DNA of 63,164 nucleotides, the filler included, from Chrysochromulina tobinii (lineage: Eukaryota), in assembly GCA_001275005.1 (NCBI GenBank). It is 6 parts of 6 records of this genome, joined end to end, with 100 filler letters (N's around TTAATTAATTAA, not from the genome) between each part and the next. Parts side by side here need not be neighbours in the genome. Positions count along the whole stretch, not along the records: positions 6,845 to 27,499 come from JWZX01001435.1; positions 27,600 to 39,365 come from JWZX01001436.1; positions 39,466 to 56,262 come from JWZX01001437.1; 3 more parts are not named here. One strand, written 5' to 3'. Both the position numbers and the translations under genes were made by a program. Under the pieces are notes generated by a model that saw only the letters and a program-made list of their open reading frames with translations, was not told the origin of the DNA and searched no databases. Positions 1 to 63,164 of the stretch are shown one piece after another; positions within the stretch are counted from its first letter, which is position 1, and each line of letters begins with the position of its first letter.

Positions 1-141
1 ACAATTAGTGCCGAGCATTGCGTTGCTGGCTGCTATCTTCGCCGCAGAGCAGTGCCAGCTGGCTCGAGTGCCGCGGAATCGTCCTCGCGTTGAGCTCAAC
101 GACAACATCGGGCTCCGGCGTGAGCGCAGGTTGTGCCTCGA

Positions 142-3100
142 TCAGCGCATCACGGCGCCTCTCGTCAGGCGGCTTGCGCTCCGAGCATTGCGGTGGGTCG
201 GGGGGTTGCGAAGGAATCGATTTGCAACCCCCAACACTCGTTCACCATCGGATTGGATGGTCACGTCACAACACGACTCATGATCAGCATCAACTGTGCA
301 CGCATCCCATGCGCACAGACCGCAGAGAAAGTTGCATAAATCTGGATCACATGATTGGACCTCCATTCGCTGACCCACCCTGCTGGTCGGAGCCGGTGCC
401 GCCCGAGGTACTACTTCGTCGCCATCGCTGCCGCCTTCTTCGCTGCCGCCTTCTTCGCCATCTTTGCCATCGCCATCGCTGTCGCCATCGCTGTCGCCAT
501 CGCTGTCGCCATCGCTGTCGCCATCGCCGCCATCGCCGCCATCGATGCCGCGTCGAGTAAACAGATTTCGAACAGGTAGCCGACCCCCTCCATGTCCATG
601 CCCACGCCCGCGCCCAGCACGCCCGCGACCAGCGCGCCCGCGACCACGCCCGCGGCCCTTGCCTTGAGCTTGCCCAGCGCCTCCATCGCCAGCAGCGCCT
701 CCATCGCCAGCAGCGCCAGCAGCGCCTTCATCGTCCTCACAATCGCCTTCATCACCGCCTCCATCGTCATCATCGCCGACACCAGCGCCTCTGCAGCCAC
801 GGCCTCGGCCTGCACGCCCACGACCAGCACGCCCGCGACCACGCCCGCGGCCCTTGCCTTGAGCTTGCCCAGCGCCTTCATCGCCTCCATCGCCAGCAGC
901 GCCTTCATCGCCTTCATTGCCAGCAGCGTCTTCATCGTCCTCACCATCGCCTTCATCGCCACCTTCATCGTCATCATCGCCGCCACCGGCGCCTCTGCGG
1001 CCACGGCCGCGGCCTGCACGCCCGCGGCCTGCACGCGCGCCTCGAGCATGTCCGGGTTTCTGTGGGTTTTGTGTAGGGGTATGGGTTGCCGGCAGCGTAG
1101 CAGGGATCGCAGGCTGCACCGAGCCCTTCGTGGCGAGCTCACGGAGAGAGCTCACACTGACATACAAGAGATTGCCACGGTCAGGTTTCGGTCGACGCAC
1201 ACTGAAGACCTGAACATCGGTCACGAGCACCTCGACACGCGTGATTTCATGATGGCGCTCAAACTTGGTTCCCGACTTGCGATCAGCGGCGTTGTAGTGC
1301 GGGTTCTCCTTCATTTCAAAGTGACCCCAAAAGCCAGGGAAGCCATCCTGTGGATTGTGATGATACTCAACTGTTGTGAAAGCAACATCTCTGGCCACCG
1401 ACGCCTCGATACATAAGCCGTTGACAACGCGGTGTAGGCCTACGTTGCCGTTCTGCAGGCGAATGAACAAGAAGTCCGCTTGAAAGATGGGGGAGAGCTG
1501 AAACCTTCCATCCGTACGAATGCGCTGCTTGTAAGCTTCAAGTTCGCCAGCAACGTCTGCTGCTGTGCGCCCAAGGCCAGTAACTGGATTGACCGGTGGG
1601 TTCTCCATTTCGTCGCTCACATGTCCGTGCGGATCCACTGCGGCACCACGCAGCGGGAAGAATCTCGGCAGATCCTTCCAAACCAATTTCAGGGACTCAG
1701 GGAGCATGTTGGTGTCACCGTCCTTTGGCAATCCTTGGAAGCGCGTTTCCCACTCCTCTCTGATGTGCGTTTTGTCAGCCTCTGAAACTGACATGTGCCT
1801 GTACCATTGACGCACCGTGCTTTCCACGGTGGATCTGCTCCATTCAGGATCCAGTTTGGCCCTGGCGAGCTCTGGCATACCACTCGGCACCGTTTTGAAG
1901 ACGAGGTACCCGCCGTCGTCGGGTAGAAATGAAGATGCGATGGACGACTTTCGTAGCCAGAGCCTGACGTCGCCGTTGCGATCCTTACGACAAACAAACT
2001 CGTGCATGCCAGAGCCAAACTGGCCCGTCCCAAACCCGGCAAACCGCTCATGAACGTGCGGTGCGAAGAACTTTTTCCAGTCCCAGAGGCAATGCAGCTC
2101 CACGCAGCCTTGACAATTGTATTTGTGCAGGAACGATTGGATGTAATGAAGGAGCCGGGAGACGGTCCAGACAGGTTTGGCTAGCAGCTGGATGATGAGA
2201 GTTCTGAACGTCTGGTCAATTCTGGAGAAGGTATGGCCCTTCATCATACAAAAAAAGCTCGACTCGTCAACAGCGTCGATAGCCACAAGCCAAGCTAGAA
2301 AGAAGATCATCTCGTTGTTCTTGTTATCGCCTCCGGTGTTGTCGAGCAGTACGTTGAGAGTTGCACCCAGCACGCCGGTTGTTGCCACGATATGCAGCAT
2401 GCCAAGGTACAGCACGGTGCATGACAAATTTGGCCCACTGCCAAGACCGTCTCGGCTGACAAAAGTCAGCATTCCGATTCCCGCCATCATCAGGCCGGTG
2501 ATCTTCGAAGACCAGCGTTTGGCTCCATCGACTGATTTGACAGGGTCGAATGCTGTCCGCTGCTGCACCGGAACGTCAAACTGAGTCTCCGTAGGAGCAT
2601 CCATGGAAAGCGCTGTGACACGCCCTGGATGGTGCTCTGCTTTTGTCCACCAGTCCTCTGCATAATCACGCTCCCCTTTCTGCTCCTTCATGTGACGAGC
2701 ATGGCGCTCATCAAGCTCATTGATCTTCAATTTGGCCTCCGCGTCCATGCGGCCCTCGTACACAGCACGGTCAACCAGGTGGTCCCCGCACGAGTCGCAT
2801 TTTGCGTGCCCTTTTGCGCCGATCTCGGTGATCTCCGTGTGCCCTTTCCAGAGCTTCTCAAAGAGAGACTTGGACCCGATCACGGGCAAACCTTTCTGCC
2901 TTCGCATCTTGCTGTATTCATCCCAGCGTGCCGCGGCTGATGCCTTTGGTACCGTCCACTTATCCCTTGGATTGGACCCTCCCTTCGGGCCTTCATACTT
3001 CGAGCGCAGCTCGCGTATGTATGACTCCAGATGAACGCGCTGCTCACTGAGCTGCTTGGAGGCTACATCGCACCGCCCAGCATGCCATGGCTTTCCTCCC

Positions 3101-4038
3101 CTGAGGTCTGCGCGACTGTTCGCCCACTGGCAGAACGAAAGCCCGTTTGCCAGACCTGCTGAGGCTGAGCAGCAGTCACCAAAACTCCCCACGACGAAGC
3201 TGCGCGTGAAGCTTGTGGTCTTTGCGTCATAGTGGCCCTGCATTTCGATCCGATTGGCATCTCGCAGGCCGCCTTTTGCACCAGCCTTCGTTCTGAATGC
3301 CTTGCGATGCTCATAGAGATCTAAGAGCGGCACCCGTTCAGAGCCGATGCAATTCCGCCGATCGGGACATGGGCAAACCCAGGTCTGCGCCGCCAACAGG
3401 TTGCTTATCTCCCAGTTCTTCGCGCCGCTGGTTCCTTCCGGGAATTGCGCCTTTGACCACAGTTTGCCAGTAGACTTCCTTATCGGCAAGGCACCTCCAG
3501 AATGCTCGTCACTGTCGTCAGCTGCACTCTCGTCATAATCCTCGCACTCCTCTGCATCTGAGTCGATGTCGAAAGAAGGACCTCCGGCACCGCTAGCGGA
3601 TGCAGGAGAAGGAAGGTCGTATCCGCTCTTCGGGTCTGCCGGGTCTGCCGGTAGAGCAGAGCTGTCAACAGTGCGTCTGAAGAGCCTCAATGGGACTGGA
3701 GGAGGCGTTGATACACTTGTACTCAACAATCTCTTCCTTCCCAGCGCCAGAGCAGTCGCCGCAAACGCCATAGCTGTGATCGTGCTGGCCGCTGGCATCT
3801 CCAGCGCGTCCTCCATTGTGTCTGCTCCAATGTTGAACGGCGCCGCGCAAAGCCGTAGCGTGGCTAGGAAGATGATCACCTCCAGCATGACGGCGAAAGC
3901 CGAGGGCGTCTCGCGAGCGCGCGCGCGCTTCCTTCGAGACTTTTTGTGTTTCGCGGCTCTGCGGATTTCATGCGCCAAAGCGTGTGTGTGGTTCACACCG
4001 CGCCAAATCGCGTCACTATGCTTCACACATTCATTCAT
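142..4038 (-). CDS. Sola1-like (DUF7869-type) DDD transposase with RGG/acidic low-complexity C-terminus
   Basis: Intronless ~1300-codon ORF. It has KCDSC, then SMDAP, LDNTGGDNKN and MKGHTFSRIDQTF, matching the D...DNxxxxNKN...GHTxxxxD pattern I recall for Sola1-type transposases. Start could be 4038 or 3888. No TIRs found. Confidence 0.7.
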   Translation of the reverse strand: MNECVKHSDAIWRGVNHTHALAHEIRRAAKHKKSRRKRARARETPSAFAVMLEVIIFLATLRLCAAPFNIGADTMEDALEMPAASTITAMAFAATALALGRKRLLSTSVSTPPPVPLRLFRRTVDSSALPADPADPKSGYDLPSPASASGAGGPSFDIDSDAEECEDYDESAADDSDEHSGGALPIRKSTGKLWSKAQFPEGTSGAKNWEISNLLAAQTWVCPCPDRRNCIGSERVPLLDLYEHRKAFRTKAGAKGGLRDANRIEMQGHYDAKTTSFTRSFVVGSFGDCCSASAGLANGLSFCQWANSRADLRGGKPWHAGRCDVASKQLSEQRVHLESYIRELRSKYEGPKGGSNPRDKWTVPKASAAARWDEYSKMRRQKGLPVIGSKSLFEKLWKGHTEITEIGAKGHAKCDSCGDHLVDRAVYEGRMDAEAKLKINELDERHARHMKEQKGERDYAEDWWTKAEHHPGRVTALSMDAPTETQFDVPVQQRTAFDPVKSVDGAKRWSSKITGLMMAGIGMLTFVSRDGLGSGPNLSCTVLYLGMLHIVATTGVLGATLNVLLDNTGGDNKNNEMIFFLAWLVAIDAVDESSFFCMMKGHTFSRIDQTFRTLIIQLLAKPVWTVSRLLHYIQSFLHKYNCQGCVELHCLWDWKKFFAPHVHERFAGFGTGQFGSGMHEFVCRKDRNGDVRLWLRKSSIASSFLPDDGGYLVFKTVPSGMPELARAKLDPEWSRSTVESTVRQWYRHMSVSEADKTHIREEWETRFQGLPKDGDTNMLPESLKLVWKDLPRFFPLRGAAVDPHGHVSDEMENPPVNPVTGLGRTAADVAGELEAYKQRIRTDGRFQLSPIFQADFLFIRLQNGNVGLHRVVNGLCIEASVARDVAFTTVEYHHNPQDGFPGFWGHFEMKENPHYNAADRKSGTKFERHHEITRVEVLVTDVQVFSVRRPKPDRGNLLYVSVSSLRELATKGSVQPAIPATLPATHTPTQNPQKPGHARGARAGRGRAGRGRGRRGAGGGDDDDEGGDEGDGEDDEDAAGNEGDEGAAGDGGDEGAGQAQGKGRGRGRGRAGRGRAGRGRGCRGAGVGDDDDGGGDEGDCEDDEGAAGAAGDGGAAGDGGAGQAQGKGRGRGRGRAGRGRAGRGRGHGHGGGRLPVRNLFTRRGIDGGDGGDGDSDGDSDGDSDGDSDGDGKDGEEGGSEEGGSDGDEVVPRAAPAPTSRVGQRMEVQSCDPDLCNFLCGLCAWDACTVDADHESCCDVTIQSDGERVLGVANRFLRNPPTHRNARSASRLTRGAVMR
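415..1045 (-). repeat. Low-complexity coding repeats (GRGRAGRG blocks, acidic GDD tracts, GDSD tandem)
   Basis: Duplicated blocks at about 600-820 and 815-1040; GCCATCGCTGTC tandem at about 472-530. Confidence 0.85.
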
Positions 4039-4326
4039 GACCACTCGGGATCCACATTATCTTCTCTCCTAGCATGTTTACACACATTCAGGACACGATC
4101 CTACTTTCAGCCCCAAAATCCTACGCCGGCCATATGATCTATTCAAGGACAGTTGTGCTGTTCTGCTGTATCCCGTCCCCGCGGAGACTGCCGCCGACCG
4201 GAACGAAGCGTCCGACCGTGAGCACACGCGCAACAATGCACGCCGCATGCGCGCCTGGTCGAGAGAGTCGCATCGCCCATGTCACCCTCGCGCCCGCTGC
4301 CCCGTGCATCCGCGGACGCAGCGCGT

Positions 4327-6700
4327 TCACTCACTACCATCGTTGGCCACCGCCGGCTGCACCTCCGCCGAGTCCATCATCGCGGCGGCGAGGGCCGCCC
4401 GCTGAAAGGCGCGCGCGCTTCGGCCGCCCGCCGCCGCCGACACGGCTGCCTCGGTAGAGGTGGGTAAAGTCGTGCCGATGCTTACCCCAGCGTCGGACAT
4501 CGCTGCGGCGATGGCCGCATCATCGACGGCCAAGTCGGCTCGCGCGCCGGTGATGGCTTTGGCGCCGTCCTCCTCGGTGGGTGGCGGCGGCGGCGGGTTG
4601 GCGGCGGCCTCGGCGGCAGCGGCCGCCTCGGCGGCAGCCTCTACCTCGGCTTGTTGTATCTCACCATGGAGCTTCATGATGGCCGCCGTCCAAGGCGTGA
4701 GGCCGCGCTCGGGGCGCGCACTGTTCTTTGCGTGGCCACTCGCCTCCTTTCGAGCTGCCTCCTTGGCTGCCGCCTCGCTGGTGTCGCCCGCCTCCTTGAG
4801 CGCGGTGAGCGCCTTGAGTAGCGCCAGGTCGACTTTAGCTTTGCTTCCTTTAAGGGACTGCATCGCCTGCTCGACGCTGATGCGCTCGAGAGTTCGCGCA
4901 TCCTCAGCGGCCGGCGCGACCACCTCGGGCTCGGCGGGCTCCTTGCCCTTCTTGCGCCCCCCGCCACCGACGCTCCCGTCGCCGCCCTTGTCGCCCTTGT
5001 CGCCCTTGCTGCTGCGCCGCGCCGCCTTGAGCGCCTCCGCCGCCGCTGCGGCCTCCGCCGCCTCTGCCGCCGCCGCCGCTGCCTTGGCCGCTTGAACGTC
5101 TGAGACGCGCGTGCGTCGGGACGGCCCAGCGGACGCGTCTGCCATGGCCGCCGCGTCCACATCCGCACTGGCCGCCTCCTTGGCTCCCTTGGCCACCCCT
5201 GCCTTGCTTGCCGCCGTCTCATCGGCCGGCAACGACGTGCGGCGCAACCACTTGATGCCGGCCGACTCCTCCTCGACCGGCGCAGCGGTCTCCAGCTGGT
5301 CCAGCTTGGTCTCGGAGTGCTTGGGCTTCTTCTCCTTGGGTGGCATCTTGCGCCACTCCTTGCCTACGAGCGGCGCGGTGAAGACCTCGATGAACTCCTC
5401 GTCCGGCTGCCCGTCCGCACCATCCACCATGACTGAGAAACGCCCCTTGCCGCCTGCAAGCAGCTCGAGTACGGACGCCTGCCGCCACTCGATTTGCCCT
5501 TTGACCTCTTCGACCTCGACCTCGACGCGCTCGCCCACGCGCACGAGGTGGGGCACGGGCGGCTGCGGCTTGGGCCGGTACGGTGACGTGAGCGTATACA
5601 GCCTCCCCTCGGGCGCATCGGAGGTGAGCAGCGCGAAGTGGTAATACCAACGGCCGTTCGAGTCGCGCCCAAGCATCTGGGGGCGCGCGAGCTCAATCTC
5701 CGCGGGCGCCATTCGCTTGTACACGTCACGGTCGGTGTCGAGCATCTGCTCGGCGATCCCGTGCAGCAGGCACGCGCGCTGTGCCAGCGAGAGCGCCATC
5801 ATCCCTCCGCTCTTGAGGGCCGCCGACACGTTCGCCAGCGGCCCCAGACGGTCGATGATCTCCCTGAGCCCGTAGCCCTCCGAGTACGGTAGATCCCATT
5901 CCTCTACCTCTTCGCCACGCGCCTCCTGCCGAAGCACCTTATGGAGCTGGCGTGCCCACGCGTCCACCCGCTGCGCCAGCTGCCCCGCGAGCGCCGCGCC
6001 CGAGGGCGGGCCCGTCTTGCTCGGAGTCACAAATTGGCCATTGCGCACCGTCGAGTGTCGAAGCATGGCGTCGACCGACACGCGCAGCAGGATGGATGCA
6101 TGAGGGAAGGCGAGGAGCCCGATCTCAAACTCGAGGAGCGAGAAGCCCGGCGCGTTCGCGAGCGCCGGGATCGCGAGCGGCGTCGCGAATGCCGTCACGA
6201 AGGCGCTGAGCGAGACCGCGTCGAAATCGAGTCGAAGTGTCTCTAGAGCGGGCGTGTCGATGCTCTCGCTCGCCCATGCCTCTGCCTCGGCGATCAGCCG
6301 CTCGCGCCGCTCGCGCGCGGCGCGAGCCTTTTGCGCGTCGGACTCGGCCGCCAGCCGCTGCTTGAATGACTCCACCAGCCGCAGCGTCGAGACCGCCTGC
6401 ACCTGCGTCTGCCGGCGACCCGTGAACGAATTGGCCGATGGGGCCACCTCCTCGCGAGGGCCGAGGACCGCGGTCGGTGCGGCAAAGAGCGAGGCGGCGT
6501 CGCGCAGGTAGCGCGGCAGCAGCGTGATGTTCTGCTCGAAGACCGCGTCCAGCCGCTCACACTTCTTCGACACCGGTGACCGGTCCGGGTGGCCCTGCGT
6601 CAGGTAGCAGCTCGCAAACACGTCGCGCACGGCCACCGCAAACTCACCCAGGCCCTTGTACGCGCCCGCAACCACCCTGGAGCGTACGGTGGCCAGATGG
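4327..6700 (-). CDS. Chromatin protein: C-terminal half of a bromodomain, WHIM/WSD-like motifs, Tudor/Agenet-like domain (5'-partial)
   Basis: HLATVRSRVVAGAY..EFAVAVRDVFASC resembles bromodomain helices. LSLAQRACLLHGIAE is WHIM1-like, LGRDSNGRWYY is WHIM2/WSD-like and VGERVEV..W..A.V is Tudor-like. The exon starts after a poly-C...CTCGCAG acceptor at 6701. Confidence 0.7.
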
Positions 6701-6704
6701 CTGC

Positions 6705-6744
<40 letters not shown>

Positions 6745-6844
6745 NNNNNNNNNNNNNNNNNNNNNNNNNNNNNNNNNNNNNNNNNNNNTTAATTAATTAA
6801 NNNNNNNNNNNNNNNNNNNNNNNNNNNNNNNNNNNNNNNNNNNN
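6745..6844. other. Artificial contig linker
   Basis: N44-TTAATTAATTAA-N44, stops in all six frames. Confidence 0.99.
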
Positions 6845-8439
6845 CGAGCTGGCGCTCGCGGTCGCCGAGCGCCCAGAACTCGTCCGTGATCCGCTCCGCC
6901 CATTGCTTGTGAAGGTGAAACGGCTTGAAGCTGTGACCGAGGTCTGCAAACTTGAGAGCCACGGGCAGCAGCAGAGGCACGCCCACCAGCGCCTGCGCCT
7001 GGAAGGGAGAGGTCCACTCCGCACGCTCGCTCAACTCTAGAGGAACCCTCTCGGCTCGACCGCCTCGTTGTTCGCCGCCAGTTGAGCGGCCGAAGCACTG
7101 TAGCTTGCGGAGTGCTTCTGCAGAGACTACAGCGGCGTGGCCGTGCTGAGCAGCCAGAGTGCGAAGGGTCGAGATGATGTCGAAGTGCATCTTCAGGTCG
7201 GTCGCGAGGACCATATCGACAATGAGCTTTCGGCAGAGTTCCTCATCGTCAGTTGACATTGCGCCGAAGAGGTCGAACGCCGGCGTCGCCGCGAACAGTG
7301 TGATGTCGAGTGCAGGTGATGACGCTCGAGGATAGCATCCGCATGCATCAGCGCGCGCTCCGTCCCCGCCCGCACCTCATGTCGGTTGTTTGTACCGGGG
7401 TGGTTGAAGTCGTGGACGAACGCCCCAACGAGGGCGGCGAGCAGTTCCAGCTTCGTGAGGCGCGCCGTCAGGCCAAAGTTGACGATGAAGTAGTGCACGC
7501 CTAGCGCAACATCCGCGGCGTGCACTGCATTGTGGTACTCTTGGCCGCCGTAGCACGCCTCGAGGGCACACAGGAAGCGATGTAACACCTCCCGGTTAAC
7601 GTGGCAAGGCTCGTGCAGCTTGTGCCATTCGAAGAGCGCCTCGCCAACGAGGAGGAGGGCGTGTCCGCCAGAGGCCTTCTGCAGCGCGAGTGTGTCATAG
7701 TCCCACGTGTCCAGGCACGCCAGTGCCTCCGCCCTTGCACTGTCGCTGATCATGAGAGGCTCCTTAAACAGCTCACCGGTGAGGGCCATCGTCATGGCTT
7801 CCGGCAGCACCCACAATGACGTTGACCTCGTATATTCCTTCGAATGTGAACGTGGTCGAGTGCTCCCCGACGAGAGGGAGCCACTGAGAACACTACCAAC
7901 ACTGCCCGCGATGCGCGGGTCGCTTCTCTTCCTGAACGAAGAAGAAGTCCCGACGAGAATCTCTTGCAGCCAGGACGCAACTCTCTCGGCAGGCGCCTGT
8001 TCTTCGCCATGACGAGAGCCTTCTAAGAATATCGAAGTCAGCGACAGCCTTTTAAGAAAATCGAAGGACGACGACCGCTGCAGGGCAGCCCGGGCCGCCA
8101 CAATCTTGTCGAGAGCGTGCACCCAAAGTTTGATCTGGCAAGCATCGTCAGGGACGCAGAACTCGCCGATGGGCCTCAACAGATCAGAATCCGTCTGGTC
8201 CTCTCCGTTGATCTGGATGCGCGTGCACACTACCTGGATGTTGAGGTCTTCCATCATCTTCTGTAGGAAGGGGGTAAGGATCCCTGAGCGATTGGCTGCT
8301 TGAGCGCCCCGCCGGACACTTGGCAGCCAATCGCAAGATCCTGGTCACCAGCGATTGTAAACTCGAAGCTCTGCGCGCCCCTCGAGGAGACTGAACCATC
8401 CTTGCGGCGCGACAAAGCGTTGCTGATCGCGTTGAGCAT
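6845..8439 (-). pseudogene. Class I cyclic-nucleotide phosphodiesterase, frameshifted copy, 3'-truncated by contig end
   Basis: YHNAVHAADV, HDFNHPG, LATD and KFADLGH are split across ORFs 7193-8257 and 6845-7259. One T is missing near 7303 relative to the paralog (ACATCAC vs ACATTCAC). Could be a sequencing error. Confidence 0.8.
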
Positions 8440-9283
8440 TTCTGACTCTGAAATGTTGTAATGTGCTCAGCAAATGGACGCGAGATTCGGACGCGGGATT
8501 CGCCCCGTGCGTCGGAAGCCGTCGGCTGCCTAAAACTTAGGACTAATTAGGATTCCTAATTAAGAATCCTAACCCAACAAATCCGCAAGAATCCGCAAAG
8601 AATTTTTAGATTCGATTAGAACAACCCTCGAAAACGAATCTCTTTATCCGGGAAATGTCTAATATGGTGGTCCATGCCTTCGACCATTCAAGTGCTAAAA
8701 ACACACTAGACACCACCGTGATCACGTGGCAGTCGGTCGGGGCACATACATGCGAATATGGACAGACGTCCAGAAACGCAAGAGACGCCCCCCCGATCCG
8801 CTAGCGGAAACGCAAGAGAGAGAGAGCATCAGGGAGCGAGCCAGCGTGCAGCGAGCGGATCAGTCTAGGAGTCTTCAGCGTCACTTGTAGTGAGCGGATG
8901 CCGGATCGCCCATCCGCTCGCTAGAGTGGCCCATGTAGTGGCCCATGGTATTCCATGGTAGTGGCCACTCTGGGTTAACTCTGGGTGCACGCTGGCCCCA
9001 ATCTGATCTCGAGGTACTAACATCATGAATGATGAAACGATTAACCAATACTACATTTTCCCGCACACAACAAGGAGCCACAGGTGCAAACAGCTACATT
9101 GTACCGGTGCTGTGTACACACCACACATGATGGTACACTACACGTTGCCAGGAGCTCCGCAGCTGCGGGGCGTGGCACACAATCAAAAAAGTAATCCATC
9201 GCCCACCCTGGCACGCGCGCGGCGAAGCGGCGATACCATGATTCGCTTTACACCTTACACGCTCACAGTAGGATAGGCGGATC

Positions 9284-11296
9284 TTAAGCAGTCGGGAAGC
9301 TCGAGCGTCTTGTGTGAGCTGTTTGCCCTCGCCGCCGCCACTGCGGCACAGGTGCAGGCGCCTTGGGCGCCGTGCCAGGCAGGTTCGCATCCCCTGGGGG
9401 GCATACGGAAAGTACGGGTTCCCGACGGATTGCATGCTCCATTAAGGGTTCCCGGCGGATTGCATGCTCCATTAAGAGAGGGCTCATCGCATCGATGACC
9501 GAAGATGGCGGACAAGCTGACGAGCCTTCCCCACCACCACCATCGACCCCGCCACCGTCGCCTCTCCCTCCGTCACCGCCGCCTTTTCCACCGCCGCCTT
9601 TTCCACCACCTCCTTCCCCCCCACCGGTGCCACCTTCTGCTCCACCCCCGTCGCCTCCGCCATCTCCTCCTTCATACCCGCCGCCCCCTTTTCCACCGCC
9701 GCCATCTCCGCCTCCACCTTCGCCGACGCCATCATCCCCACCACCACCATCTCCTCCGCTCGTTGCGCGTCCTCCGTCGGCTTCGCGTTGCGAGAGCTCC
9801 TCCCATGCCGTCAGGTGCGCTTGCACGCGTAGCCAAGGCAGCATGGTTGGGTCGATGAGGTCCGCCACGATCGAGTAGAATGGCACGCAGATGAACTTGA
9901 AGAAGCCAACCTGCGACTCGGGCACGTCGCAGTCCGTGTGCCGGTCGCACAGCGGCGAGAGGGCGATGCCGAGCTGGCGCTCGCGGTCGCCGAGCGCCCA
10001 GAACTCGTCCGTGATCCGCTCCGCCCATTGCTTGTGAAGGTGAAACGGCTTGAAGCTATGACCGAGGTCTGCAAACTTGAGAGCCACAGCAAGCAGCAGA
10101 GGCACCCCCACCAGAGCTTGCGCCTGGAAGGGAGAGGTCCACTCCGCAGAGACTGCAGCAGCGTGGCCGTGCTGAGCAGCCAGAGTGCGAAGGGTCGAGA
10201 TGATGTCGACGTGCCTCTTCAGGTCGGTCGCGAGGACCATATCGACAATGAGCTTTCGGCAGAGTTCCCGATCGTCAGCTGGCATTGCGCCGAAGAGGTC
10301 GAACGCCGGCGTCGCGAGCAGTGTGAATGTCGAGTGCAGGTGGTGACGCTCGAGGATAGCATCCGTATGCGTCAGCGCGCGCTCCGTCCCCGCCCGCACC
10401 TCATGGTTGTTGTTTGTACCGGGGTGGTTGAAGTCGTGGACGAACGCCCCAACGAGGGCGGCGAGCAGTTCCAGCTTCGTGAGGCGCGCCGTCAGGCCAA
10501 AGTTGACGATGAAGTAGTGCACGCCTAGCGCAACATCCGCGGCGTGCACTGCATTGTGGTACTCTTGGCCGCCGTAGCACGCCTCGAGGGCACGCAGGAA
10601 GCGATGTAACACCATCCGGTCAACGTGGCAAGGCTCGTGCAGCTTGTGCCATTCGAAGAGCGCCTCGCCAACGAGGAGGAGGGCGTGTCCGCCAGAGGCC
10701 TCCTGCAGCGCGAGCGTGTCATAGTCCCACCTGCCCAAGCAAGCCAGTGCCTCCGCCCGTGCACTGTCGCTGATCGTGAGAGGCTTCTTGAACAGTTCAC
10801 CGGTGAGGGCCATCGCCATGGCTTCCGGCAAGACCCACAATGACAGTGGACTCATGATGTATTCCTTCGAATGTGAACGTGGTCGAGTGCTCCCCCACGT
10901 GAGGGAGCCACTGCCAACACTGCCCACGATGCTTGGGGCGCTTCTCTTCCCGACGAGGGTCTCGACGAGTGTCTCGCGCAGCCAGAAGGCAACTCTCTCG
11001 TCAGGCGCCTGTTCGTCGCCTTGACGAGAGCCTTCAATGAAAATCGAAGCGAACGAGAGGTGGTAATTGTCCTCGCTCGATGCGTGAGGGTCGACCCAAA
11101 GCGCCATTGCTGCAGCTAGCATCAGCTCGAGTTCGAGCTTCAAAGCGGAGCTCGCACCCTCCCGCTGCATCTCATACTGTTCCTGTCGGAGTAACTCGGT
11201 AAAGATCATCGCTGCGCGTGCCGTCGCTTCGCGTGCCGTGCCTCGCCCGATGATCCTCGGAGCACGGTTCAAGGAGGAGACGACGAATGAATCCAT
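9284..11296 (-). CDS. Class I 3',5'-cyclic-nucleotide phosphodiesterase (PDEase_I) with Gly-rich tail
   Basis: Complete motif set in one frame: YHN..HAADV, HD..HPG, E.HH, LATD, K.ADL, SQVGF. Confidence 0.92.
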   Translation of the reverse strand: MDSFVVSSLNRAPRIIGRGTAREATARAAMIFTELLRQEQYEMQREGASSALKLELELMLAAAMALWVDPHASSEDNYHLSFASIFIEGSRQGDEQAPDERVAFWLRETLVETLVGKRSAPSIVGSVGSGSLTWGSTRPRSHSKEYIMSPLSLWVLPEAMAMALTGELFKKPLTISDSARAEALACLGRWDYDTLALQEASGGHALLLVGEALFEWHKLHEPCHVDRMVLHRFLRALEACYGGQEYHNAVHAADVALGVHYFIVNFGLTARLTKLELLAALVGAFVHDFNHPGTNNNHEVRAGTERALTHTDAILERHHLHSTFTLLATPAFDLFGAMPADDRELCRKLIVDMVLATDLKRHVDIISTLRTLAAQHGHAAAVSAEWTSPFQAQALVGVPLLLAVALKFADLGHSFKPFHLHKQWAERITDEFWALGDRERQLGIALSPLCDRHTDCDVPESQVGFFKFICVPFYSIVADLIDPTMLPWLRVQAHLTAWEELSQREADGGRATSGGDGGGGDDGVGEGGGGDGGGGKGGGGYEGGDGGGDGGGAEGGTGGGEGGGGKGGGGKGGGDGGRGDGGGVDGGGGEGSSACPPSSVIDAMSPLLMEHAIRREPLMEHAIRREPVLSVCPPGDANLPGTAPKAPAPVPQWRRRGQTAHTRRSSFPTA

Positions 11297-12193
11297 GAGC
11301 ACTCAAGGTTCGGGCCTCCTTGATGGAACGTTCCTTTTGCACATCCAGAACGCTCTGGCCAAATCGAGATTCTTAAGATGCCCGTTCTCCACTGATCTGG
11401 TTACTACAACGGAAATTCAGTGTGCATGCATATATAGTTACGAAATCAAACAAAAGATATTCTTGCAACGGACCATTCCGCTAACCCCCGAATACCATCG
11501 AGCATCGTCGGTAAAGCACGGAAAGAAGCTCCAATCTGCTAACTTTGCGGCAAAATACATTTCCCTGTCAAAATCTCTCAGAATGTGTCGCCCTTCCCAT
11601 CTTCCTGGTCCTGTGTTGCCCACCCCTGGGCACAGCTGGGTGTAAAGCGGGGTGTAGAATCTTCTCCACAGTGTGTCGGGGGCTCGGGGCCATACGCATC
11701 GAGTCCCGCGCGGGAGTGGCGCTGCGCCGCTGCCGGTGATGACTCCTGATGCGCCGATGCACCTGCGGCGTGTGCTCCGCGCCATGCTCAATTTTGGCCA
11801 TGCTCGACCGCGCCATGCTCCGCGCCAGCGCCGCCCAGCCCGTGGAGCTCCGCGTACTCGGCTGCGACCAAAGTGGAGATGCTCTCTGTACACGGCGCTC
11901 CGCGAACTTGGCCGCGACCAAAGTGTGGAGATGCGCTCAGTACGGTCGTACTCAGTCGCGACCAAAGTGGATACGCGCTCAGTACGGCGCTGGTTGTCGT
12001 CATGTCGACGCTCAGAATGGGCACGAAAGGCGAAAGTCGGGCGCCGTAATGGGCTCTTTCGTGTTCGAAAGAAGTCAAAGCCGCGTGGTCGAGCGAGTGT
12101 AGTCCTCCGCACACATAAGAGTATATTGTATATTGCGCGTCGCGGTGGTTTCATCTTTAATCTCTCTGAAAGAGAGCGCTCTCTTGGGCATCC

Positions 12194-14173
12194 ATGGAGC
12201 CAATTCGGGCGCCGTCAGTGACGTCGACGTCAACGCCACCGCCGCCGTTCGCGCCACGTGCGACGGGGTCGCTTGCCAGACGCCTCGCCTTTGGGCGCAC
12301 TAGCGCAAATGAGCCGCCGAAATGGGAAACTCGTTTGAACAAGACGCTCGACGCTGATCAAGTCATCATGTTCGTCGACGCGATGCTCAAGATGCCCGGA
12401 AACCGAATGGTGCAGCGGCAGGGCTGCTACGCACTTTGGAAGATCTCTTTAGATGACACGGTAGGTCGGCGGGCGGCGCTCGGGTGCAGTGGGCCCGTCG
12501 CCGTGGTGACTGCGATGCGCACATATGCAGATGACGCTGAGATCGGACGTCATGGATGTGCTGCGTTGGAGAATATGACTCTTGATGAACAGGCGAGCAA
12601 GGCGTGTATCGAGGCCGGAGCGCCTGCTGCCGTTCTCGCTATGCTACGCTCGCACGAAAACGACATTGAGCTGCAGCGGCTCGGCCTCGGTGCGCTTCAG
12701 AATATGGCCTATGGAGATGAGAGCGTGAAGCAGGCCCTGGTGCGAATTCATGTGGTCCAAGTTGCGGTCGACATCATGAAGGCATATCTGCCGACCGCGA
12801 ACGATGCCGCAGCGCCCAAACCACCCCCTATACCTGCTTCGGTCACTGCTCTGGAAGCGAACGAGGGCGACGGCGCTCGTGGTCAGCCGACATCAAAGCT
12901 CGCCGACGACGTAGCCGCCGCTGGGGACAACGAGAATGAACAACCCATGCTCGCCTGGTCACAAAAGGAAATCCAGCGGAACGGATGTGGCGTGCTTAGA
13001 AATATTGCGCTCGGTTCGGAGAAGCTGAAGCACCACGTCTTTGCGCATAACGGCATCGAGGCCATCGTCGAGGCAATGCGTGCGTACCCCAGCTCTGTCG
13101 AGATACAGGCGACTTCATGTGCGGCGTTGCATCACATCGTTGCAGGAGATGTGAAGCGACCGAAAGAGATCTCAGCCGAAGCTACGGCACGCAGGAAGGA
13201 GCTCATCCAGTCCGGTGGCCTCATCAACCTGCTCGAAGCCATGCAGCAGCACGAGCACAATGTGGACGTGCAGCGAAACGGATGCGCTATGTTGTGTAGC
13301 ATGGCGCTAGGCGACAAGGCGTGCAAGAAGCAGCTCGTGCGGACGGGCGCTCAGGTGAGCATTGCGGCCGCCATGGCAGCTCATGACAGCGACAAGGAGC
13401 TGCTACACTCTGGCGTTTGGGTGATTCAGCTCCTCGCGACCGTTACGGGCATGAATGAGTGTCTCGCGATTGCGAGGGCCGGTGGAGTTGCATCCGTGAC
13501 GGGAGCTATGATGGGATTTGTGGAGGATCTGACGATGTGCAGCCGCGGATGCGCTGCGCTGAGCAGCCTTGCCAGCGGTGGTGAGACCGAGGACGACCGC
13601 AAGGAAATTGGCCAACTCATCGTGACGGCGGGGGGGCCGTCTGCAATCGCCTTGGCGCTCACGGTGCACCAGGAAGACTCGGGGCTGCAAGCATCGGGAC
13701 TCGCCGCGCTCACCAGCCTCGCGAACGTCGACGCAAAGTCCCGCAGCATCCTTGTGCAGCTTGGTGCTTGCCAGTCTATTGTGACCTCGATGAGGGCGCA
13801 CAAAATGGACGTGCAGGTGCAGCGTGATGGTTGCCGCGCACTGGAGAGCATCTCCATGGGCGATTCTATGTACTCGCACACCCCTACGCCTAGCAAACAA
13901 GCCGTAGTCGAGGCGGGCGGTTCGTCCGTGCTACTGGCTGCGCTGAGGAACCACAATGACGACGTTGAGGTGCGGATACACGCCAACGGTGCCTTGAAGA
14001 ACATTGCCGCAACGATACGGAAGCTTCACTTGTCGAGCCGAAGGCCAGATGGGCTAGGAGGGGGCGACTCGCGCGAGTTCCCACGAATCGACGAAAGAAA
14101 GGTCTATCGCGCCCCCCCCGGCTATCTGGCAGCGACTGCGAGTGCAACTGGCAGGAAGGCCGCCCATCAATGA
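12194..14173 (+). CDS. Armadillo (ARM) repeat protein
   Basis: Repeated ~42-aa units of the form GG..A.V.AM..H......Q..GC.AL.. Confidence 0.88.
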   Translation: MEPIRAPSVTSTSTPPPPFAPRATGSLARRLAFGRTSANEPPKWETRLNKTLDADQVIMFVDAMLKMPGNRMVQRQGCYALWKISLDDTVGRRAALGCSGPVAVVTAMRTYADDAEIGRHGCAALENMTLDEQASKACIEAGAPAAVLAMLRSHENDIELQRLGLGALQNMAYGDESVKQALVRIHVVQVAVDIMKAYLPTANDAAAPKPPPIPASVTALEANEGDGARGQPTSKLADDVAAAGDNENEQPMLAWSQKEIQRNGCGVLRNIALGSEKLKHHVFAHNGIEAIVEAMRAYPSSVEIQATSCAALHHIVAGDVKRPKEISAEATARRKELIQSGGLINLLEAMQQHEHNVDVQRNGCAMLCSMALGDKACKKQLVRTGAQVSIAAAMAAHDSDKELLHSGVWVIQLLATVTGMNECLAIARAGGVASVTGAMMGFVEDLTMCSRGCAALSSLASGGETEDDRKEIGQLIVTAGGPSAIALALTVHQEDSGLQASGLAALTSLANVDAKSRSILVQLGACQSIVTSMRAHKMDVQVQRDGCRALESISMGDSMYSHTPTPSKQAVVEAGGSSVLLAALRNHNDDVEVRIHANGALKNIAATIRKLHLSSRRPDGLGGGDSREFPRIDERKVYRAPPGYLAATASATGRKAAHQ

Positions 14174-14514
14174 TCGAATACTTAGACACATAGCCGATAT
14201 GTACAACGCTCAGTTCACCATAGTTCACCGCCGTGCTACCGCCGTGCTCCGAACCGGCACGTCCAAACAGGCCTTTTCAACAGCCGAACATCGGCTTTCA
14301 GGCCATAGGAGCCTAGAGGATTCCTAGTACAAGACAGAGAGCGCGACATGTTCATGTAGAGTTGCAATGTGTTCGTGGCCTGTGTGCGATCGCAAATCGG
14401 TATAATGATAGCGAATAAGCGCGCGTAGACCGTAGTTCCGGAGAAGTGCGGAGAGCGGCGTCCGTACGGTATAATAAGTAGTAGTGTCTTTCTTTAGTTT
14501 GTCTTATATTCACC

Positions 14515-15523
14515 TGTAACTGCGTGTATAGAAAAGTTTTTCTTTTGTCTCACCGGACCGTACCTAACGAGGCGGGCGACCATCGGGCGGCTAGAACTCC
14601 CCCTTGGCAGGGGGCGGTTCGTTTGCGACCCCCCTACGAGAAGCCCCCACAAGTATAACGGCCTATACGGTCCGGGGTTCATCAGTGTGATGACACCCGG
14701 GGACCCCTTACCTCCCCCCTCCCGACACATCGAACCCCCCTTTTCCGTAGGGGAAGCTCGGGAGGTTGTGGAAAAACCATCCACCCTGGGGAGGATTTTT
14801 CGATGCGTTTCACGGCCCGCCCCCGGATGGGGGGGCGTCGCGCCGTAGGGCGACAGTGTCGTGGTGGTCCTCGTCGTGGCCGACCCCTTATGGGGAGCCG
14901 GCCGCGCCCGCCCCCTGAGGGGGAGGGCGGTGACGAGATTGTGTTCTTTAGGGATTTGTGTGTGTGTATTTGTAAGAAAGTGGTGTGTGTCAGTATTGAC
15001 TTGACTTGTTTTTACTGGGAGGTGTTTTGGGGATGGACTTTCTTTTGGGAACTTTCTTCTTTTGGGAACTTTCTTTCTCTTTCTTTCTTCTTTGTGAGCG
15101 TGAAGACGGTTGATGATGGAAAACAGGCCATCTGAATGGAGCTCGAGCGTGCGCTGGTGGGGGTCCCTGAGGAGAGTCGCGAAGCGGCGAGCGTCATTGG
15201 GAATCTGCTGAGAGAGGTCGTTTGAGGTCTATAGCCGGAAGGAGCGAGGCTCCCACGCAGCATCTTCAGGGAGCGCCGAGGCACTATGAAGTAGGATTGA
15301 GAGATAGAGTGCGCGCGCGCGCATCGCGGAGATGGTGATGAGGGCCACGATGAGAATCGATCTTGGGCCTGCCAGGCTAGTTAGTGGGAGGCCGGGCAGG
15401 CTGGGGGGTCGCGCGAGCTTGAGAGGGCGAGCTGGGCCCGCGCTGGCGGGCGGGTTCGAGCGTAGATGGGCGGGCTCCACCGACATTTTTAAAGTTTTGT
15501 CAAACTTTGTAACTGCGTGTATA
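14515..15523 (-). mobile_element. 977-bp non-autonomous insertion (14531-15507) flanked by a 16-bp direct repeat (putative TSD)
   Basis: TGTAACTGCGTGTATA at 14515-14530 and 15508-15523. The 14531-14940 end is rich in hairpins, and its terminus resembles 39518-39553. Strand is a guess. Confidence 0.6.
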
Positions 15524-15874
15524 ACTATAAGCGCTAAGCGGACGGGAGGATACAGCATACACCATGAGCATACACACACCCTGGAGGGTGCGTAAACGCA
15601 CCCACCTCGCAACCTACCTGCGTATACGCACCCGACGCTGTTTTTATACGCCGGCCGGGAGCGGGACGCGCCCCGAACGTCAAGTACGGATAGATTGAAT
15701 CCGGGTTCGTTACAATGATATGAGATATCAGATAATAAGAGATTACACACACCGAGCGAGAAGGTCTCTCGCGATCGTCGCGACTCGCGTGCGGCGTGGC
15801 CGCGTGACGTGCTGTGAGAAAACGTCACGAGCGGACCCCCATGTTGAGCAGTGATACTCCCGGCGCGCGCGCTC

Positions 15875-16243
15875 TCAGAACGGATACGGCTGTGCAGCCC
15901 TGGCCTGCGCAGCCCTGGCGGCGATCTCCTTGGCGAGTGCCTTAGCGGTGGCCCATTGCGAATCGTGGGTCTTCATCGGCCGTGGCTTGCGCCGTTTCGT
16001 GATCCCAGCGAGTGGATGGTGATCCCATCCGACCGCCTGCTGCAGCGCCGCGACCGTGGCAGGGTCTCGAATCGCGTCCGTGGACGGCTTGATGGCCACA
16101 CCATCGATTGCTGCAGCCCTGCTTTTCACGGCAGTTGCGGGGGCTGGGGCGACTGCAGCGAGGTCGCTGACGGTAGTGCTGGGCGCAATCATGTAGCATG
16201 CCCTGGCGAGCGGCAGGCTGCTGCTTCCGCTGGCGCTGCAGCA

Positions 16244-16282
<39 letters not shown>

Positions 16283-16432
16283 GCTCGCCATGGCAGTTGC
16301 GGGGGCTGGGGCGACCGCAGCGAGGTCGCTGACGGTAGTGCTGGGCGCAATCGTGTAGCATGCCCTGGCGAGCGGCATGCTCGTGCTTCCGCTGGTGCTG
16401 GTGCTGGTGCTGCAGCTGCTCGTGCTCGCCAT
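15875..16432 (-). CDS. Hypothetical small Ser/Ala-rich protein with internal duplication and (CAG)n tract
   Basis: Open frame from MASTSS, duplicated LARACY.IAPSTTVSDLAAVAPAPATA block, basic C-terminus. No recognisable family. Confidence 0.3.
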
Positions 16433-16632
16433 CGACCGTCCCACGGTGTGAATTAACACGACTGTCGCGACAACTGGTGCCGTGTGTATTCATAAACGTT
16501 AACACGATAGTCATACATGTAAGATGTGTCATGAACGTTGTACCAAGCTGGTCCAGGGTGTGAACGCACACTTGCGCTGAAAACGTGATTGCGGGGTTCT
16601 TTTGCGTTCACGCGCGCGCCGCGCGCGCGCAC

Positions 16633-17613
16633 ATGCGGTTCTGTCGGGGAGGCGTGCCGCCATCTTTGATGGCATTAACCCTGCCCGCGCTGCACGGCTC
16701 TGTGGCCACTGCTGGGGGCACATTCGCGACCTTTGCCGGCGCCGTGCGTAGCTGGCAAGAGAACATGGTGGCACAGGCCAAGGCGCTTGACCCAGCTTCG
16801 CAGTGGACCATCGACGAGCATGCCAAGGGTCGAGCGATCGTCGTCGAGGACGGCGATGTCTTTGAAAAGGGCTGCGTCAGCATCACGCTCATTGAGGATG
16901 GCGAGCTGAGCGCGGCTCGTGCGAGCGCCATCTCGGCTCGAAGCAACCGTCAGATAGCCGCGGGCGACCGATACTCGGCATGTGCCCTGTCGTTTGTGCT
17001 GCATGCCCGCTCGCCGCTGGTGCCGACGCTGCGCGGCGACGTACGCTGCTTTACAGTCGGTTCCGAGGAGTGGTGGGGTGGCGGCCTCGACCTGACGCCT
17101 TCATATGTTGAGGTCGAAGACTGCGTGCACTTCCACTCCTCACTCGCGAGGCTGTGTGCGAGCCACTCGCCTGACCCCGGCACGTACGCCGAGATGAAGC
17201 GCACGTGCGACGACTACTTCTACCTCCCTGCGCGCGGCGAGCACCGCGGCGTGGGCGGCATCTTCTTCGACGACCTCGCGAGCGACTGGGCTCCGGCCTT
17301 CGCCCGCGCGCTCATCGACGCAGCGCTCGACGAGGACGGTCCTTACGTACCCATCGTGCGCAAGCGGCGGCCGCTCGAGTACACGGACGCGCAGAAGCAG
17401 TGGCAGTACCTGCGCCGCGGGCGCTACGTCGAGTTCAATCTGCTCTACGACCGTGGAGTCAAGTTTGGACTGACGCCCGAGAGCGTCGAGCGCGTGCTCG
17501 TCTCGAGTCCCCCAATGGTCGCCTTCAAGTACAAGGCGATCCCCGCGGACGGCACTTTGGAGGCGGCGACGCTCGAGGTGCTGCGCCGCCCAAAGCAGTG
17601 GGTGGAATCGTGA
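16633..17613 (+). CDS. hemF: Oxygen-dependent coproporphyrinogen III oxidase family protein (divergent paralog)
   Basis: FEKG, WWGGGLDLTP, CDDYFYLPARGEHRGVGGIFFDDL, RRGRYVEFNLLYDRG.KFGL. Confidence 0.92.
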   Translation: MRFCRGGVPPSLMALTLPALHGSVATAGGTFATFAGAVRSWQENMVAQAKALDPASQWTIDEHAKGRAIVVEDGDVFEKGCVSITLIEDGELSAARASAISARSNRQIAAGDRYSACALSFVLHARSPLVPTLRGDVRCFTVGSEEWWGGGLDLTPSYVEVEDCVHFHSSLARLCASHSPDPGTYAEMKRTCDDYFYLPARGEHRGVGGIFFDDLASDWAPAFARALIDAALDEDGPYVPIVRKRRPLEYTDAQKQWQYLRRGRYVEFNLLYDRGVKFGLTPESVERVLVSSPPMVAFKYKAIPADGTLEAATLEVLRRPKQWVES

Positions 17614-18274
17614 GGATTCGCCTTTTACACTCGTGGAGTCACGTTCAGCCGACGTGACTCCACCTCGACCTGTCGCTCGGCTAGAGACGTGCGACGAGAG
17701 CCTATCTCGGTGCGCCTCTAAGGGCCTTAAAGTGTATCGGTAGATCTCTATCGTATCACGTAAAGGAATCCTATGCACATGGCCTCCGACCGCCATGCCC
17801 TCGTGACGACGACGTGAACCTCGCTGACTCCTCGCCTGTACAATGGACTGCCGACTCTGGGCCTATCTATCGCGCTGCCATGCCTATCCCCAAATTCCAA
17901 ATTGGCCATGCGGCGCCCTGATCCCCACATGGATCCCCCATCCCTTTATTCACGTCGCGTGACGATACGTCGACGCGACTCTCGCCACGCCCCTCTGTAC
18001 ACTCGCCTATCCCTTTACCTGCGATGTGCCGAGCTATGTCGTACGTACTGGCGACTGCGTATTACCGGCCCTTTCTCTCGTCCAACCCCCTCCGCTCTCG
18101 ATTGCCACACCTTGTTTCCCTCCAGGCTGGGCGAATGAAAGCACCTGGCGGTCCCCGCCTTCATTGCCACCGAGCCACCCCCCTCGCTGCTGCCGCCTGC
18201 ACCGCCGCGCATGTCCCGCGGGCTCAGATTTGATCATTCATGAATCCACCAACTCTTCGACGTGCCACCCAGTC

Positions 18275-20633
18275 TCAAGAGGTATTGTCATCCCGGGCTC
18301 GAGCCCCGACTCCATGCTGCTCGTCCATGCAGCTTGAGACTCGGGCGGTCTTCGTCAGCTGAACTTCGACCCTCTTCAGGCGATCGACCTCCCCGCGCAT
18401 CACATCTTGCTGCGGCGTCACGTCCTGCAGCTCCGTCTTGATCACAATGTCGAGGAGCAAGTCGCAGTAGAACAACTTAGCCACCACACTTGCGCCAGCG
18501 AAGTCGAGGACAGCGCCCACAAAGGCCCACAGCGGAGCTTTGATGTTATCATAGACCATTTTCGGGTTCGAGACGATCTTATCAATCAGCATGAACCCGC
18601 TCTCCTCGATCATCTTTTGGACGAACTCCGACCGCAGGATCCAGGCGAGAAAGAGGGTAACACACAGCACCGACATGAACATCTTATAGAGCTTCCGCCA
18701 GAACATCATTTTCTTGGTTTGGAGAAACGACCGGGCCGACAGGAAGTAGGGAGTAGGCCATGCGTACCCAAAGCTCAGCACCAGAGCGACGCAGGCGCAT
18801 GCGGACAAGCCGTCGGAGCCCATCTGGAAGAAGCTCGACATGATCGCGGCGACCAGGGCCGCGATGAGCGAGTTCGAGATCACCATCTGAAAGGCGGGGA
18901 AGCGCACCCAGGGGAGCGCCTCGTTGAGGACTTCGGCGCCCTTCAGCAGACCCTTGACGATCGACAGGAACGCCGGCAACAGCTGCGCCACCGTTTGCGC
19001 GCCGACCGCCACACCGACGCCGACTTCGACGGCATCGAAGAGCGTGCTCGCAATCCCGGTCACCGTGCCCAGGCTCTTGTACAGGGCATCGCCGGCGCAC
19101 AGATTCGGGGCAAAGTCGGCGTCGGCGAGAGCGTTGCCGAGCAACTCGGTCTTGAAGACGCTATCGCAAGCCTGCGCACAAGACTCGTCTCCGTTGAAGC
19201 CGGGGCCGGTGGGGTAGACACGATCGCACTGCGCCGAGCAGTTGGAAAATCGGGTCGCGATGAGACTGCAGAGCGAGGTCGGGTCGTTGTAGCCTCCCGT
19301 GAAGGACTGAGCCGCAGCAGTGACTGCAGTGTCGGAGATATCACCGTAAGAGTAGGCCTTAAACTCCGCCTCGGCCACCGCATCGCGGCCTCTGCAGAGC
19401 TGGTCGAAGGTGAGGTAGTCCAGGCAAGGGTTGCGAACTCTGATCGTCTGGTTCACACCCACACTGTTGGGCACCTCTCGTTGGACGTCGCCGAAGCAGC
19501 TCGCGCACTCGGTCTTGCAGCCCGTCTTCCTGCCTGTCGCCTTTGGGCATGTGTACGCAAGAAGCGTCTCATTGTACTCTGCGCTCAGCCCGGAGCTTAC
19601 GATGGCTTCCGCGATCGCCTCGCCCCACTCATCAGGCTCGAGCTCACAGAACGTCTCCCTGTCGCCAAGATCCATGCCCAGCACCCAGTTGCCGCTCACG
19701 TCGGTGAGCTTCTCAACTACGTCCCGGCATAGTGCGATCTGCAACCGCTTCATGTCGACGCCCGCGCGCATGGGCACGCAGATTCCCATGAGGAAGGGAG
19801 GCACGATCAGAAGGCAAAACGCGTATTGTAGCAAGCGACGCGACTCGTCGTACTTGTGCCATCTGCAGCCAGCGGTGATGAGGCAATACAGCGCGAGGCA
19901 CTGGCAGATGAACTTGACGATAGCCTTGCCAATACCCATCCAGGTAAACATTCCGGTGGCCGCCCGGATGTGATCCGGAATCAATGGGAATGCGATAGTA
20001 GCTTTCAGGCCGTACTCCTTCTGACAGTATCCGCCGTCGTTGACAATAGTGTCGAGCTCCTGTTGCGTACAGCCCAGTGGGCAGGCGTGCGGCTGGGCCG
20101 TCCCAGATGACGTCGCCATCGTCGTCCTGGGCGCATCGCGACGGGTCGACTCCTTCAAGGAGGCACTCATCGACGCCGGGATCATTGGGATCATCGCCAC
20201 CGAGGCCGCACTCGCAGCCGTACCAGATGATTTGCTCCTTGCAATCACGTCGGCTGTTTGCCGCAATCTTTTGGTTGGATTGCTCGATGAGGATCCACAA
20301 CGAGAGGATCAGCCGAAGGAAAATGGCCAAACCTGCCACGCTCATGTTGAGTTTGCGCCATGCTATGAATCGGACGCTGAACATCTCCGCCTCCTCCTCC
20401 CCAGTGTCGAGCTTTAATTCGAGCACCTTCGCCTCCGCCGGACCGAGAACCACGTTCTGAGGTAGTGCACCGAAGGCGAGTTTGTGACGGAGTAGTTTAG
20501 CTAGGACCCCTTGTCCCGGTGGTTTAGCGGCGTCGTAAACGCCGGCCAGGACGTCCGCGCGCGCAACCTTCTCGCTTTGGACGCTGGGGACCACATGGCT
20601 GGGGAGCGACCGTATGGTCTCCGCGTCGGCCAT
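18275..20633 (-). CDS. Hypothetical multi-pass membrane protein with Cys-rich loops; one frameshift near 20096
   Basis: The N-terminus of ORF 19713-20666 joins ORF 18275-20266 if one C of GGCCCAG is removed. Many hydrophobic segments. Confidence 0.65.
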
Positions 20634-20968
20634 TGTAACAGAAGGAAGATGCGCGGCCAGATGCAATTCTGATTTCGTTTCCTATTTTTTTAGCGTGGCT
20701 CCCAAAATAGAAATCCCAAAGTGGATAACCGTGAGACACACGGGCGACACAATGCATTTCGAGAATCATGCAACGGAGAGCTCTTCTTCATTCTAGTGTA
20801 TTCTAGTGACAATACGTCGCTCAAGTTTTTGTTGCGTGGCGTAGTCGGTAGAGGCGGGCATTACGGCATTTTGTATGACGCAAAAGTAACATGACGAATA
20901 AGTCGAATGGATTCAGCACAGCTATTCATGCAAGTAGTCCGCACCGCACACGGCTTGAAGATCTCCCC

Positions 20969-23900
20969 TCATTCCACACAGGGCGTGCATGGGCCGCCCA
21001 TGGGGCCGCCCGCACGGGATCGGGAGTCCAACGCCGAGCCGCCCAGTCCCTCCATATTAGGCAACGCCGAGCTGCCCAGCACCTCGACGCCGGCGATGAT
21101 GGCTGTGTTGCGCGGCGACTCGCGCGGGTCGAAGATCTCTCGCATGGTCGCGTTCTCGAGCCCTTGCTCGCGCACAAAGAGGAGCCGATCGAGCAGTACC
21201 TGATGAGGGGCGCAATCAGAAGTCATCAGAGGAGCCATCAGACGCAATCAGGATCGAATTCGAAGCGATCGAGCAGTACCTGATGAGGGGCGCAATCAGC
21301 ATGCACTCAGCAGACGAGCATCCATAATAGGAAGCGGTTCGAGGAGCCGATCGAGCAGCTCACCAAGCGCTCGATCGGGCGCGCGAAGACGCCGCGCAGC
21401 ATGTTGAACGCACGCATCGGGCGCTCGAGGTGCTTGTGCCGTTCCCACAGCGCGCCCATCCGAGCGCGCTCGGGTTCGTCAAACGGCAGCCCGACGCGCG
21501 GGCACGCTAGCCGCGCGTACTCGTCGAAGCTGTCACACAGTGGAATGGAGCCTACGTTGCCGCTCGAGGGTAGCCGAAGGCCTTCGGAGCGCGCCTCTTC
21601 GCCACGTAACTCTTGCAGCCGACACTCGAGCACGGCGCGGTACAGGTGCGCGCGCATGCGACCGGCAGTCTCCTCGAGGGGCGAATAACGAACCTGATCA
21701 GGGACACAATCAGCATGCAATCAGCAGAGTGCGCGCGCAGGCGACCGGCAGTCTCCTCGAGGGGCGAATGACGTAATTGCTTGCTGACCACCCGCAATCA
21801 GCATGCAATCAGCATGCAATCAGCATGCAATCGGCATGCAATCGGCATGCAATCAGCATGCACTCGGCAGAGGCGAATCACGAACCGGCCAGCGCCAGAC
21901 CGCCTGCAGCGACAAGTGCAACGCCACCTCACCCAACTGGAGGCCGAGCCGCCGGCAGTACGCGCTCATCGGCAGGTTGTTTAACTCGGGGTGCGCGGCA
22001 CGAAAGGCCCGCTCGGCCTCATACTTCTCTCGTTCGTAGTTGGAGGCCTCGAGCTTCTCTTGCTCTGGCGGCGGCTGTGAGGGCGGCGGTGGTTGCGAGG
22101 GCGGCGGTTGCGAGCGCGGCGGCTGTGAGGGCGGCGGTTGCGGGGGCGCGCTGACGGCGGGCGGATCTCCGGCGGATCTCCGGCGGATCTCCAGCGGATC
22201 TCCAGCGGATCTCCAGCGGATCTCCGGCGGATCTCCGGCGGATCTCCAGGAGGCGGGCGGATCTCCGGCGGATCTCCAGACGGCGGGCGGATCTCCGGCG
22301 GATCTCCAGGATCGTCCACCTTTCCCTGGATGGAACTGGCTGGTTGCATAAGCCTCGGGCGCTATGGCGGTGGGTGAATCAGCTTGCTGTGAATCAGCTT
22401 GCTGCGAATCAGCTTGCTGTGAATCAGCTGGCTGTGAATCAGCTTGCTTTGAATCAGCTTGCTGTGAATCAGCTTGCTGCGAATCAGCTTGCTGTGAATC
22501 AGCTGGCTGTGAATCAGCTTGCTTTGAATCAGTTTGCTGTGAATCAGCTTGCTGTGAATCAGCTGGCTGTGAAGCAGCTTGCTGTGAATCAGCTTGCTGT
22601 GGAAGCTGATCCCCACTGGCCCCAACTTGCAGTGCCTTGAGGCTGAGATCAAGCCTCGCCTCCCCAGGCAACGCTTCAGTCACTCGATGGTAACAGCATC
22701 CTACGCTCACCACTCCCACACACATCGCCCCCGCCGCTGCCGAGGCGCTCTCAGCGCCCGATACGGCGCCCTGGCGGCGCAGGTGCTGGGCGGACGTGGC
22801 GGCGAGGCGTAGGAGCGTCGGCGACAGGTCCCCACAGGTATGGAGCCCGACGAGTAGGAAGCGACGGTGCGACGGCACACCTGATGAGGGAGCCAATCAG
22901 AGGTCATCAGAGGCAATTAGAGGCAATCAGAGCTCATCTGAAGCGACGGTGCGCCGCGCCGGCTGGGCTCTGGATCGGTCGCCCACCCTTGCTGCTGCCC
23001 CCACCCTCACCTCCAGCGCCTTCGCCGCCTTGAGCGCCTTGAGCGCCGCCTCCAGCGCCGCCCTCGTCACTGCCACGCTCCTCCGCGGCCCGTGCGAGCC
23101 ATTGTCCAATGAGGTCCACTGCGGGCTGGAGGGTTGCCACGAGCCAGGGCACGCTCGCGTCCGGCTCGAGGCGCACGACCAGGTTGGTGAACGATCCGCC
23201 GCCGTACGCCACCAGCGGGCTGGGCTCGCCGCGGCGTGCCGCCTCGTGTGCCGCCTCGAGCGCCGCACTCGCCGCCGCATTGGCCTCCTCCGCACGGGCC
23301 GCCTCGGCGCGTACCTGTGGGGAGGGGGGGCGCCGTAGTGAGCACTTGCATGCGCGAGGAGCGGCCTCGGCGCGTACCTTCTCGCCTCCACCCAGGGCCA
23401 CGTGCGCGGACAGTTCGGCCATCTTGAGCTGCGCCTTGGTTGGCGCCTTCGGGTTGCTTACCCGAAACTTCACGTCGCGCAGCTTCTCTCGCACCATCCA
23501 CGCCCGATGGTGCGCTGCTGCGCAATTGTGCGCCGCGCACTCGATGCCGATCACGTGCAGGCCGTGATGGAAGGCGAGGACGTGCGACAGGTAGCCGTGT
23601 CCGGAGCCGAGATCCACGACGGTGCTGGCGCCGCATCGCGCCGCCTCACGCGCCACCACCGGAGCGAGCCGTAGGACCTCATGCTGCTTCTTCGGTCCCA
23701 TGTTGCGTACGTGCGGGATGCCATCGAGGAGCATGGGGCTCACACGCTCGACGGACGCATCCAGCTCCGCCTGCGTGGGCGGTGCAAGCTGCTGCGCGGT
23801 CAGCACGAGCTCGCGCAGCTCGGGCGGCCACGTGGTGGGTGGGTGCAATCCTGCTGGCAGCTCCTGCATCTCCTCGTCCGACAGCGACAACAGCGCCTCG

Positions 23901-24040
23901 CGCCAGCTTTCGGGCAAGCGCTCCCAGTATGAGTTGCAGCAAAAGTTTGTAAGCCAGCATTGCATGATCCACGCGTGCCGCTTGATCAGGCTGTAGAGCT
24001 GCTGCGCCTCCGCGGCTTCGGCGGACGACGTGCCGTCCAT
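20969..24040 (-). CDS. METTL25: METTL25/RRNAD1-like SAM methyltransferase; exons 24040-23378, 23314-22960, 22880-21886, 21693-21364, 21199-20969
   Basis: [47 protein letters not shown] and FDP..SPRN join in frame once four introns are removed. Confidence 0.88.
21200..21363 (-). other. GT-AG intron (164 nt), repeat-filled, with internal AG|GT
   Basis: Removal gives [13 protein letters not shown]. Confidence 0.85.
21694..21885 (-). other. GT-AG intron (192 nt) with (GCTGATTGCAT)n repeats
   Basis: Removal gives [12 protein letters not shown]; the intron contains in-frame stops. Confidence 0.85.
22161..22310. repeat. 11-nt tandem repeat (GGCGGATCTCC)
   Basis: Directly visible array inside the METTL25-like ORF. 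Confidence 0.9.
22376..22600. repeat. 15-nt tandem repeat (GAATCAGCTTGCTGT; QQADS on minus strand)
   Basis: About 15 units, frame preserving. Confidence 0.95.
22881..22959 (-). other. GC-AG intron (79 nt) with (CTCTGATTGC)n repeats
   Basis: Removal joins [22 protein letters not shown] in frame; donor is G|GCGCGG. Confidence 0.75.
23315..23377 (-). other. GT-AG intron (63 nt, in-frame, stopless)
   Basis: AAG|GTACGC...CCCCACAG|GTACGC; VRAEAA appears twice in the unspliced translation. Confidence 0.8.
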
Positions 24041-24203
24041 GTGGTTGACTGCGTGTGAACGTGAACGGCACCAACTTCACCGGGTCGGAATGTGTGTGTG
24101 AATCGTGTGTTCACGGTCATGCCCTTCCCACGGACCGGAAGGGGGGTCGGTCTCCTCGGAGAAGGCGTCGGCGGCGGTCCCGGCGGCGGTCGAGGCCGCC
24201 GCG

Positions 24204-26760
24204 ATGCCAAACATACGCGATACTCTCCGCCAACCAGACAACATGACCCTACCTCTTCCGCCCGCCACGCCCGTCGCGTTCACCACGCCGCGGCTCAAGG
24301 ATCGCGCGGCACACGGCGCGGCCAGGTTCGTGCCCGAATATTCCGAGGTGTTCGCTTCCATCTTCACTTGGTGGAATGCGCTGGACGCGCTCATGGCCAC
24401 GACGGCGGACATCCCGTGGCAGACTGGCTACGTTCGGGAGGTTCAGGTGCGACGCATGGTGGCGCTGGTGCAGGAAGCATTTTTGGAATGGCCGATACGT
24501 TCACACACATTAATAAGCCCGCCGTGCGCGCATCGCGTCACCGCAGCCCATTTCACCAGTTTCTGCGCGCGCGAATTCGTGTCCGCCCTCACCTCCACCG
24601 CCCCGCCCGCCCTCGCCACCACCCTCTCCACCTCCACCGCCGCCACCGCCCTCTCCGATTCATGCTGACTTGCGCACGGAGCAGGTGCATGCATTCTTGG
24701 CGTGGGGGTGCCATGCCGCCAGAACTCCCGAGACGGCTCGTATGCTGTGTGCGGCTGTGGCGATGTTCACTCGACGCGACATGGTGGGTACCGTCCCAGC
24801 GTGGCAGAGCGCGTGTCGGGCTGCGGCGACGCTCACACACGCGCTGGATATCTTGAAGGATCGGGACCTGCTGTGTGCAGGTGGTCTGAGTGGCACGAGA
24901 TGCGAGCGATTGCGCTGTGGCGTATGCGCGTGGCGATGATGAAGCTGACGGGCAGCAAGGCGGCGCTTGCCCTTCGCAGATGGTGCGAGGCGGCCGAGAT
25001 GCAGGCGGCTCAGACGGCGGCGATTGATCGTCTTTGCTGCCTGCCTGTTTCGTTTGATGTACATCCGGCATGAGCCGAGCATGTGGTTGCAATGGAGCTC
25101 GTCCTCGTGGAAGATGCTCCACGCTCGCTCGGCGCCTTCACCGCCTTCACCGCCGCCGCAATTGCCTTCGCCATCGCCGTTGCCACCAGCACCGCCGCCA
25201 CCAATACCTCCACCACCACCTTCACCGCCGCCGCAATTGCCTTCGCCATCGCCGTTGCCACCAGCACCGCCGCCACCGATACCTCCACCACCATCGCCAC
25301 CGCCGCCCGCTCCGCCTCCGCCGTCACCGCCGCCGCCTTCACCGCCAGTGCCCTCGCCGCCGCCATCGCCGCCGCCATCGCCTCCGCCGTCGCCGCTGCC
25401 ACAACGTTATGCGATGGCCTCTCGAAAGAGTTGTGCTGCCCTTAACGGTGGTAGCGGTGACGTGAGCGTGGGTGTAACCAATTTCGACCGATGCAACCAA
25501 TGTCGACCGATGCAACCGATGTCGACCACTGCGAGGTGGCGTTCAACGCGGACGACGGCTTCGAGTTCTTCGGAGGCACCGTGAACGTAAAGTACTTGTC
25601 GGCGCTCTTCGTGGGCGACTACTCCTTCGCCGCCGCCGAGCCCGCCACAGCTCAGCACGCTGCCCTCGCCTCCTCCCTCGCACTCTCTACCACCGTCGCC
25701 AACCCCGTTGCAACCCCGTCGCCGTCGCCAACCCCGTTGCAACCCCGTCGCCGTCGCCATCCCCACCGCCTTCTCCATCGCCATCACCACCACCACAACC
25801 GCCGCTTTCACCGCCTCCGCCATCGCCTCCGCCATCGACGCCTCCACCGTCACCTTCACCACCATCTCCACCGCGCAGTGCGCGCATCATTGCGCCAATG
25901 CTGGCGAGGCGTATTGCTCCTCCCTCAGCACGCCGGGCCCATGCCCAGTGACGAGCAACAGCAGAGTGTGTGTCGTGACCCTGATGCACAACGCAACCAA
26001 CTGGCACTCGATGCTGATCCTCATTAATTCGCTCTACGACTTGCTGCTCCTGCAAGCGACTGTACTTTTGCGGTGCGGTGCCGCCACCCTCGCCGCCGCC
26101 ACCCTCGCCGCCACTGCCCTCGCCGCTGCCATCGCCGCCATCGCCGCCATCGCCGCCGCCGCCGCAGTCGCCGCCGCCGCAGTCGCCGCCGCCCTCGCCG
26201 CCGTCGCCGCTGCTGAGCGCCTTGATGGATCGGGACTTGCTGTGTGCGTGGCGCTCTTGGTCTGAGTGGACGAGAAGCGAGCGGCTGCGCTGCGGCCAGT
26301 ACGTAGGACGATGATGAAGCTAAGACAGCGCTTGCCTTTAGCAGATGGTGCGTGGAGGCGGTGCTTGGCCGTGGGCAGACAGAGCTGACAGGGCGCCTTT
26401 GTGATGCATCATCTGATGCATCGAGGGACGAGCCGGGCGTGGTTGCAGTGGAGCTCGTCCACGTCAAAGAGGTTCCGAGCTAGCTCGGCGCTCTTCTTCT
26501 CTTCTCGACGAGCAGTCGCGCGTATGATGAGCTTCCAGCTGTCACGTGCGTGGCAGGCGTGGGACGTGCTGGCGGGTTCAAGGCTCACTGCGTTGCACAA
26601 GTTGCGTGCGGCTGAGGCGATGTTCACTCGACGCGACATGGTGGGCGCCGTTCGAGCATGGCAGAGCGCGTGCCGGGCTGCAGCGACGCTCACACACGCG
26701 CTGAGCGCCTTGATGGATCCGGACCTGCTGTGTGCTGGTGGCACGAGATGCCTTTCGCGT
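24204..26760 (+). pseudogene. Mosaic of gene fragments (Sfi1-like W repeats, PPPSP tracts, DDGFEFFGGTV fragment)
   Basis: Short fragments in shifting frames; internal duplication 24761-24884 vs 26618-26741. Confidence 0.55.
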
Positions 26761-27044
26761 CCATTAGTGGTACCATTTATGGAAGGTGGCCGTCAGGGGT
26801 ACGGGGGTATGCTCTGTCGGGCGACCACCAGACCGTCCACAGTGTATGGGGGTATGCCTGTAGGGCTTTTTGGTTGCCCAATCATACCCTGACACCCGCC
26901 TATTCGGAATCCAGAATGGATGAAGGGGGGAATCAGGCATTTTCATGCCCAAATAAGGTAAATAACTGAATGGATTGTCCCTCTCATCAGGCATGTAATG
27001 GCTCCCATGGCAATGAAATGGGTGCCCGGCACGGCGCTTATGGA

Positions 27045-27499
27045 GAGGTCCGAGGGTCCCGGGAGGGTCCCGAGGGTTCCGAGGGTCCCGGGGGGTCCCG
27101 AGGGTCCCAGAGGGTCCAGAGGGTCTTGGTCATATGCTGTGAATTCACAGTAGGTAAGTGTGAATTCACAGCTTGAAGTGTGAATTCACAGCAGAGGGTC
27201 CCGAGGGTCCCGAGGGTCCCGGGGGGTCCCGAGGGTCCCGGAGGGAAGGTCCCGAGGGTCCCGAGGGTCCCGAGGGTCCCGAGGGTCCCGGGAGGCTACG
27301 CCGAGGGTCCCGAGGGTCCCGAGGGTCCCGAGGGTCCCGAGGGTCCCCAGGGAAGGTCCAGAGGGTCCCGAGGGTCCCGAGGGTCCCGAGGGTCCCGAGG
27401 GTCCCGAGGGTCCCGAGGGTCCCGAGGGTCCCGAGGGTCCCGAGGGTCCCGAGGGTCCCGGGAGGGTCCCGAGGGTCCCGAGGGTCCCGGCGGGTCCCG
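27045..27499. repeat. 9-nt satellite (GAGGGTCCC)n with three TGTGAATTCACA palindromes
   Basis: The array runs to the contig end; palindromes lie at about 27138-27190. Confidence 0.95.
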
Positions 27500-27599
27500 N
27501 NNNNNNNNNNNNNNNNNNNNNNNNNNNNNNNNNNNNNNNNNNNTTAATTAATTAANNNNNNNNNNNNNNNNNNNNNNNNNNNNNNNNNNNNNNNNNNNN
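27500..27599. other. Artificial contig linker
   Basis: N44-TTAATTAATTAA-N44. Confidence 0.99.
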
Positions 27600-28120
27600 C
27601 GAGCCTTGACACTCAAGCCGTCGCGTCTTTTTGCCTGCACGGCCTTCATGGTGCTCGCTGCACGACGAGGATTCGCACTTCGCAAGAAAGAGCCCGCCGC
27701 AAGAAAGAGCAAGCGGTCTGTGGGATCTCGGACAAGTATGCAGTACACGAGCATCTAGTACACGCAGCATTCGGCGCATGCATGCGCGCGCAATGGGCGT
27801 TTCGCTACGAACGGTCGGTCGGTCGATACCCGCGGCCCTTCACTACACACGAACAAGCGTGCATAGTACCGGCGCGTTTGCTTACGTAGGAATTACTTGT
27901 GATAGGCGAATTAACATACCGGCGCTTACCGGTACCGACGCTTTGTACCTGCGCACAAGCACCGAAGCACACAGTCTAGGAATTCCAGCCGCGCCTAGAG
28001 CGCTCTTGAATGCACGGCCATCGCGAGCGCCATGGCGCCGGCGGCGGGCTTGACCCCCTCGACTTTGTTTTCCGTTCCACGCTGACCGAACGCGACGGAA
28101 CACCGTTTCGCAGCCTTTAG

Positions 28121-29520
28121 TCAAGTCTGCATTTTCTCGTGGCGGCATTGGACCTTGTAATCGCCCGGGACCGCCGCGCTGAACGATATCGAAAAGGTCC
28201 CGTTCGAATTGTCGACCACCTTGGCCTCGCTCGCCTTGGAGCCGTACGCCTTCGCGTCCACGCGTACGCCGCCCTGCTCGCACCGATTGCCATACTTGTC
28301 GAGAAGATGGAGGATGACGTCGATGGGAGAATCGATCTCCTGTCGGCTACCCTTGGCCTCAAGGTAGCTCTTGTGATAGACTGGCGGCCCGGGCGCCACC
28401 ATAATATTGATGGGCGCGCCCGTGATCGATTCGCCGAAGAGCTGGATCGATACCCTATGCGCACCCTTGACAGTGAGCTCGCCCGGGCTCACGATCTCGT
28501 ACAGCCCGACCGCGGACGAGCCGGCGGCGACGCTGTGCTTCTTCTTGTCGCCCTCCTTGTGATCCTCGAGCTTCTCGCTCGTCTTCTGGATCAGCGCGAG
28601 CTGCCCGATGGGCGTCTCGAGCATCGAGGTCATATCAGACGCCGATGCGAGGGAGACGAAGTTGTTGAACTCGTCGCAGATCTGGACCTGAGGAGGGAGG
28701 CAATCAAAGCTCATCAGATCTGGACCTTAAGGGCAATCGGACGGAGTTGATGAGGGAGGCAATCGGACGGAGTTGATGAGGGAGGCAATCGGACGGAGTT
28801 GATGAGGGAGGCAATCGGACGGAGTTGATGAGGGAGGCAATCGGACCTTAAGGGCGAGCTTGTCGCCGGCGGTGAGCAGTGCGACGGACGCGCCTCGGAT
28901 CGGACATGCGAACCAATCGCACTAGCTCGCCCCGGTTTCACGTGGATCATCGTCGGGCAGCCTGGAAGGAACTGACGAACCCCAATTGTGTTGGGCTCGC
29001 ACCAGACATGCAACTCAAAGTCGCCGGCCTCTTTGGGCACACGAAGCTCATAATCATTCTGGACCCGTCCCACGAGCCATGGAAGCTCATCGTGTCGAGC
29101 GTCTTGACGAGGTTCGCGCGCTCCTCCTTCTTGAGCAGGGCTGCGCGGCGCTTCTCGTCCACGTGGTCGCCCTTGTTGGGATCGCGCTTCTCCTCGACGT
29201 CCCGTCCGTCTTTGCCGGTCGGCCCGCTGGCACCCTTGAGCAGCGCGGGCACGAGGAGGAGTCCAAAGGATGGCGCATGGCCCGCGAGTACGTCCGGCGC
29301 AACCTCATTCCCATACGAGTCGCAACACTTGGTCTCGACCAAGCTCGCCACGCCCGCGACGGCCTCGCGAGGCGCGAGCAGCGAGCAGCGGCTCACCTCG
29401 AGGTCCTCCCTTCCAAGCGGCGAAAGCGGCTCGCGGCGCTCGCGGCGATCAATCGGGCGATGTCCGCCAAGCTGCGTGAGCGAAAGGAGGCGGCGGCGAA
29501 GGGGTTCGATGAGATGCCAT
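28121..29520 (-). pseudogene. Filamin/ABP280 Ig-repeat gene fragment with several frameshifts
   Basis: Filamin-like AG..D.YGN, DNSNGTFSISF..VPGDYKV and PKEAGDFELHV. Frameshifts at about 29030-29070, at a 5-nt duplication TCGGA (28895-28904), and at about 28140. Confidence 0.75.
28688..28846 (-). other. GT-AG intron (159 nt) with 4 x 26-nt repeat
   Basis: Removal gives LTAGDKLALK|VQICDEFNN. Confidence 0.8.
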
Positions 29521-29635
29521 GAGCACATGGCCATGTTGAGCCATGTCGAGGTCCGAGTCCCGCGCCGGGCCCGCATCGGCTCCCACGCTGCTGCTGCTGC
29601 TGTGAAATTCTAATCATTAGCTGTGAAACACACTG

Positions 29636-29905
29636 GACCCCCAAGCACGAGGGCCTCTATCGCTATGGACGGAGGTGTGGCCGACACAACCTGCTATTAC
29701 ACAGGCCGTTAATCGGCGGCATGGGGGGAGGCGCAGCCTCCCCCTCTAGAGTAAACCGATAGTACCGATCTGCTGCTGTTGTTCAACACAACGCGCGGAC
29801 ACCCTCCGGACCCCCAAGCACAAGGGCCACTGTCACTATGGACGGAGGTGTGACCGATACAGCCCGTGCGAACACACTCGTATTAACACAGGCCGTTAAT
29901 CGGCG
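29636..29905. repeat. Imperfect intergenic direct repeat pair (about 29636-29718 and 29808-29905)
   Basis: GGACCCCCAAGCAC...CTATGGACGGAGGTGTG...ACACAGGCCGTTAATCGGCG occurs twice. Confidence 0.85.
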
Positions 29906-30154
29906 AAGCTTGGGGGAAGAGAGAGCGCCGGTCTAGCATCTGCGCCAGACGGAAGTCGATGCGAAAGGATGCGGAATTTTGTTATCCGTTAAAACGCGCA
30001 GTGAGTCTTTCACACGTCTCTGTGTTCACGGCCGCTTCGCGCTTTTGCTGCATGGCCTCGGCGGCGCGGGGTTGCCGAAGGAGCCCCGCGCGGAAGGCTC
30101 TTGCCTCCTTCCTAGTCTTCCTTCTTTAACGTTTCGCACCAATTCTGTGCTGCC

Positions 30155-31740
30155 ATGATCCTTCTCCGCACGATTGCGCTCCTCGCCGCAACGCATGATA
30201 TCGATACATTCGGCGCTCGTGATTCTGACCCATCGGCTACGATGGTCAATGCCGCGGCCTTGACAGCAGCACTGGCGGCGGCCCAGAGTGGTGACACTGT
30301 TCTTGCAAAGGCCGGCAAGATCTACTATATGAACCATGTAACCGCCTCCCAGCTGCGTGGCGTGATCATTCACATTGAGGGCACCGTGCTCGTCGATGAT
30401 AACATCACCGCGTGGGTGAATGACACAACAAGACAAAACTGGTTTGAGATGGTCGATTCTGTCAACGTAACCATCGGCGGCGGCGGCACAGTGGATGGAC
30501 AGGGCATGCCGTGGTGGGACGCGTCCATCACGGGATCGATCAAGGGCGTCGGCGAGAACCGTCCCCACCTATTGCAGCTCACCAATAGCACAGAGCTGAT
30601 CATCGAGAACCTCACACTGCTCAACTCTCCGCGCTTCCACATCCACTTCTCGCAGTGCGCGCGTGTGGTCGTGCGGCACGTGACGATTCGCGTGGACCGC
30701 TTCGCGCAGCGCTCGCTCAAGGCCAAGGCGCACACCAAGCGCCTCGCGGCAGTCGGCCCGCACGTGGCGCCTCTCGCCGAGACAATCGCCCACAGGTGCT
30801 TGCACCTGATTGCACCTGAATGCGCCTGAGCTCGCCTGAGTGCGCCTGGGTGCGCCTGATTGCACCTCTCGCCGAGACGATCGCACGCAGGCTGTACGGC
30901 ATCGAACCGCGAGCTGACGGGACGCTCGCGCCTCGTGAAGACTGGCGGGATTGGCTTCTCGACGAGATCGTGAAGCTGCTGCCGGCGTGGGCGCTGCAGC
31001 CCGAGGACCTCAATACCGACGGCATTGATCCGAACGGGGAAGACTACCACGTGCACGACTGCACGGTCGATAATGACGACGACTCCATCGCAGTCAAGCC
31101 GTCTTCAGGCAAAGATCGCTTCGAGTGCTCGCAGGACATGCTCTTCGAACGACTTACGCTGACGGGCTTTGGCGCGTCGGTCGGCTCAGTTCCGCCCTCC
31201 GCAGACGTCAACTGCGTGCGCAACCTCACGTTCCGTAACCTCTCCATGCCCGGCACTGGCAAGGGGATCTACATTAAGAGCAATCCGAGCTGTGGAGCCG
31301 GCGTCGACCGGTTTGGAAGGACGGTGCAGAAGACGTCCGTGCTCGAGGACATCACCTTTGAGGACGTGAACATCAGCAGGCCCTTTTGGTGGGCGGTCTG
31401 GATTGGGCCTCAGCAGCAACATGAGCCCGGATCGGCACTTGGCGACAAATGCGCCCTCGCCTACCCGTTGCGCGACACGTGCCCCACGCAGGGATGCTCG
31501 ACGTTCTCGAACATCACGCTGCGCCGGGTGACCATTGAAGAGCCTTTGCTCTCACCCGGCGTCATCCTGGGCAACGTGAGCAACCCCATGCGCGGCCTCA
31601 CCCTTGAGGACGTAAACGTCAAATTTGGCCCCAATCCGAAGAGCGGGGCGTGGCCATGGGGGCGCACGTACCTCTGCCAGGCGGCGGCGCTCACGAGCCT
31701 GGGCGGCACCTCGCCGGCGCCCGTGTGCTCGGGCTCGTGA
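30155..31740 (+). CDS. Secreted glycoside hydrolase family 28 (polygalacturonase-like); exons 30155-30795, 30891-31740
   Basis: Signal-like N-terminus, GGGTVDGQG..WW, RP, NSPRFH, NTDGID, DDSIAVK, GIYIKS. Confidence 0.9.
30796..30890 (+). other. GT-AG intron (95 nt) with 10-nt (TGC.CCTGA.) repeats
   Basis: Removal gives ETIAHR-LYGIEP in frame. Confidence 0.88.
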
Positions 31741-32543
31741 CGCTGCGCGTGGCTAGATGGGAGTGGATCAGTGGAAGACCCCCTAGGAGATTGATCCATC
31801 GTAGAAGGTCTGGTTCTTAAGGTAATGTGCATGTACGGAATGAAACGCAAACAAAAATCAAAAAACGCAACGCCGGCGCACGGACTTCTATAAGGGCAGA
31901 CAAGTTCAAGTACGAACGTAAGAGCGACTGTACGAACGTGATACGTGTGTGGAACACGCCTGACGGCAGTGCATACGTGGCGATGGGGGGGGCAGGCATA
32001 CAAAGCGTGGCGGTGGCACGATGGTTCTAAGTAAGGTATTGTTGAACCCCAGAACGAGCGTGGTTCGGCGTGGAAGGCACTCCGAATCTCCGATACGTAC
32101 TGCTGCTGCCTTCGCTCGGACTACCGCCGCCACCTCCGCCGCCAAAGTCCGCCGGCATCTCGGCTGCCCCGGCCACGCCCGCGACGGCGCTCGCCGAGGT
32201 GCGGGGAGACGGTGCGTCTGCGTGTATTTTGCGCTTCTCTTCTTGTCGCAGTGCCGAGCCTCTACGGACTACGCGTCTATGCCTGATGAGTATATCGTCA
32301 TCCATCCACACCATCCGTCCGAAATCCATCCTCAAAGAAACTCGTGATGTGAAAAATCTCATCCCGAATGATTGTCAAAAAATCAAAGTTTCACAAAATT
32401 AATGAAGGTCCATATCTACTTTCCAAAAACGGAAGACGTGTTACAGGACGTTTGTTTGCGATTTTTGTCCCCCTGTGTCGTGCACACGGTTGCAGACTGG
32501 AAGAATACTTCGGCTCCGCTTGGCTCCACATCCCCTCGACGTA

Positions 32544-34640
32544 ATGGGCGCCGGCGGCTCCGCTGCTCGACAGCGACGGGATTCTGTCGTAGAGTTCCGA
32601 GATAGTGCCATCAAGCGCCCGTCGTTCAATCGATCGAAAGCCCAGGACGCAGATGCTCAACGCCATATTCGAGCTGGAGTAAAGCACGTTTTCAATACTG
32701 CCGAAGCAGATGACAAGTTGAACGCCGCCTTCTACCGAGTCGACAAGGACAAAAGCGGCTCCATCGATGTGCACGAGCTGCACTCGGCACTCGGGACTCT
32801 CGGTATTCAGCCCGATTCCTTCCAACATACCCTGCAAGTGATGCGCAAATTCAACAAGGATAAATCCGGTGGCCTGGAACTCAAAGAGTTCCGCTTGCTC
32901 GCGAGCTGGATGAAGGAGGAGAGGATTGCAGCCGAGGGTATCTTCAGAAGGTTTGACGAGAACGGTGACGAACGGATCGACGTCATGGAGCTCTGCGCCT
33001 GTCTGGCGCATCTTGAGCTGGCGGACAATCTTGATCAGGCAAAGGCGGTTATGGAAACCTTTAGCGTGGAGAAGAAGGCAACCGGCACGCTGTCCTTCGA
33101 CGAGTTTAACAAGGCTGTCGACCGATGCCGAGCCTTAAAGAGCCACCGCGAAACCTTTCGGTCGTACGACGCGAATCGCGACGGCACCATCGATGTAGCT
33201 GAGCTACTCACCATGCTCCTCGACCTTGGATTGGCCAACTCGGAAGCCCAGGCACGCGACGTGTTGCAGATCTTCGACATCGACGGCAATCGATCCCTCG
33301 ACGTCGCCGAGTTCATCAAATTGGCCGATTCACTTGCGATCTTCCACGAATTTGACAGGAACCAGGATGGCAAGCTCGACGTTCACGACTTGCACTACCT
33401 GCTGCAAAAACTCAAAATTGCGTCCGACTTTGAAACGACGAAGACCATACTGAAGCGGTGGGACAAGAATGGCAACGGCTGCCTGCAGTTCAATGAGTAT
33501 CTAATGTTGAACAAGGAGATCCAAAAGCTGACAAAGTATCTGCACATGCCCTTCTGCAACGGTACATGCGGCTGCCAGTGTAATCCTGCCAATGAGCGGC
33601 CTCAGGCTCAGGCTGCGGCACCTGCTCCGAGCGCTCCTGGTACGCCTCGGCAGTTGAACTCAAAAGCGCCCGCGCCATCAACGTCGGCACCTCAATCAAA
33701 AGCGTCCGCGCCAGGAGCGTCGGCACCTAATCGACCCTCTGGCCCGCCAGCCAAGCTGCCTGCACTGACTGCAACAGCGCCACCACCTTTGGCCACCACC
33801 ATCAATGCTGATGAGGTCTTTCGCAAATTCGACCGGGACGGCGACTCGTCCATCGACGTCTACGAGCTGCACGGTGCGCTCGAAGGTCTGGGCTTGCCAC
33901 CCTACAACTTCTTTCACGCCATCGAGACCATGCGAAGATACGACGACGATGGCGACGGGAAGCTCCAGCTCGACGGATTCCGCCAGCTTGCCGCTGAAGT
34001 ACTGCGTAAGCTGCAGGAGACGGACTCAAGCTTTGTGCAATGCGATGCCGACCGTGACGGCCGTATCAGCACGCGGGAGCTCGTCGGCTCGCTGGTAGCG
34101 TTAAACCTGCAGCAAAGTGCCTTCTTTGCGCCTGAGGTTCTCAGGCAGTTTAGCTGTGATGGCACGCTTCAGCTGCCAGAATACCGCAAGGTGGTCCACC
34201 GGTGCCGTGCATTAGACAAGCACGTCACGACCTTCCGCTTCTACGACAAGGACGGAAGCGGCGGCATCGATGCGGGCGAACTTCACGCGGCCCTGAACGA
34301 GCTCGGGCTTCTGACATCACTGGACCAGGCACGTGAGGTGCTGCTGCGCTTTGACTCGGATGAGAATGGGGTGCTCGACATGCGCGAGTTTTCAAGTCTG
34401 GTGGATACCATCTCTACTTTCCGTCAATTCGACAGGAATGGGGATGGCACCATGGACGTCCAGGAGCTGCACTACGCGCTGATCACGCTTCGAGTGCCGA
34501 TGGAAACCTTTCAGCAGACGAAGGAGATGCACCGCTACTATGACAAGGAAGGAAAGGGCGCGCTGTCTGTCAGCCAGTACCTCGAGCTCATATACGACTT
34601 GCAAAGAAATAGCAGACCTCCAGCGAATCAGGATGCGTGA
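32544..34640 (+). CDS. Multi-EF-hand Ca2+-binding protein (2 x 8 EF-hands), putative N-myristoylation
   Basis: Starts MGAGGS. Has 16 DxDxxGxI/L-type loops (two degenerate) in two halves, separated by CNGTCGCQC and a Pro/Ala linker. Confidence 0.92.
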   Translation: MGAGGSAARQRRDSVVEFRDSAIKRPSFNRSKAQDADAQRHIRAGVKHVFNTAEADDKLNAAFYRVDKDKSGSIDVHELHSALGTLGIQPDSFQHTLQVMRKFNKDKSGGLELKEFRLLASWMKEERIAAEGIFRRFDENGDERIDVMELCACLAHLELADNLDQAKAVMETFSVEKKATGTLSFDEFNKAVDRCRALKSHRETFRSYDANRDGTIDVAELLTMLLDLGLANSEAQARDVLQIFDIDGNRSLDVAEFIKLADSLAIFHEFDRNQDGKLDVHDLHYLLQKLKIASDFETTKTILKRWDKNGNGCLQFNEYLMLNKEIQKLTKYLHMPFCNGTCGCQCNPANERPQAQAAAPAPSAPGTPRQLNSKAPAPSTSAPQSKASAPGASAPNRPSGPPAKLPALTATAPPPLATTINADEVFRKFDRDGDSSIDVYELHGALEGLGLPPYNFFHAIETMRRYDDDGDGKLQLDGFRQLAAEVLRKLQETDSSFVQCDADRDGRISTRELVGSLVALNLQQSAFFAPEVLRQFSCDGTLQLPEYRKVVHRCRALDKHVTTFRFYDKDGSGGIDAGELHAALNELGLLTSLDQAREVLLRFDSDENGVLDMREFSSLVDTISTFRQFDRNGDGTMDVQELHYALITLRVPMETFQQTKEMHRYYDKEGKGALSVSQYLELIYDLQRNSRPPANQDA

Positions 34641-35535
34641 TGCCGAGAGTAGCTGGGGCTGGGGTGACGTGTGGGTGACCTTGAGCTTGTCGGTGATTCG
34701 GTACCAACACGGCAATGAGGGGGGCCATTCAGCTTGCGCATCCACTCATTACGCAGTACCTGACAGTAATGAAGGGACCCCCTGGTGTGTGGTGGGGGAA
34801 TTTCAAGGTGGTGGCTGGTGCCGTCGTCTTCGTATCACGTATGCTGTGGGTGTGAGTTAGGTGACATGTTGAGATGTCTGCTGACCGGACCGTTCTTGCT
34901 TTGTCGATATCTGCTCTTTGCCTGTTGCGTCGCGTGTGTGGCGGTGTGGGTGAGACTGTCTTTCTTGCTTGCAGGAGGCTGTGGGTGACGGTCAGCGCAC
35001 TCGCCGTACACTCGCCGCCGATCGGATCCTAAGCGCAAGGGGGCGCGGGCGGCGGCAGTGCGCCCGGTGGGCCGCAGCGAGCGGAGAGCGGCCAGTGCGC
35101 GGGGCCGGGGCGGGTGCGACCGCCGCCGCGCGCGCGGAGACGCGGAATAGGTGGGATCCCTATTCTAAGTGTGTCAAACACTGTCCATGAATGACTTTAA
35201 ACGAAATGGTAAGAAACTACGATGTGCATGCGGTGACATGCAATGCCCAAGAGCCTGCACGGCGAGAGACTCGAGTGTCGAGACAGTCACAGCCTCGCCT
35301 GAGAGAAGACCCAGGTGGCCGTGTGGCGCTGTGGCCGACGGAGCCGGTTGGTCTTCGCTTCCGACTTCCCTTCACTGTCCCCCGTCAGTCTCCGACACGA
35401 CTCATGGCAACTCAAGGGTCAGGTGTGAGTGTGAAGAAGAGGGGGCCGCCAAAGATGTTCGCTCGCACCGAGTGCTTGGTGCCAGAGAGGTGCATCTATT
35501 CAGCGCATCTATGGACAGAATCTATGCGCTGAAGC

Positions 35536-37240
35536 TTAGGTGCGAAGCGGGGGGTCTGCGGAGACATGCCGTTGACCAAAGGCTGCCGCTCGCCTGTGCG
35601 CCAAGGGACAGAAGGGACAGAGGTGGTCGAGGCGGGCACCGCTCAGTTGATGGAGGAGCGCCGAGGCGAGGTGGCTGTGATCTCGCCGCGATCTCGCGCG
35701 CCCAGGCAAGGCGAGCATGGGCGGCGTGGCGACTGTGGCCAGCGCGAGCGCACCTGCGTGGGGTGACCGATCACCGGCAATCTGGCCCGGGATCGGTCGG
35801 GAGAGGTCGTGTTCCATGCTAATGCTGGTCACGCAGCAACTGCACGCCCAGCGGGTCCAGCGCGAGAAGAAGAAGGTGCAGTCGATCAGCGTGCTCGCGC
35901 AATGATCCATGTTCGAGTTGGCGAGCTGCACGTCGTACCCGATCCTGTCGGAACGCCCCTTGATCGCCAGCTCCAAGTGGATCCTCGTCTGCAGCGCGGG
36001 TGGAATGGGGAGTTCCCCGGTCCCAGTCCAGAGCAGGAGCTGCGAGTGGGGTCGCGAGTCCAGCAGGCGGTCAGAGCACCGCGAGGTCATCTTGCACTCA
36101 GATGCACATTCCACTCAGATGCACTCAGATGCACTCAGATGCACTCAGAGGCACTCAGAGGCACTCAGAGGCACTCAGAGGCACTCAGAGGCACTCAGAG
36201 GCACTCAGAGGCACTCAGAGGCACTCAGAGGCACTCAGAGGCACATTCCACATGCACTCAAGATGGACTCAGATGAGCTCACTACAGCGCTCACCTGCGA
36301 GTCGGGTAAAGCGTCGAGAAGACGATCGAGCACGGCGATCTGACGCTCGGCGAAGCGCACCGACGCCGCAAAAACAACCGAGTTGCCCGGGAGGCTATAT
36401 TCCTTGCACACCTGTGTACGAGAGCCATCGGTCGGGGGTGAGTGCCAGGTCGGACCCTCAGATGGCACTCGGATGGTACTCAGATGACACTCAGATAGCC
36501 ATCAGATGCCTGGGGTGAGTGCCATCTCGGTCAAGGATCACCGATGGGGAGAGGATTGGCAATCTTTCTTTGGGAAGGCTCTTCCGCACCTTGAGCATCT
36601 CGGCGATGTCGGCCTCGGTGTACACTTGCTCAGGCCCGATCGGGCCGACGCTCCAACCGAGCGAGAGCACGGCGTGCGGGCACAGCCGGCGGCAGAGCGG
36701 GATGAAGGCATGCGAGGGCACCGCGGGCGCAAAACGCCTGTTCGGCCCCGGTAGGATGTCGGCGTTTAGCCAGACCGCCTGCCCGTTGGCGTGCAGCTGC
36801 GCCCATCGCTCGGAAAGCAGCTCTAGGCATGGCTCGACGGCGGCGAGCTGCTTGAAGTCGAGCTTCAGGTGTCGCGTGCCATCCGACACGCAGCGCTCGA
36901 GGAACTCGAGAAAACTCAGGTCGGTGTCAGGCACCGCTGCACTGAAGGGTGACGGGTGTGCCATGATGGGCAGGCTACCCGGTCGATCTCCCAGCTTACG
37001 CAGGAGCTGGGCCTGCTCCTCCGTGGCGACCATGATGTCGGCTTCGATCGCGGTGATGTCAGGATTTGCAAGCGCGCGCTCCAGTTTGGAAATCGAGCAA
37101 CAAGAGTGCTCCCAATGCTGCTGCGCACGCGGTCGCGGCGTGTATGGAGGTCCGCAATCGTGTGCCAACGCCAACCCGAGAGAGGCGTGAGACAAACCTC
37201 TCTCGCTTGCCGGCGAGCCCGCATCCGATGATTTGCACAT
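35536..37240 (-). CDS. FAM151/menorin-like (DUF2181) protein; exons 37240-36590, 36411-36295, 36039-35536
   Basis: IEADI, PIMAHP, LKLDFK, WLNADILPGP, LSLGW, YT...I..M, LLLWTG. The C-terminal end is uncertain. Confidence 0.85.
36040..36294 (-). other. GT-AG intron (255 nt) with (CTCTGAGTGC)n repeats
   Basis: CAG|GTGAGC donor; removal gives ALPDSQ|LLLWTG. Confidence 0.85.
36412..36589 (-). other. GT-AG intron (178 nt) with degenerate ATCTGAGTG repeats
   Basis: AAG|GTGCGG...ACACAG|GTG; removal gives EMLK|VCKEY. Confidence 0.8.
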
Positions 37241-37398
37241 GGCAAAGTCCGCTGTCAGGAGAGCCACCTTCGCCGCCGGCCTCTTCGTGACGGGAGCGGC
37301 GGCGCAACTCGTGGCGCCGCTGTGAACGCCTGCGCGTTCGGTTCGTCAAGCGCCTCGGACCCGATGCCGGTTTTCTTCGGTGCTATCGGATAGTGCGC

Positions 37399-37530
37399 AA
37401 CCCGGACTTTGGAAACGTACAGGTGCGTAACCCGGACTTACATTGTACCGGTAGCCGGGGTGCCTAACCCGGACTTCGAGGTGTGAAGTCCGGGTTAGGC
37501 AACTTTACCGTTTATCTAAATCCGGGTTCA
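37399..37530. repeat. Cluster of AACCCGGACTT motifs with a perfect 17-bp inverted repeat
   Basis: TGCCTAACCCGGACTTC (37461-37477) pairs with GAAGTCCGGGTTAGGCA (37485-37501). Confidence 0.85.
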
Positions 37531-37965
37531 CCTTTAGACCTTTTCCTGATGCCCACTGTGAGAAGGTCGGTTTCGTTGCGGTCCCCCCGCGCTCCCGTCT
37601 CAGCGGACGGCTCCGCAGCCATTGCATTGGTTGTTTTCGCAAAGCCACTCCACTGATAAGCATAAGGGTGAAGCCTTTGTTATCCTGAAGAGCATCTCGA
37701 GACTACGTGAACTCATGAAGCCCGAATAATTGTCAAACTCATCAGATAATGTTCATAATTGGAAAGTATGAGACGCTTCGACATCCAAATACGGAAAACG
37801 TCATAGGTACCGGTACCAATACAGCACCGAGCCGCGCCGGTCGCAGACGAAAGCATCGAGCGGATATCTCTCGCGTTTCTGTCTTGTCTCTTGATTTTCA
37901 ACGTGCACGCGGTTGCAGACTGAGGAATACTTCGGCTCCGCTTGGCTCCACATCCCCTCGACGTA

Positions 37966-39365
37966 ATGGGCGCCGGCGGCTCCGCTGCTCGACAACGACG
38001 GGGTTCTGTCGTAGAGTTCCGAGATCGTGCCACCAAGCGCCCATTCAATCGATCGAAAGCCCAGGACGCAGATGCTCAACGCCATATTCAAGCTGGAGTA
38101 AAGCACGTTTTCAATACTGCCGAAGCAGATGACAATACTGCCGCCTTCTACCGAATCGACAAGGACAAAAGCGGCTCCATCGACGTGCACGAGCTGCACT
38201 CGGCACTCGGGACTCTCGGTATTCAGCCCGACTCCTTCCAACATACCCTGCAAGTGATGCGCAAATTCGACAAGGATAAATCCGGTGGCCTGGACCTCAA
38301 CGAGTTCCGCTTGCTCGCGAGCTGGATGAAGGAGGAGAGGATTGCAGCCGAGGGTATCTTCAGAAGGTTTGATAAGAAAGAGGTGACGAACGGATTGACG
38401 TCATGGAGCTCTGCGCCTGTCTGGTGCATCTTGAGCTGGCGGACAATCTTGATCAGGCAAAGGCGGTTATGGAAACCTTTAGCGTGGAGAAGAAGGCAAC
38501 CGGCACGCTGTCCTTCGACGAGTTTAACAAGGCTGTCGACCGATGCCGTGCCTTAAAGAGCCACCGCGAAACCTTTCAGTCGTACGACGCGAATCGCGAT
38601 GGCACCATCGACGTAGCTGAGCTACTCACCATGCTCCTCGACCTTGGTTTGGCCAACACGGAGGCCCAGGCACGCGACGTGTTGCAGATCTTCGACATCG
38701 ACGGCGATCGATCCCTCGACATTGCCGAGTTCATCAAATTGGCCGATTCACTTGCGATCTTCCACGAATTTGACAGGAACCAGGATGGCAAGCTCGGCGT
38801 TCACGATTTGCACTACCTGCTGCAAAAACTCAAGATTGCGTCCGACTTTGAAATGACGAAGACCATACTGAAGCGGTGGGGCAAGAATGGCAACGGCTGC
38901 CTGCAGTTCAACGAGTATCTCATGTTGAACAAGGAGATCCAGGAGCTAACAAAGTATCTGCACATGCCCTTCTGCAACGGTACATGCGGCTGCCAGTGTA
39001 ATCCTGCCAATGAGCGGCCTCAGGCTCAGGCTGCGGCACCAGCTCCGAGCGCTCCTGGTACACCTCGGCAGTTGAACTCAAAAGCGCCCGCGCCATCACC
39101 GCTGGCACCTCAATCAAAAGCGTCCGCGCCAGGTGCAGCGTCGGCACCTAATCGACCCTCTGGCCCGCCAGCCAAGCTGCCTGCACTGACTGCAACAGCG
39201 CCACCACCTTTGGCCACCACCATCAATGCTGATGAGGTCTTTCGCAAATTCGACCGGGACGGCGACTCGTCCATCGACGTCTACGAGCTGCACGGTGCGC
39301 TCGAAGGTCTGGGCTTGCCACCCTACAACTTCTTTCACGCCATCGAGACCATGCGAAGATACGAC
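37966..39365 (+). pseudogene. Frameshifted duplicate of the EF-hand gene, truncated by contig end
   Basis: Near-identical to 32544 onward. Net +2 insertion near 38375; D to G changes in EF loops (KLGVHD, WGKNG). Confidence 0.85.
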
Positions 39366-39465
39366 NNNNNNNNNNNNNNNNNNNNNNNNNNNNNNNNNNN
39401 NNNNNNNNNTTAATTAATTAANNNNNNNNNNNNNNNNNNNNNNNNNNNNNNNNNNNNNNNNNNNN
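39366..39465. other. Artificial contig linker
   Basis: N44-TTAATTAATTAA-N44. Confidence 0.99.
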
Positions 39466-39736
39466 TACATGCCCATCACTTGGGGAGGTACGCTGAACCC
39501 TCGGGTGCGTGCGTGTATAGGTATGGTCCGGTCACCAAAAGCAAACTTTTCTACCCTGACAAGTTTGCTCGAGGCGGACGCAACGTCCTGCGATCTCCTG
39601 GAATTATAAACGACACCAAACGGCAAGAGGGGGGGAGGGGAGTGTTTTGAGATTGAACAGGAGTTTCTGAAAGCTGAGGCAGTGCGCTGAGCTCAGCCAC
39701 AGCAACCAACAGAGCCGCTGCGTCAACCAGCCGCAC

Positions 39737-39942
39737 TATCACGGGGCATGTGTGTGCTCAGTGCGCCAAATCGTCCTATACGGGAGTACTTGTTAGTTTA
39801 GTCAGATTTAGCCAGTAACCACTGTGGGGAATTCCCAGTGGGAAATTAGTGGGTACGTAGACACTTGTGTTTTGTGGTTGGGTGGAGCCATGGTGTCTCT
39901 CATTCTCTTTCTCGCCTCGTTTGGCCCTGCGTCCACGAGATA
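39737..39942 (+). repeat. 5' LTR (TATC...GATA)
   Basis: No differences seen versus the 3' LTR by eye. Confidence 0.95.
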
Positions 39943-42900
39943 TGGCTTCCCTTCCGGGAATTCTTCGGCGGCGCCTGTTGACGTTTTCGCCACTATCACC
40001 CCCGTCTCCAGTGAAGATGTGGTTTTCCCCCCGCCCCACTGTGCGGATCTGTGGAATTTGTCGACCCCTAATGCGGAGGAGACCCAGTCTTCTTTTTCGC
40101 TCGGCTTTGTTGACCCCCAATGCGGCATGTTTGCCTCGCGAGGGTTTCCGCCGCACCATGCGATGCCGGACTGTCGCTGCCGTCTCGACGGCGTGTCGGG
40201 CTGGCTTCCTCGTCAGCGCCACTTCGCCGCTGGGCCACATTCGCCCGCTGAAGCCGCCGTGGTACTTACGTCTTCGAGCTGCGGCCACGGCCTTGCCGCC
40301 ACGCTCCACTGGTTCGAGCGTGCAGGCCAGCCCGTCCAAGATCCCAGCTTGGCGGCATGCCGGCGCGTCTTCCTCGAGATCACCGTGTACCTGGCTATGC
40401 ACCCACACCGCGTATATGATGTGGGCGTCATGTTTATGCTTCTGGCCTGGTTTATGATCCAGCCCCGTGCATGGGCCCGGTTGGTGCTCCTCATTTCGCT
40501 TGGTACCCTGAGTGCTGCCACCCACCTCTTCAACCTCGTGCTCCAGTCTTGTTTGCACGATGGGCGTGAGCGTGGGAGCGCCCGTACTGGTCGAGGACGA
40601 TGGGTTGATCACAACCACGCCCTGGGCATGCAGGGTGCTTCGGGCGCATGGGCCATCTGGCGCATGGCCGTCGTCACCACCTTCCTCCCGTTGGCCTTAC
40701 TCCTCCTAGCCCCACTTGTGGCTGCTAACTATGTCATCGCCACTCTAATCAGGCTGGCCCGCTTGTCGCTTGCCTGGTTACCCGCCTTGTCACTAGCCGG
40801 TGTACTCGTCCTCCTCATGGTTGCCTACTATGTTGCCACCACGCTCGCCGCGTTGATTGTTGACATGGTACTGTTCACATTCTTGGTCACTCAGATCGTT
40901 GGCTTCATCGCCCTGGCCAGTGTTGACTCGGTCACGACGCCCCTGATCTGGTTTCTGATCGAATGCGTCACTCTCGCTGGTACCATCACGATCGCCACCA
41001 CCCGTCGCTTGGCCACCACCCTGGCGTGCCTGGCCAGCGCTTTCGACCACTGGAATGCCCTTCGTGACCCAGCCATCGCCGAGCTCGCGGGCGCCCTGCA
41101 TCGCGGGTGGGTCGGTAAGAAGCGCCGCCCCACCCGTGATAATCGCCACGACATTCGGCGGGCGCTGCGTGATCTCACGGCTCCCGCTCGGCTCGACAAA
41201 CTGGTGCAAACCCATCGCTACGTGATGATGGTATTCGGCGATGGTGATCCTTCGGTGCCTCACCGTCGCCAGGTCGCTTCCGTGTACGCGCGCGTCGCCC
41301 TCATCGTGCTGACGATCATTACCGCCCGCGCCTGTCGTTTTGGCTCGCGGGCGATCAAGCGCACCGAGGGCTTCACGCTCAACGTCGGGCTAGCCATCAC
41401 GGTTAGGCTCCTTCGCACTCGCGACTGCCTGGTTGCCCACGCCTGCTTTATGTCTGGACGCTCGGGCATAGCCCGGCGCGCCCTCGACTCCCTGCTCGTC
41501 GCTACCTACCTGCGTTTTCGCTCCCCAATGGCGGTGATGATGCCACGTATGAGACCCTTATGGATCTTGGCCATGCTCCCCCTCGTGAGCTCCGCCGGTG
41601 ACGAGAATAAGCGCGTGCCGAGCTTCAGTGGTGAGCGCATCGATTTCACGGCGTGGTTCATGCTCTTCTCGGCCTACGTCGCCTATAAGCTCGTCTCCGC
41701 CGCGCCCCTCATCGCTGGCACCAGGCCGAGGCCTCCTGCTGCGCCATCGCCCACGATGGGACGGGTGGCGCCGGAGCCTCCCGCTCCTCCTGCGCCCATC
41801 CTCGCGACCGATGGTAGCACCACTAACCAGACTGAGATTGACGCCGCCAACGCCGCCCGTCTAGCCTGGATGAACACCGCCCAGGTCGTCCTTAACGCCG
41901 CGGAGATCAAGGAAGCGAACGACGCACGTGAGAAGTGGGCGAACGACAACACCCAGCTCTACGGTCTCCTCGTCCAGGCCATGCCGGCGTGGTTGGTCAC
42001 GTCCCTCTACAACTCGCACCTCAATGACGGCGTCGCTGCGATCGAGTACTTGCGTAAGGCGTTCGATGCCAACTCGGGTGACGGCGGAGACCATGCCGCC
42101 CACTTAGCGAGATTGCAGTCCCGCACGATCGACGCACGCAGCGATATCTCGGAGGCTGATCTCCGCCGTCAATTCGACATGATGATGTCGGAGTCGGCCG
42201 CTATCCAGCGCACAGGCAACTCCCCACCGTCCGAGGCCACGATGATTGCGTTCTATGATAACGCACTGCCCATTGCCTATACCACCATGCGCCAGCACGC
42301 ACGACGGGCTAGACATACGACGTTGCTCGCGCACCATATGGACATCATGAGCCAGGTGCGCGCTGAGGCCAACTCTCGTGCGCCTGCTCCTAACGCCTTC
42401 GCTGCCTCCATCGCGCCGGCCGGCGCGACGCCACTTAAGCCGGCTACCAACGCTGACGCTGACAAAACTTGCCTTCGCTGCGGCCGCCTTGGCCACACTC
42501 GTCGAACCTGCAGACAGGCAAAGGCGCCCTGTACGCACTGCGGTGCCGATCATCTCCCGGACTTCTGCCCTAAGGGCACGGGTGGGCGCCGCCGTGAGCT
42601 CTCTGATGTGCTACGTGGCGTTCTCGATCGTGACGTGCAGCGCGGCTCAGGCCCCGCCGCGAAGCATGGGCGGAAGCCCCCGACTTATGCGGCTGCGGCC
42701 GCCCAGGCCTCAGCCCCGGCCCCGGCCTCGGCTTCCCCGCCTACACCGTCACCGCCAGCTGCCGCGCCGTCGATTGCGCCGACCGCGCCAGCCGTGCCAT
42801 GGCAACAGCCCACGCCAACTGCCCACGCTGCCGCTGCTCAGGCCGCCTCTATCCAGGCTGATGCGCAGTCCGCCGCCAACGCATACGCCGCCGCCCTTCG

Positions 42901-45900
42901 CGCGTTCGGCTACGGTCTGATGGCTCATCTCGACTTTCACGCCTACTTTGGCCTCTCCGCTGCCTGGCCGCGCCGTTCCCTGCCGGCCGCCCCACCATTC
43001 TGCAGCTCGGAGGACGCCGCCGTCGACTCTATGGCATCCTTGATGATCGTAAACTCCGTCGACAAACTGTACCGTGTGACTGATGCATCCCCGAAGCTCG
43101 AGATTGAGACTGCTGATGGCCTCGTCCCCGTCAAGGCCATCGGCGTTGCCCTCGCGTACTTGCGCGTTGGCCGTGCCTGGGAGTGCTACGAGATACCCGA
43201 TGTCATGGTGCTCGAGAACTGCACCTTCACGCTCTATTCAACTCGGGTCATGTACGCGCTCTTCGGCTTCAAGCACGCGTTCGAGTCCGGCGTCATATCT
43301 GTCCCTGGTGCTCACGACATTGCTATCTATGACACCGGCGCGGCCTACGTGACTCCGATCGCATTTGTCCCGCACGGCTCACCTCGGCCGGAGGTGGTAC
43401 ATCGCGCCACCGACCGCGCTCTCGATGCGTTCCGCGCCGCTTGTGCCGGGCGCCCCGCCGCACGCCTCGCCGAACGCAGTGCCGGCACTTCCCAGGCTGT
43501 CCTGCATCAGCGCCTCGGCTTCCCATACCACGAGCAGTGGAAGCGCGTGCCTGCTTCCACCATCGACCATGGTTTGCCTCCCAACGCTCAGGCCACGCCT
43601 GATCTGCCCACGCGCGATGCTGTCTCGCGAGGTCGTGCACGCGCCCTACCATTCCTGCGCAAGCCATTGGAAGACGTGCGGCAGCCTCCACCCGCGGCGG
43701 TGATTTATATGGACTTCGCCGGTCCCCTCCTGGCCAGCATCTTCCATCGATACACCTGCTACGTCTGCTGCGTCGACGCCGGCTCGGGCTATGGGCGTCT
43801 TTACCCTGCCCACCATATGACGGCCCTTGTTGCCGCTGGCGCTCTTGAGTCGTACTCGGCTGAGCTTGCCTCGCTCATGGGCTTTCACGGCGGTTTCAAG
43901 CCCCTCGTTGTTCGCTCCGACCAAGGCAGCGCTTTTGTCTCCTTTTATTTCCGCGAGTTTCTCTCCGCCCGCCAGATTCATCAATCGCTGGCATGCACTT
44001 ACACGCCGCAACAGAACTCACATGCCGAGCGTTTCTTCGGGGTTGTGTTCGCAACCGCTCGCGTCCTGCTGGCTGCCGCCAATCTACCGCCGATTTTCCA
44101 TCCTTTCGCTCTCCAGACGGCCGCGTGGATTCACAACCGCCTCCCGCGACCCTCCCGCGGTAATGATTCGCCGTACTATACCCTCACCCGTTCGCTGCCT
44201 TCACTGGCGATGCTCTATTGTTTTGGATGCCTGGCTGCCGTCGTCATCCCCGTTCCCCGCCGCGAGGGCGATCGTCACTTTGCCGATCGTGGCGAGCACG
44301 CCATCTACCTCGGTCCTTCTGAGGTCAGCCCTGGCCACGTGGTTTACTTGCTTTCTTCTCGTCGCATCACCACTGTGGCCAAAATCCATCCGTGGGAGGA
44401 TCAGTTCCCTGGCATTGCCGGCGAGCGGTACTCGTGGTTCACTGATGATACCCCGCCGCCGCCGTCAGAGGGGCCCGCCGTCCCGACCGCCGATGTACCG
44501 ACCGCCGCCCGTGACGGCCCCACGAGTCACGGCCCTACGGCCATCCCTGACGTTCCCGACGAGGCACCTACGCCTACCTCTGCCACCACCCCAACTCCGC
44601 ATCCGCCTCCGCTTCCACCTGCTGTATCGGTACCTACGCCCCCGGCAGTTGGGTCCGGAGGGGCTGTAGCGCCAGGAGGGGCGCCTGCCACGTCAGCAGT
44701 TGGGCCCGGAGGGGTCACGCCAGGAGGGGCGCCTGCCACGTCAGGAGGGGCCACGTCAGGAGGGGCTGCCCCACAGCGATCAGCCCGACCCAGAGGTGAG
44801 CTCAAGAAACTCGAGACCAAGACGACCGTGAGCCCACCGGATGCCGCCGGAGCTACTCCTCGCCGCGCAGGTTCTCGAGTTGGATCGTCTGTGCGTTATG
44901 GCCAGATCGCCATGCATTCTGCGATGAGCCTCTTCGCTCTTACCGCCGTGGCCGCCGCCAACCTGCGCGCCCCGATTTCACTTGGTTTCGCCTTCACTTC
45001 CACCATCTCGGCAGTGGACGAGGCCTTCGGCGGCGAACCCCTCGATAGCCAGCCCGACTCTTGGCTTGTCGATGCAGCCGCTCTCGCTGCTACGGCGGCT
45101 ACCCTGACCATCACTGCCGATCTGGGCGAGCTGGACGTCCCTAAGTCTTTTCGTCAGGCTATGCGCAGCCCGCAGCGTGACTATTGGCGTGAGGCCATCG
45201 CCAAGGAGCTGGCTGGACTGCTCGCCCTTGAGACGTGGGAGATGGTACCTGCTAGCTCGATGCCTCCTGGTGCCAACCTGATGCATTGTCACTACGTGTT
45301 CGCAGTCAAGCGTAAGGCGGATGGATCCATCGAGAAGTTCAAGGCGAGGCTCGTCGCCGACGGTAACACCCAGAAGTACGGCGTTGACTTTGACCGGGTG
45401 TTCGCAACTGTGGTCAAGACATCCACAATTCGCCTCGTTCTTCTGCTTGCCGCGGCTCGGGATTATAATCTCTCCTCCATTGATATTCGGCAGGCCTACT
45501 TACAGAGTCTCCTTGACCCCAACGTGCCACTTTACATGCGCCCGCCCCCGGACGTGTTCCCTTTCGACCAGCATGGGAACCCGTTGGTGTGTAAGTTGCG
45601 GCGATCACTTTACGGCCTCAAGCAGGCTGGCCGGGAATGGGCCGCTCTCTTCTCCTCCTTCCTCATTTCGTGGGGCATGACGCGATCGACCATCGATCCC
45701 TGCCTCTACGTTTTCCGGGCCGCAGAGTCCATCCTCTGGGTCTGTGTCTACGTTGATGACGCCCTCATCGCTGACAACGACCCCGAGCTTCGCGCCCGCT
45801 TTGTCACCGACCTATCCGCACGCTTCCCTACTGAGGACAAGGGAGAGCTCAAATGGATTCTGAGTGTAGCGATTGCGCGGGATCGCAAGGCTCGCACCCT

Positions 45901-46750
45901 CTCGATGTCGCAGGAGCTATACGTCGCCGACTTGATCACCAAGTTCGGCTCCTTCCTCGACGCGTCTGTCACTCGCACTTTTGACACGCCCATGGAGGAG
46001 GGATCGGTGCTCTCGGCCTCGGATCAACCTCAGATCGGATCCGAGGCTCACGCGGCTATGGCGGCTTCCCGCGACGTTTATATGTCGCTCGTTGGTGGGT
46101 ACTTGTGGCTCGCGAACATGACTCACTTCCATCTGGCTTACCCGGCCGGCCAGTTGGCACGTTTCCTCACCAACCCGGGGTTGCCGCACTACCGCGCCGC
46201 TCTGCGTTTGCTCGCCTACCTCCAATCTGTGGGGTCCCGGCCGCTTGTGTTCGCCCCCAACAGTGTGCGAGGCTTGGACACCTACGTCGACTCGAGTTGG
46301 GCGACTCGCTTCTCGGTGAGCGGCTGCCTGATCTTCTATCACGGGTGCTTGTTCCACTGGTTCTCGAAGATGCAAAAGTCTGTCTCCTTAAGTTCCGCTG
46401 AGGCCGAGTATTTTGGTGCGATGATGGCGGCCAGGGATTTGATTTTCGTGCGTGATCTGCTCATCGAGCTCGCCATCCCGCTTGAGGGCCCCAGTGTGAT
46501 GTGGTCCGATTCCAAGTCTGCTGTCGACATGTCTCGTGATCCGGTGGCGTTCAAAATGACCAAGCATATCTTGCGTGCGGCGGAGTTCCTTCGCGATCTC
46601 GTAGCTCGTCTGGTCATTGAAGTACGACACTTACCGGGGCGTGTGATGATTGCCGACCTTCTGACTAAGGCTGTGGCCCGGGTCGTATACCACGAGCTTC
46701 TTCGTCTCTTTGACGTCTACGCCGCCACAGGTGTGGTGTGCCCCGATTAA
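39890..46750 (+). CDS. Copia Gag-Pol polyprotein with ~570-aa hydrophobic N-terminal extension
   Basis: CLRCGRLGHTRRTC zinc knuckle; integrase MDFAGP / RSDQGSAF / PQQNSHAER; RT KARLVA, LYGLKQA, YVDD; RNase H DSSW, SSAEAEY, ADLLTK. The first ATG (GCCATGG) lies inside the 5' LTR. Confidence 0.93.
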   Translation: MVSLILFLASFGPASTRYGFPSGNSSAAPVDVFATITPVSSEDVVFPPPHCADLWNLSTPNAEETQSSFSLGFVDPQCGMFASRGFPPHHAMPDCRCRLDGVSGWLPRQRHFAAGPHSPAEAAVVLTSSSCGHGLAATLHWFERAGQPVQDPSLAACRRVFLEITVYLAMHPHRVYDVGVMFMLLAWFMIQPRAWARLVLLISLGTLSAATHLFNLVLQSCLHDGRERGSARTGRGRWVDHNHALGMQGASGAWAIWRMAVVTTFLPLALLLLAPLVAANYVIATLIRLARLSLAWLPALSLAGVLVLLMVAYYVATTLAALIVDMVLFTFLVTQIVGFIALASVDSVTTPLIWFLIECVTLAGTITIATTRRLATTLACLASAFDHWNALRDPAIAELAGALHRGWVGKKRRPTRDNRHDIRRALRDLTAPARLDKLVQTHRYVMMVFGDGDPSVPHRRQVASVYARVALIVLTIITARACRFGSRAIKRTEGFTLNVGLAITVRLLRTRDCLVAHACFMSGRSGIARRALDSLLVATYLRFRSPMAVMMPRMRPLWILAMLPLVSSAGDENKRVPSFSGERIDFTAWFMLFSAYVAYKLVSAAPLIAGTRPRPPAAPSPTMGRVAPEPPAPPAPILATDGSTTNQTEIDAANAARLAWMNTAQVVLNAAEIKEANDAREKWANDNTQLYGLLVQAMPAWLVTSLYNSHLNDGVAAIEYLRKAFDANSGDGGDHAAHLARLQSRTIDARSDISEADLRRQFDMMMSESAAIQRTGNSPPSEATMIAFYDNALPIAYTTMRQHARRARHTTLLAHHMDIMSQVRAEANSRAPAPNAFAASIAPAGATPLKPATNADADKTCLRCGRLGHTRRTCRQAKAPCTHCGADHLPDFCPKGTGGRRRELSDVLRGVLDRDVQRGSGPAAKHGRKPPTYAAAAAQASAPAPASASPPTPSPPAAAPSIAPTAPAVPWQQPTPTAHAAAAQAASIQADAQSAANAYAAALRAFGYGLMAHLDFHAYFGLSAAWPRRSLPAAPPFCSSEDAAVDSMASLMIVNSVDKLYRVTDASPKLEIETADGLVPVKAIGVALAYLRVGRAWECYEIPDVMVLENCTFTLYSTRVMYALFGFKHAFESGVISVPGAHDIAIYDTGAAYVTPIAFVPHGSPRPEVVHRATDRALDAFRAACAGRPAARLAERSAGTSQAVLHQRLGFPYHEQWKRVPASTIDHGLPPNAQATPDLPTRDAVSRGRARALPFLRKPLEDVRQPPPAAVIYMDFAGPLLASIFHRYTCYVCCVDAGSGYGRLYPAHHMTALVAAGALESYSAELASLMGFHGGFKPLVVRSDQGSAFVSFYFREFLSARQIHQSLACTYTPQQNSHAERFFGVVFATARVLLAAANLPPIFHPFALQTAAWIHNRLPRPSRGNDSPYYTLTRSLPSLAMLYCFGCLAAVVIPVPRREGDRHFADRGEHAIYLGPSEVSPGHVVYLLSSRRITTVAKIHPWEDQFPGIAGERYSWFTDDTPPPPSEGPAVPTADVPTAARDGPTSHGPTAIPDVPDEAPTPTSATTPTPHPPPLPPAVSVPTPPAVGSGGAVAPGGAPATSAVGPGGVTPGGAPATSGGATSGGAAPQRSARPRGELKKLETKTTVSPPDAAGATPRRAGSRVGSSVRYGQIAMHSAMSLFALTAVAAANLRAPISLGFAFTSTISAVDEAFGGEPLDSQPDSWLVDAAALAATAATLTITADLGELDVPKSFRQAMRSPQRDYWREAIAKELAGLLALETWEMVPASSMPPGANLMHCHYVFAVKRKADGSIEKFKARLVADGNTQKYGVDFDRVFATVVKTSTIRLVLLLAAARDYNLSSIDIRQAYLQSLLDPNVPLYMRPPPDVFPFDQHGNPLVCKLRRSLYGLKQAGREWAALFSSFLISWGMTRSTIDPCLYVFRAAESILWVCVYVDDALIADNDPELRARFVTDLSARFPTEDKGELKWILSVAIARDRKARTLSMSQELYVADLITKFGSFLDASVTRTFDTPMEEGSVLSASDQPQIGSEAHAAMAASRDVYMSLVGGYLWLANMTHFHLAYPAGQLARFLTNPGLPHYRAALRLLAYLQSVGSRPLVFAPNSVRGLDTYVDSSWATRFSVSGCLIFYHGCLFHWFSKMQKSVSLSSAEAEYFGAMMAARDLIFVRDLLIELAIPLEGPSVMWSDSKSAVDMSRDPVAFKMTKHILRAAEFLRDLVARLVIEVRHLPGRVMIADLLTKAVARVVYHELLRLFDVYAATGVVCPD
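39943..39960 (+). promoter_or_regulatory. Primer-binding site, 18 nt
   Basis: TGGCTTCCCTTCCGGGAA directly follows the LTR. Its complement UUCCCGG-AAGGGAA-G-CCA has the form of a tRNA 3' end. Confidence 0.8.
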
Positions 46751-46790
46751 TATGTACGGTCGCATGGCTTTCGCCGCAACCGTGAGGGGC

Positions 46791-46996
46791 TATCACGGGG
46801 CATGTGTGTGCTCAGTGCGCCAAATCGTCCTATACGGGAGTACTTGTTAGTTTAGTCAGATTTAGCCAGTAACCACTGTGGGGAATTCCCAGTGGGAAAT
46901 TAGTGGGTACGTAGACACTTGTGTTTTGTGGTTGGGTGGAGCCATGGTGTCTCTCATTCTCTTTCTCGCCTCGTTTGGCCCTGCGTCCACGAGATA
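46791..46996 (+). repeat. 3' LTR, preceded by short purine tract GAGGGG
   Basis: Direct repeat of 39737-39942. Confidence 0.95.
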
Positions 46997-49900
46997 CGCA
47001 CGAGCGTGCTCCCACATGGCGATGGCGGCGCTCACGTGCACGTTGAGCGAGCGCAGCAGCCCGCGCTGTGGGATCTCGACACACTGATCGACTTCAGCCA
47101 GCAGCGATGCGGGCACGCCCGTTCCCTCCGCGCCCAGCAGCAGCACCGTCTTCTCGAGCGCACGCGGTGATCTCCCACGCGACCGGCGAGTGGCTGCGGC
47201 CTGTGTGAGCAGCTCATTCGTAAAGGTGAGGCGGCGGGCGGCCCCGGCGGGGAGGCTCCTGACGAGATTGAGCGCGTCATCCTTTTTCATGCCGGCCATA
47301 CTCTGGCCATTGACTGCAAGCAACGTCATGCCTATGATGATGCCCTTTTGCTGTGCCAGCGTGCCATCCACCACGTCGTTCACCACGATGGCACCGCTTG
47401 CGTGATCGCCTAGCCCGAGCCCAATGTGCTTCCCAGGCTCGAAGTCGTACTCATACTGAGAGGCGAGCTCGTACGGATGAGTGGTATTCACACGGATGGT
47501 ATTCACACCTCGCTCGTACGGATGAGTGGTCGACGCCTGCTCAGCGCCGTCGTGAGCACCCAGCATCGAGTAGTACTCTTGCAGAGGAACGGATCCCGCC
47601 GCCTGCTCCAGCGCCACGATGCGCCATCCTGCCGCTCGGCGGGCCCGCAAGTACCTGGACAGCTCCGCCGGCTTGACCTCTTCCATCGGCAGCCAGCGCT
47701 CGGCGCCCAAGCTCAACCCTTTGAAAGCCTCGTGGCTGGCAAGTCGCTTGTCGGGGAGCACGAGCGCTGCCGCGCCGAAGATCTCGGCGCTCCGGCAGAT
47801 GCCGCCGAGATTGGTTGGCTTGTCGAGGAGCGAGGCGACTACGATGAGCTCGTGCGCGCGCCGCTTGGACTGCACCGCCGTGGTGCGCAGGTCGGCGAGC
47901 TGTGCATGCATGGGGGCGAAGGAGTCGGCGTGCGAGACAGCCCCCTCGTCTTCAAGCGCGCCGCTCGCCACTGCTTCTGCTGCCGCAGTCGCATCCTCCT
48001 CAGATTCGGCGCCTGATTGCCTCCGATTGCGCCTGGTTGCCTCCTCATCCGCCTCCTCGTCCGCGGCCGCCGCTGCGCTGAGCACATCAAACACAAGAGG
48101 CTCGACATTCCACCAGCCATGACCGCCGAGCGCCGTCTTGCGCTGTGCCACTTGGTGAGTGGCGCGGCTGGTGGCGGTGGCCGCAGGGCTGGCTGCGGCG
48201 GGGGCGAGGAGGGGCTCGATGCCAGCTAGAGCTGACGAAACTGGAGCTGACGAAACGCTGCTGGCGGTTACTGGAGCTGACGAAACGCTGCTGGTGGTTG
48301 TGCCACGCAAGGCAGCGAGCTCTCCCCGTAGGTACTCCGTCAGGGCCAGCCGGCGCTCTGACGCTTCCTTCTGAAGCGCGGCGGTCTCCTCCTCCTTACT
48401 CGCGTGCACCAGCGCCGACATCTGGCGCCCCAAACGCTCTTGGGCGGACACGGGGGCAGACTCGCCATCTCCCGCGCCCGCCGCCAAGGCCGCGCCTCGC
48501 GCGTCGTACAAGGCTGCCGAGGCGGACCGCGAGTGCGCCGGCAGCCAGAGCAGCGGGTCTATGGCGGCAGTGGCGGCGACAATCTGCGGCTGCGTGGCGA
48601 AGAAGGTACCGAGGGTCGCTAGAAGCGCCGGTGGTGCCAGAGCGCCGTCGCGAGCGCCGTCGCCATCCGTGGCAGACGGAGCGACGGCGGGGGTGCCGAC
48701 GTCCGCGCGCGCTGCAGCAGCCGGGGTGCGCCTCATGGACGCAGCCGCATCGAGATCGTCCGAAATCGTGGCGTCGGGGGTCAGAGCAGCCAGGCGAGAG
48801 AGCACCCCGATCGACAGCAGCCGCGCGGTATGGAATGTGCACGTTGCCCAGCCGAGAAGGTGCGGCAGCACTGTGTTCATGGCAGCCTGGCGCGAGTCCG
48901 GCGGCAGCGCGACGAGGGCCGCGCCAACGATCAGCACGGCGGAGGCAGCGGCGTCGCGGGATAGGGTAGGATCAGCCACGAAGTTGCAAAGGACCGTTGG
49001 GGCCGTCCGCGCGTCGCTCAGCACGAGCGCCACTGCAAAGCTCTCCATGTACTGCCTGACACGAGGTAACGGCTTCTCGGACAGCAAGCGCCACACGCAG
49101 CTGGCCGCCGCCTGCGCCGGTGCCCCAAGCTGTGGAAGCCACGGGGCTAGTAAGCTGAGTGCTTGCCAGGAGCGTAAGCAGCGACGTGCTCCCTGCGTCT
49201 GTGGTAGATACCACTTGGGGAAGCTTGCATCGGGTGAGGCGACGGAGTCGAGGAGCAAAGCGGTGACGGCGTTGAGGAGGGCGAGTGCGCCGTCGTTGCT
49301 CGCGCCTGCGGCCAACGACGCCTCCTCTCGCAGCGGCAGCTCCAAAAGCAGCCGTAGTGCGAGCGCCCTCACGCGATGCGCCGCGGCACGGCGCTGGGCG
49401 TCCGCACCGCCGGCCATGAGGGCGTCCAGCAACGCCTGGATACCCTCATCCTCCGCAGAGGCGCACCCATCGACCACAGGAGCGGCGGCGGCGCTGGTGG
49501 TAGAGGCGCGACTGCACGTGGCGGCAGAAGACTGCGAGTCTGCAGGCACGGCAAGGGCCAGATCGGCACGGCTCACGCTCATGACTGCCCGTGTGGACAG
49601 CCGCGGCGCAAGGTCGTCATCCAACGTGGAGAGCAGCGCGGTGCTGCCCACCGGCAAGGCCGCATCCCCATGCAGCAAGAGCTCGTGTATGCGAGAGGCC
49701 CATGGGAGGCAAGCGCGGGGCTGCTCCAGAACGGCGTCGCACAGACGGGAGGCGGCGAGCTGTGCGGCAAACGGACGGGCAGCGCCGAGGCCGTGTAGGA
49801 AGTCGAAAGCTCCGAAGCTCTCAGCTTGAAGGCCAGTGCAGTGCAGCACGGGCACGCTGAGGAGGGCGTTGGCAACGGCTGCACAGAGGCTCGGCTGCAG

Positions 49901-52900
49901 AGCGGTCGATCGCACCAGACGAAGACTCTCCAAGCAGGCGCGGTGGAGAGCGCGGACGTGCGAGACCGTTGACGAGACCGACGAGACCGCGCCGTCCGTA
50001 GCGGCCGCGCCATCTGATTGCCTCTGATTGCCTCTGATTTCCTCTGAGTGCGAGACCACGCCGTCCGTAGCGGCCGCACCATCAACGACAGAGTGGCGGA
50101 GGGCGATGCGGATCAATGGCCCAGCACAGCGGAGAAGCGCATGCAGCGCCTCGGCATCGCCCGACGACTGCTTCAGAGCGGCCGCGCAGGATGCCAGCCA
50201 CGTCTGATGCCGTCGATCCACAAGCTCACTGTCGCGTACCACAGCCGGCGCGATGCCTTCGCGCACGCGTATAGGTGGCGGGGGCGATGATCGGCCGCTG
50301 ACGGTCGCCACTGACGGTGCATCGCCTGCAGCGTCCAGCAGGGCGGCTAGCGCAGCCCATTGCGCCACCTCCGAGCGGTATCGCAGTCGCAAGTCGACCC
50401 CGTTGCCATCGCCGTCCATGCTTGCGAAGCGTCCCGCGCCCTCCGCGCAAGCCGCCAGCATTGTCTCTCGCGCCGACTGCATGGGCTTAGTAAGGAGTGG
50501 ATGCACGGCGACGATGCCTGGTGCGCCGTCGTGAGCAAGTTCCAGCGCCCTCGCACCATACATCCCGGCGCGCACCACGGCGGAGAGAGCGTCAGCGGCC
50601 ATCAGTCGCACGCGCGGCGCTTGGGGTCCGGCCGCGCTCGCAAGTTCGGCACTCAGGCCTTGGAGCAGCTGCTCGCCCACAAACGTGACGATCGAGCGAA
50701 CCTCCGGCACGGCCGCTGTGCATGCAGCCAGGGCGCCGGAGCAGTGGACCACTCGAGCACAGAGCCAGTCAGTCTGATCAGGTGCACCGACCAGGGATGA
50801 GTCGGAACGGCCTGTGCGTGCTTCGGAAAGGGCGTTCTCGACGACGCCGCAGCAACCTTCAGCACAGCCAGAGAGCATATTGATCACCACCGAGCGCCAA
50901 GCTGGCTCGTCCGCTGCGGCAGCGCCGTCAATGAGCGCATGCAGCAGCACTAGAAGCCGCGGCGCGTGCAGCGGGTGCAGATAGGCTCGCGTGTGCACGT
51001 TCACCAGCTGCGCGCACAGTGGTCCCAGTGCAAGGGCCACACGCTGCGCGGTCGGACACAAGTCGCACGCCGCGCGGAGCGTCTCTGCCTCCTCTGCACT
51101 GTCGCTGAGATCGGAGGCGGCAGGCACGAACGGCTTCGGCTGAGCGGTGATAGGAGATGTGATGGCTGCTGTGATGGCCGCCGTGATGGCCCCGCCCTGG
51201 CTCGCCCCTTTTCGGCGATTGGTATAGCGCTCCAAGTATTCTTGGACCGCTTCAGCAACCTCCGCCTCCAGCCACGCTCCGCCATCTGCACGTCTCGGGC
51301 GCTCAAGCCACTGGCGCACTCGCTCAACGGTCCGTTGCGGCAGTCGAGATGCCGCGGGCACGCTGCGTACGAACGCCATAATAGGCAACAGCCCCAGAGA
51401 TGACGCGTCACCGAGCGCGAGCAGCGCCTTCAGACCGACACGCCACAGGCGCGCCTGCGCCACCCGCCCGTGCGAGCGGCCCGCCTGCTGCATCACGTCA
51501 CGCAGCGCGTAAAAGCCCCCCTGGCTCAGGACGCCGGGAGCTTCGGGCGTCGAGGCGAGGGCTGTGAGCAGGTGCTCGCACGCATGCACCTTAGGCGAGT
51601 CTTGGCAGGCGCGTAGCAGTGACTCCACCCACGTGCCCGCAGCCTCGACGCCGGCGCGTCGCGCCAAGTAGGACACGTACAGAGGCAGCGCGTCTCGGAC
51701 GGCGGCCGCCAAGGGTGAGAGAGGTCCGGTCGAGTCGCCCCTCCCAGCACCACGATAGTTGCCGTCACCAGCGTCGTCGCCGCTATTCCCGCCGCCGCCG
51801 ACGCCGCCGCCGCCGCCGCCGCTGAGGTCCACCCGCCACGGCGCATGCGAGTGCAGGAGCAGCGGCAGCAAGTGCTCGGCCATGAAGCGCGCGGGCGGCA
51901 CCACGGCGTGCGCCTCTGCAGCTGCAGAGCCAGTGGTTTCGGAGGGCTCTGGAGGTTCGGGCGCCTCGAGGGCAGCCGCGACATGCTCCAGGAGGGTGAG
52001 AGCCGCCCAGTAGCGCACGGCGACATTAGCATGGCCAAAGGCCCTGCGTAGCAGCAGCTCGACCCACGGCCACGAGGGAGGCGGCTCCAGGGCCTCGCGC
52101 GAAGATGAGGGCGAGGTCACTGCTGCATCGCTGTCCGCTGAGGCATTTGTCCAAGTACCGGTAGAAGTACCGGCCGGAGGTGCGACATCGCCTAACCACC
52201 ACGAAGGCTGTGTCGGCCACACAGGCTGGATGAGATGGACGTCGTACGCGGCCTCGAGAGAGCCATAGACGGCCAGGAAGGTCTCCCACGCCGCCACGTC
52301 CGCAGCCTGCGCGTGGGCGGTGCTGACGATCAAGGCCGCCGCCTTTGCCTCCTGGGAGGTTCGATTCGCACCGTCGCGGCGGAGGGCATGCAAGAGGAGC
52401 GCGTTCGGAGTGGGTGGCGCACTCGCCATCGGCGCCGCTTCGAGAGCGGCGCGCCACGCGCCACGCAGCTGCTCATGCAGGGCCGCGGCGGTGGTGAAAC
52501 AATGGAGACGAACGGGTTCTGATTCTGACGCGCACCCCCGCGCCAGCCACCCCCACACCGCGACTGCGCTCGCCTCTACATCCAGATCGGAGCTGCACAG
52601 CAGCGAGAGTGCCGCCGCCCGCGCCGCACGGAGCGGCGACAATGAGAGCTGGGCTCCCGCAGCAGCGAGCGCAGCGCTGGCTTCCGCCGTGGGTGATAGC
52701 CGGTGCAGTCGCAGCGCAAGGCTTGCTGCCGCCACCGCCGTCATACTGCTCGCGCCGCTCTTGGCGCCTTGGCACGCGATCTCATCTGTGGTGGTGGGCT
52801 GCAGCGCACTCATCGCCGCTGTCCACAGTCCAGGGATCGCATCTGCAGTGACGAGCTTCGCAATAGCTTCGCAAGTCATGTCGAGGACCACAGCTGATAC

Positions 52901-63164: not shown

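What the first reader, a model, noticed from the sequence alone, without database searches (positions are those of the whole stretch)
21200..50083. Candidate intron-generating system: repeat insertion plus variable-length exon duplication that supplies a splice site
Seen: 7 of 8 reconstructed introns, in four unrelated genes on two contigs, carry a copy of the adjacent exon edge next to a short-period repeat or short core. In five (21200, 21694, 22881, 23315, 28688) the copy is of the downstream exon start and sits at or near the donor. In two (30796, 36040) it is of the upstream exon end and supplies the AG. Duplications range from 11 to 45 nt. Four introns end in the same 20-nt motif YTGATTG-NNN-CCCT-SMTCAG, and the repeat unit CTGATTGC looks like a multimerised branch-point (CTRAY) motif. 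Established: described introners are mostly DNA transposons with fixed short TSDs and TIRs. No TIRs are visible here. Inference: a staggered nick is filled by reiterative templated synthesis (TPRT- or telomerase-like, or break repair) from a short template, producing ready-to-splice introns. I cannot tell from here whether this is already described for haptophytes.
Basis: partly seen in the sequence, partly recalled or inferred. Interest (0 to 1): 0.9.

Follow-up and report, generated by a model that had tools for sequence, protein, structure and literature searches.

The report
New introns copied from old introns
In a Chrysochromulina alga many introns are a scrap of typical intron sequence joined to a 10-60-base copy of the neighbouring exon, several are spliced in RNA and some are present in one gene copy but absent in a near-identical one; they are likely made when DNA break repair copies pieces of existing introns into genes, which would be a source of new introns needing no transposon.

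Summary
Observation holds. Seven of nine introns in four window genes carry an exon-edge copy. RNA contigs confirm five of those seven junctions; one rests on 1 of 4 runs because a paralog confounds the rest. In independent DNA, 42 of 95 acceptor-motif introns carry a 10-53 nt copy of the next exon's start (controls 0/95, 2/468); an unrelated second intron core does too (18/26 vs 2/26). Empty sites exist: METTL25 alleles about 99% identical lack introns 22881 and 23315 but read into a repeat insert at a site empty in the window; a paralog lacks 28688; relatives lack the antisense in-frame insert at 50015. Both junctions show excess microhomology with the repeats; inserts are heterogeneous and about 95% sense. 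So gain is recent, but a single reiterated template (telomerase-like) is not supported, and no mobilising enzyme was found. Best model (0.5): staggered-break repair with templated insertion from existing intron sequence, filtered by splicing. Main rival (0.25): retrotransposon-driven reverse transcription of intron RNA. Closest known: Daphnia break-repair intron gain and introners. Not found in ten literature searches, nor earlier in this scan.

The parts
20969..24040 (-). METTL25-like methyltransferase gene, 857 aa when spliced, host of four duplication-bearing introns
   Evidence: Pfam Methyltransf_32 on both sides of the introns; spliced product aligns with homologs
21200..21363 (-). 164-nt intron of two serial units: exon-start copy (21341-21363, 18 nt exact after GTGAG; inner 14-nt copy 21266-21279), repeats, acceptor motif
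   Evidence: RNA contig joins 21197|21362 with no other letters
21694..21885 (-). 192-nt intron; 16-nt exon-start copy at the donor (21870-21885), 11-mer array, inner 45-nt copy (21729-21773), acceptor motif
   Evidence: RNA contig joins 21687|21880
22881..22959 (-). 79-nt GC-AG intron; 20-nt exon-start copy (22940-22959), 10-mer repeats, acceptor motif; absent in B alleles
   Evidence: splicing inferred from the stop in the intron and the conserved LHTCGDL motif downstream, not seen in RNA rows
23315..23377 (-). 63-nt in-frame intron of the second core family (GCATGCAAGTGCTCAC..CCCCACAG), perfect 16-nt direct repeat including AG|GT; absent in B alleles
   Evidence: splicing not seen in RNA rows
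22698..22712 (-). Empty site (VSVGCCYH) where B alleles read into a repeat insert
   Evidence: 14 of 15 listed cluster-1 proteins end VSVGCCCRALIASDEL*; DNA of that allele not seen
28688..28846 (-). 159-nt intron in a frameshifted partial duplicate of a filamin-repeat gene; 26-nt tandem array plus an inner 20-nt copy of the joined exon ends (28715-28734)
   Evidence: X16 matches the window copy; intact paralog reads straight through
30796..30890 (+). 95-nt intron in GH28 gene; 10-mer repeats then a 26-nt copy of the upstream exon end (30865-30890) supplying the AG
   Evidence: RNA joint in 1 of 4 runs; present in 15 of 15 listed close alleles; three homologs at 46-68% run through the site
36040..36294 (-). 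255-nt intron in Menorin gene; 10-mer array; 13-nt copy of the upstream exon end supplying the AG (weakest case)
   Evidence: RNA joint in 4 of 4 runs; p 0.0035
36412..36589 (-). 178-nt intron with degenerate repeats and no clear exon duplication
   Evidence: RNA joint in 3 of 4 runs
35594..35753 (-).
   Evidence: RNA joint in 3 of 4 runs
49982..50083 (+). 33-nt duplication (49982-50014, 50051-50083) around a 36-nt CTGATTGC array, antisense and in frame in the TARBP1/SpoU-like ORF
   Evidence: 5 of 5 relatives covering the site have one copy and no insert; splicing untested
48010..48045 (+). Second antisense in-frame repeat tract in the same ORF, 1 to at least 3 tandem copies in relatives

Best explanation
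These introns are recent insertions flanked by 10-60 nt exon duplications, likely made by host repair of staggered breaks that copies a piece of existing intron sequence into the gap. Shown: structure X-insert-X; splicing of five; empty sites; inserts drawn from at least two unrelated intron cores; excess microhomology between X and the insert at both junctions; about 95% sense orientation; serial repeats of the event at one site. Inferred: the 3' end of X anneals by 2-7 nt to intron sequence (DNA or nascent RNA, often nearby and on the same strand), extends, then re-anneals at the start of X, as in polymerase-theta end joining or template switching. Selection then keeps products that splice cleanly: donor from X with acceptor from the insert, the reverse, or AG|GT inside X with the insert supplying branch-point-like CTGAT motifs and length. 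A few unspliceable products survive in frame. Every new intron adds template, so the process would feed itself without a dedicated element.
For: Duplication excess 42/95 vs 0/95 and 2/468. Second core 18/26 vs 2/26. Duplications 12-57 nt, median 22, 34 of 67 perfect, 51 mismatches in 1657 nt. Microhomology: left mean 2.8 vs 1.7 (n=60), right 3.4 vs 1.5 (n=27, inserts without the acceptor motif). Classes among 100 duplication-flanked arrays: 39 acceptor motif in insert, 14 AG|GY inside the copy, 9 donor at or after the left copy's end, 24 serial, 14 no splice pair found. Next exon starts GT or GC in 81 of 95. Clean single units are 63-93 nt in 26 of 30, and duplication and insert lengths are inversely related (rho -0.42, p 0.02). 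Empty sites. The empty 22881 site reads GASH as in outgroups and the intron's 5' copy, while the spliced window form reads GVPSH, favouring gain over loss. Same-strand neighbours share repeat variants more than background (0.045 vs 0.021 at 250-1000 nt); opposite-strand ones do not. Tandem duplications with microhomology and occasional in-cis templated inserts are described for TMEJ at 3'-protruding breaks (PMC5730883, passages).
Against: No enzyme or break source was identified. The acceptor-motif class has a sharp constant 3' end (loose ends pile at 22878-22879), as a mobile element would. The strong sense bias and the use of intron sequence as filler are not what unbiased repair predicts; they need cis or transcription coupling or heavy selection. 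The neighbour-similarity effect is modest (13% of pairs above the background 95th percentile) and the pairs are not independent. The microhomology measure is slightly inflated because duplications were extended maximally. Empty alleles were read from protein calls, not DNA. B alleles lack two adjacent introns, which cDNA-mediated loss also produces. About half of the motif introns show no copy scoring 10 or more.
Confidence: 0.5

Rival explanations
1. Target-primed reverse transcription by a non-LTR retrotransposon copies excised intron or pre-mRNA fragments into staggered nicks (a non-autonomous retro-introner).
For: Variable-length duplications; constant 3' end at the AG with a variable 5' end in the commonest class; heterogeneous templates; priming microhomology. 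Non-LTR-derived introners exist (5% of classified examples, PMC12130899 passages).
Against: No poly-A or tail seen in the listed inserts. At least 23 of 100 spliceable cases lack the acceptor motif and end inside the repeats. The 22881 insertion adds a codon beyond the AG (one case). No RT in the 46 longest ORFs of the loci. The window's only Pfam RT is a Copia-type LTR element with no CTGATTGC array. Trans TPRT would not itself give 95% sense orientation.
Confidence: 0.25
2. The introns are old; duplications arise secondarily by slippage or template switching across existing splice sites, and empty sites are intron losses.
For: Serial units and donor-spanning tandem copies show remodelling of existing introns (24 of 100; 25 of 60 copies preceded by intron sequence). 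Arrays vary between strains. Introns 21200 and 21694 are shared with a roughly 97% lake relative. 30796 is in 15 of 15 close alleles. P0029 lacks 23315 while matching the A allele, so it is a loss or a part-spliced RNA.
Against: Needs reciprocal losses in one gene. GASH versus GVPSH polarity. The antisense exonic insert at 50015 has no prior intron. The intron sits in a frameshifted duplicate whose intact paralog lacks it. No excess mismatch at donor positions 2-5 that would mark a retained old donor (8/168 vs 35/631). Distant GH28 homologs run through the site and break off elsewhere.
Confidence: 0.13
3. A dedicated element or enzyme (DNA-transposon introner, or telomerase-like reiteration of one short RNA template) writes the inserts.
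For: High-copy, sharply bounded acceptor motif; 10-nt periodicity in 740 of 1036 units; introner families are reported in marine Chrysochromulina MAGs (PMC9860276).
Against: Duplication length is not fixed (12-57 nt). No end-to-end similarity or TIRs; the motif's 5-bp hairpin is no better than shuffles (z -1.35 to +0.54). Many unit variants and two unrelated cores.
Confidence: 0.07

Closest known systems
Intron gain by staggered double-strand-break repair, Daphnia pulex (PMC4202315, passages)
   Same: [quoted passage not shown]
   Different: Daphnia repeats are 4-12 bp (33 cases). Here they are 10-57 nt, and the filler is recognisable, high-copy intron sequence carrying splice signals.
Introners, incl. 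Chrysochromulina sp. family with 4-bp TSD and no TIR (PMC9860276 passages, section 15, supplement rows; PMC12130899 and PMC11282704 passages)
   Same: Genome-scale recent intron gain; a splice site co-opted from a target duplication; shared sequence among introns.
   Different: No fixed TSD length, no end-to-end similarity (one end is a copy of the local exon), several splice-site arrangements, microhomology junctions. The published search requires similarity at both ends. C. tobinii appears in the stored supplement only in the genome list (file cut when stored).
Tandem genomic duplication of AGGT-containing exon (PMC3443670, passages)
   Same: The class with AG|GY inside the duplicated segment (14 of 100).
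   Different: Here a foreign intron-derived spacer lies between the copies, letting 12-57 nt duplications reach intron length.
Polymerase-theta end joining: tandem duplications with templated inserts (PMC5730883, passages)
   Same: Variable duplication, microhomology, templated filler, repeated rounds at one site.
   Different: Shown in mouse cells at induced breaks, where cNHEJ makes most duplications. No strand or intron-template bias in the passages seen; not tested in haptophytes.
Fungal introner-like elements and sister stwintrons; intron transposition (PMC8469720 passages, PMC12403724 abstract)
   Same: New introns derived from existing intron sequence.
   Different: Those integrate seamlessly as whole introns with no flanking duplication.

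Membership tests
DNA-transposon introner | Fixed short TSD | tested here: not met
   12-57 nt, continuous distribution
DNA-transposon introner | Terminal inverted repeats | tested here: not met
   None in the printed inserts; motif hairpin not above shuffles
Introner (any class) | Sequence similarity between copies at both intron ends | tested here: not met
   One end is a locus-specific exon copy
Introner (any class) | Recent gain at new positions, spliced | tested here: met
Non-LTR retroposon (TPRT) | Variable-length TSD with one constant and one truncated end | tested here: inconclusive
   Met for the acceptor-motif class (39 of 100), not for the motif-less classes
Non-LTR retroposon (TPRT) | Autonomous LINE or Penelope partner sharing the terminus | tested here: inconclusive
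   None in the 46 longest of 262 candidate ORFs in about 0.7 Mb; no whole genome held
Telomerase-like reiteration | Homogeneous repeat from one template | tested here: not met
   Commonest unit 119 of 1036; many variants; second unrelated core
Break-repair intron gain (Daphnia type) | Direct repeat of adjacent exon at the far end of a polymorphic new intron | tested here: met
TMEJ / template-switch insertion | Microhomology at junctions with templated filler | tested here: met
   (statistical; junctions defined without empty-site DNA)
TMEJ / template-switch insertion | Dependence on POLQ | not testable with these tools
   Needs genetics
Fungal ILE / intron transposition | Seamless insertion of a whole intron without duplication | tested here: not met
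   Duplications and partial introns

The most novel reading that the evidence does not exclude
Chrysochromulina has a self-feeding, element-free intron factory: transcription-coupled break repair uses the gene's own or a neighbour's intron sequence, possibly nascent RNA, as filler, so introns beget thousands of new introns. It is active now, segregates in lake populations, and is invisible to introner searches because one end of every product is a copy of the local exon.
Probability: 0.4. Interest if true: 0.9.

Novelty: new variant of a known kind. Interest (0 to 1): 0.8.

Why it matters
Where new spliceosomal introns come from is a long-standing question, and recent genome-scale answers are transposons. 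This would be a genome-scale route that fuses three mechanisms usually listed separately (break repair, tandem duplication, intron transposition) and needs no element. It occurs in a small-genome alga with reciprocal intron presence/absence between gene copies about 99% identical, so rate, template and enzyme can be tested directly. It also means current introner surveys miss a class by design, and that automatic gene calls in these algae read through such introns.

Tried and rejected
The motif scan of viral contigs found 0. The 11-mer array at 22152-22319 was considered as an intron and rejected: the frame is open and an RNA contig runs into it. My first 130-nt version of intron 36412 was wrong. 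The hairpin or mini-TIR reading of the 20-nt motif was rejected. The retained-old-donor model found no support. The test for arrays in true intergenic DNA was inconclusive because the crude coding model mislabels intron-dense genes. All-against-all comparison of loci gave three strain pairs at 91-97% that showed repeat-number change but no empty site. The lake run X21 has the acceptor ends of 21200 and 21694, so no empty site there. P0029 and the eukaryotic gene models (P0007, P0091, P0095, P0101, P0102, P0110, P0111) were not counted as empty alleles. Summed contig depth over the intron cores (up to 57,780 against about 40) was used only as a sign of high copy number, not as a count. The lack of RNA joints for 22881 and 23315 is no evidence either way (82 joints and 3414 pieces were not shown). 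The Emiliania genome paper, recalled to report strand-biased 10-11 bp repeats in introns, was not held. Earlier scan findings were two other intron families or nothing.
Full report
Setting. The window is six contigs joined by N linkers. It is from Chrysochromulina tobinii or a very close relative: a protein that its source names C. tobinii Ctob_014443 is identical over 194 aa to the ORF at 28995-29576, and the neighbouring GH28 clusters with Ctob_014444. No whole genome was held.

Observation. I rebuilt the introns from sequence and laid RNA contigs on them. One 929-nt contig from run X14 joins 21197|21362 and 21687|21880 with no other letters, skipping exactly 164 and 192 nt (1 of 2 RNA runs). 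For 28688, three of the four contigs carry an extra base at 28894 that belongs to an intact paralog, so only X16 shows splicing of the window's own copy. Introns 22881 and 23315 were not confirmed in the rows shown. Against random window exon sequence, 6 of 9 introns have an exon-edge copy at p<=0.0035. 22881 has an exact 14-nt copy that this test missed by its offset limit and one search found. 35594 and 36412 have none. The tally is 7 of 9.

Independent test. After removing duplicates and non-terminal motifs, 95 of 300 raw sites remained. Of these, 42 have a copy of the next exon's start (score 10 or more, 10-53 nt) within 300 nt upstream, against 0 of 95 for exon-interior sequence and 2 of 468 for swapped exons. 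The next exon begins GT in 70 and GC in 11 of 95. With a broader motif and the window included, 60 of 121 have a copy; 55 of the 60 start GT or GC and 25 are preceded by more intron, that is, serial units. A second core, non-repetitive and seen in intron 23315, behaves the same: 18 of 26 against 2 of 26, serial sites and the window's site included. Chimeras of the two cores occur (L010, L063).

Anatomy. Of 320 repeat arrays in 780 kb, flanking direct repeats scoring 12 or more were found for 53 of 116 with the acceptor motif and 71 of 204 without, against 13 of 957 controls. Removing repeats that were themselves array-derived left 100: 39 with the acceptor motif in the insert, 14 with AG|GY inside the duplication, 9 with the donor at or after the end of the left copy and AG from the right copy, 24 serial, and 14 with no splice pair found. 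In 67 non-serial cases the duplication is 12-57 nt (median 22), 34 are perfect and mismatch is 51 in 1657 nt. The end of the left copy overlaps known repeat sequence by a mean of 2.8 nt against 1.7 (n=60). The start of the right copy overlaps by 3.4 against 1.5 (n=27 inserts without the motif). Maximal extension of the duplication inflates this by roughly a third of a base (my estimate), less than the excess. Units are mostly 10-mers (740 of 1036) but heterogeneous. Orientation is sense in 105 of 112 classifiable arrays of 320 and 134 of 141 of 268 by a second crude method. Thirty clean single units are 63-93 nt in 26 cases, with duplication and insert lengths inversely related, as expected if selection keeps products of spliceable size. 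Arrays on the same strand within 8 kb share variants somewhat more than background; opposite-strand arrays do not (modest, non-independent pairs).

Empty sites. Gene callers run straight through these introns on assembled contigs, so protein clusters record presence and absence. For METTL25, full-length members match the window's first exon at 218-221 of 220-221 aa. All 15 listed members of cluster 2 (of 21) read through intron 23315 and stop in intron 22881, like the window, and 7 of 7 in cluster 3 have 23315. Fourteen of 15 listed in cluster 1 (of 21; contigs to 19 kb; one is a fragment) lack 22881; the 13 of them that cover 23315 lack it too. All 14 end in VSVGCCCRALIASDEL, a read-through into a repeat insert at a site that is empty in the window and in 12 more distant homologs bar one unresolved. 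The fifteenth, P0029, lacks only 23315 and may be a loss or a part-spliced RNA. The empty 22881 site reads GASH, like outgroups and like the intron's own 5' copy, whereas the window's spliced form reads GVPSH. Loss through cDNA would have left GVPSH, so gain is favoured, unless an upstream donor is used or the exon changed later. For 28688, nine metagenome-called members (of 15 listed, 50 in the cluster; contigs to 73 kb) read straight through, and the window's copy is a frameshifted partial duplicate. For 50015, five of five relatives covering the site have one copy of the duplicated segment and no insert; this insert is antisense and in frame, so the process does not need a prior intron. Against this, 30796 and 36412 are present in all 15 listed close alleles each, and 21200 and 21694 are shared with a lake relative. 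Three GH28 homologs at 46-68% run through the 30796 site and break off elsewhere. All of this is read from proteins; the DNA of the empty alleles was not seen.

Mechanism. Variable duplication, microhomology at both ends, mixed templates and repeated rounds at one site match repair of staggered breaks with templated insertion. PMC5730883 (passages) describes such products for polymerase theta, though cNHEJ made most duplications there. I put this at 0.5. The steps from break to insert are inferred, and whether the template is DNA or nascent RNA is open. Reverse transcription of intron RNA by a non-LTR element (0.25) explains the constant AG end of the commonest class but less well the motif-less classes and the strand bias. 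No such element was seen in the 46 longest of 262 candidate ORFs. The window's Copia-type element carries no CTGATTGC array. Remodelling of old introns certainly contributes to serial units and repeat number but fails as the main account (0.13). One reiterated template or a DNA transposon is unlikely (0.07).

Known work. Daphnia new introns have 4-12 bp exon-edge repeats attributed to staggered breaks (PMC4202315, passages). Introners in marine Chrysochromulina have a 4-bp TSD (PMC9860276, passages). That survey needs similarity at both intron ends (section 15, read whole) and its stored supplement, which was cut, names C. tobinii only in the genome list. PMC12130899 does not mention haptophytes in its main text (term search); its datasets were not read and could bear on novelty. 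PMC11782384 (abstract) reports 4-30 bp direct repeats near splice sites generally. PMC3443670 and PMC11282704 (passages) list the classical mechanisms; PMC8469720 (passages) and PMC12403724 (abstract) describe seamless fungal intron propagation. The C. tobin genome paper gives 59 Mb, 16,777 genes and about one intron per gene and does not discuss these repeats in the passages found (PMC4580454); PMC12480563 (passages) did not either. That Emiliania introns hold strand-biased 10-11 bp repeats is recalled, not read. Ten searches found no description of this system; the library lacks most subscription papers, including the C. parva and Emiliania genome papers as far as I could find.

Verdict. The feature is real, widespread in the sampled DNA and recent. 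It works like break-repair intron gain, extended to long duplications and self-supplied intron filler, and it is not a member of the described introner classes by the features tested. New variant of a known kind; interest 0.8; 0.9 if the element-free self-templating reading (probability 0.4) holds.

Noticed in passing
window 39740-46996: Full-length Copia-type LTR element (ORF 39812-46750; RVT_2, rve) sitting at the extreme 3' end of the TARBP1/SpoU-like gene; the protein calls of relatives end just there.
   Followed up: partly
window 56363-60148: 1261-codon minus-strand ORF with no Pfam hit; by recalled motifs it resembles a DIRS-type retroelement pol followed by a recombinase-like ORF. Unverified.
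   Followed up: partly
window 22160-22307 and 22374-22601: In-frame exonic 11-mer and 15-mer tandem arrays inside METTL25; the 11-mer region is transcribed unspliced at its 3' edge.
   Followed up: partly
window 28121-29576: Frameshifted partial duplicate (shifts near 29038 and 28894) of an intact filamin-repeat gene; RNA contigs of both forms are present.
   Followed up: partly
window 32545-34640 and 37967-39365; 6845-8344 and 9284-11302: Two near-identical intron-less EF-hand gene copies and two copies of a phosphodiesterase-like gene (label recalled from motifs), one copy of each pair truncated or frameshifted.
   Followed up: no
window 27049-27499 and 60249-61934: 9-mer GAGGGTCCC array at a contig end, and a 258-nt coding tandem repeat in a Pro-rich protein.
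   Followed up: no
L050:3-3599 (-): SF3B1 gene of this alga was fetched by chance; its branch-point pocket could be examined against the CTGAT repeats.
   Followed up: no
window 142-4056 (-): 1304-codon ORF with DUF7869, probably a transposon-like gene.
   Followed up: no

Follow-up and report, generated by a model that had tools for sequence, protein, structure and literature searches.

A Copia retrotransposon of Chrysochromulina tobinii with a predicted membrane glycoprotein encoded in frame ahead of Gag

Why should a Copia retrotransposon open its reading frame hundreds of codons ahead of Gag, and what becomes of Gag if the intervening segment is a membrane protein? Both questions are raised by an element on one contig (about 39467–56260) of the Chrysochromulina tobinii DNA analysed here, a window of 63,164 nt in which contigs are joined by N linkers. 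An initial annotation had described a membrane module fused in frame upstream of Gag and likened its logic to that of MLV glyco-Gag.

Structure and setting of the element

The element is a Copia by structure, young and intact (Table 1). Its two LTRs are identical and are flanked by CGCAC on both sides, from which we conclude that the insertion is recent. A single ORF of 2,286 aa runs from the ATG at 39890 to the stop at 46748–46750, with 569 aa (hereafter, the leader) preceding Gag, and there is no separate ORF between pol and the 3' LTR, which starts only 40 bases past the stop. As the initial annotation had it, the frame opens inside the 5' LTR, at an ATG in strong context (GGAGCCATGG) with one further ATG upstream within the LTR, and reads on through the PBS, which it crosses at 39943. 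Profile searches placed integrase (rve, residues 1293–1373, below cut-off) before reverse transcriptase (RVT_2, residues 1781–2020), and in this order, its RVT_2 match, single ORF and capsid fold the element is like Drosophila Copia (PDB 8vvw, 8s41). With Ty1/copia elements (Pseudoviridae) it shares the LTRs, PBS, 5-bp target duplication, PR-IN-RT-RH order and CCHC knuckle, but the layout departs from theirs in the about 250–1,100 residues added before Gag, in TA...TA LTR termini and in a D-S/T-M/Q protease motif, the D-S/T-G by which Ty1/copia proteases are recognized being absent. In the eight ordinary copias listed, Gag begins within a few residues of Met1.

Table 1. Features of the Copia element, with positions in the window and residues (aa) counted from the start codon in the 5' LTR
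Feature	Position	Strand	Remarks
Left target-site duplication, CGCAC	39732–39736	+	
5' LTR, 206 bp, termini TATC...GATA	39737–39942	+	Contains the start codon at base 154
Predicted N-terminal signal peptide (about aa 1–16)	39890–39937	+	LTR-encoded; cut site by eye
Domain predicted to be lumenal/extracellular (aa 17–~177)	39938–40420	+	Sequons N24 and N56; no confident fold
Primer-binding site, in-frame part of Y-G-F-P-S-G-N	39943–39963	+	Motif in the same frame in 51/70 relatives
Hydrophobic zone, aa 178–370	40421–40999	+	Several predicted membrane helices; basic loop aa 222–240
Arg-rich helical region, aa 381–545	41030–41524	+	Cytosolic side predicted
Internal signal-peptide-like segment, then acidic linker	41546–41596	+	Predicted cut between A569 and G570
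Gag capsid domains, aa 574–830	41609–42379	+	AlphaFold and Copia capsid match
CCHC zinc knuckle, nucleocapsid, at aa 861	42470–42511	+	
Protease motif V-D-S-M-A-S, aa 1045	43022–43039	+	Met replaces the usual Gly
Integrase core	43766–44008	+	PF00665, E 8e-6, under curated cut-off
Reverse transcriptase, then presumed RNase H, up to the stop	45230–46750	+	PF07727, E 1.6e-37; RNase H by position only
3' LTR, same as 5' LTR	46791–46996	+	Short purine run GAGGGG immediately before
Right target-site duplication, CGCAC	46997–47001	+	

The inverted LTR termini, TATC...GATA instead of TG...CA, recur in part among related metagenomic loci, four of which (L002, L005, L006 and L007) also start with TATCAC. 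No tRNA matching the PBS was found in the window. A methyltransferase ORF of TARBP1/SpoU type (46862–53329, minus strand) carries the element at its very 3' end, just past the SpoU domain, which is split by a PDZ-like stretch; this ORF now extends 45 codons into the 3' LTR before reaching a stop. Most of the sequencing runs that contain the element come from lakes and rivers as metagenomes, and two genes on other contigs of the window share 90%-identity clusters with proteins of Chrysochromulina parva and C. tobinii; a freshwater Chrysochromulina is accordingly the most probable host. In run X15, contigs span the whole element including the leader at a depth of 50–126, compared with 0–14 for most of the flanking gene. 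Because the DNA-type run X1 gives the same pattern (12–42 against 0–3 in the flank), the X15 coverage was not taken as expression and may reflect multi-copy DNA; runs X18 and X20 contain only scraps of the element.

Coding status of the leader and selection upon it

The 569 leader codons contain no stop in their own frame and 8–34 in the other five. High GC had been expected to weaken any argument from this openness, an objection that did not hold up: in 2,000 dinucleotide shuffles no stop-free frame arose among the three scored, the average being 10.6 stops per frame, so the 62% GC of the leader does not explain it. An overlapping antisense gene is ruled out by the 8–34 stops of the minus frames. 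In its fit to pol-like synonymous codon usage, moreover, the leader scored 0.164, close to Gag (0.172), as against 0.020 ± 0.022 for shuffled sequence and at most 0.022 for other frames, and T is enriched at its second codon position (0.34 against 0.18 and 0.22).

A metagenome scan returned 11 loci, one of them (L001) identical to the window element. On the question of stops or frameshifts in relatives, which the initial annotation had raised against its own reading, the outcome was divided, since the leader is open and fused to Gag in L002, L004, L005 and L007 but has a 5-nt deletion in L011. Six of the ten non-self loci are broken or rearranged, by deletions in L006, L008 and L011 and by inversions in L003, L009 and L010. 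Estimates of dN/dS for seven pairs under two transition weightings, a check proposed at the outset, gave 0.38–0.79 for the leader and 0.07–0.24 for Gag, with the upper bound for the leader below 1 in 13 of 14 estimates; the hydrophobic zone, compared with the most distant copy only, gave a value of about 1 (0.77–1.04). All leader indels are multiples of three nucleotides relative to L005 (7/7) and L006 (5/5), as are 12 of 20 relative to L004 (70% identity), whose frame stays open across a long insertion. When neutral mutation was simulated to 0.2–0.26 substitutions per site, only 1–2 leaders per 1,000 were still open. That 1.7 kb without a stop would reflect selection, as first suggested, is thus borne out by dN/dS, in-frame indels and codon usage, which point to a coding region under purifying selection that is weak but real, and the leader is very probably translated.

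The long insertion in L004 comprises ~110 in-frame codons, rich in Pro, Ser and Ala, within the basic region. At synonymous sites L002 and the window element diverge by 0.34 in Gag, as against 0.04 in the leader and 0.07 in pol, a pattern that may reflect recombination between subfamilies or a chimeric assembly; L002 shares the right flank of the window element, with a different left flank, and because it may be chimeric we did not count it as an independent insertion.

Distribution and layout of the leader among relatives

A search with the pol region yielded 201 matches, 120 of them listed, with lengths of 1,257–4,001 aa, a range wide enough to include leaderless forms (about 1,700 aa). In 125 sequences examined, the Gag N-terminus was located in 87, of which 70 have a Met-started leader longer than 250 aa; the other 17 are partial sequences or have shorter leaders, and several of these come from families with long ones. 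In a FastTree RT tree of 73 of 76 rows (P0124, P0129 and P0145 left out; small outgroup), all leader-bearing rows fell in one 60-row clade with support of 100, apart from 13 ordinary copias. A C. tobinii fragment, KOO35621.1, clusters with relative P0036. No relative turned up in two scans of viral contigs. The lineage may extend across the haptophytes. P0125 and P0126, relatives of 3,335 and 3,358 aa, have a SET domain in the same ORF between Gag and integrase (aa 1856–1975 and 1573–1691, respectively; PF00856, above cut-off), with several full-length members in the P0126 cluster, and may be Copia elements that encode a histone methyltransferase. The protease motif is D-S/T-M or D-S/T-Q (rarely D-T-A) rather than D-S/T-G in all but one of 53 representatives, or 52 of 53, the Asp and Ser/Thr being kept; four of six ordinary copias checked have D-S-G. 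Despite its Gly-less motif, and a protease activity that is putative, the window element has transposed recently, as its identical LTRs attest.

The leaders themselves fall into many mutually non-aligning groups. No motif shared by 28 non-aligning leaders was found (score 13.1, against 12.4–12.8 for shuffled sequences), and profile-profile comparison of 7 of 16 families linked only 1 of 21 family pairs, at 59% probability. What recurs is the layout, in which we called signals and helices by our own hydropathy rules. A signal-like peptide missed in the initial annotation occupies the extreme N-terminus, which is hydrophobic in 51 of the 70 Met-started relatives. A Y/H/D-G-F-type motif, encoded by the LTR/PBS junction, comes next, likewise in 51 of 70. 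The shared frame of this junction, which in the window element is readable in any frame, suggests a common origin. The aromatic residue that follows the first signal peptide resembles a plastid-targeting motif, a reading given no weight because the junction encodes this residue.

The N-domain before the first helix is enriched in N-x-S/T sites, of which 27 representatives have 67 where 31.7 are expected, and 19 mutually non-aligning leaders have 38 where 18.6 are expected, counts that none of 300 shuffles reached. Control motifs stayed at background, both those reversed or with D, H or Q (0.7–1.2) and those shifted, there was no clear enrichment past the first helix (16 against 12.9), and Gag was depleted (17 against 27.9). 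In the N-domain of the window element there are just two sequons, one of them adjoining the PBS. R-x-K/R-R occurs before the first helix in 15 of 27 representatives, compared with 4.2 after shuffling, and is absent from the window element. One to several hydrophobic stretches follow the N-domain, except in 2 of 28 leaders with none above threshold. Those of the window element (Kyte–Doolittle 19-mers of at least 1.6) lie at 40481–40543, 40646–40999 and 41270–41335; the two described initially were both recovered, the first being shorter than the 40420–40540 then given, and the leader does look like a membrane module. Pfam gave no match in the leaders of 29 proteins or in the leader of the window element, Atlas gave TM scores below 0.3 for the leader with no fusogen fold or family found, and the AlphaFold model of the leader, built from four sequences, had a pLDDT of 35. 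By sequence statistics only, an Env-type set of signal peptide, glycosylated ectodomain and membrane anchor is present. The leader is probably an ER glycoprotein, and it appears to resemble viral surface proteins in its fast evolution, glycosylation and basic clusters, the last absent in the window element.

At the other end of the leader, MRPLWILAMLPLVSSA lies immediately N-terminal to GDENKRVPSFSGE, and the residues after that model as Copia capsid. This segment, correctly flagged early on as resembling a signal peptide, opens with a basic stretch and continues with a hydrophobic core of about ten residues, then small residues, then an acidic linker. A rule built on this pattern was passed before Gag by 44 of 53 representatives, compared with 1.9% of other leader and 3.0% of pol positions. 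In a second set, drawn from a 50%-identity library and overlapping the first in part, 45 of 53 passed and 16 more had too little sequence. Positive charge is greater on the N-side of the segment than on its C-side in 50 of 53 representatives, from which we place the start of Gag in the lumen.

Could the leader nevertheless be functionless, a former 5' UTR kept open by the LTR start and hydrophobic through a T-rich strand? Its very fast divergence, with one family pair linked and no motif above shuffles, and the low pLDDT of its model would fit, but T is concentrated at codon position 2, dN/dS is below 1, the glycosylation excess is sequon-specific and signal-like peptides stand at both fixed ends. 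Moreover, in-frame deletion would be easy, yet 70 of the 87 relatives with a located Gag start retain more than 250 aa. The pre-Gag signal rule and the sequon excess already largely refute this explanation, which we regard as very improbable.

Predicted release of Gag and possible fate of the glycoprotein

AlphaFold gave a Gag model of pLDDT 89.7 from a 58-row alignment, and Drosophila Copia capsid 8vvw_A was its top match in both fold searches (Foldseek E 0.4; VIA Z 10.9, rmsd 6.5, 181 aligned). Model residues 28–284 align to 8vvw_A 4–186 and the predicted cut follows model residue 23, which puts A569/G570 five residues before the position aligned to Copia capsid residue 4. Cleavage by signal peptidase before Gag is likely and, if the second signal peptide is indeed cleaved, Gag would be freed from the membrane module, not anchored by it. 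No conserved stop-transfer segment was found after Gag. The first Gag helix, more hydrophobic than in ordinary copias (mean, 1.18), was set aside as a stop-transfer anchor, as it lies inside the capsid-aligned stretch and reaches 1.6 in only 4 of 53 representatives. Conserved sequons in pol number 122 against 89 expected, mostly NMT, NLT and NLS, and lumenal passage might glycosylate them.

The likeness to MLV glyco-Gag lies in an in-frame N-terminal extension with a signal sequence that directs the product to the ER. As described in PMC3265304, however, glyco-Gag (gPr80) is an alternative form with an 88-codon extension started at an upstream CUG, optional and dispensable in culture, and ordinary Gag is made from its own AUG. 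The extension here is six times longer, predicted to be multi-pass and seemingly the sole route to Gag: the ORF begins at a strong AUG, 36 AUGs lie between this start and Gag, and at each position from −50 to 0 the share of representatives with Met is 11% or less, so that a leaderless Gag is not easily made. The glyco-Gag logic first proposed is therefore not supported: the leader does not look like an alternative form of that type, and the defining two-start arrangement fails. A looser version, in which the leader-fused, secreted form is an accessory (a decoy capsid, a counter-defence or a block to superinfection) and functional cytosolic Gag-Pol is made from a second RNA or by internal initiation, would remove the topology problem considered below and has the MLV precedent (PMC3265304). 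Of the 53 representatives, 39 do have some Met within −45 to +8, and in the second set 16 proteins were called with at most 25 residues before Gag. Yet 14 of 53 have no Met in that interval and none is conserved, the 36 intervening AUGs exclude leaky scanning, and a GT..AG joint was not seen in RNA contigs, a weak observation limited to contigs. Several short-leader calls, moreover, sit in long-leader families (for example P0042/P0040 and P0102/P0105), and we hold this version to be quite unlikely.

We lean, with limited assurance, towards one polyprotein from which signal peptidase cuts off a ~570-residue, ER-inserted membrane glycoprotein, Gag-Pol then beginning at or in the ER. The single ORF starts from the LTR AUG and is kept open under weak purifying selection. 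Its N-terminal signal peptide would bring the ribosome and genomic RNA to the ER, where the first 150–350 residues would be glycosylated in the lumen. An odd number of helices would put the chain back in the cytosol at the Arg-rich region (14.8% Arg over aa 381–569), and the second signal peptide would re-enter the translocon and be cut between A569 and G570, giving a Gag N-terminus in register with that of ordinary Copia Gag. Because capsids must meet RNA in the cytosol, and fully translocated Gag-Pol could not package it, Gag-Pol would have to return or sometimes escape translocation. In this least certain step, Gag and Gag-Pol might regain the cytosol by retrotranslocation, by analogy with what is proposed for Ty1 Gag, or else arise there from chains that skip the second signal, and assembly would proceed on ER-bound RNA next to an equal amount of freed glycoprotein. 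More speculatively, the latter might serve as an accessory of Env type, linking particles to membranes of the secretory pathway; a role in cell exit or entry is doubtful.

We know of no large glycoprotein ahead of Gag in murine IAP, a retroviral element whose Gag, like that predicted here, is found at the ER. For Ty1, entry of Gag into the ER lumen by SRP has been reported and its return proposed, with assembly sites nucleated at the ER (PMC3945221). In that account neither a signal sequence nor a membrane segment is recognisable in Ty1 Gag, whereas the present element has two signal-like peptides and a membrane module. Retrotranslocation would be unnecessary if Gag stayed cytosolic, tethered by a leader whose second segment is uncut or flipped, with capsids assembling on the ER or some other secretory membrane and budding into the lumen. 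The glycosylated N-domain would then clothe them as an envelope, much as if an intracisternal particle came with its own Env. IAP Gag, which is taken to the ER membrane by SRP and remains untranslocated in vitro (cited in PMC3945221), would be a precedent, and the fast-evolving, glycosylation-enriched N-domain, the R-x-K/R-R excess before the first helix and a Gly-less protease motif suggesting unusual processing are all compatible with tethering. The pre-Gag segment, with its basic N-side, short core, small residues at −3/−1 and acidic C-side, argues instead for an N-cytosol/C-lumen orientation and cleavage, the R-x-K/R-R excess may amount to basic clusters (with none in the window element), and no fusogen fold or family was found by Pfam, Atlas or the leader model. 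We therefore consider tethered Gag unlikely.

If the signal peptidase model is true, a whole Copia lineage hard-wires the ER passage of its Gag by explicit signal peptides. That passage was reported for Ty1 in the absence of any known signal, and the lineage makes it possible to test why and how a retrotransposon capsid passes through the ER. It is somewhat unlikely that these are also infectious enveloped elements, a haptophyte Copia lineage with a single Env-Gag-Pol polyprotein and the envelope glycoprotein first. Signal peptidase would then free this glycoprotein as in flavivirus-type polyproteins, and particles would exit by the secretory route and gain entry to further cells in lake water and seawater. 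In a single-celled aquatic host such cell-to-cell spread would be spread between individuals. Plant env-like ORFs have for decades raised the suspicion that some Copia elements are infectious, and this would be a third, independent design.

Plant Sireviruses carry their env-like ORF 3' of pol, and Ogre elements have one extra ORF as a separate ORF before gag. The Sirevirus env-like gene is described as poorly conserved, sharing only membrane segments and of function not established (PMC3414828), and differs as a separate ORF from a leader fused ahead of Gag; functions are likewise not established for the extra ORFs of Ogre (PMC6431247). Membrane proteins are also described for Ty3/gypsy elements, as the sORF2 of the Drosophila MDG1 group, for movement of LTR elements between cells (10.1101/2025.03.14.642691), and in mite ENV-GAG-POL elements, where env precedes gag (PMC13524379), but these are separate ORFs with FAST-like or F/gB-type folds, none of which was detected in the leader. 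A Tisochrysis survey lists six Copia families in a main text that does not use the words gag or transmembrane (PMC5963040), and a full-text literature search retrieved no Copia described with a leader before Gag, though Repbase, GyDB, subscription journals and supplements may contain one.

Elsewhere in the window, two further minus-strand ORFs stood out by eye, one of 1,298 aa (142–4038), transposase-like with G/R/D-rich repeats, and one of 1,276 aa cut by a contig end (56307–60137), reverse-transcriptase-like with a YTDD motif and possibly from a DIRS/Ngaro-type retroelement. Local duplications of ~97% identity affect an EF-hand-rich gene (32544–34640 and 38140–39365) and a phosphodiesterase-like gene (7193–8257 and 9284–11296), both also identified by eye.

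Follow-up and report, generated by a model that had tools for sequence, protein, structure and literature searches.

The TRM3/TARBP1-type tRNA G18 2′-O-methyltransferase gene of Chrysochromulina tobinii has gained a segment in which a duplicated stretch of host sequence encloses a short tandem repeat, and relative to the host mRNA this repeat runs opposite to its copies in introns. On balance, we favor an origin in which a staggered break or a template switch was patched from a distant repeat array, leaving a reversed, in-frame gain of 69 nt that is likely kept in the mRNA, adding residues to a predicted protein loop.

The site lies in a window of 63,164 nt (the whole stretch of DNA that was analyzed), which is eukaryotic with a GC content of ~0.6; the published C. 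tobinii genome is given as 63.4% GC (PMC4580454). The window contains five joints, each composed of 44 N, a 12-nt linker with stops in all frames and a further 44 N (6745-6844, 27500-27599, 39366-39465, 56263-56362, and 60149-60248). The joined pieces are separate contigs, and the linker at 39366-39465 connects TRM3 to DNA that does not adjoin it in relatives. At 27050-27499, a long 9-nt tandem array, GAGGGTCCC, with ~32 copies runs into an assembly gap.

Host gene and structure of the insertion

TRM3 is encoded on the minus strand as a single continuous frame of 2,119 aa (46865-53221), assigned by Pfam, a PDB match and homologs. The stop-free frame around the site spans 46865-53380, no intron lies within the TRM3 frame, and the gene start agrees with homologs. 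The protein has a C-terminal SpoU_methylase domain (E 6.6e-25) downstream of a long helical N-terminal region, as is expected of TRM3; its Pfam match to the TARBP1 domain is weak, and its best PDB match is a TAR RNA loop binding protein (2ha8, E 2.8e-41).

Two further features of this gene were observed. The SpoU domain was matched in two stretches, and a weak PDZ-like domain (aa 1990-2042, E 1.6e-4, below the Pfam cut-off; window ~47220-47415, minus strand) appears to be inserted within it. A full-length copia-type LTR retrotransposon with RVT_2 and integrase in a 2,312-aa frame occupies 39737-46996 on the plus strand, with identical 206-nt LTRs, a 5-nt target duplication, and ends of the form TA...TA in place of TG...CA. 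The element sits in the last TRM3 codons, where the final two residues and the stop are swapped for ~44 LTR-derived residues, and it is absent in loci L003 and L004.

The two copies of the duplicated flank, at 49982-50014 and 50051-50083, are identical at 31 of 33 positions, lie 36 nt apart and have a start-to-start distance of 69 nt; the coordinates, identity and 36-nt repeat filler reported in the first-pass annotation were reproduced exactly. When TRM3 was searched for 33-nt self-matches at a spacing of 34-300, the best reached 31, compared with a maximum of 25 and a mean of 22.5 in 100 codon shuffles. As the shuffles never rose above 25/33, the duplication is not a product of chance. The filler between the copies (50015-50050, minus strand), which is reversed with respect to intron fillers, is built of a 10-nt unit that reads TGATTGCCTC on the plus strand and is repeated 3.9 times; it is translated in frame as the peptide HSEEIRGNQRQS at aa 1058-1069, ~730 residues ahead of the SpoU domain. 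The net gain is thus +69 nt (33-nt duplication plus 36-nt filler), and the claim that it keeps the frame was borne out by the location of the site inside the stop-free minus-strand frame. A direct repeat of host sequence therefore flanks foreign filler on both sides, as in break repair.

Sequence comparison together with orthologs indicates that the second copy in the direction of the mRNA (49982-50014, minus strand) is likely the original sequence. The copies differ at two positions, each a C/T change at a CpG; one of the changes is silent, and the other, Ala to Val, is derived in the first, mRNA-5′ copy (50051-50083, minus strand), since the empty orthologs described below read DGAVS. The target site is bordered by a 9-nt tandem repeat (49971-49989) whose copy number varies among homologs. 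No inverted repeats of at least 14 nt were found at the insert site and none was evident within the 36-nt filler, nor did the target show a hairpin beyond the background of shuffled sequences (z -0.32 to 0.45).

A structure model of the region built from 7 sequences (mean pLDDT 57) places the insert in a stretch of pLDDT <50 flanked by two helices, a low confidence that may reflect only missing alignment, as sequence depth is lowest there. If kept in the mRNA, as is likely, the duplication and filler would lengthen this predicted loop by 23 residues.

Empty and filled sites in relatives

A search with the TRM3 region retained 4 proteins from 7,979 candidates, and their clusters provided 27 listed sequences, of which 11 span the insert site and 16 are fragments missing the site. 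The site is filled in five of the 11 homologs (P0001, P0006, P0007, P0010, and P0011). Five others, at ~92% identity (P0002, P0003, P0022, P0024, and P0027), have a single copy and no filler, and the distant outgroup P0004 (46-53%) also lacks the insert, with a continuous frame there. The search for empty sites proposed in the first-pass annotation was therefore successful at the protein level, where relatives with an empty site, as break repair predicts, account for 6 of the 11; as DNA, no empty allele was found, all 4 of the loci recovered from 541 metagenome stretches being filled. The filler is 36 nt long in each of these four loci, with two substitutions between alleles, and 12 aa long in each of the five filled proteins. 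The empty ~92% proteins have an additional 7-aa repeat of their own bordering the same spot, and thus do not represent the exact allele that preceded the insertion.

The presence of six empty and five filled homologs is indicative of gain and not of a grown intron, and because a doubled flank can arise by gain alone, the structure must have begun as a gain, although the empty cluster may later have lost it through a deletion from one repeat to the other. An old intron in orthologs, which would have pointed the other way, was looked for and a single filler-free copy in a continuous frame was found instead; since the empty homologs are ORFs called on DNA and read straight through, there was no old intron at this site. 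The earlier proposal that the repeat arrived by insertion rather than by expansion of an existing intron is thus supported by the single copy without filler in relatives, and the empty orthologs together with the duplicated flank argue against growth of an old intron. A tree in which the insert columns were kept leaves the filled rows unresolved and was not used for polarity.

Duplication and filler could also have been acquired in two events, with a tandem duplication in a slippage-prone stretch and a later capture of filler, in which case there would be no strict target-site duplication. Plain tandem duplications are indeed abundant in TRM3, and the variable 9-nt repeat borders the site. However, duplication without filler or filler without duplication was seen in 0 of the 11 homologs, and the coupling of the two recurs across the window and in the P0077 family (see below), so that we consider two separate events highly improbable.

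RNA evidence at the insertion site

RNA contigs from runs X1-X4 (4 of 21 runs) were compared with TRM3 and with the region 27600-39365. In the latter they revealed 7 joints, 5 of them canonical, removing all 4 filler clusters and one filler-free intron. These four clusters all have the intron orientation: 28688-28846 (minus strand) is skipped in 4/4 runs, by contigs from a diverged allele; 30796-30890 (plus strand), which has a 27-nt duplication, is skipped in X4; and 36040-36294 and 36412-36589 (both minus strand) are each skipped in X1, X3, and X4. One X2 contig enters the true intron at 30796 unspliced, and 37425-38210 has no RNA cover in any of X1-X4. Two related multi-EF-hand genes are located in the same region, at 32406-34637 and 37924-39365; RNA contigs cover the first and almost none the second.

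At the TRM3 site, a candidate 66-nt GT-AG intron can be drawn at 50014-50079 (minus strand), one of 18 frame-keeping GT/GC-AG pairs listed. Its removal had been considered possible in the first-pass annotation; the pair does exist, but no joint skipping 66 nt is present among the 32 TRM3 records listed (there are 307 others), in which both listed joints are loops inside the repeat. The donor junction is bridged unspliced by contigs from X1 (50014-50236) and X3 (50014-50172), and the acceptor junction is crossed by contigs from X3 (to 50042) and X2 (to 50028), with overlaps of 29 and 15 nt that fall below the 31-nt rule. X4 has no record over the insert among the 32 listed. Thus, the check for retention in RNA that had been suggested earlier gave, at low depth, unspliced junctions in 3 of the 4 runs, with 4/4 intron-type clusters skipped; the whole insert is bridged by no listed contig. 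The depth of TRM3 contigs is 2-4, and as rare forms are lost during contig assembly, low-level splicing may have escaped detection. The ends of a spliceosomal intron are therefore present, while their removal was unseen although control introns were removed in the same runs.

The splice signals of the candidate are weaker than those of all five RNA-confirmed introns on each of three measures. The donor GT is preceded by TG in the candidate vs. AG in the confirmed introns, the pyrimidine share is 0.33 vs. 0.44-0.83, and the upstream AG is found at -10 vs. -16 to -53. One may still ask whether the insert is a young, partly used intron of 66 nt, with its donor in the duplicated copy, its acceptor in the last unit, and one extra codon left behind. 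Besides the in-frame GT-AG pair and the low RNA depth, at which contigs lose rare forms, this would fit the donor hexamer GTGCGG, which is identical to that of the confirmed intron 36412-36589, and the fact that the would-be intronic mRNA-5′ copy carries the GT together with the derived Val codon, the one change of known direction. We regard a partly used intron as quite improbable, given that four runs yielded no 66-nt joint, that junctions are unspliced in three of them in which true introns are skipped, that the acceptor is weak and no AG stands ahead of the donor, and that the filler has a constant length in all loci and filled proteins. The TRM3 insert is likely kept in the mRNA and not spliced.

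Orientation of the repeat relative to the mRNA

We analyzed the orientation of the repeat with host strands set by Pfam (Methyltransf_32, filamin-domain, and menorin genes on the minus strand, GH28 on the plus strand). The TGATTG/CTGAGTG form is on the mRNA strand in 9/9 intron-type clusters of the window, the strand of those below 21856 having been read by eye, whereas the GCAATCAG form is on the mRNA strand in both of the in-frame TRM3 fillers, at the insert and at 48009-48054. The description of the insert as opposite to all the intron cases consequently holds relative to the host mRNA, but not relative to the window strand. The first-pass annotation had made its reading depend on the existence of other antisense cases, and others were found, namely 48009-48054 and a candidate in the P0077 family.

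This asymmetry may be explained by stop codons, which the sequence places in every frame in one orientation and in none in the other. When the unit is repeated in silico, stops are present in 3/3 frames in the TGATTG orientation and in 0/3 in the reversed one, and the real 36-nt filler shows the same asymmetry; the four spliced filler introns contain stops in all three mRNA frames. All three frames stop because a period of 10 brings every position of the unit into each frame within 30 nt, and the unit contains TGA. A different array was observed at 22374-22601 (minus strand) in the Methyltransf_32 gene, where a 15-nt repeat with a filler-like CTGATT on the mRNA strand is in frame as (QQADS)n; this array stays open because its period of 15 holds TGA out of frame.

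The filler peptide was also searched for in database ORFs, using 59 of 981 candidates and the best 150 of 587, which gave 196 distinct ORFs. Among these 196, an 11-residue filler peptide was present in 27 and the full 12-aa consensus in 1. Most of these ORFs are probably wrong-strand readings through introns, and for this reason the search cannot count reversed coding inserts. Pfam families were detected in 2/59 and 4/137 of them, and only two ankyrin ORFs bear on the question of orientation. In these two, P0056 and P0135, both outside the window, the peptides suggest that reversed filler lies inside introns, and reversed filler would therefore not always be coding. Each of the two has one ankyrin repeat per apparent exon, on the same strand as the reversed filler.

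Other duplications with filler

TRM3 contains two more sites of this kind. A second reversed filler, identified from repeats and homologs at 48009-48054 (minus strand), is in frame, adds ~45 nt and has a short flanking repeat. It is older, being common to both close clusters, is amplified 2-4 fold in whole 15-aa units in one of them, and is bridged gap-free by an X4 contig. The third site (47468-47530, minus strand) consists of 18-nt copies around a 27-nt filler of another type, for an in-frame gain of +45 nt; it is lineage-specific, being absent in 6/6 of the cluster-2/3 proteins listed, and is bridged gap-free in X1, X3, and X4.

Elsewhere in the window, five filler clusters in intron orientation are located in the Methyltransf_32 gene (21179-22953, minus strand) and served as comparators at the level of sequence only. 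The clusters at 21179-21358 and 28688-28846 are nested, with two layers of duplication plus filler each, which suggests repeated hits or re-duplication. Duplication lengths at the other sites of the window are 13, 14, 18, 27, and 45 nt.

A second gene with a retained reversed insert may be represented by the P0077 family, a candidate whose coding strand is putative. In-frame filler is located between two ALSPRA copies in 17 of its 19 sequences; it is 19 aa long in 16 of these and 39 aa long in the other, and the remaining 2 sequences have one flank alone. The 19 sequences examined included no empty allele and matched no Pfam family. Members of the family (P0077, P0083, P0224-P0237, and P0240) are uncharacterized. 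It should be noted that all reversed in-frame cases were found inside ORFs, so that their 3n length is ascertained by the search itself.

Source of the filler and mechanism of insertion

The filler in TRM3 is a fragment of an array that occurs widely. Compared without gaps with the rest of the window and the loci, the 36 nt have their best match, with 4 mismatches, within longer arrays, and no single donor locus was found in the same material. In the 16.6 kb of L003 there is no donor array except the poorly matching 48009-48054, which was rejected as a local template on account of 10/36 mismatches; the template was thus probably not local. Microhomology at the junctions amounts to 1 nt on one side and 2 nt on the other (4-6 when compared with the variant units at 36466-36505).

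Searches for a parent element ending in the repeat were negative in the window, in viral contigs and in prokaryote contigs. Viral contigs gave 0 matches to a 21-nt pattern and 30 single matches to a 17-nt pattern, none of them in a filler array, and no relatives of P0077 were present among 107 viral stretches. The 5 matches in prokaryote contigs were two-unit stretches in unrelated contexts and were not used. Telomere identity of the repeat was set aside: a literature search gave no support for it, and the units are mixed. Fillers in the window have mixed units, variable length, no fixed ends, and no fixed duplication size. Comparison across the window and loci showed no end-to-end similar copies with defined boundaries at the TRM3 site, and a fixed short duplication, terminal inverted repeats, and, at low RNA depth, splicing out were likewise not seen; the features that define introners are therefore lacking. 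Insertion with target duplication is a demonstrated outcome that does not in itself imply a mobile element.

We propose that a staggered DNA break or a replication template switch would have opened the site in TRM3, and that a repeat array at another genomic location would have served as the template for filling the gap, with doubling of the 33-nt flank. Candidate enzymatic routes are polymerase-theta-type end joining, fill-in plus NHEJ, or replication template switching. As such a process would act on DNA, either orientation should be possible, and selection may then sort the orientations. A forward insert in coding sequence would be spliced or lost, every frame stopping within 30 nt, while a reversed insert, stop-free and with poor splice signals, would survive where the gain is 3n and the protein loop tolerant. 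The second TRM3 site, which is in frame, bridged in X4, and amplified by 15-aa units, fits this stop-asymmetry view.

Alternatively, a reverse transcriptase may have written the filler, either by target-primed copying of a repeat-bearing RNA (a LINE/SINE tail or intron RNA) or by telomerase-like addition. Target duplications of variable length, as TPRT would leave, are what we observed (13-45 nt here), and reverse transcription also allows either orientation; RNA libraries contain the repeat in abundance (its bin has a summed depth of 281-543), and non-LTR introners have been described (PMC12130899). On the other hand, there is no poly(A) and no constant end, the mixed units are unlike a fixed template, the third TRM3 insert has a different filler, and no parent element was found in the 63 kb and loci searched. 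We therefore consider reverse transcription unlikely as the source, although DNA-templated and RNA-templated copying predict much the same.

Reverse splicing would place filler in the sense direction only and therefore cannot explain the reversed TRM3 copy. The reverse splicing mechanism is reviewed in PMC3443670. More tentatively than for the TRM3 site itself, and with the chances against it only slightly the greater, we suggest that one ongoing process, free of transposons and acting throughout the genome with a strand-asymmetric 10-nt repeat, might generate introns from forward copies, which are rich in stops and splice-like signals, and loops (EAIRGNQRQS/EALRGTQRHS) from reversed ones, which are open in all frames. 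The reversed copies would then be unspliced fossils of the raw insertion, which would exclude reverse splicing as the only route.

Comparison with known systems and implications

The closest parallel is provided by Daphnia pulex, in which introns have been described as gained when filler DNA was added during the repair of staggered double-strand breaks (PMC4202315; reviewed in PMC3443670). As in Daphnia, the insert lies between direct repeats of the adjoining exon and close relatives are without it. However, the Daphnia repeats are 4-12 bp and their fillers mostly of no known source, whereas in TRM3 the duplication is 33 nt, the filler recurs throughout the genome, and the added residues appear to stay in the protein instead of being spliced out. 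Small tandem duplications arising by fill-in at staggered breaks (PMC8355091) offer a route from two offset nicks to the 33-nt duplication, although they were described in mammalian cells and that abstract does not extend to foreign repeats captured in between.

Introners share with our sites the recurrence of related inserts, the target duplications, and the derivation of one splice site from the duplication; some introner classes work in both orientations and some add codons. Their target duplications are 3-9 bp (PMC9860276), and those of marine Chrysochromulina introners are 4 bp (PMC9860276; bioRxiv 10.1101/2020.10.14.339549; PMC12130899); Chrysochromulina is not named in the main text of PMC12130899. 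In contrast to introners, which have end-to-end similar bodies and often terminal inverted repeats, the inserts here vary in length, in their ends, and in duplication size, and no splicing of the reversed copy was seen. Rickettsia palindromic elements (PMC10969869) are similar in that a repeat family adds peptides in frame to unrelated proteins, but they are bacterial, palindromic, MITE-like elements of ~150 bp, with no splicing alternative, tandem 10-mer, or long duplication. Neither this repeat nor its reversed in-frame copies are described in the literature that we searched, and the supplementary introner tables (PMC9860276, PMC12130899) may bear on this point.

It is not settled how new introns originate, and from spliced examples by themselves one cannot tell whether insertion senses the direction of the transcript. 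A backward, unspliced copy in an intron-free gene argues against both the growth of old introns and reverse splicing as the sole route. While there is one well-supported locus so far, the reversed case enables a genome-wide comparison of orientation with 3n length and splicing, and the reversed TRM3 copy gives a tangible example of where new low-complexity segments of proteins can come from.
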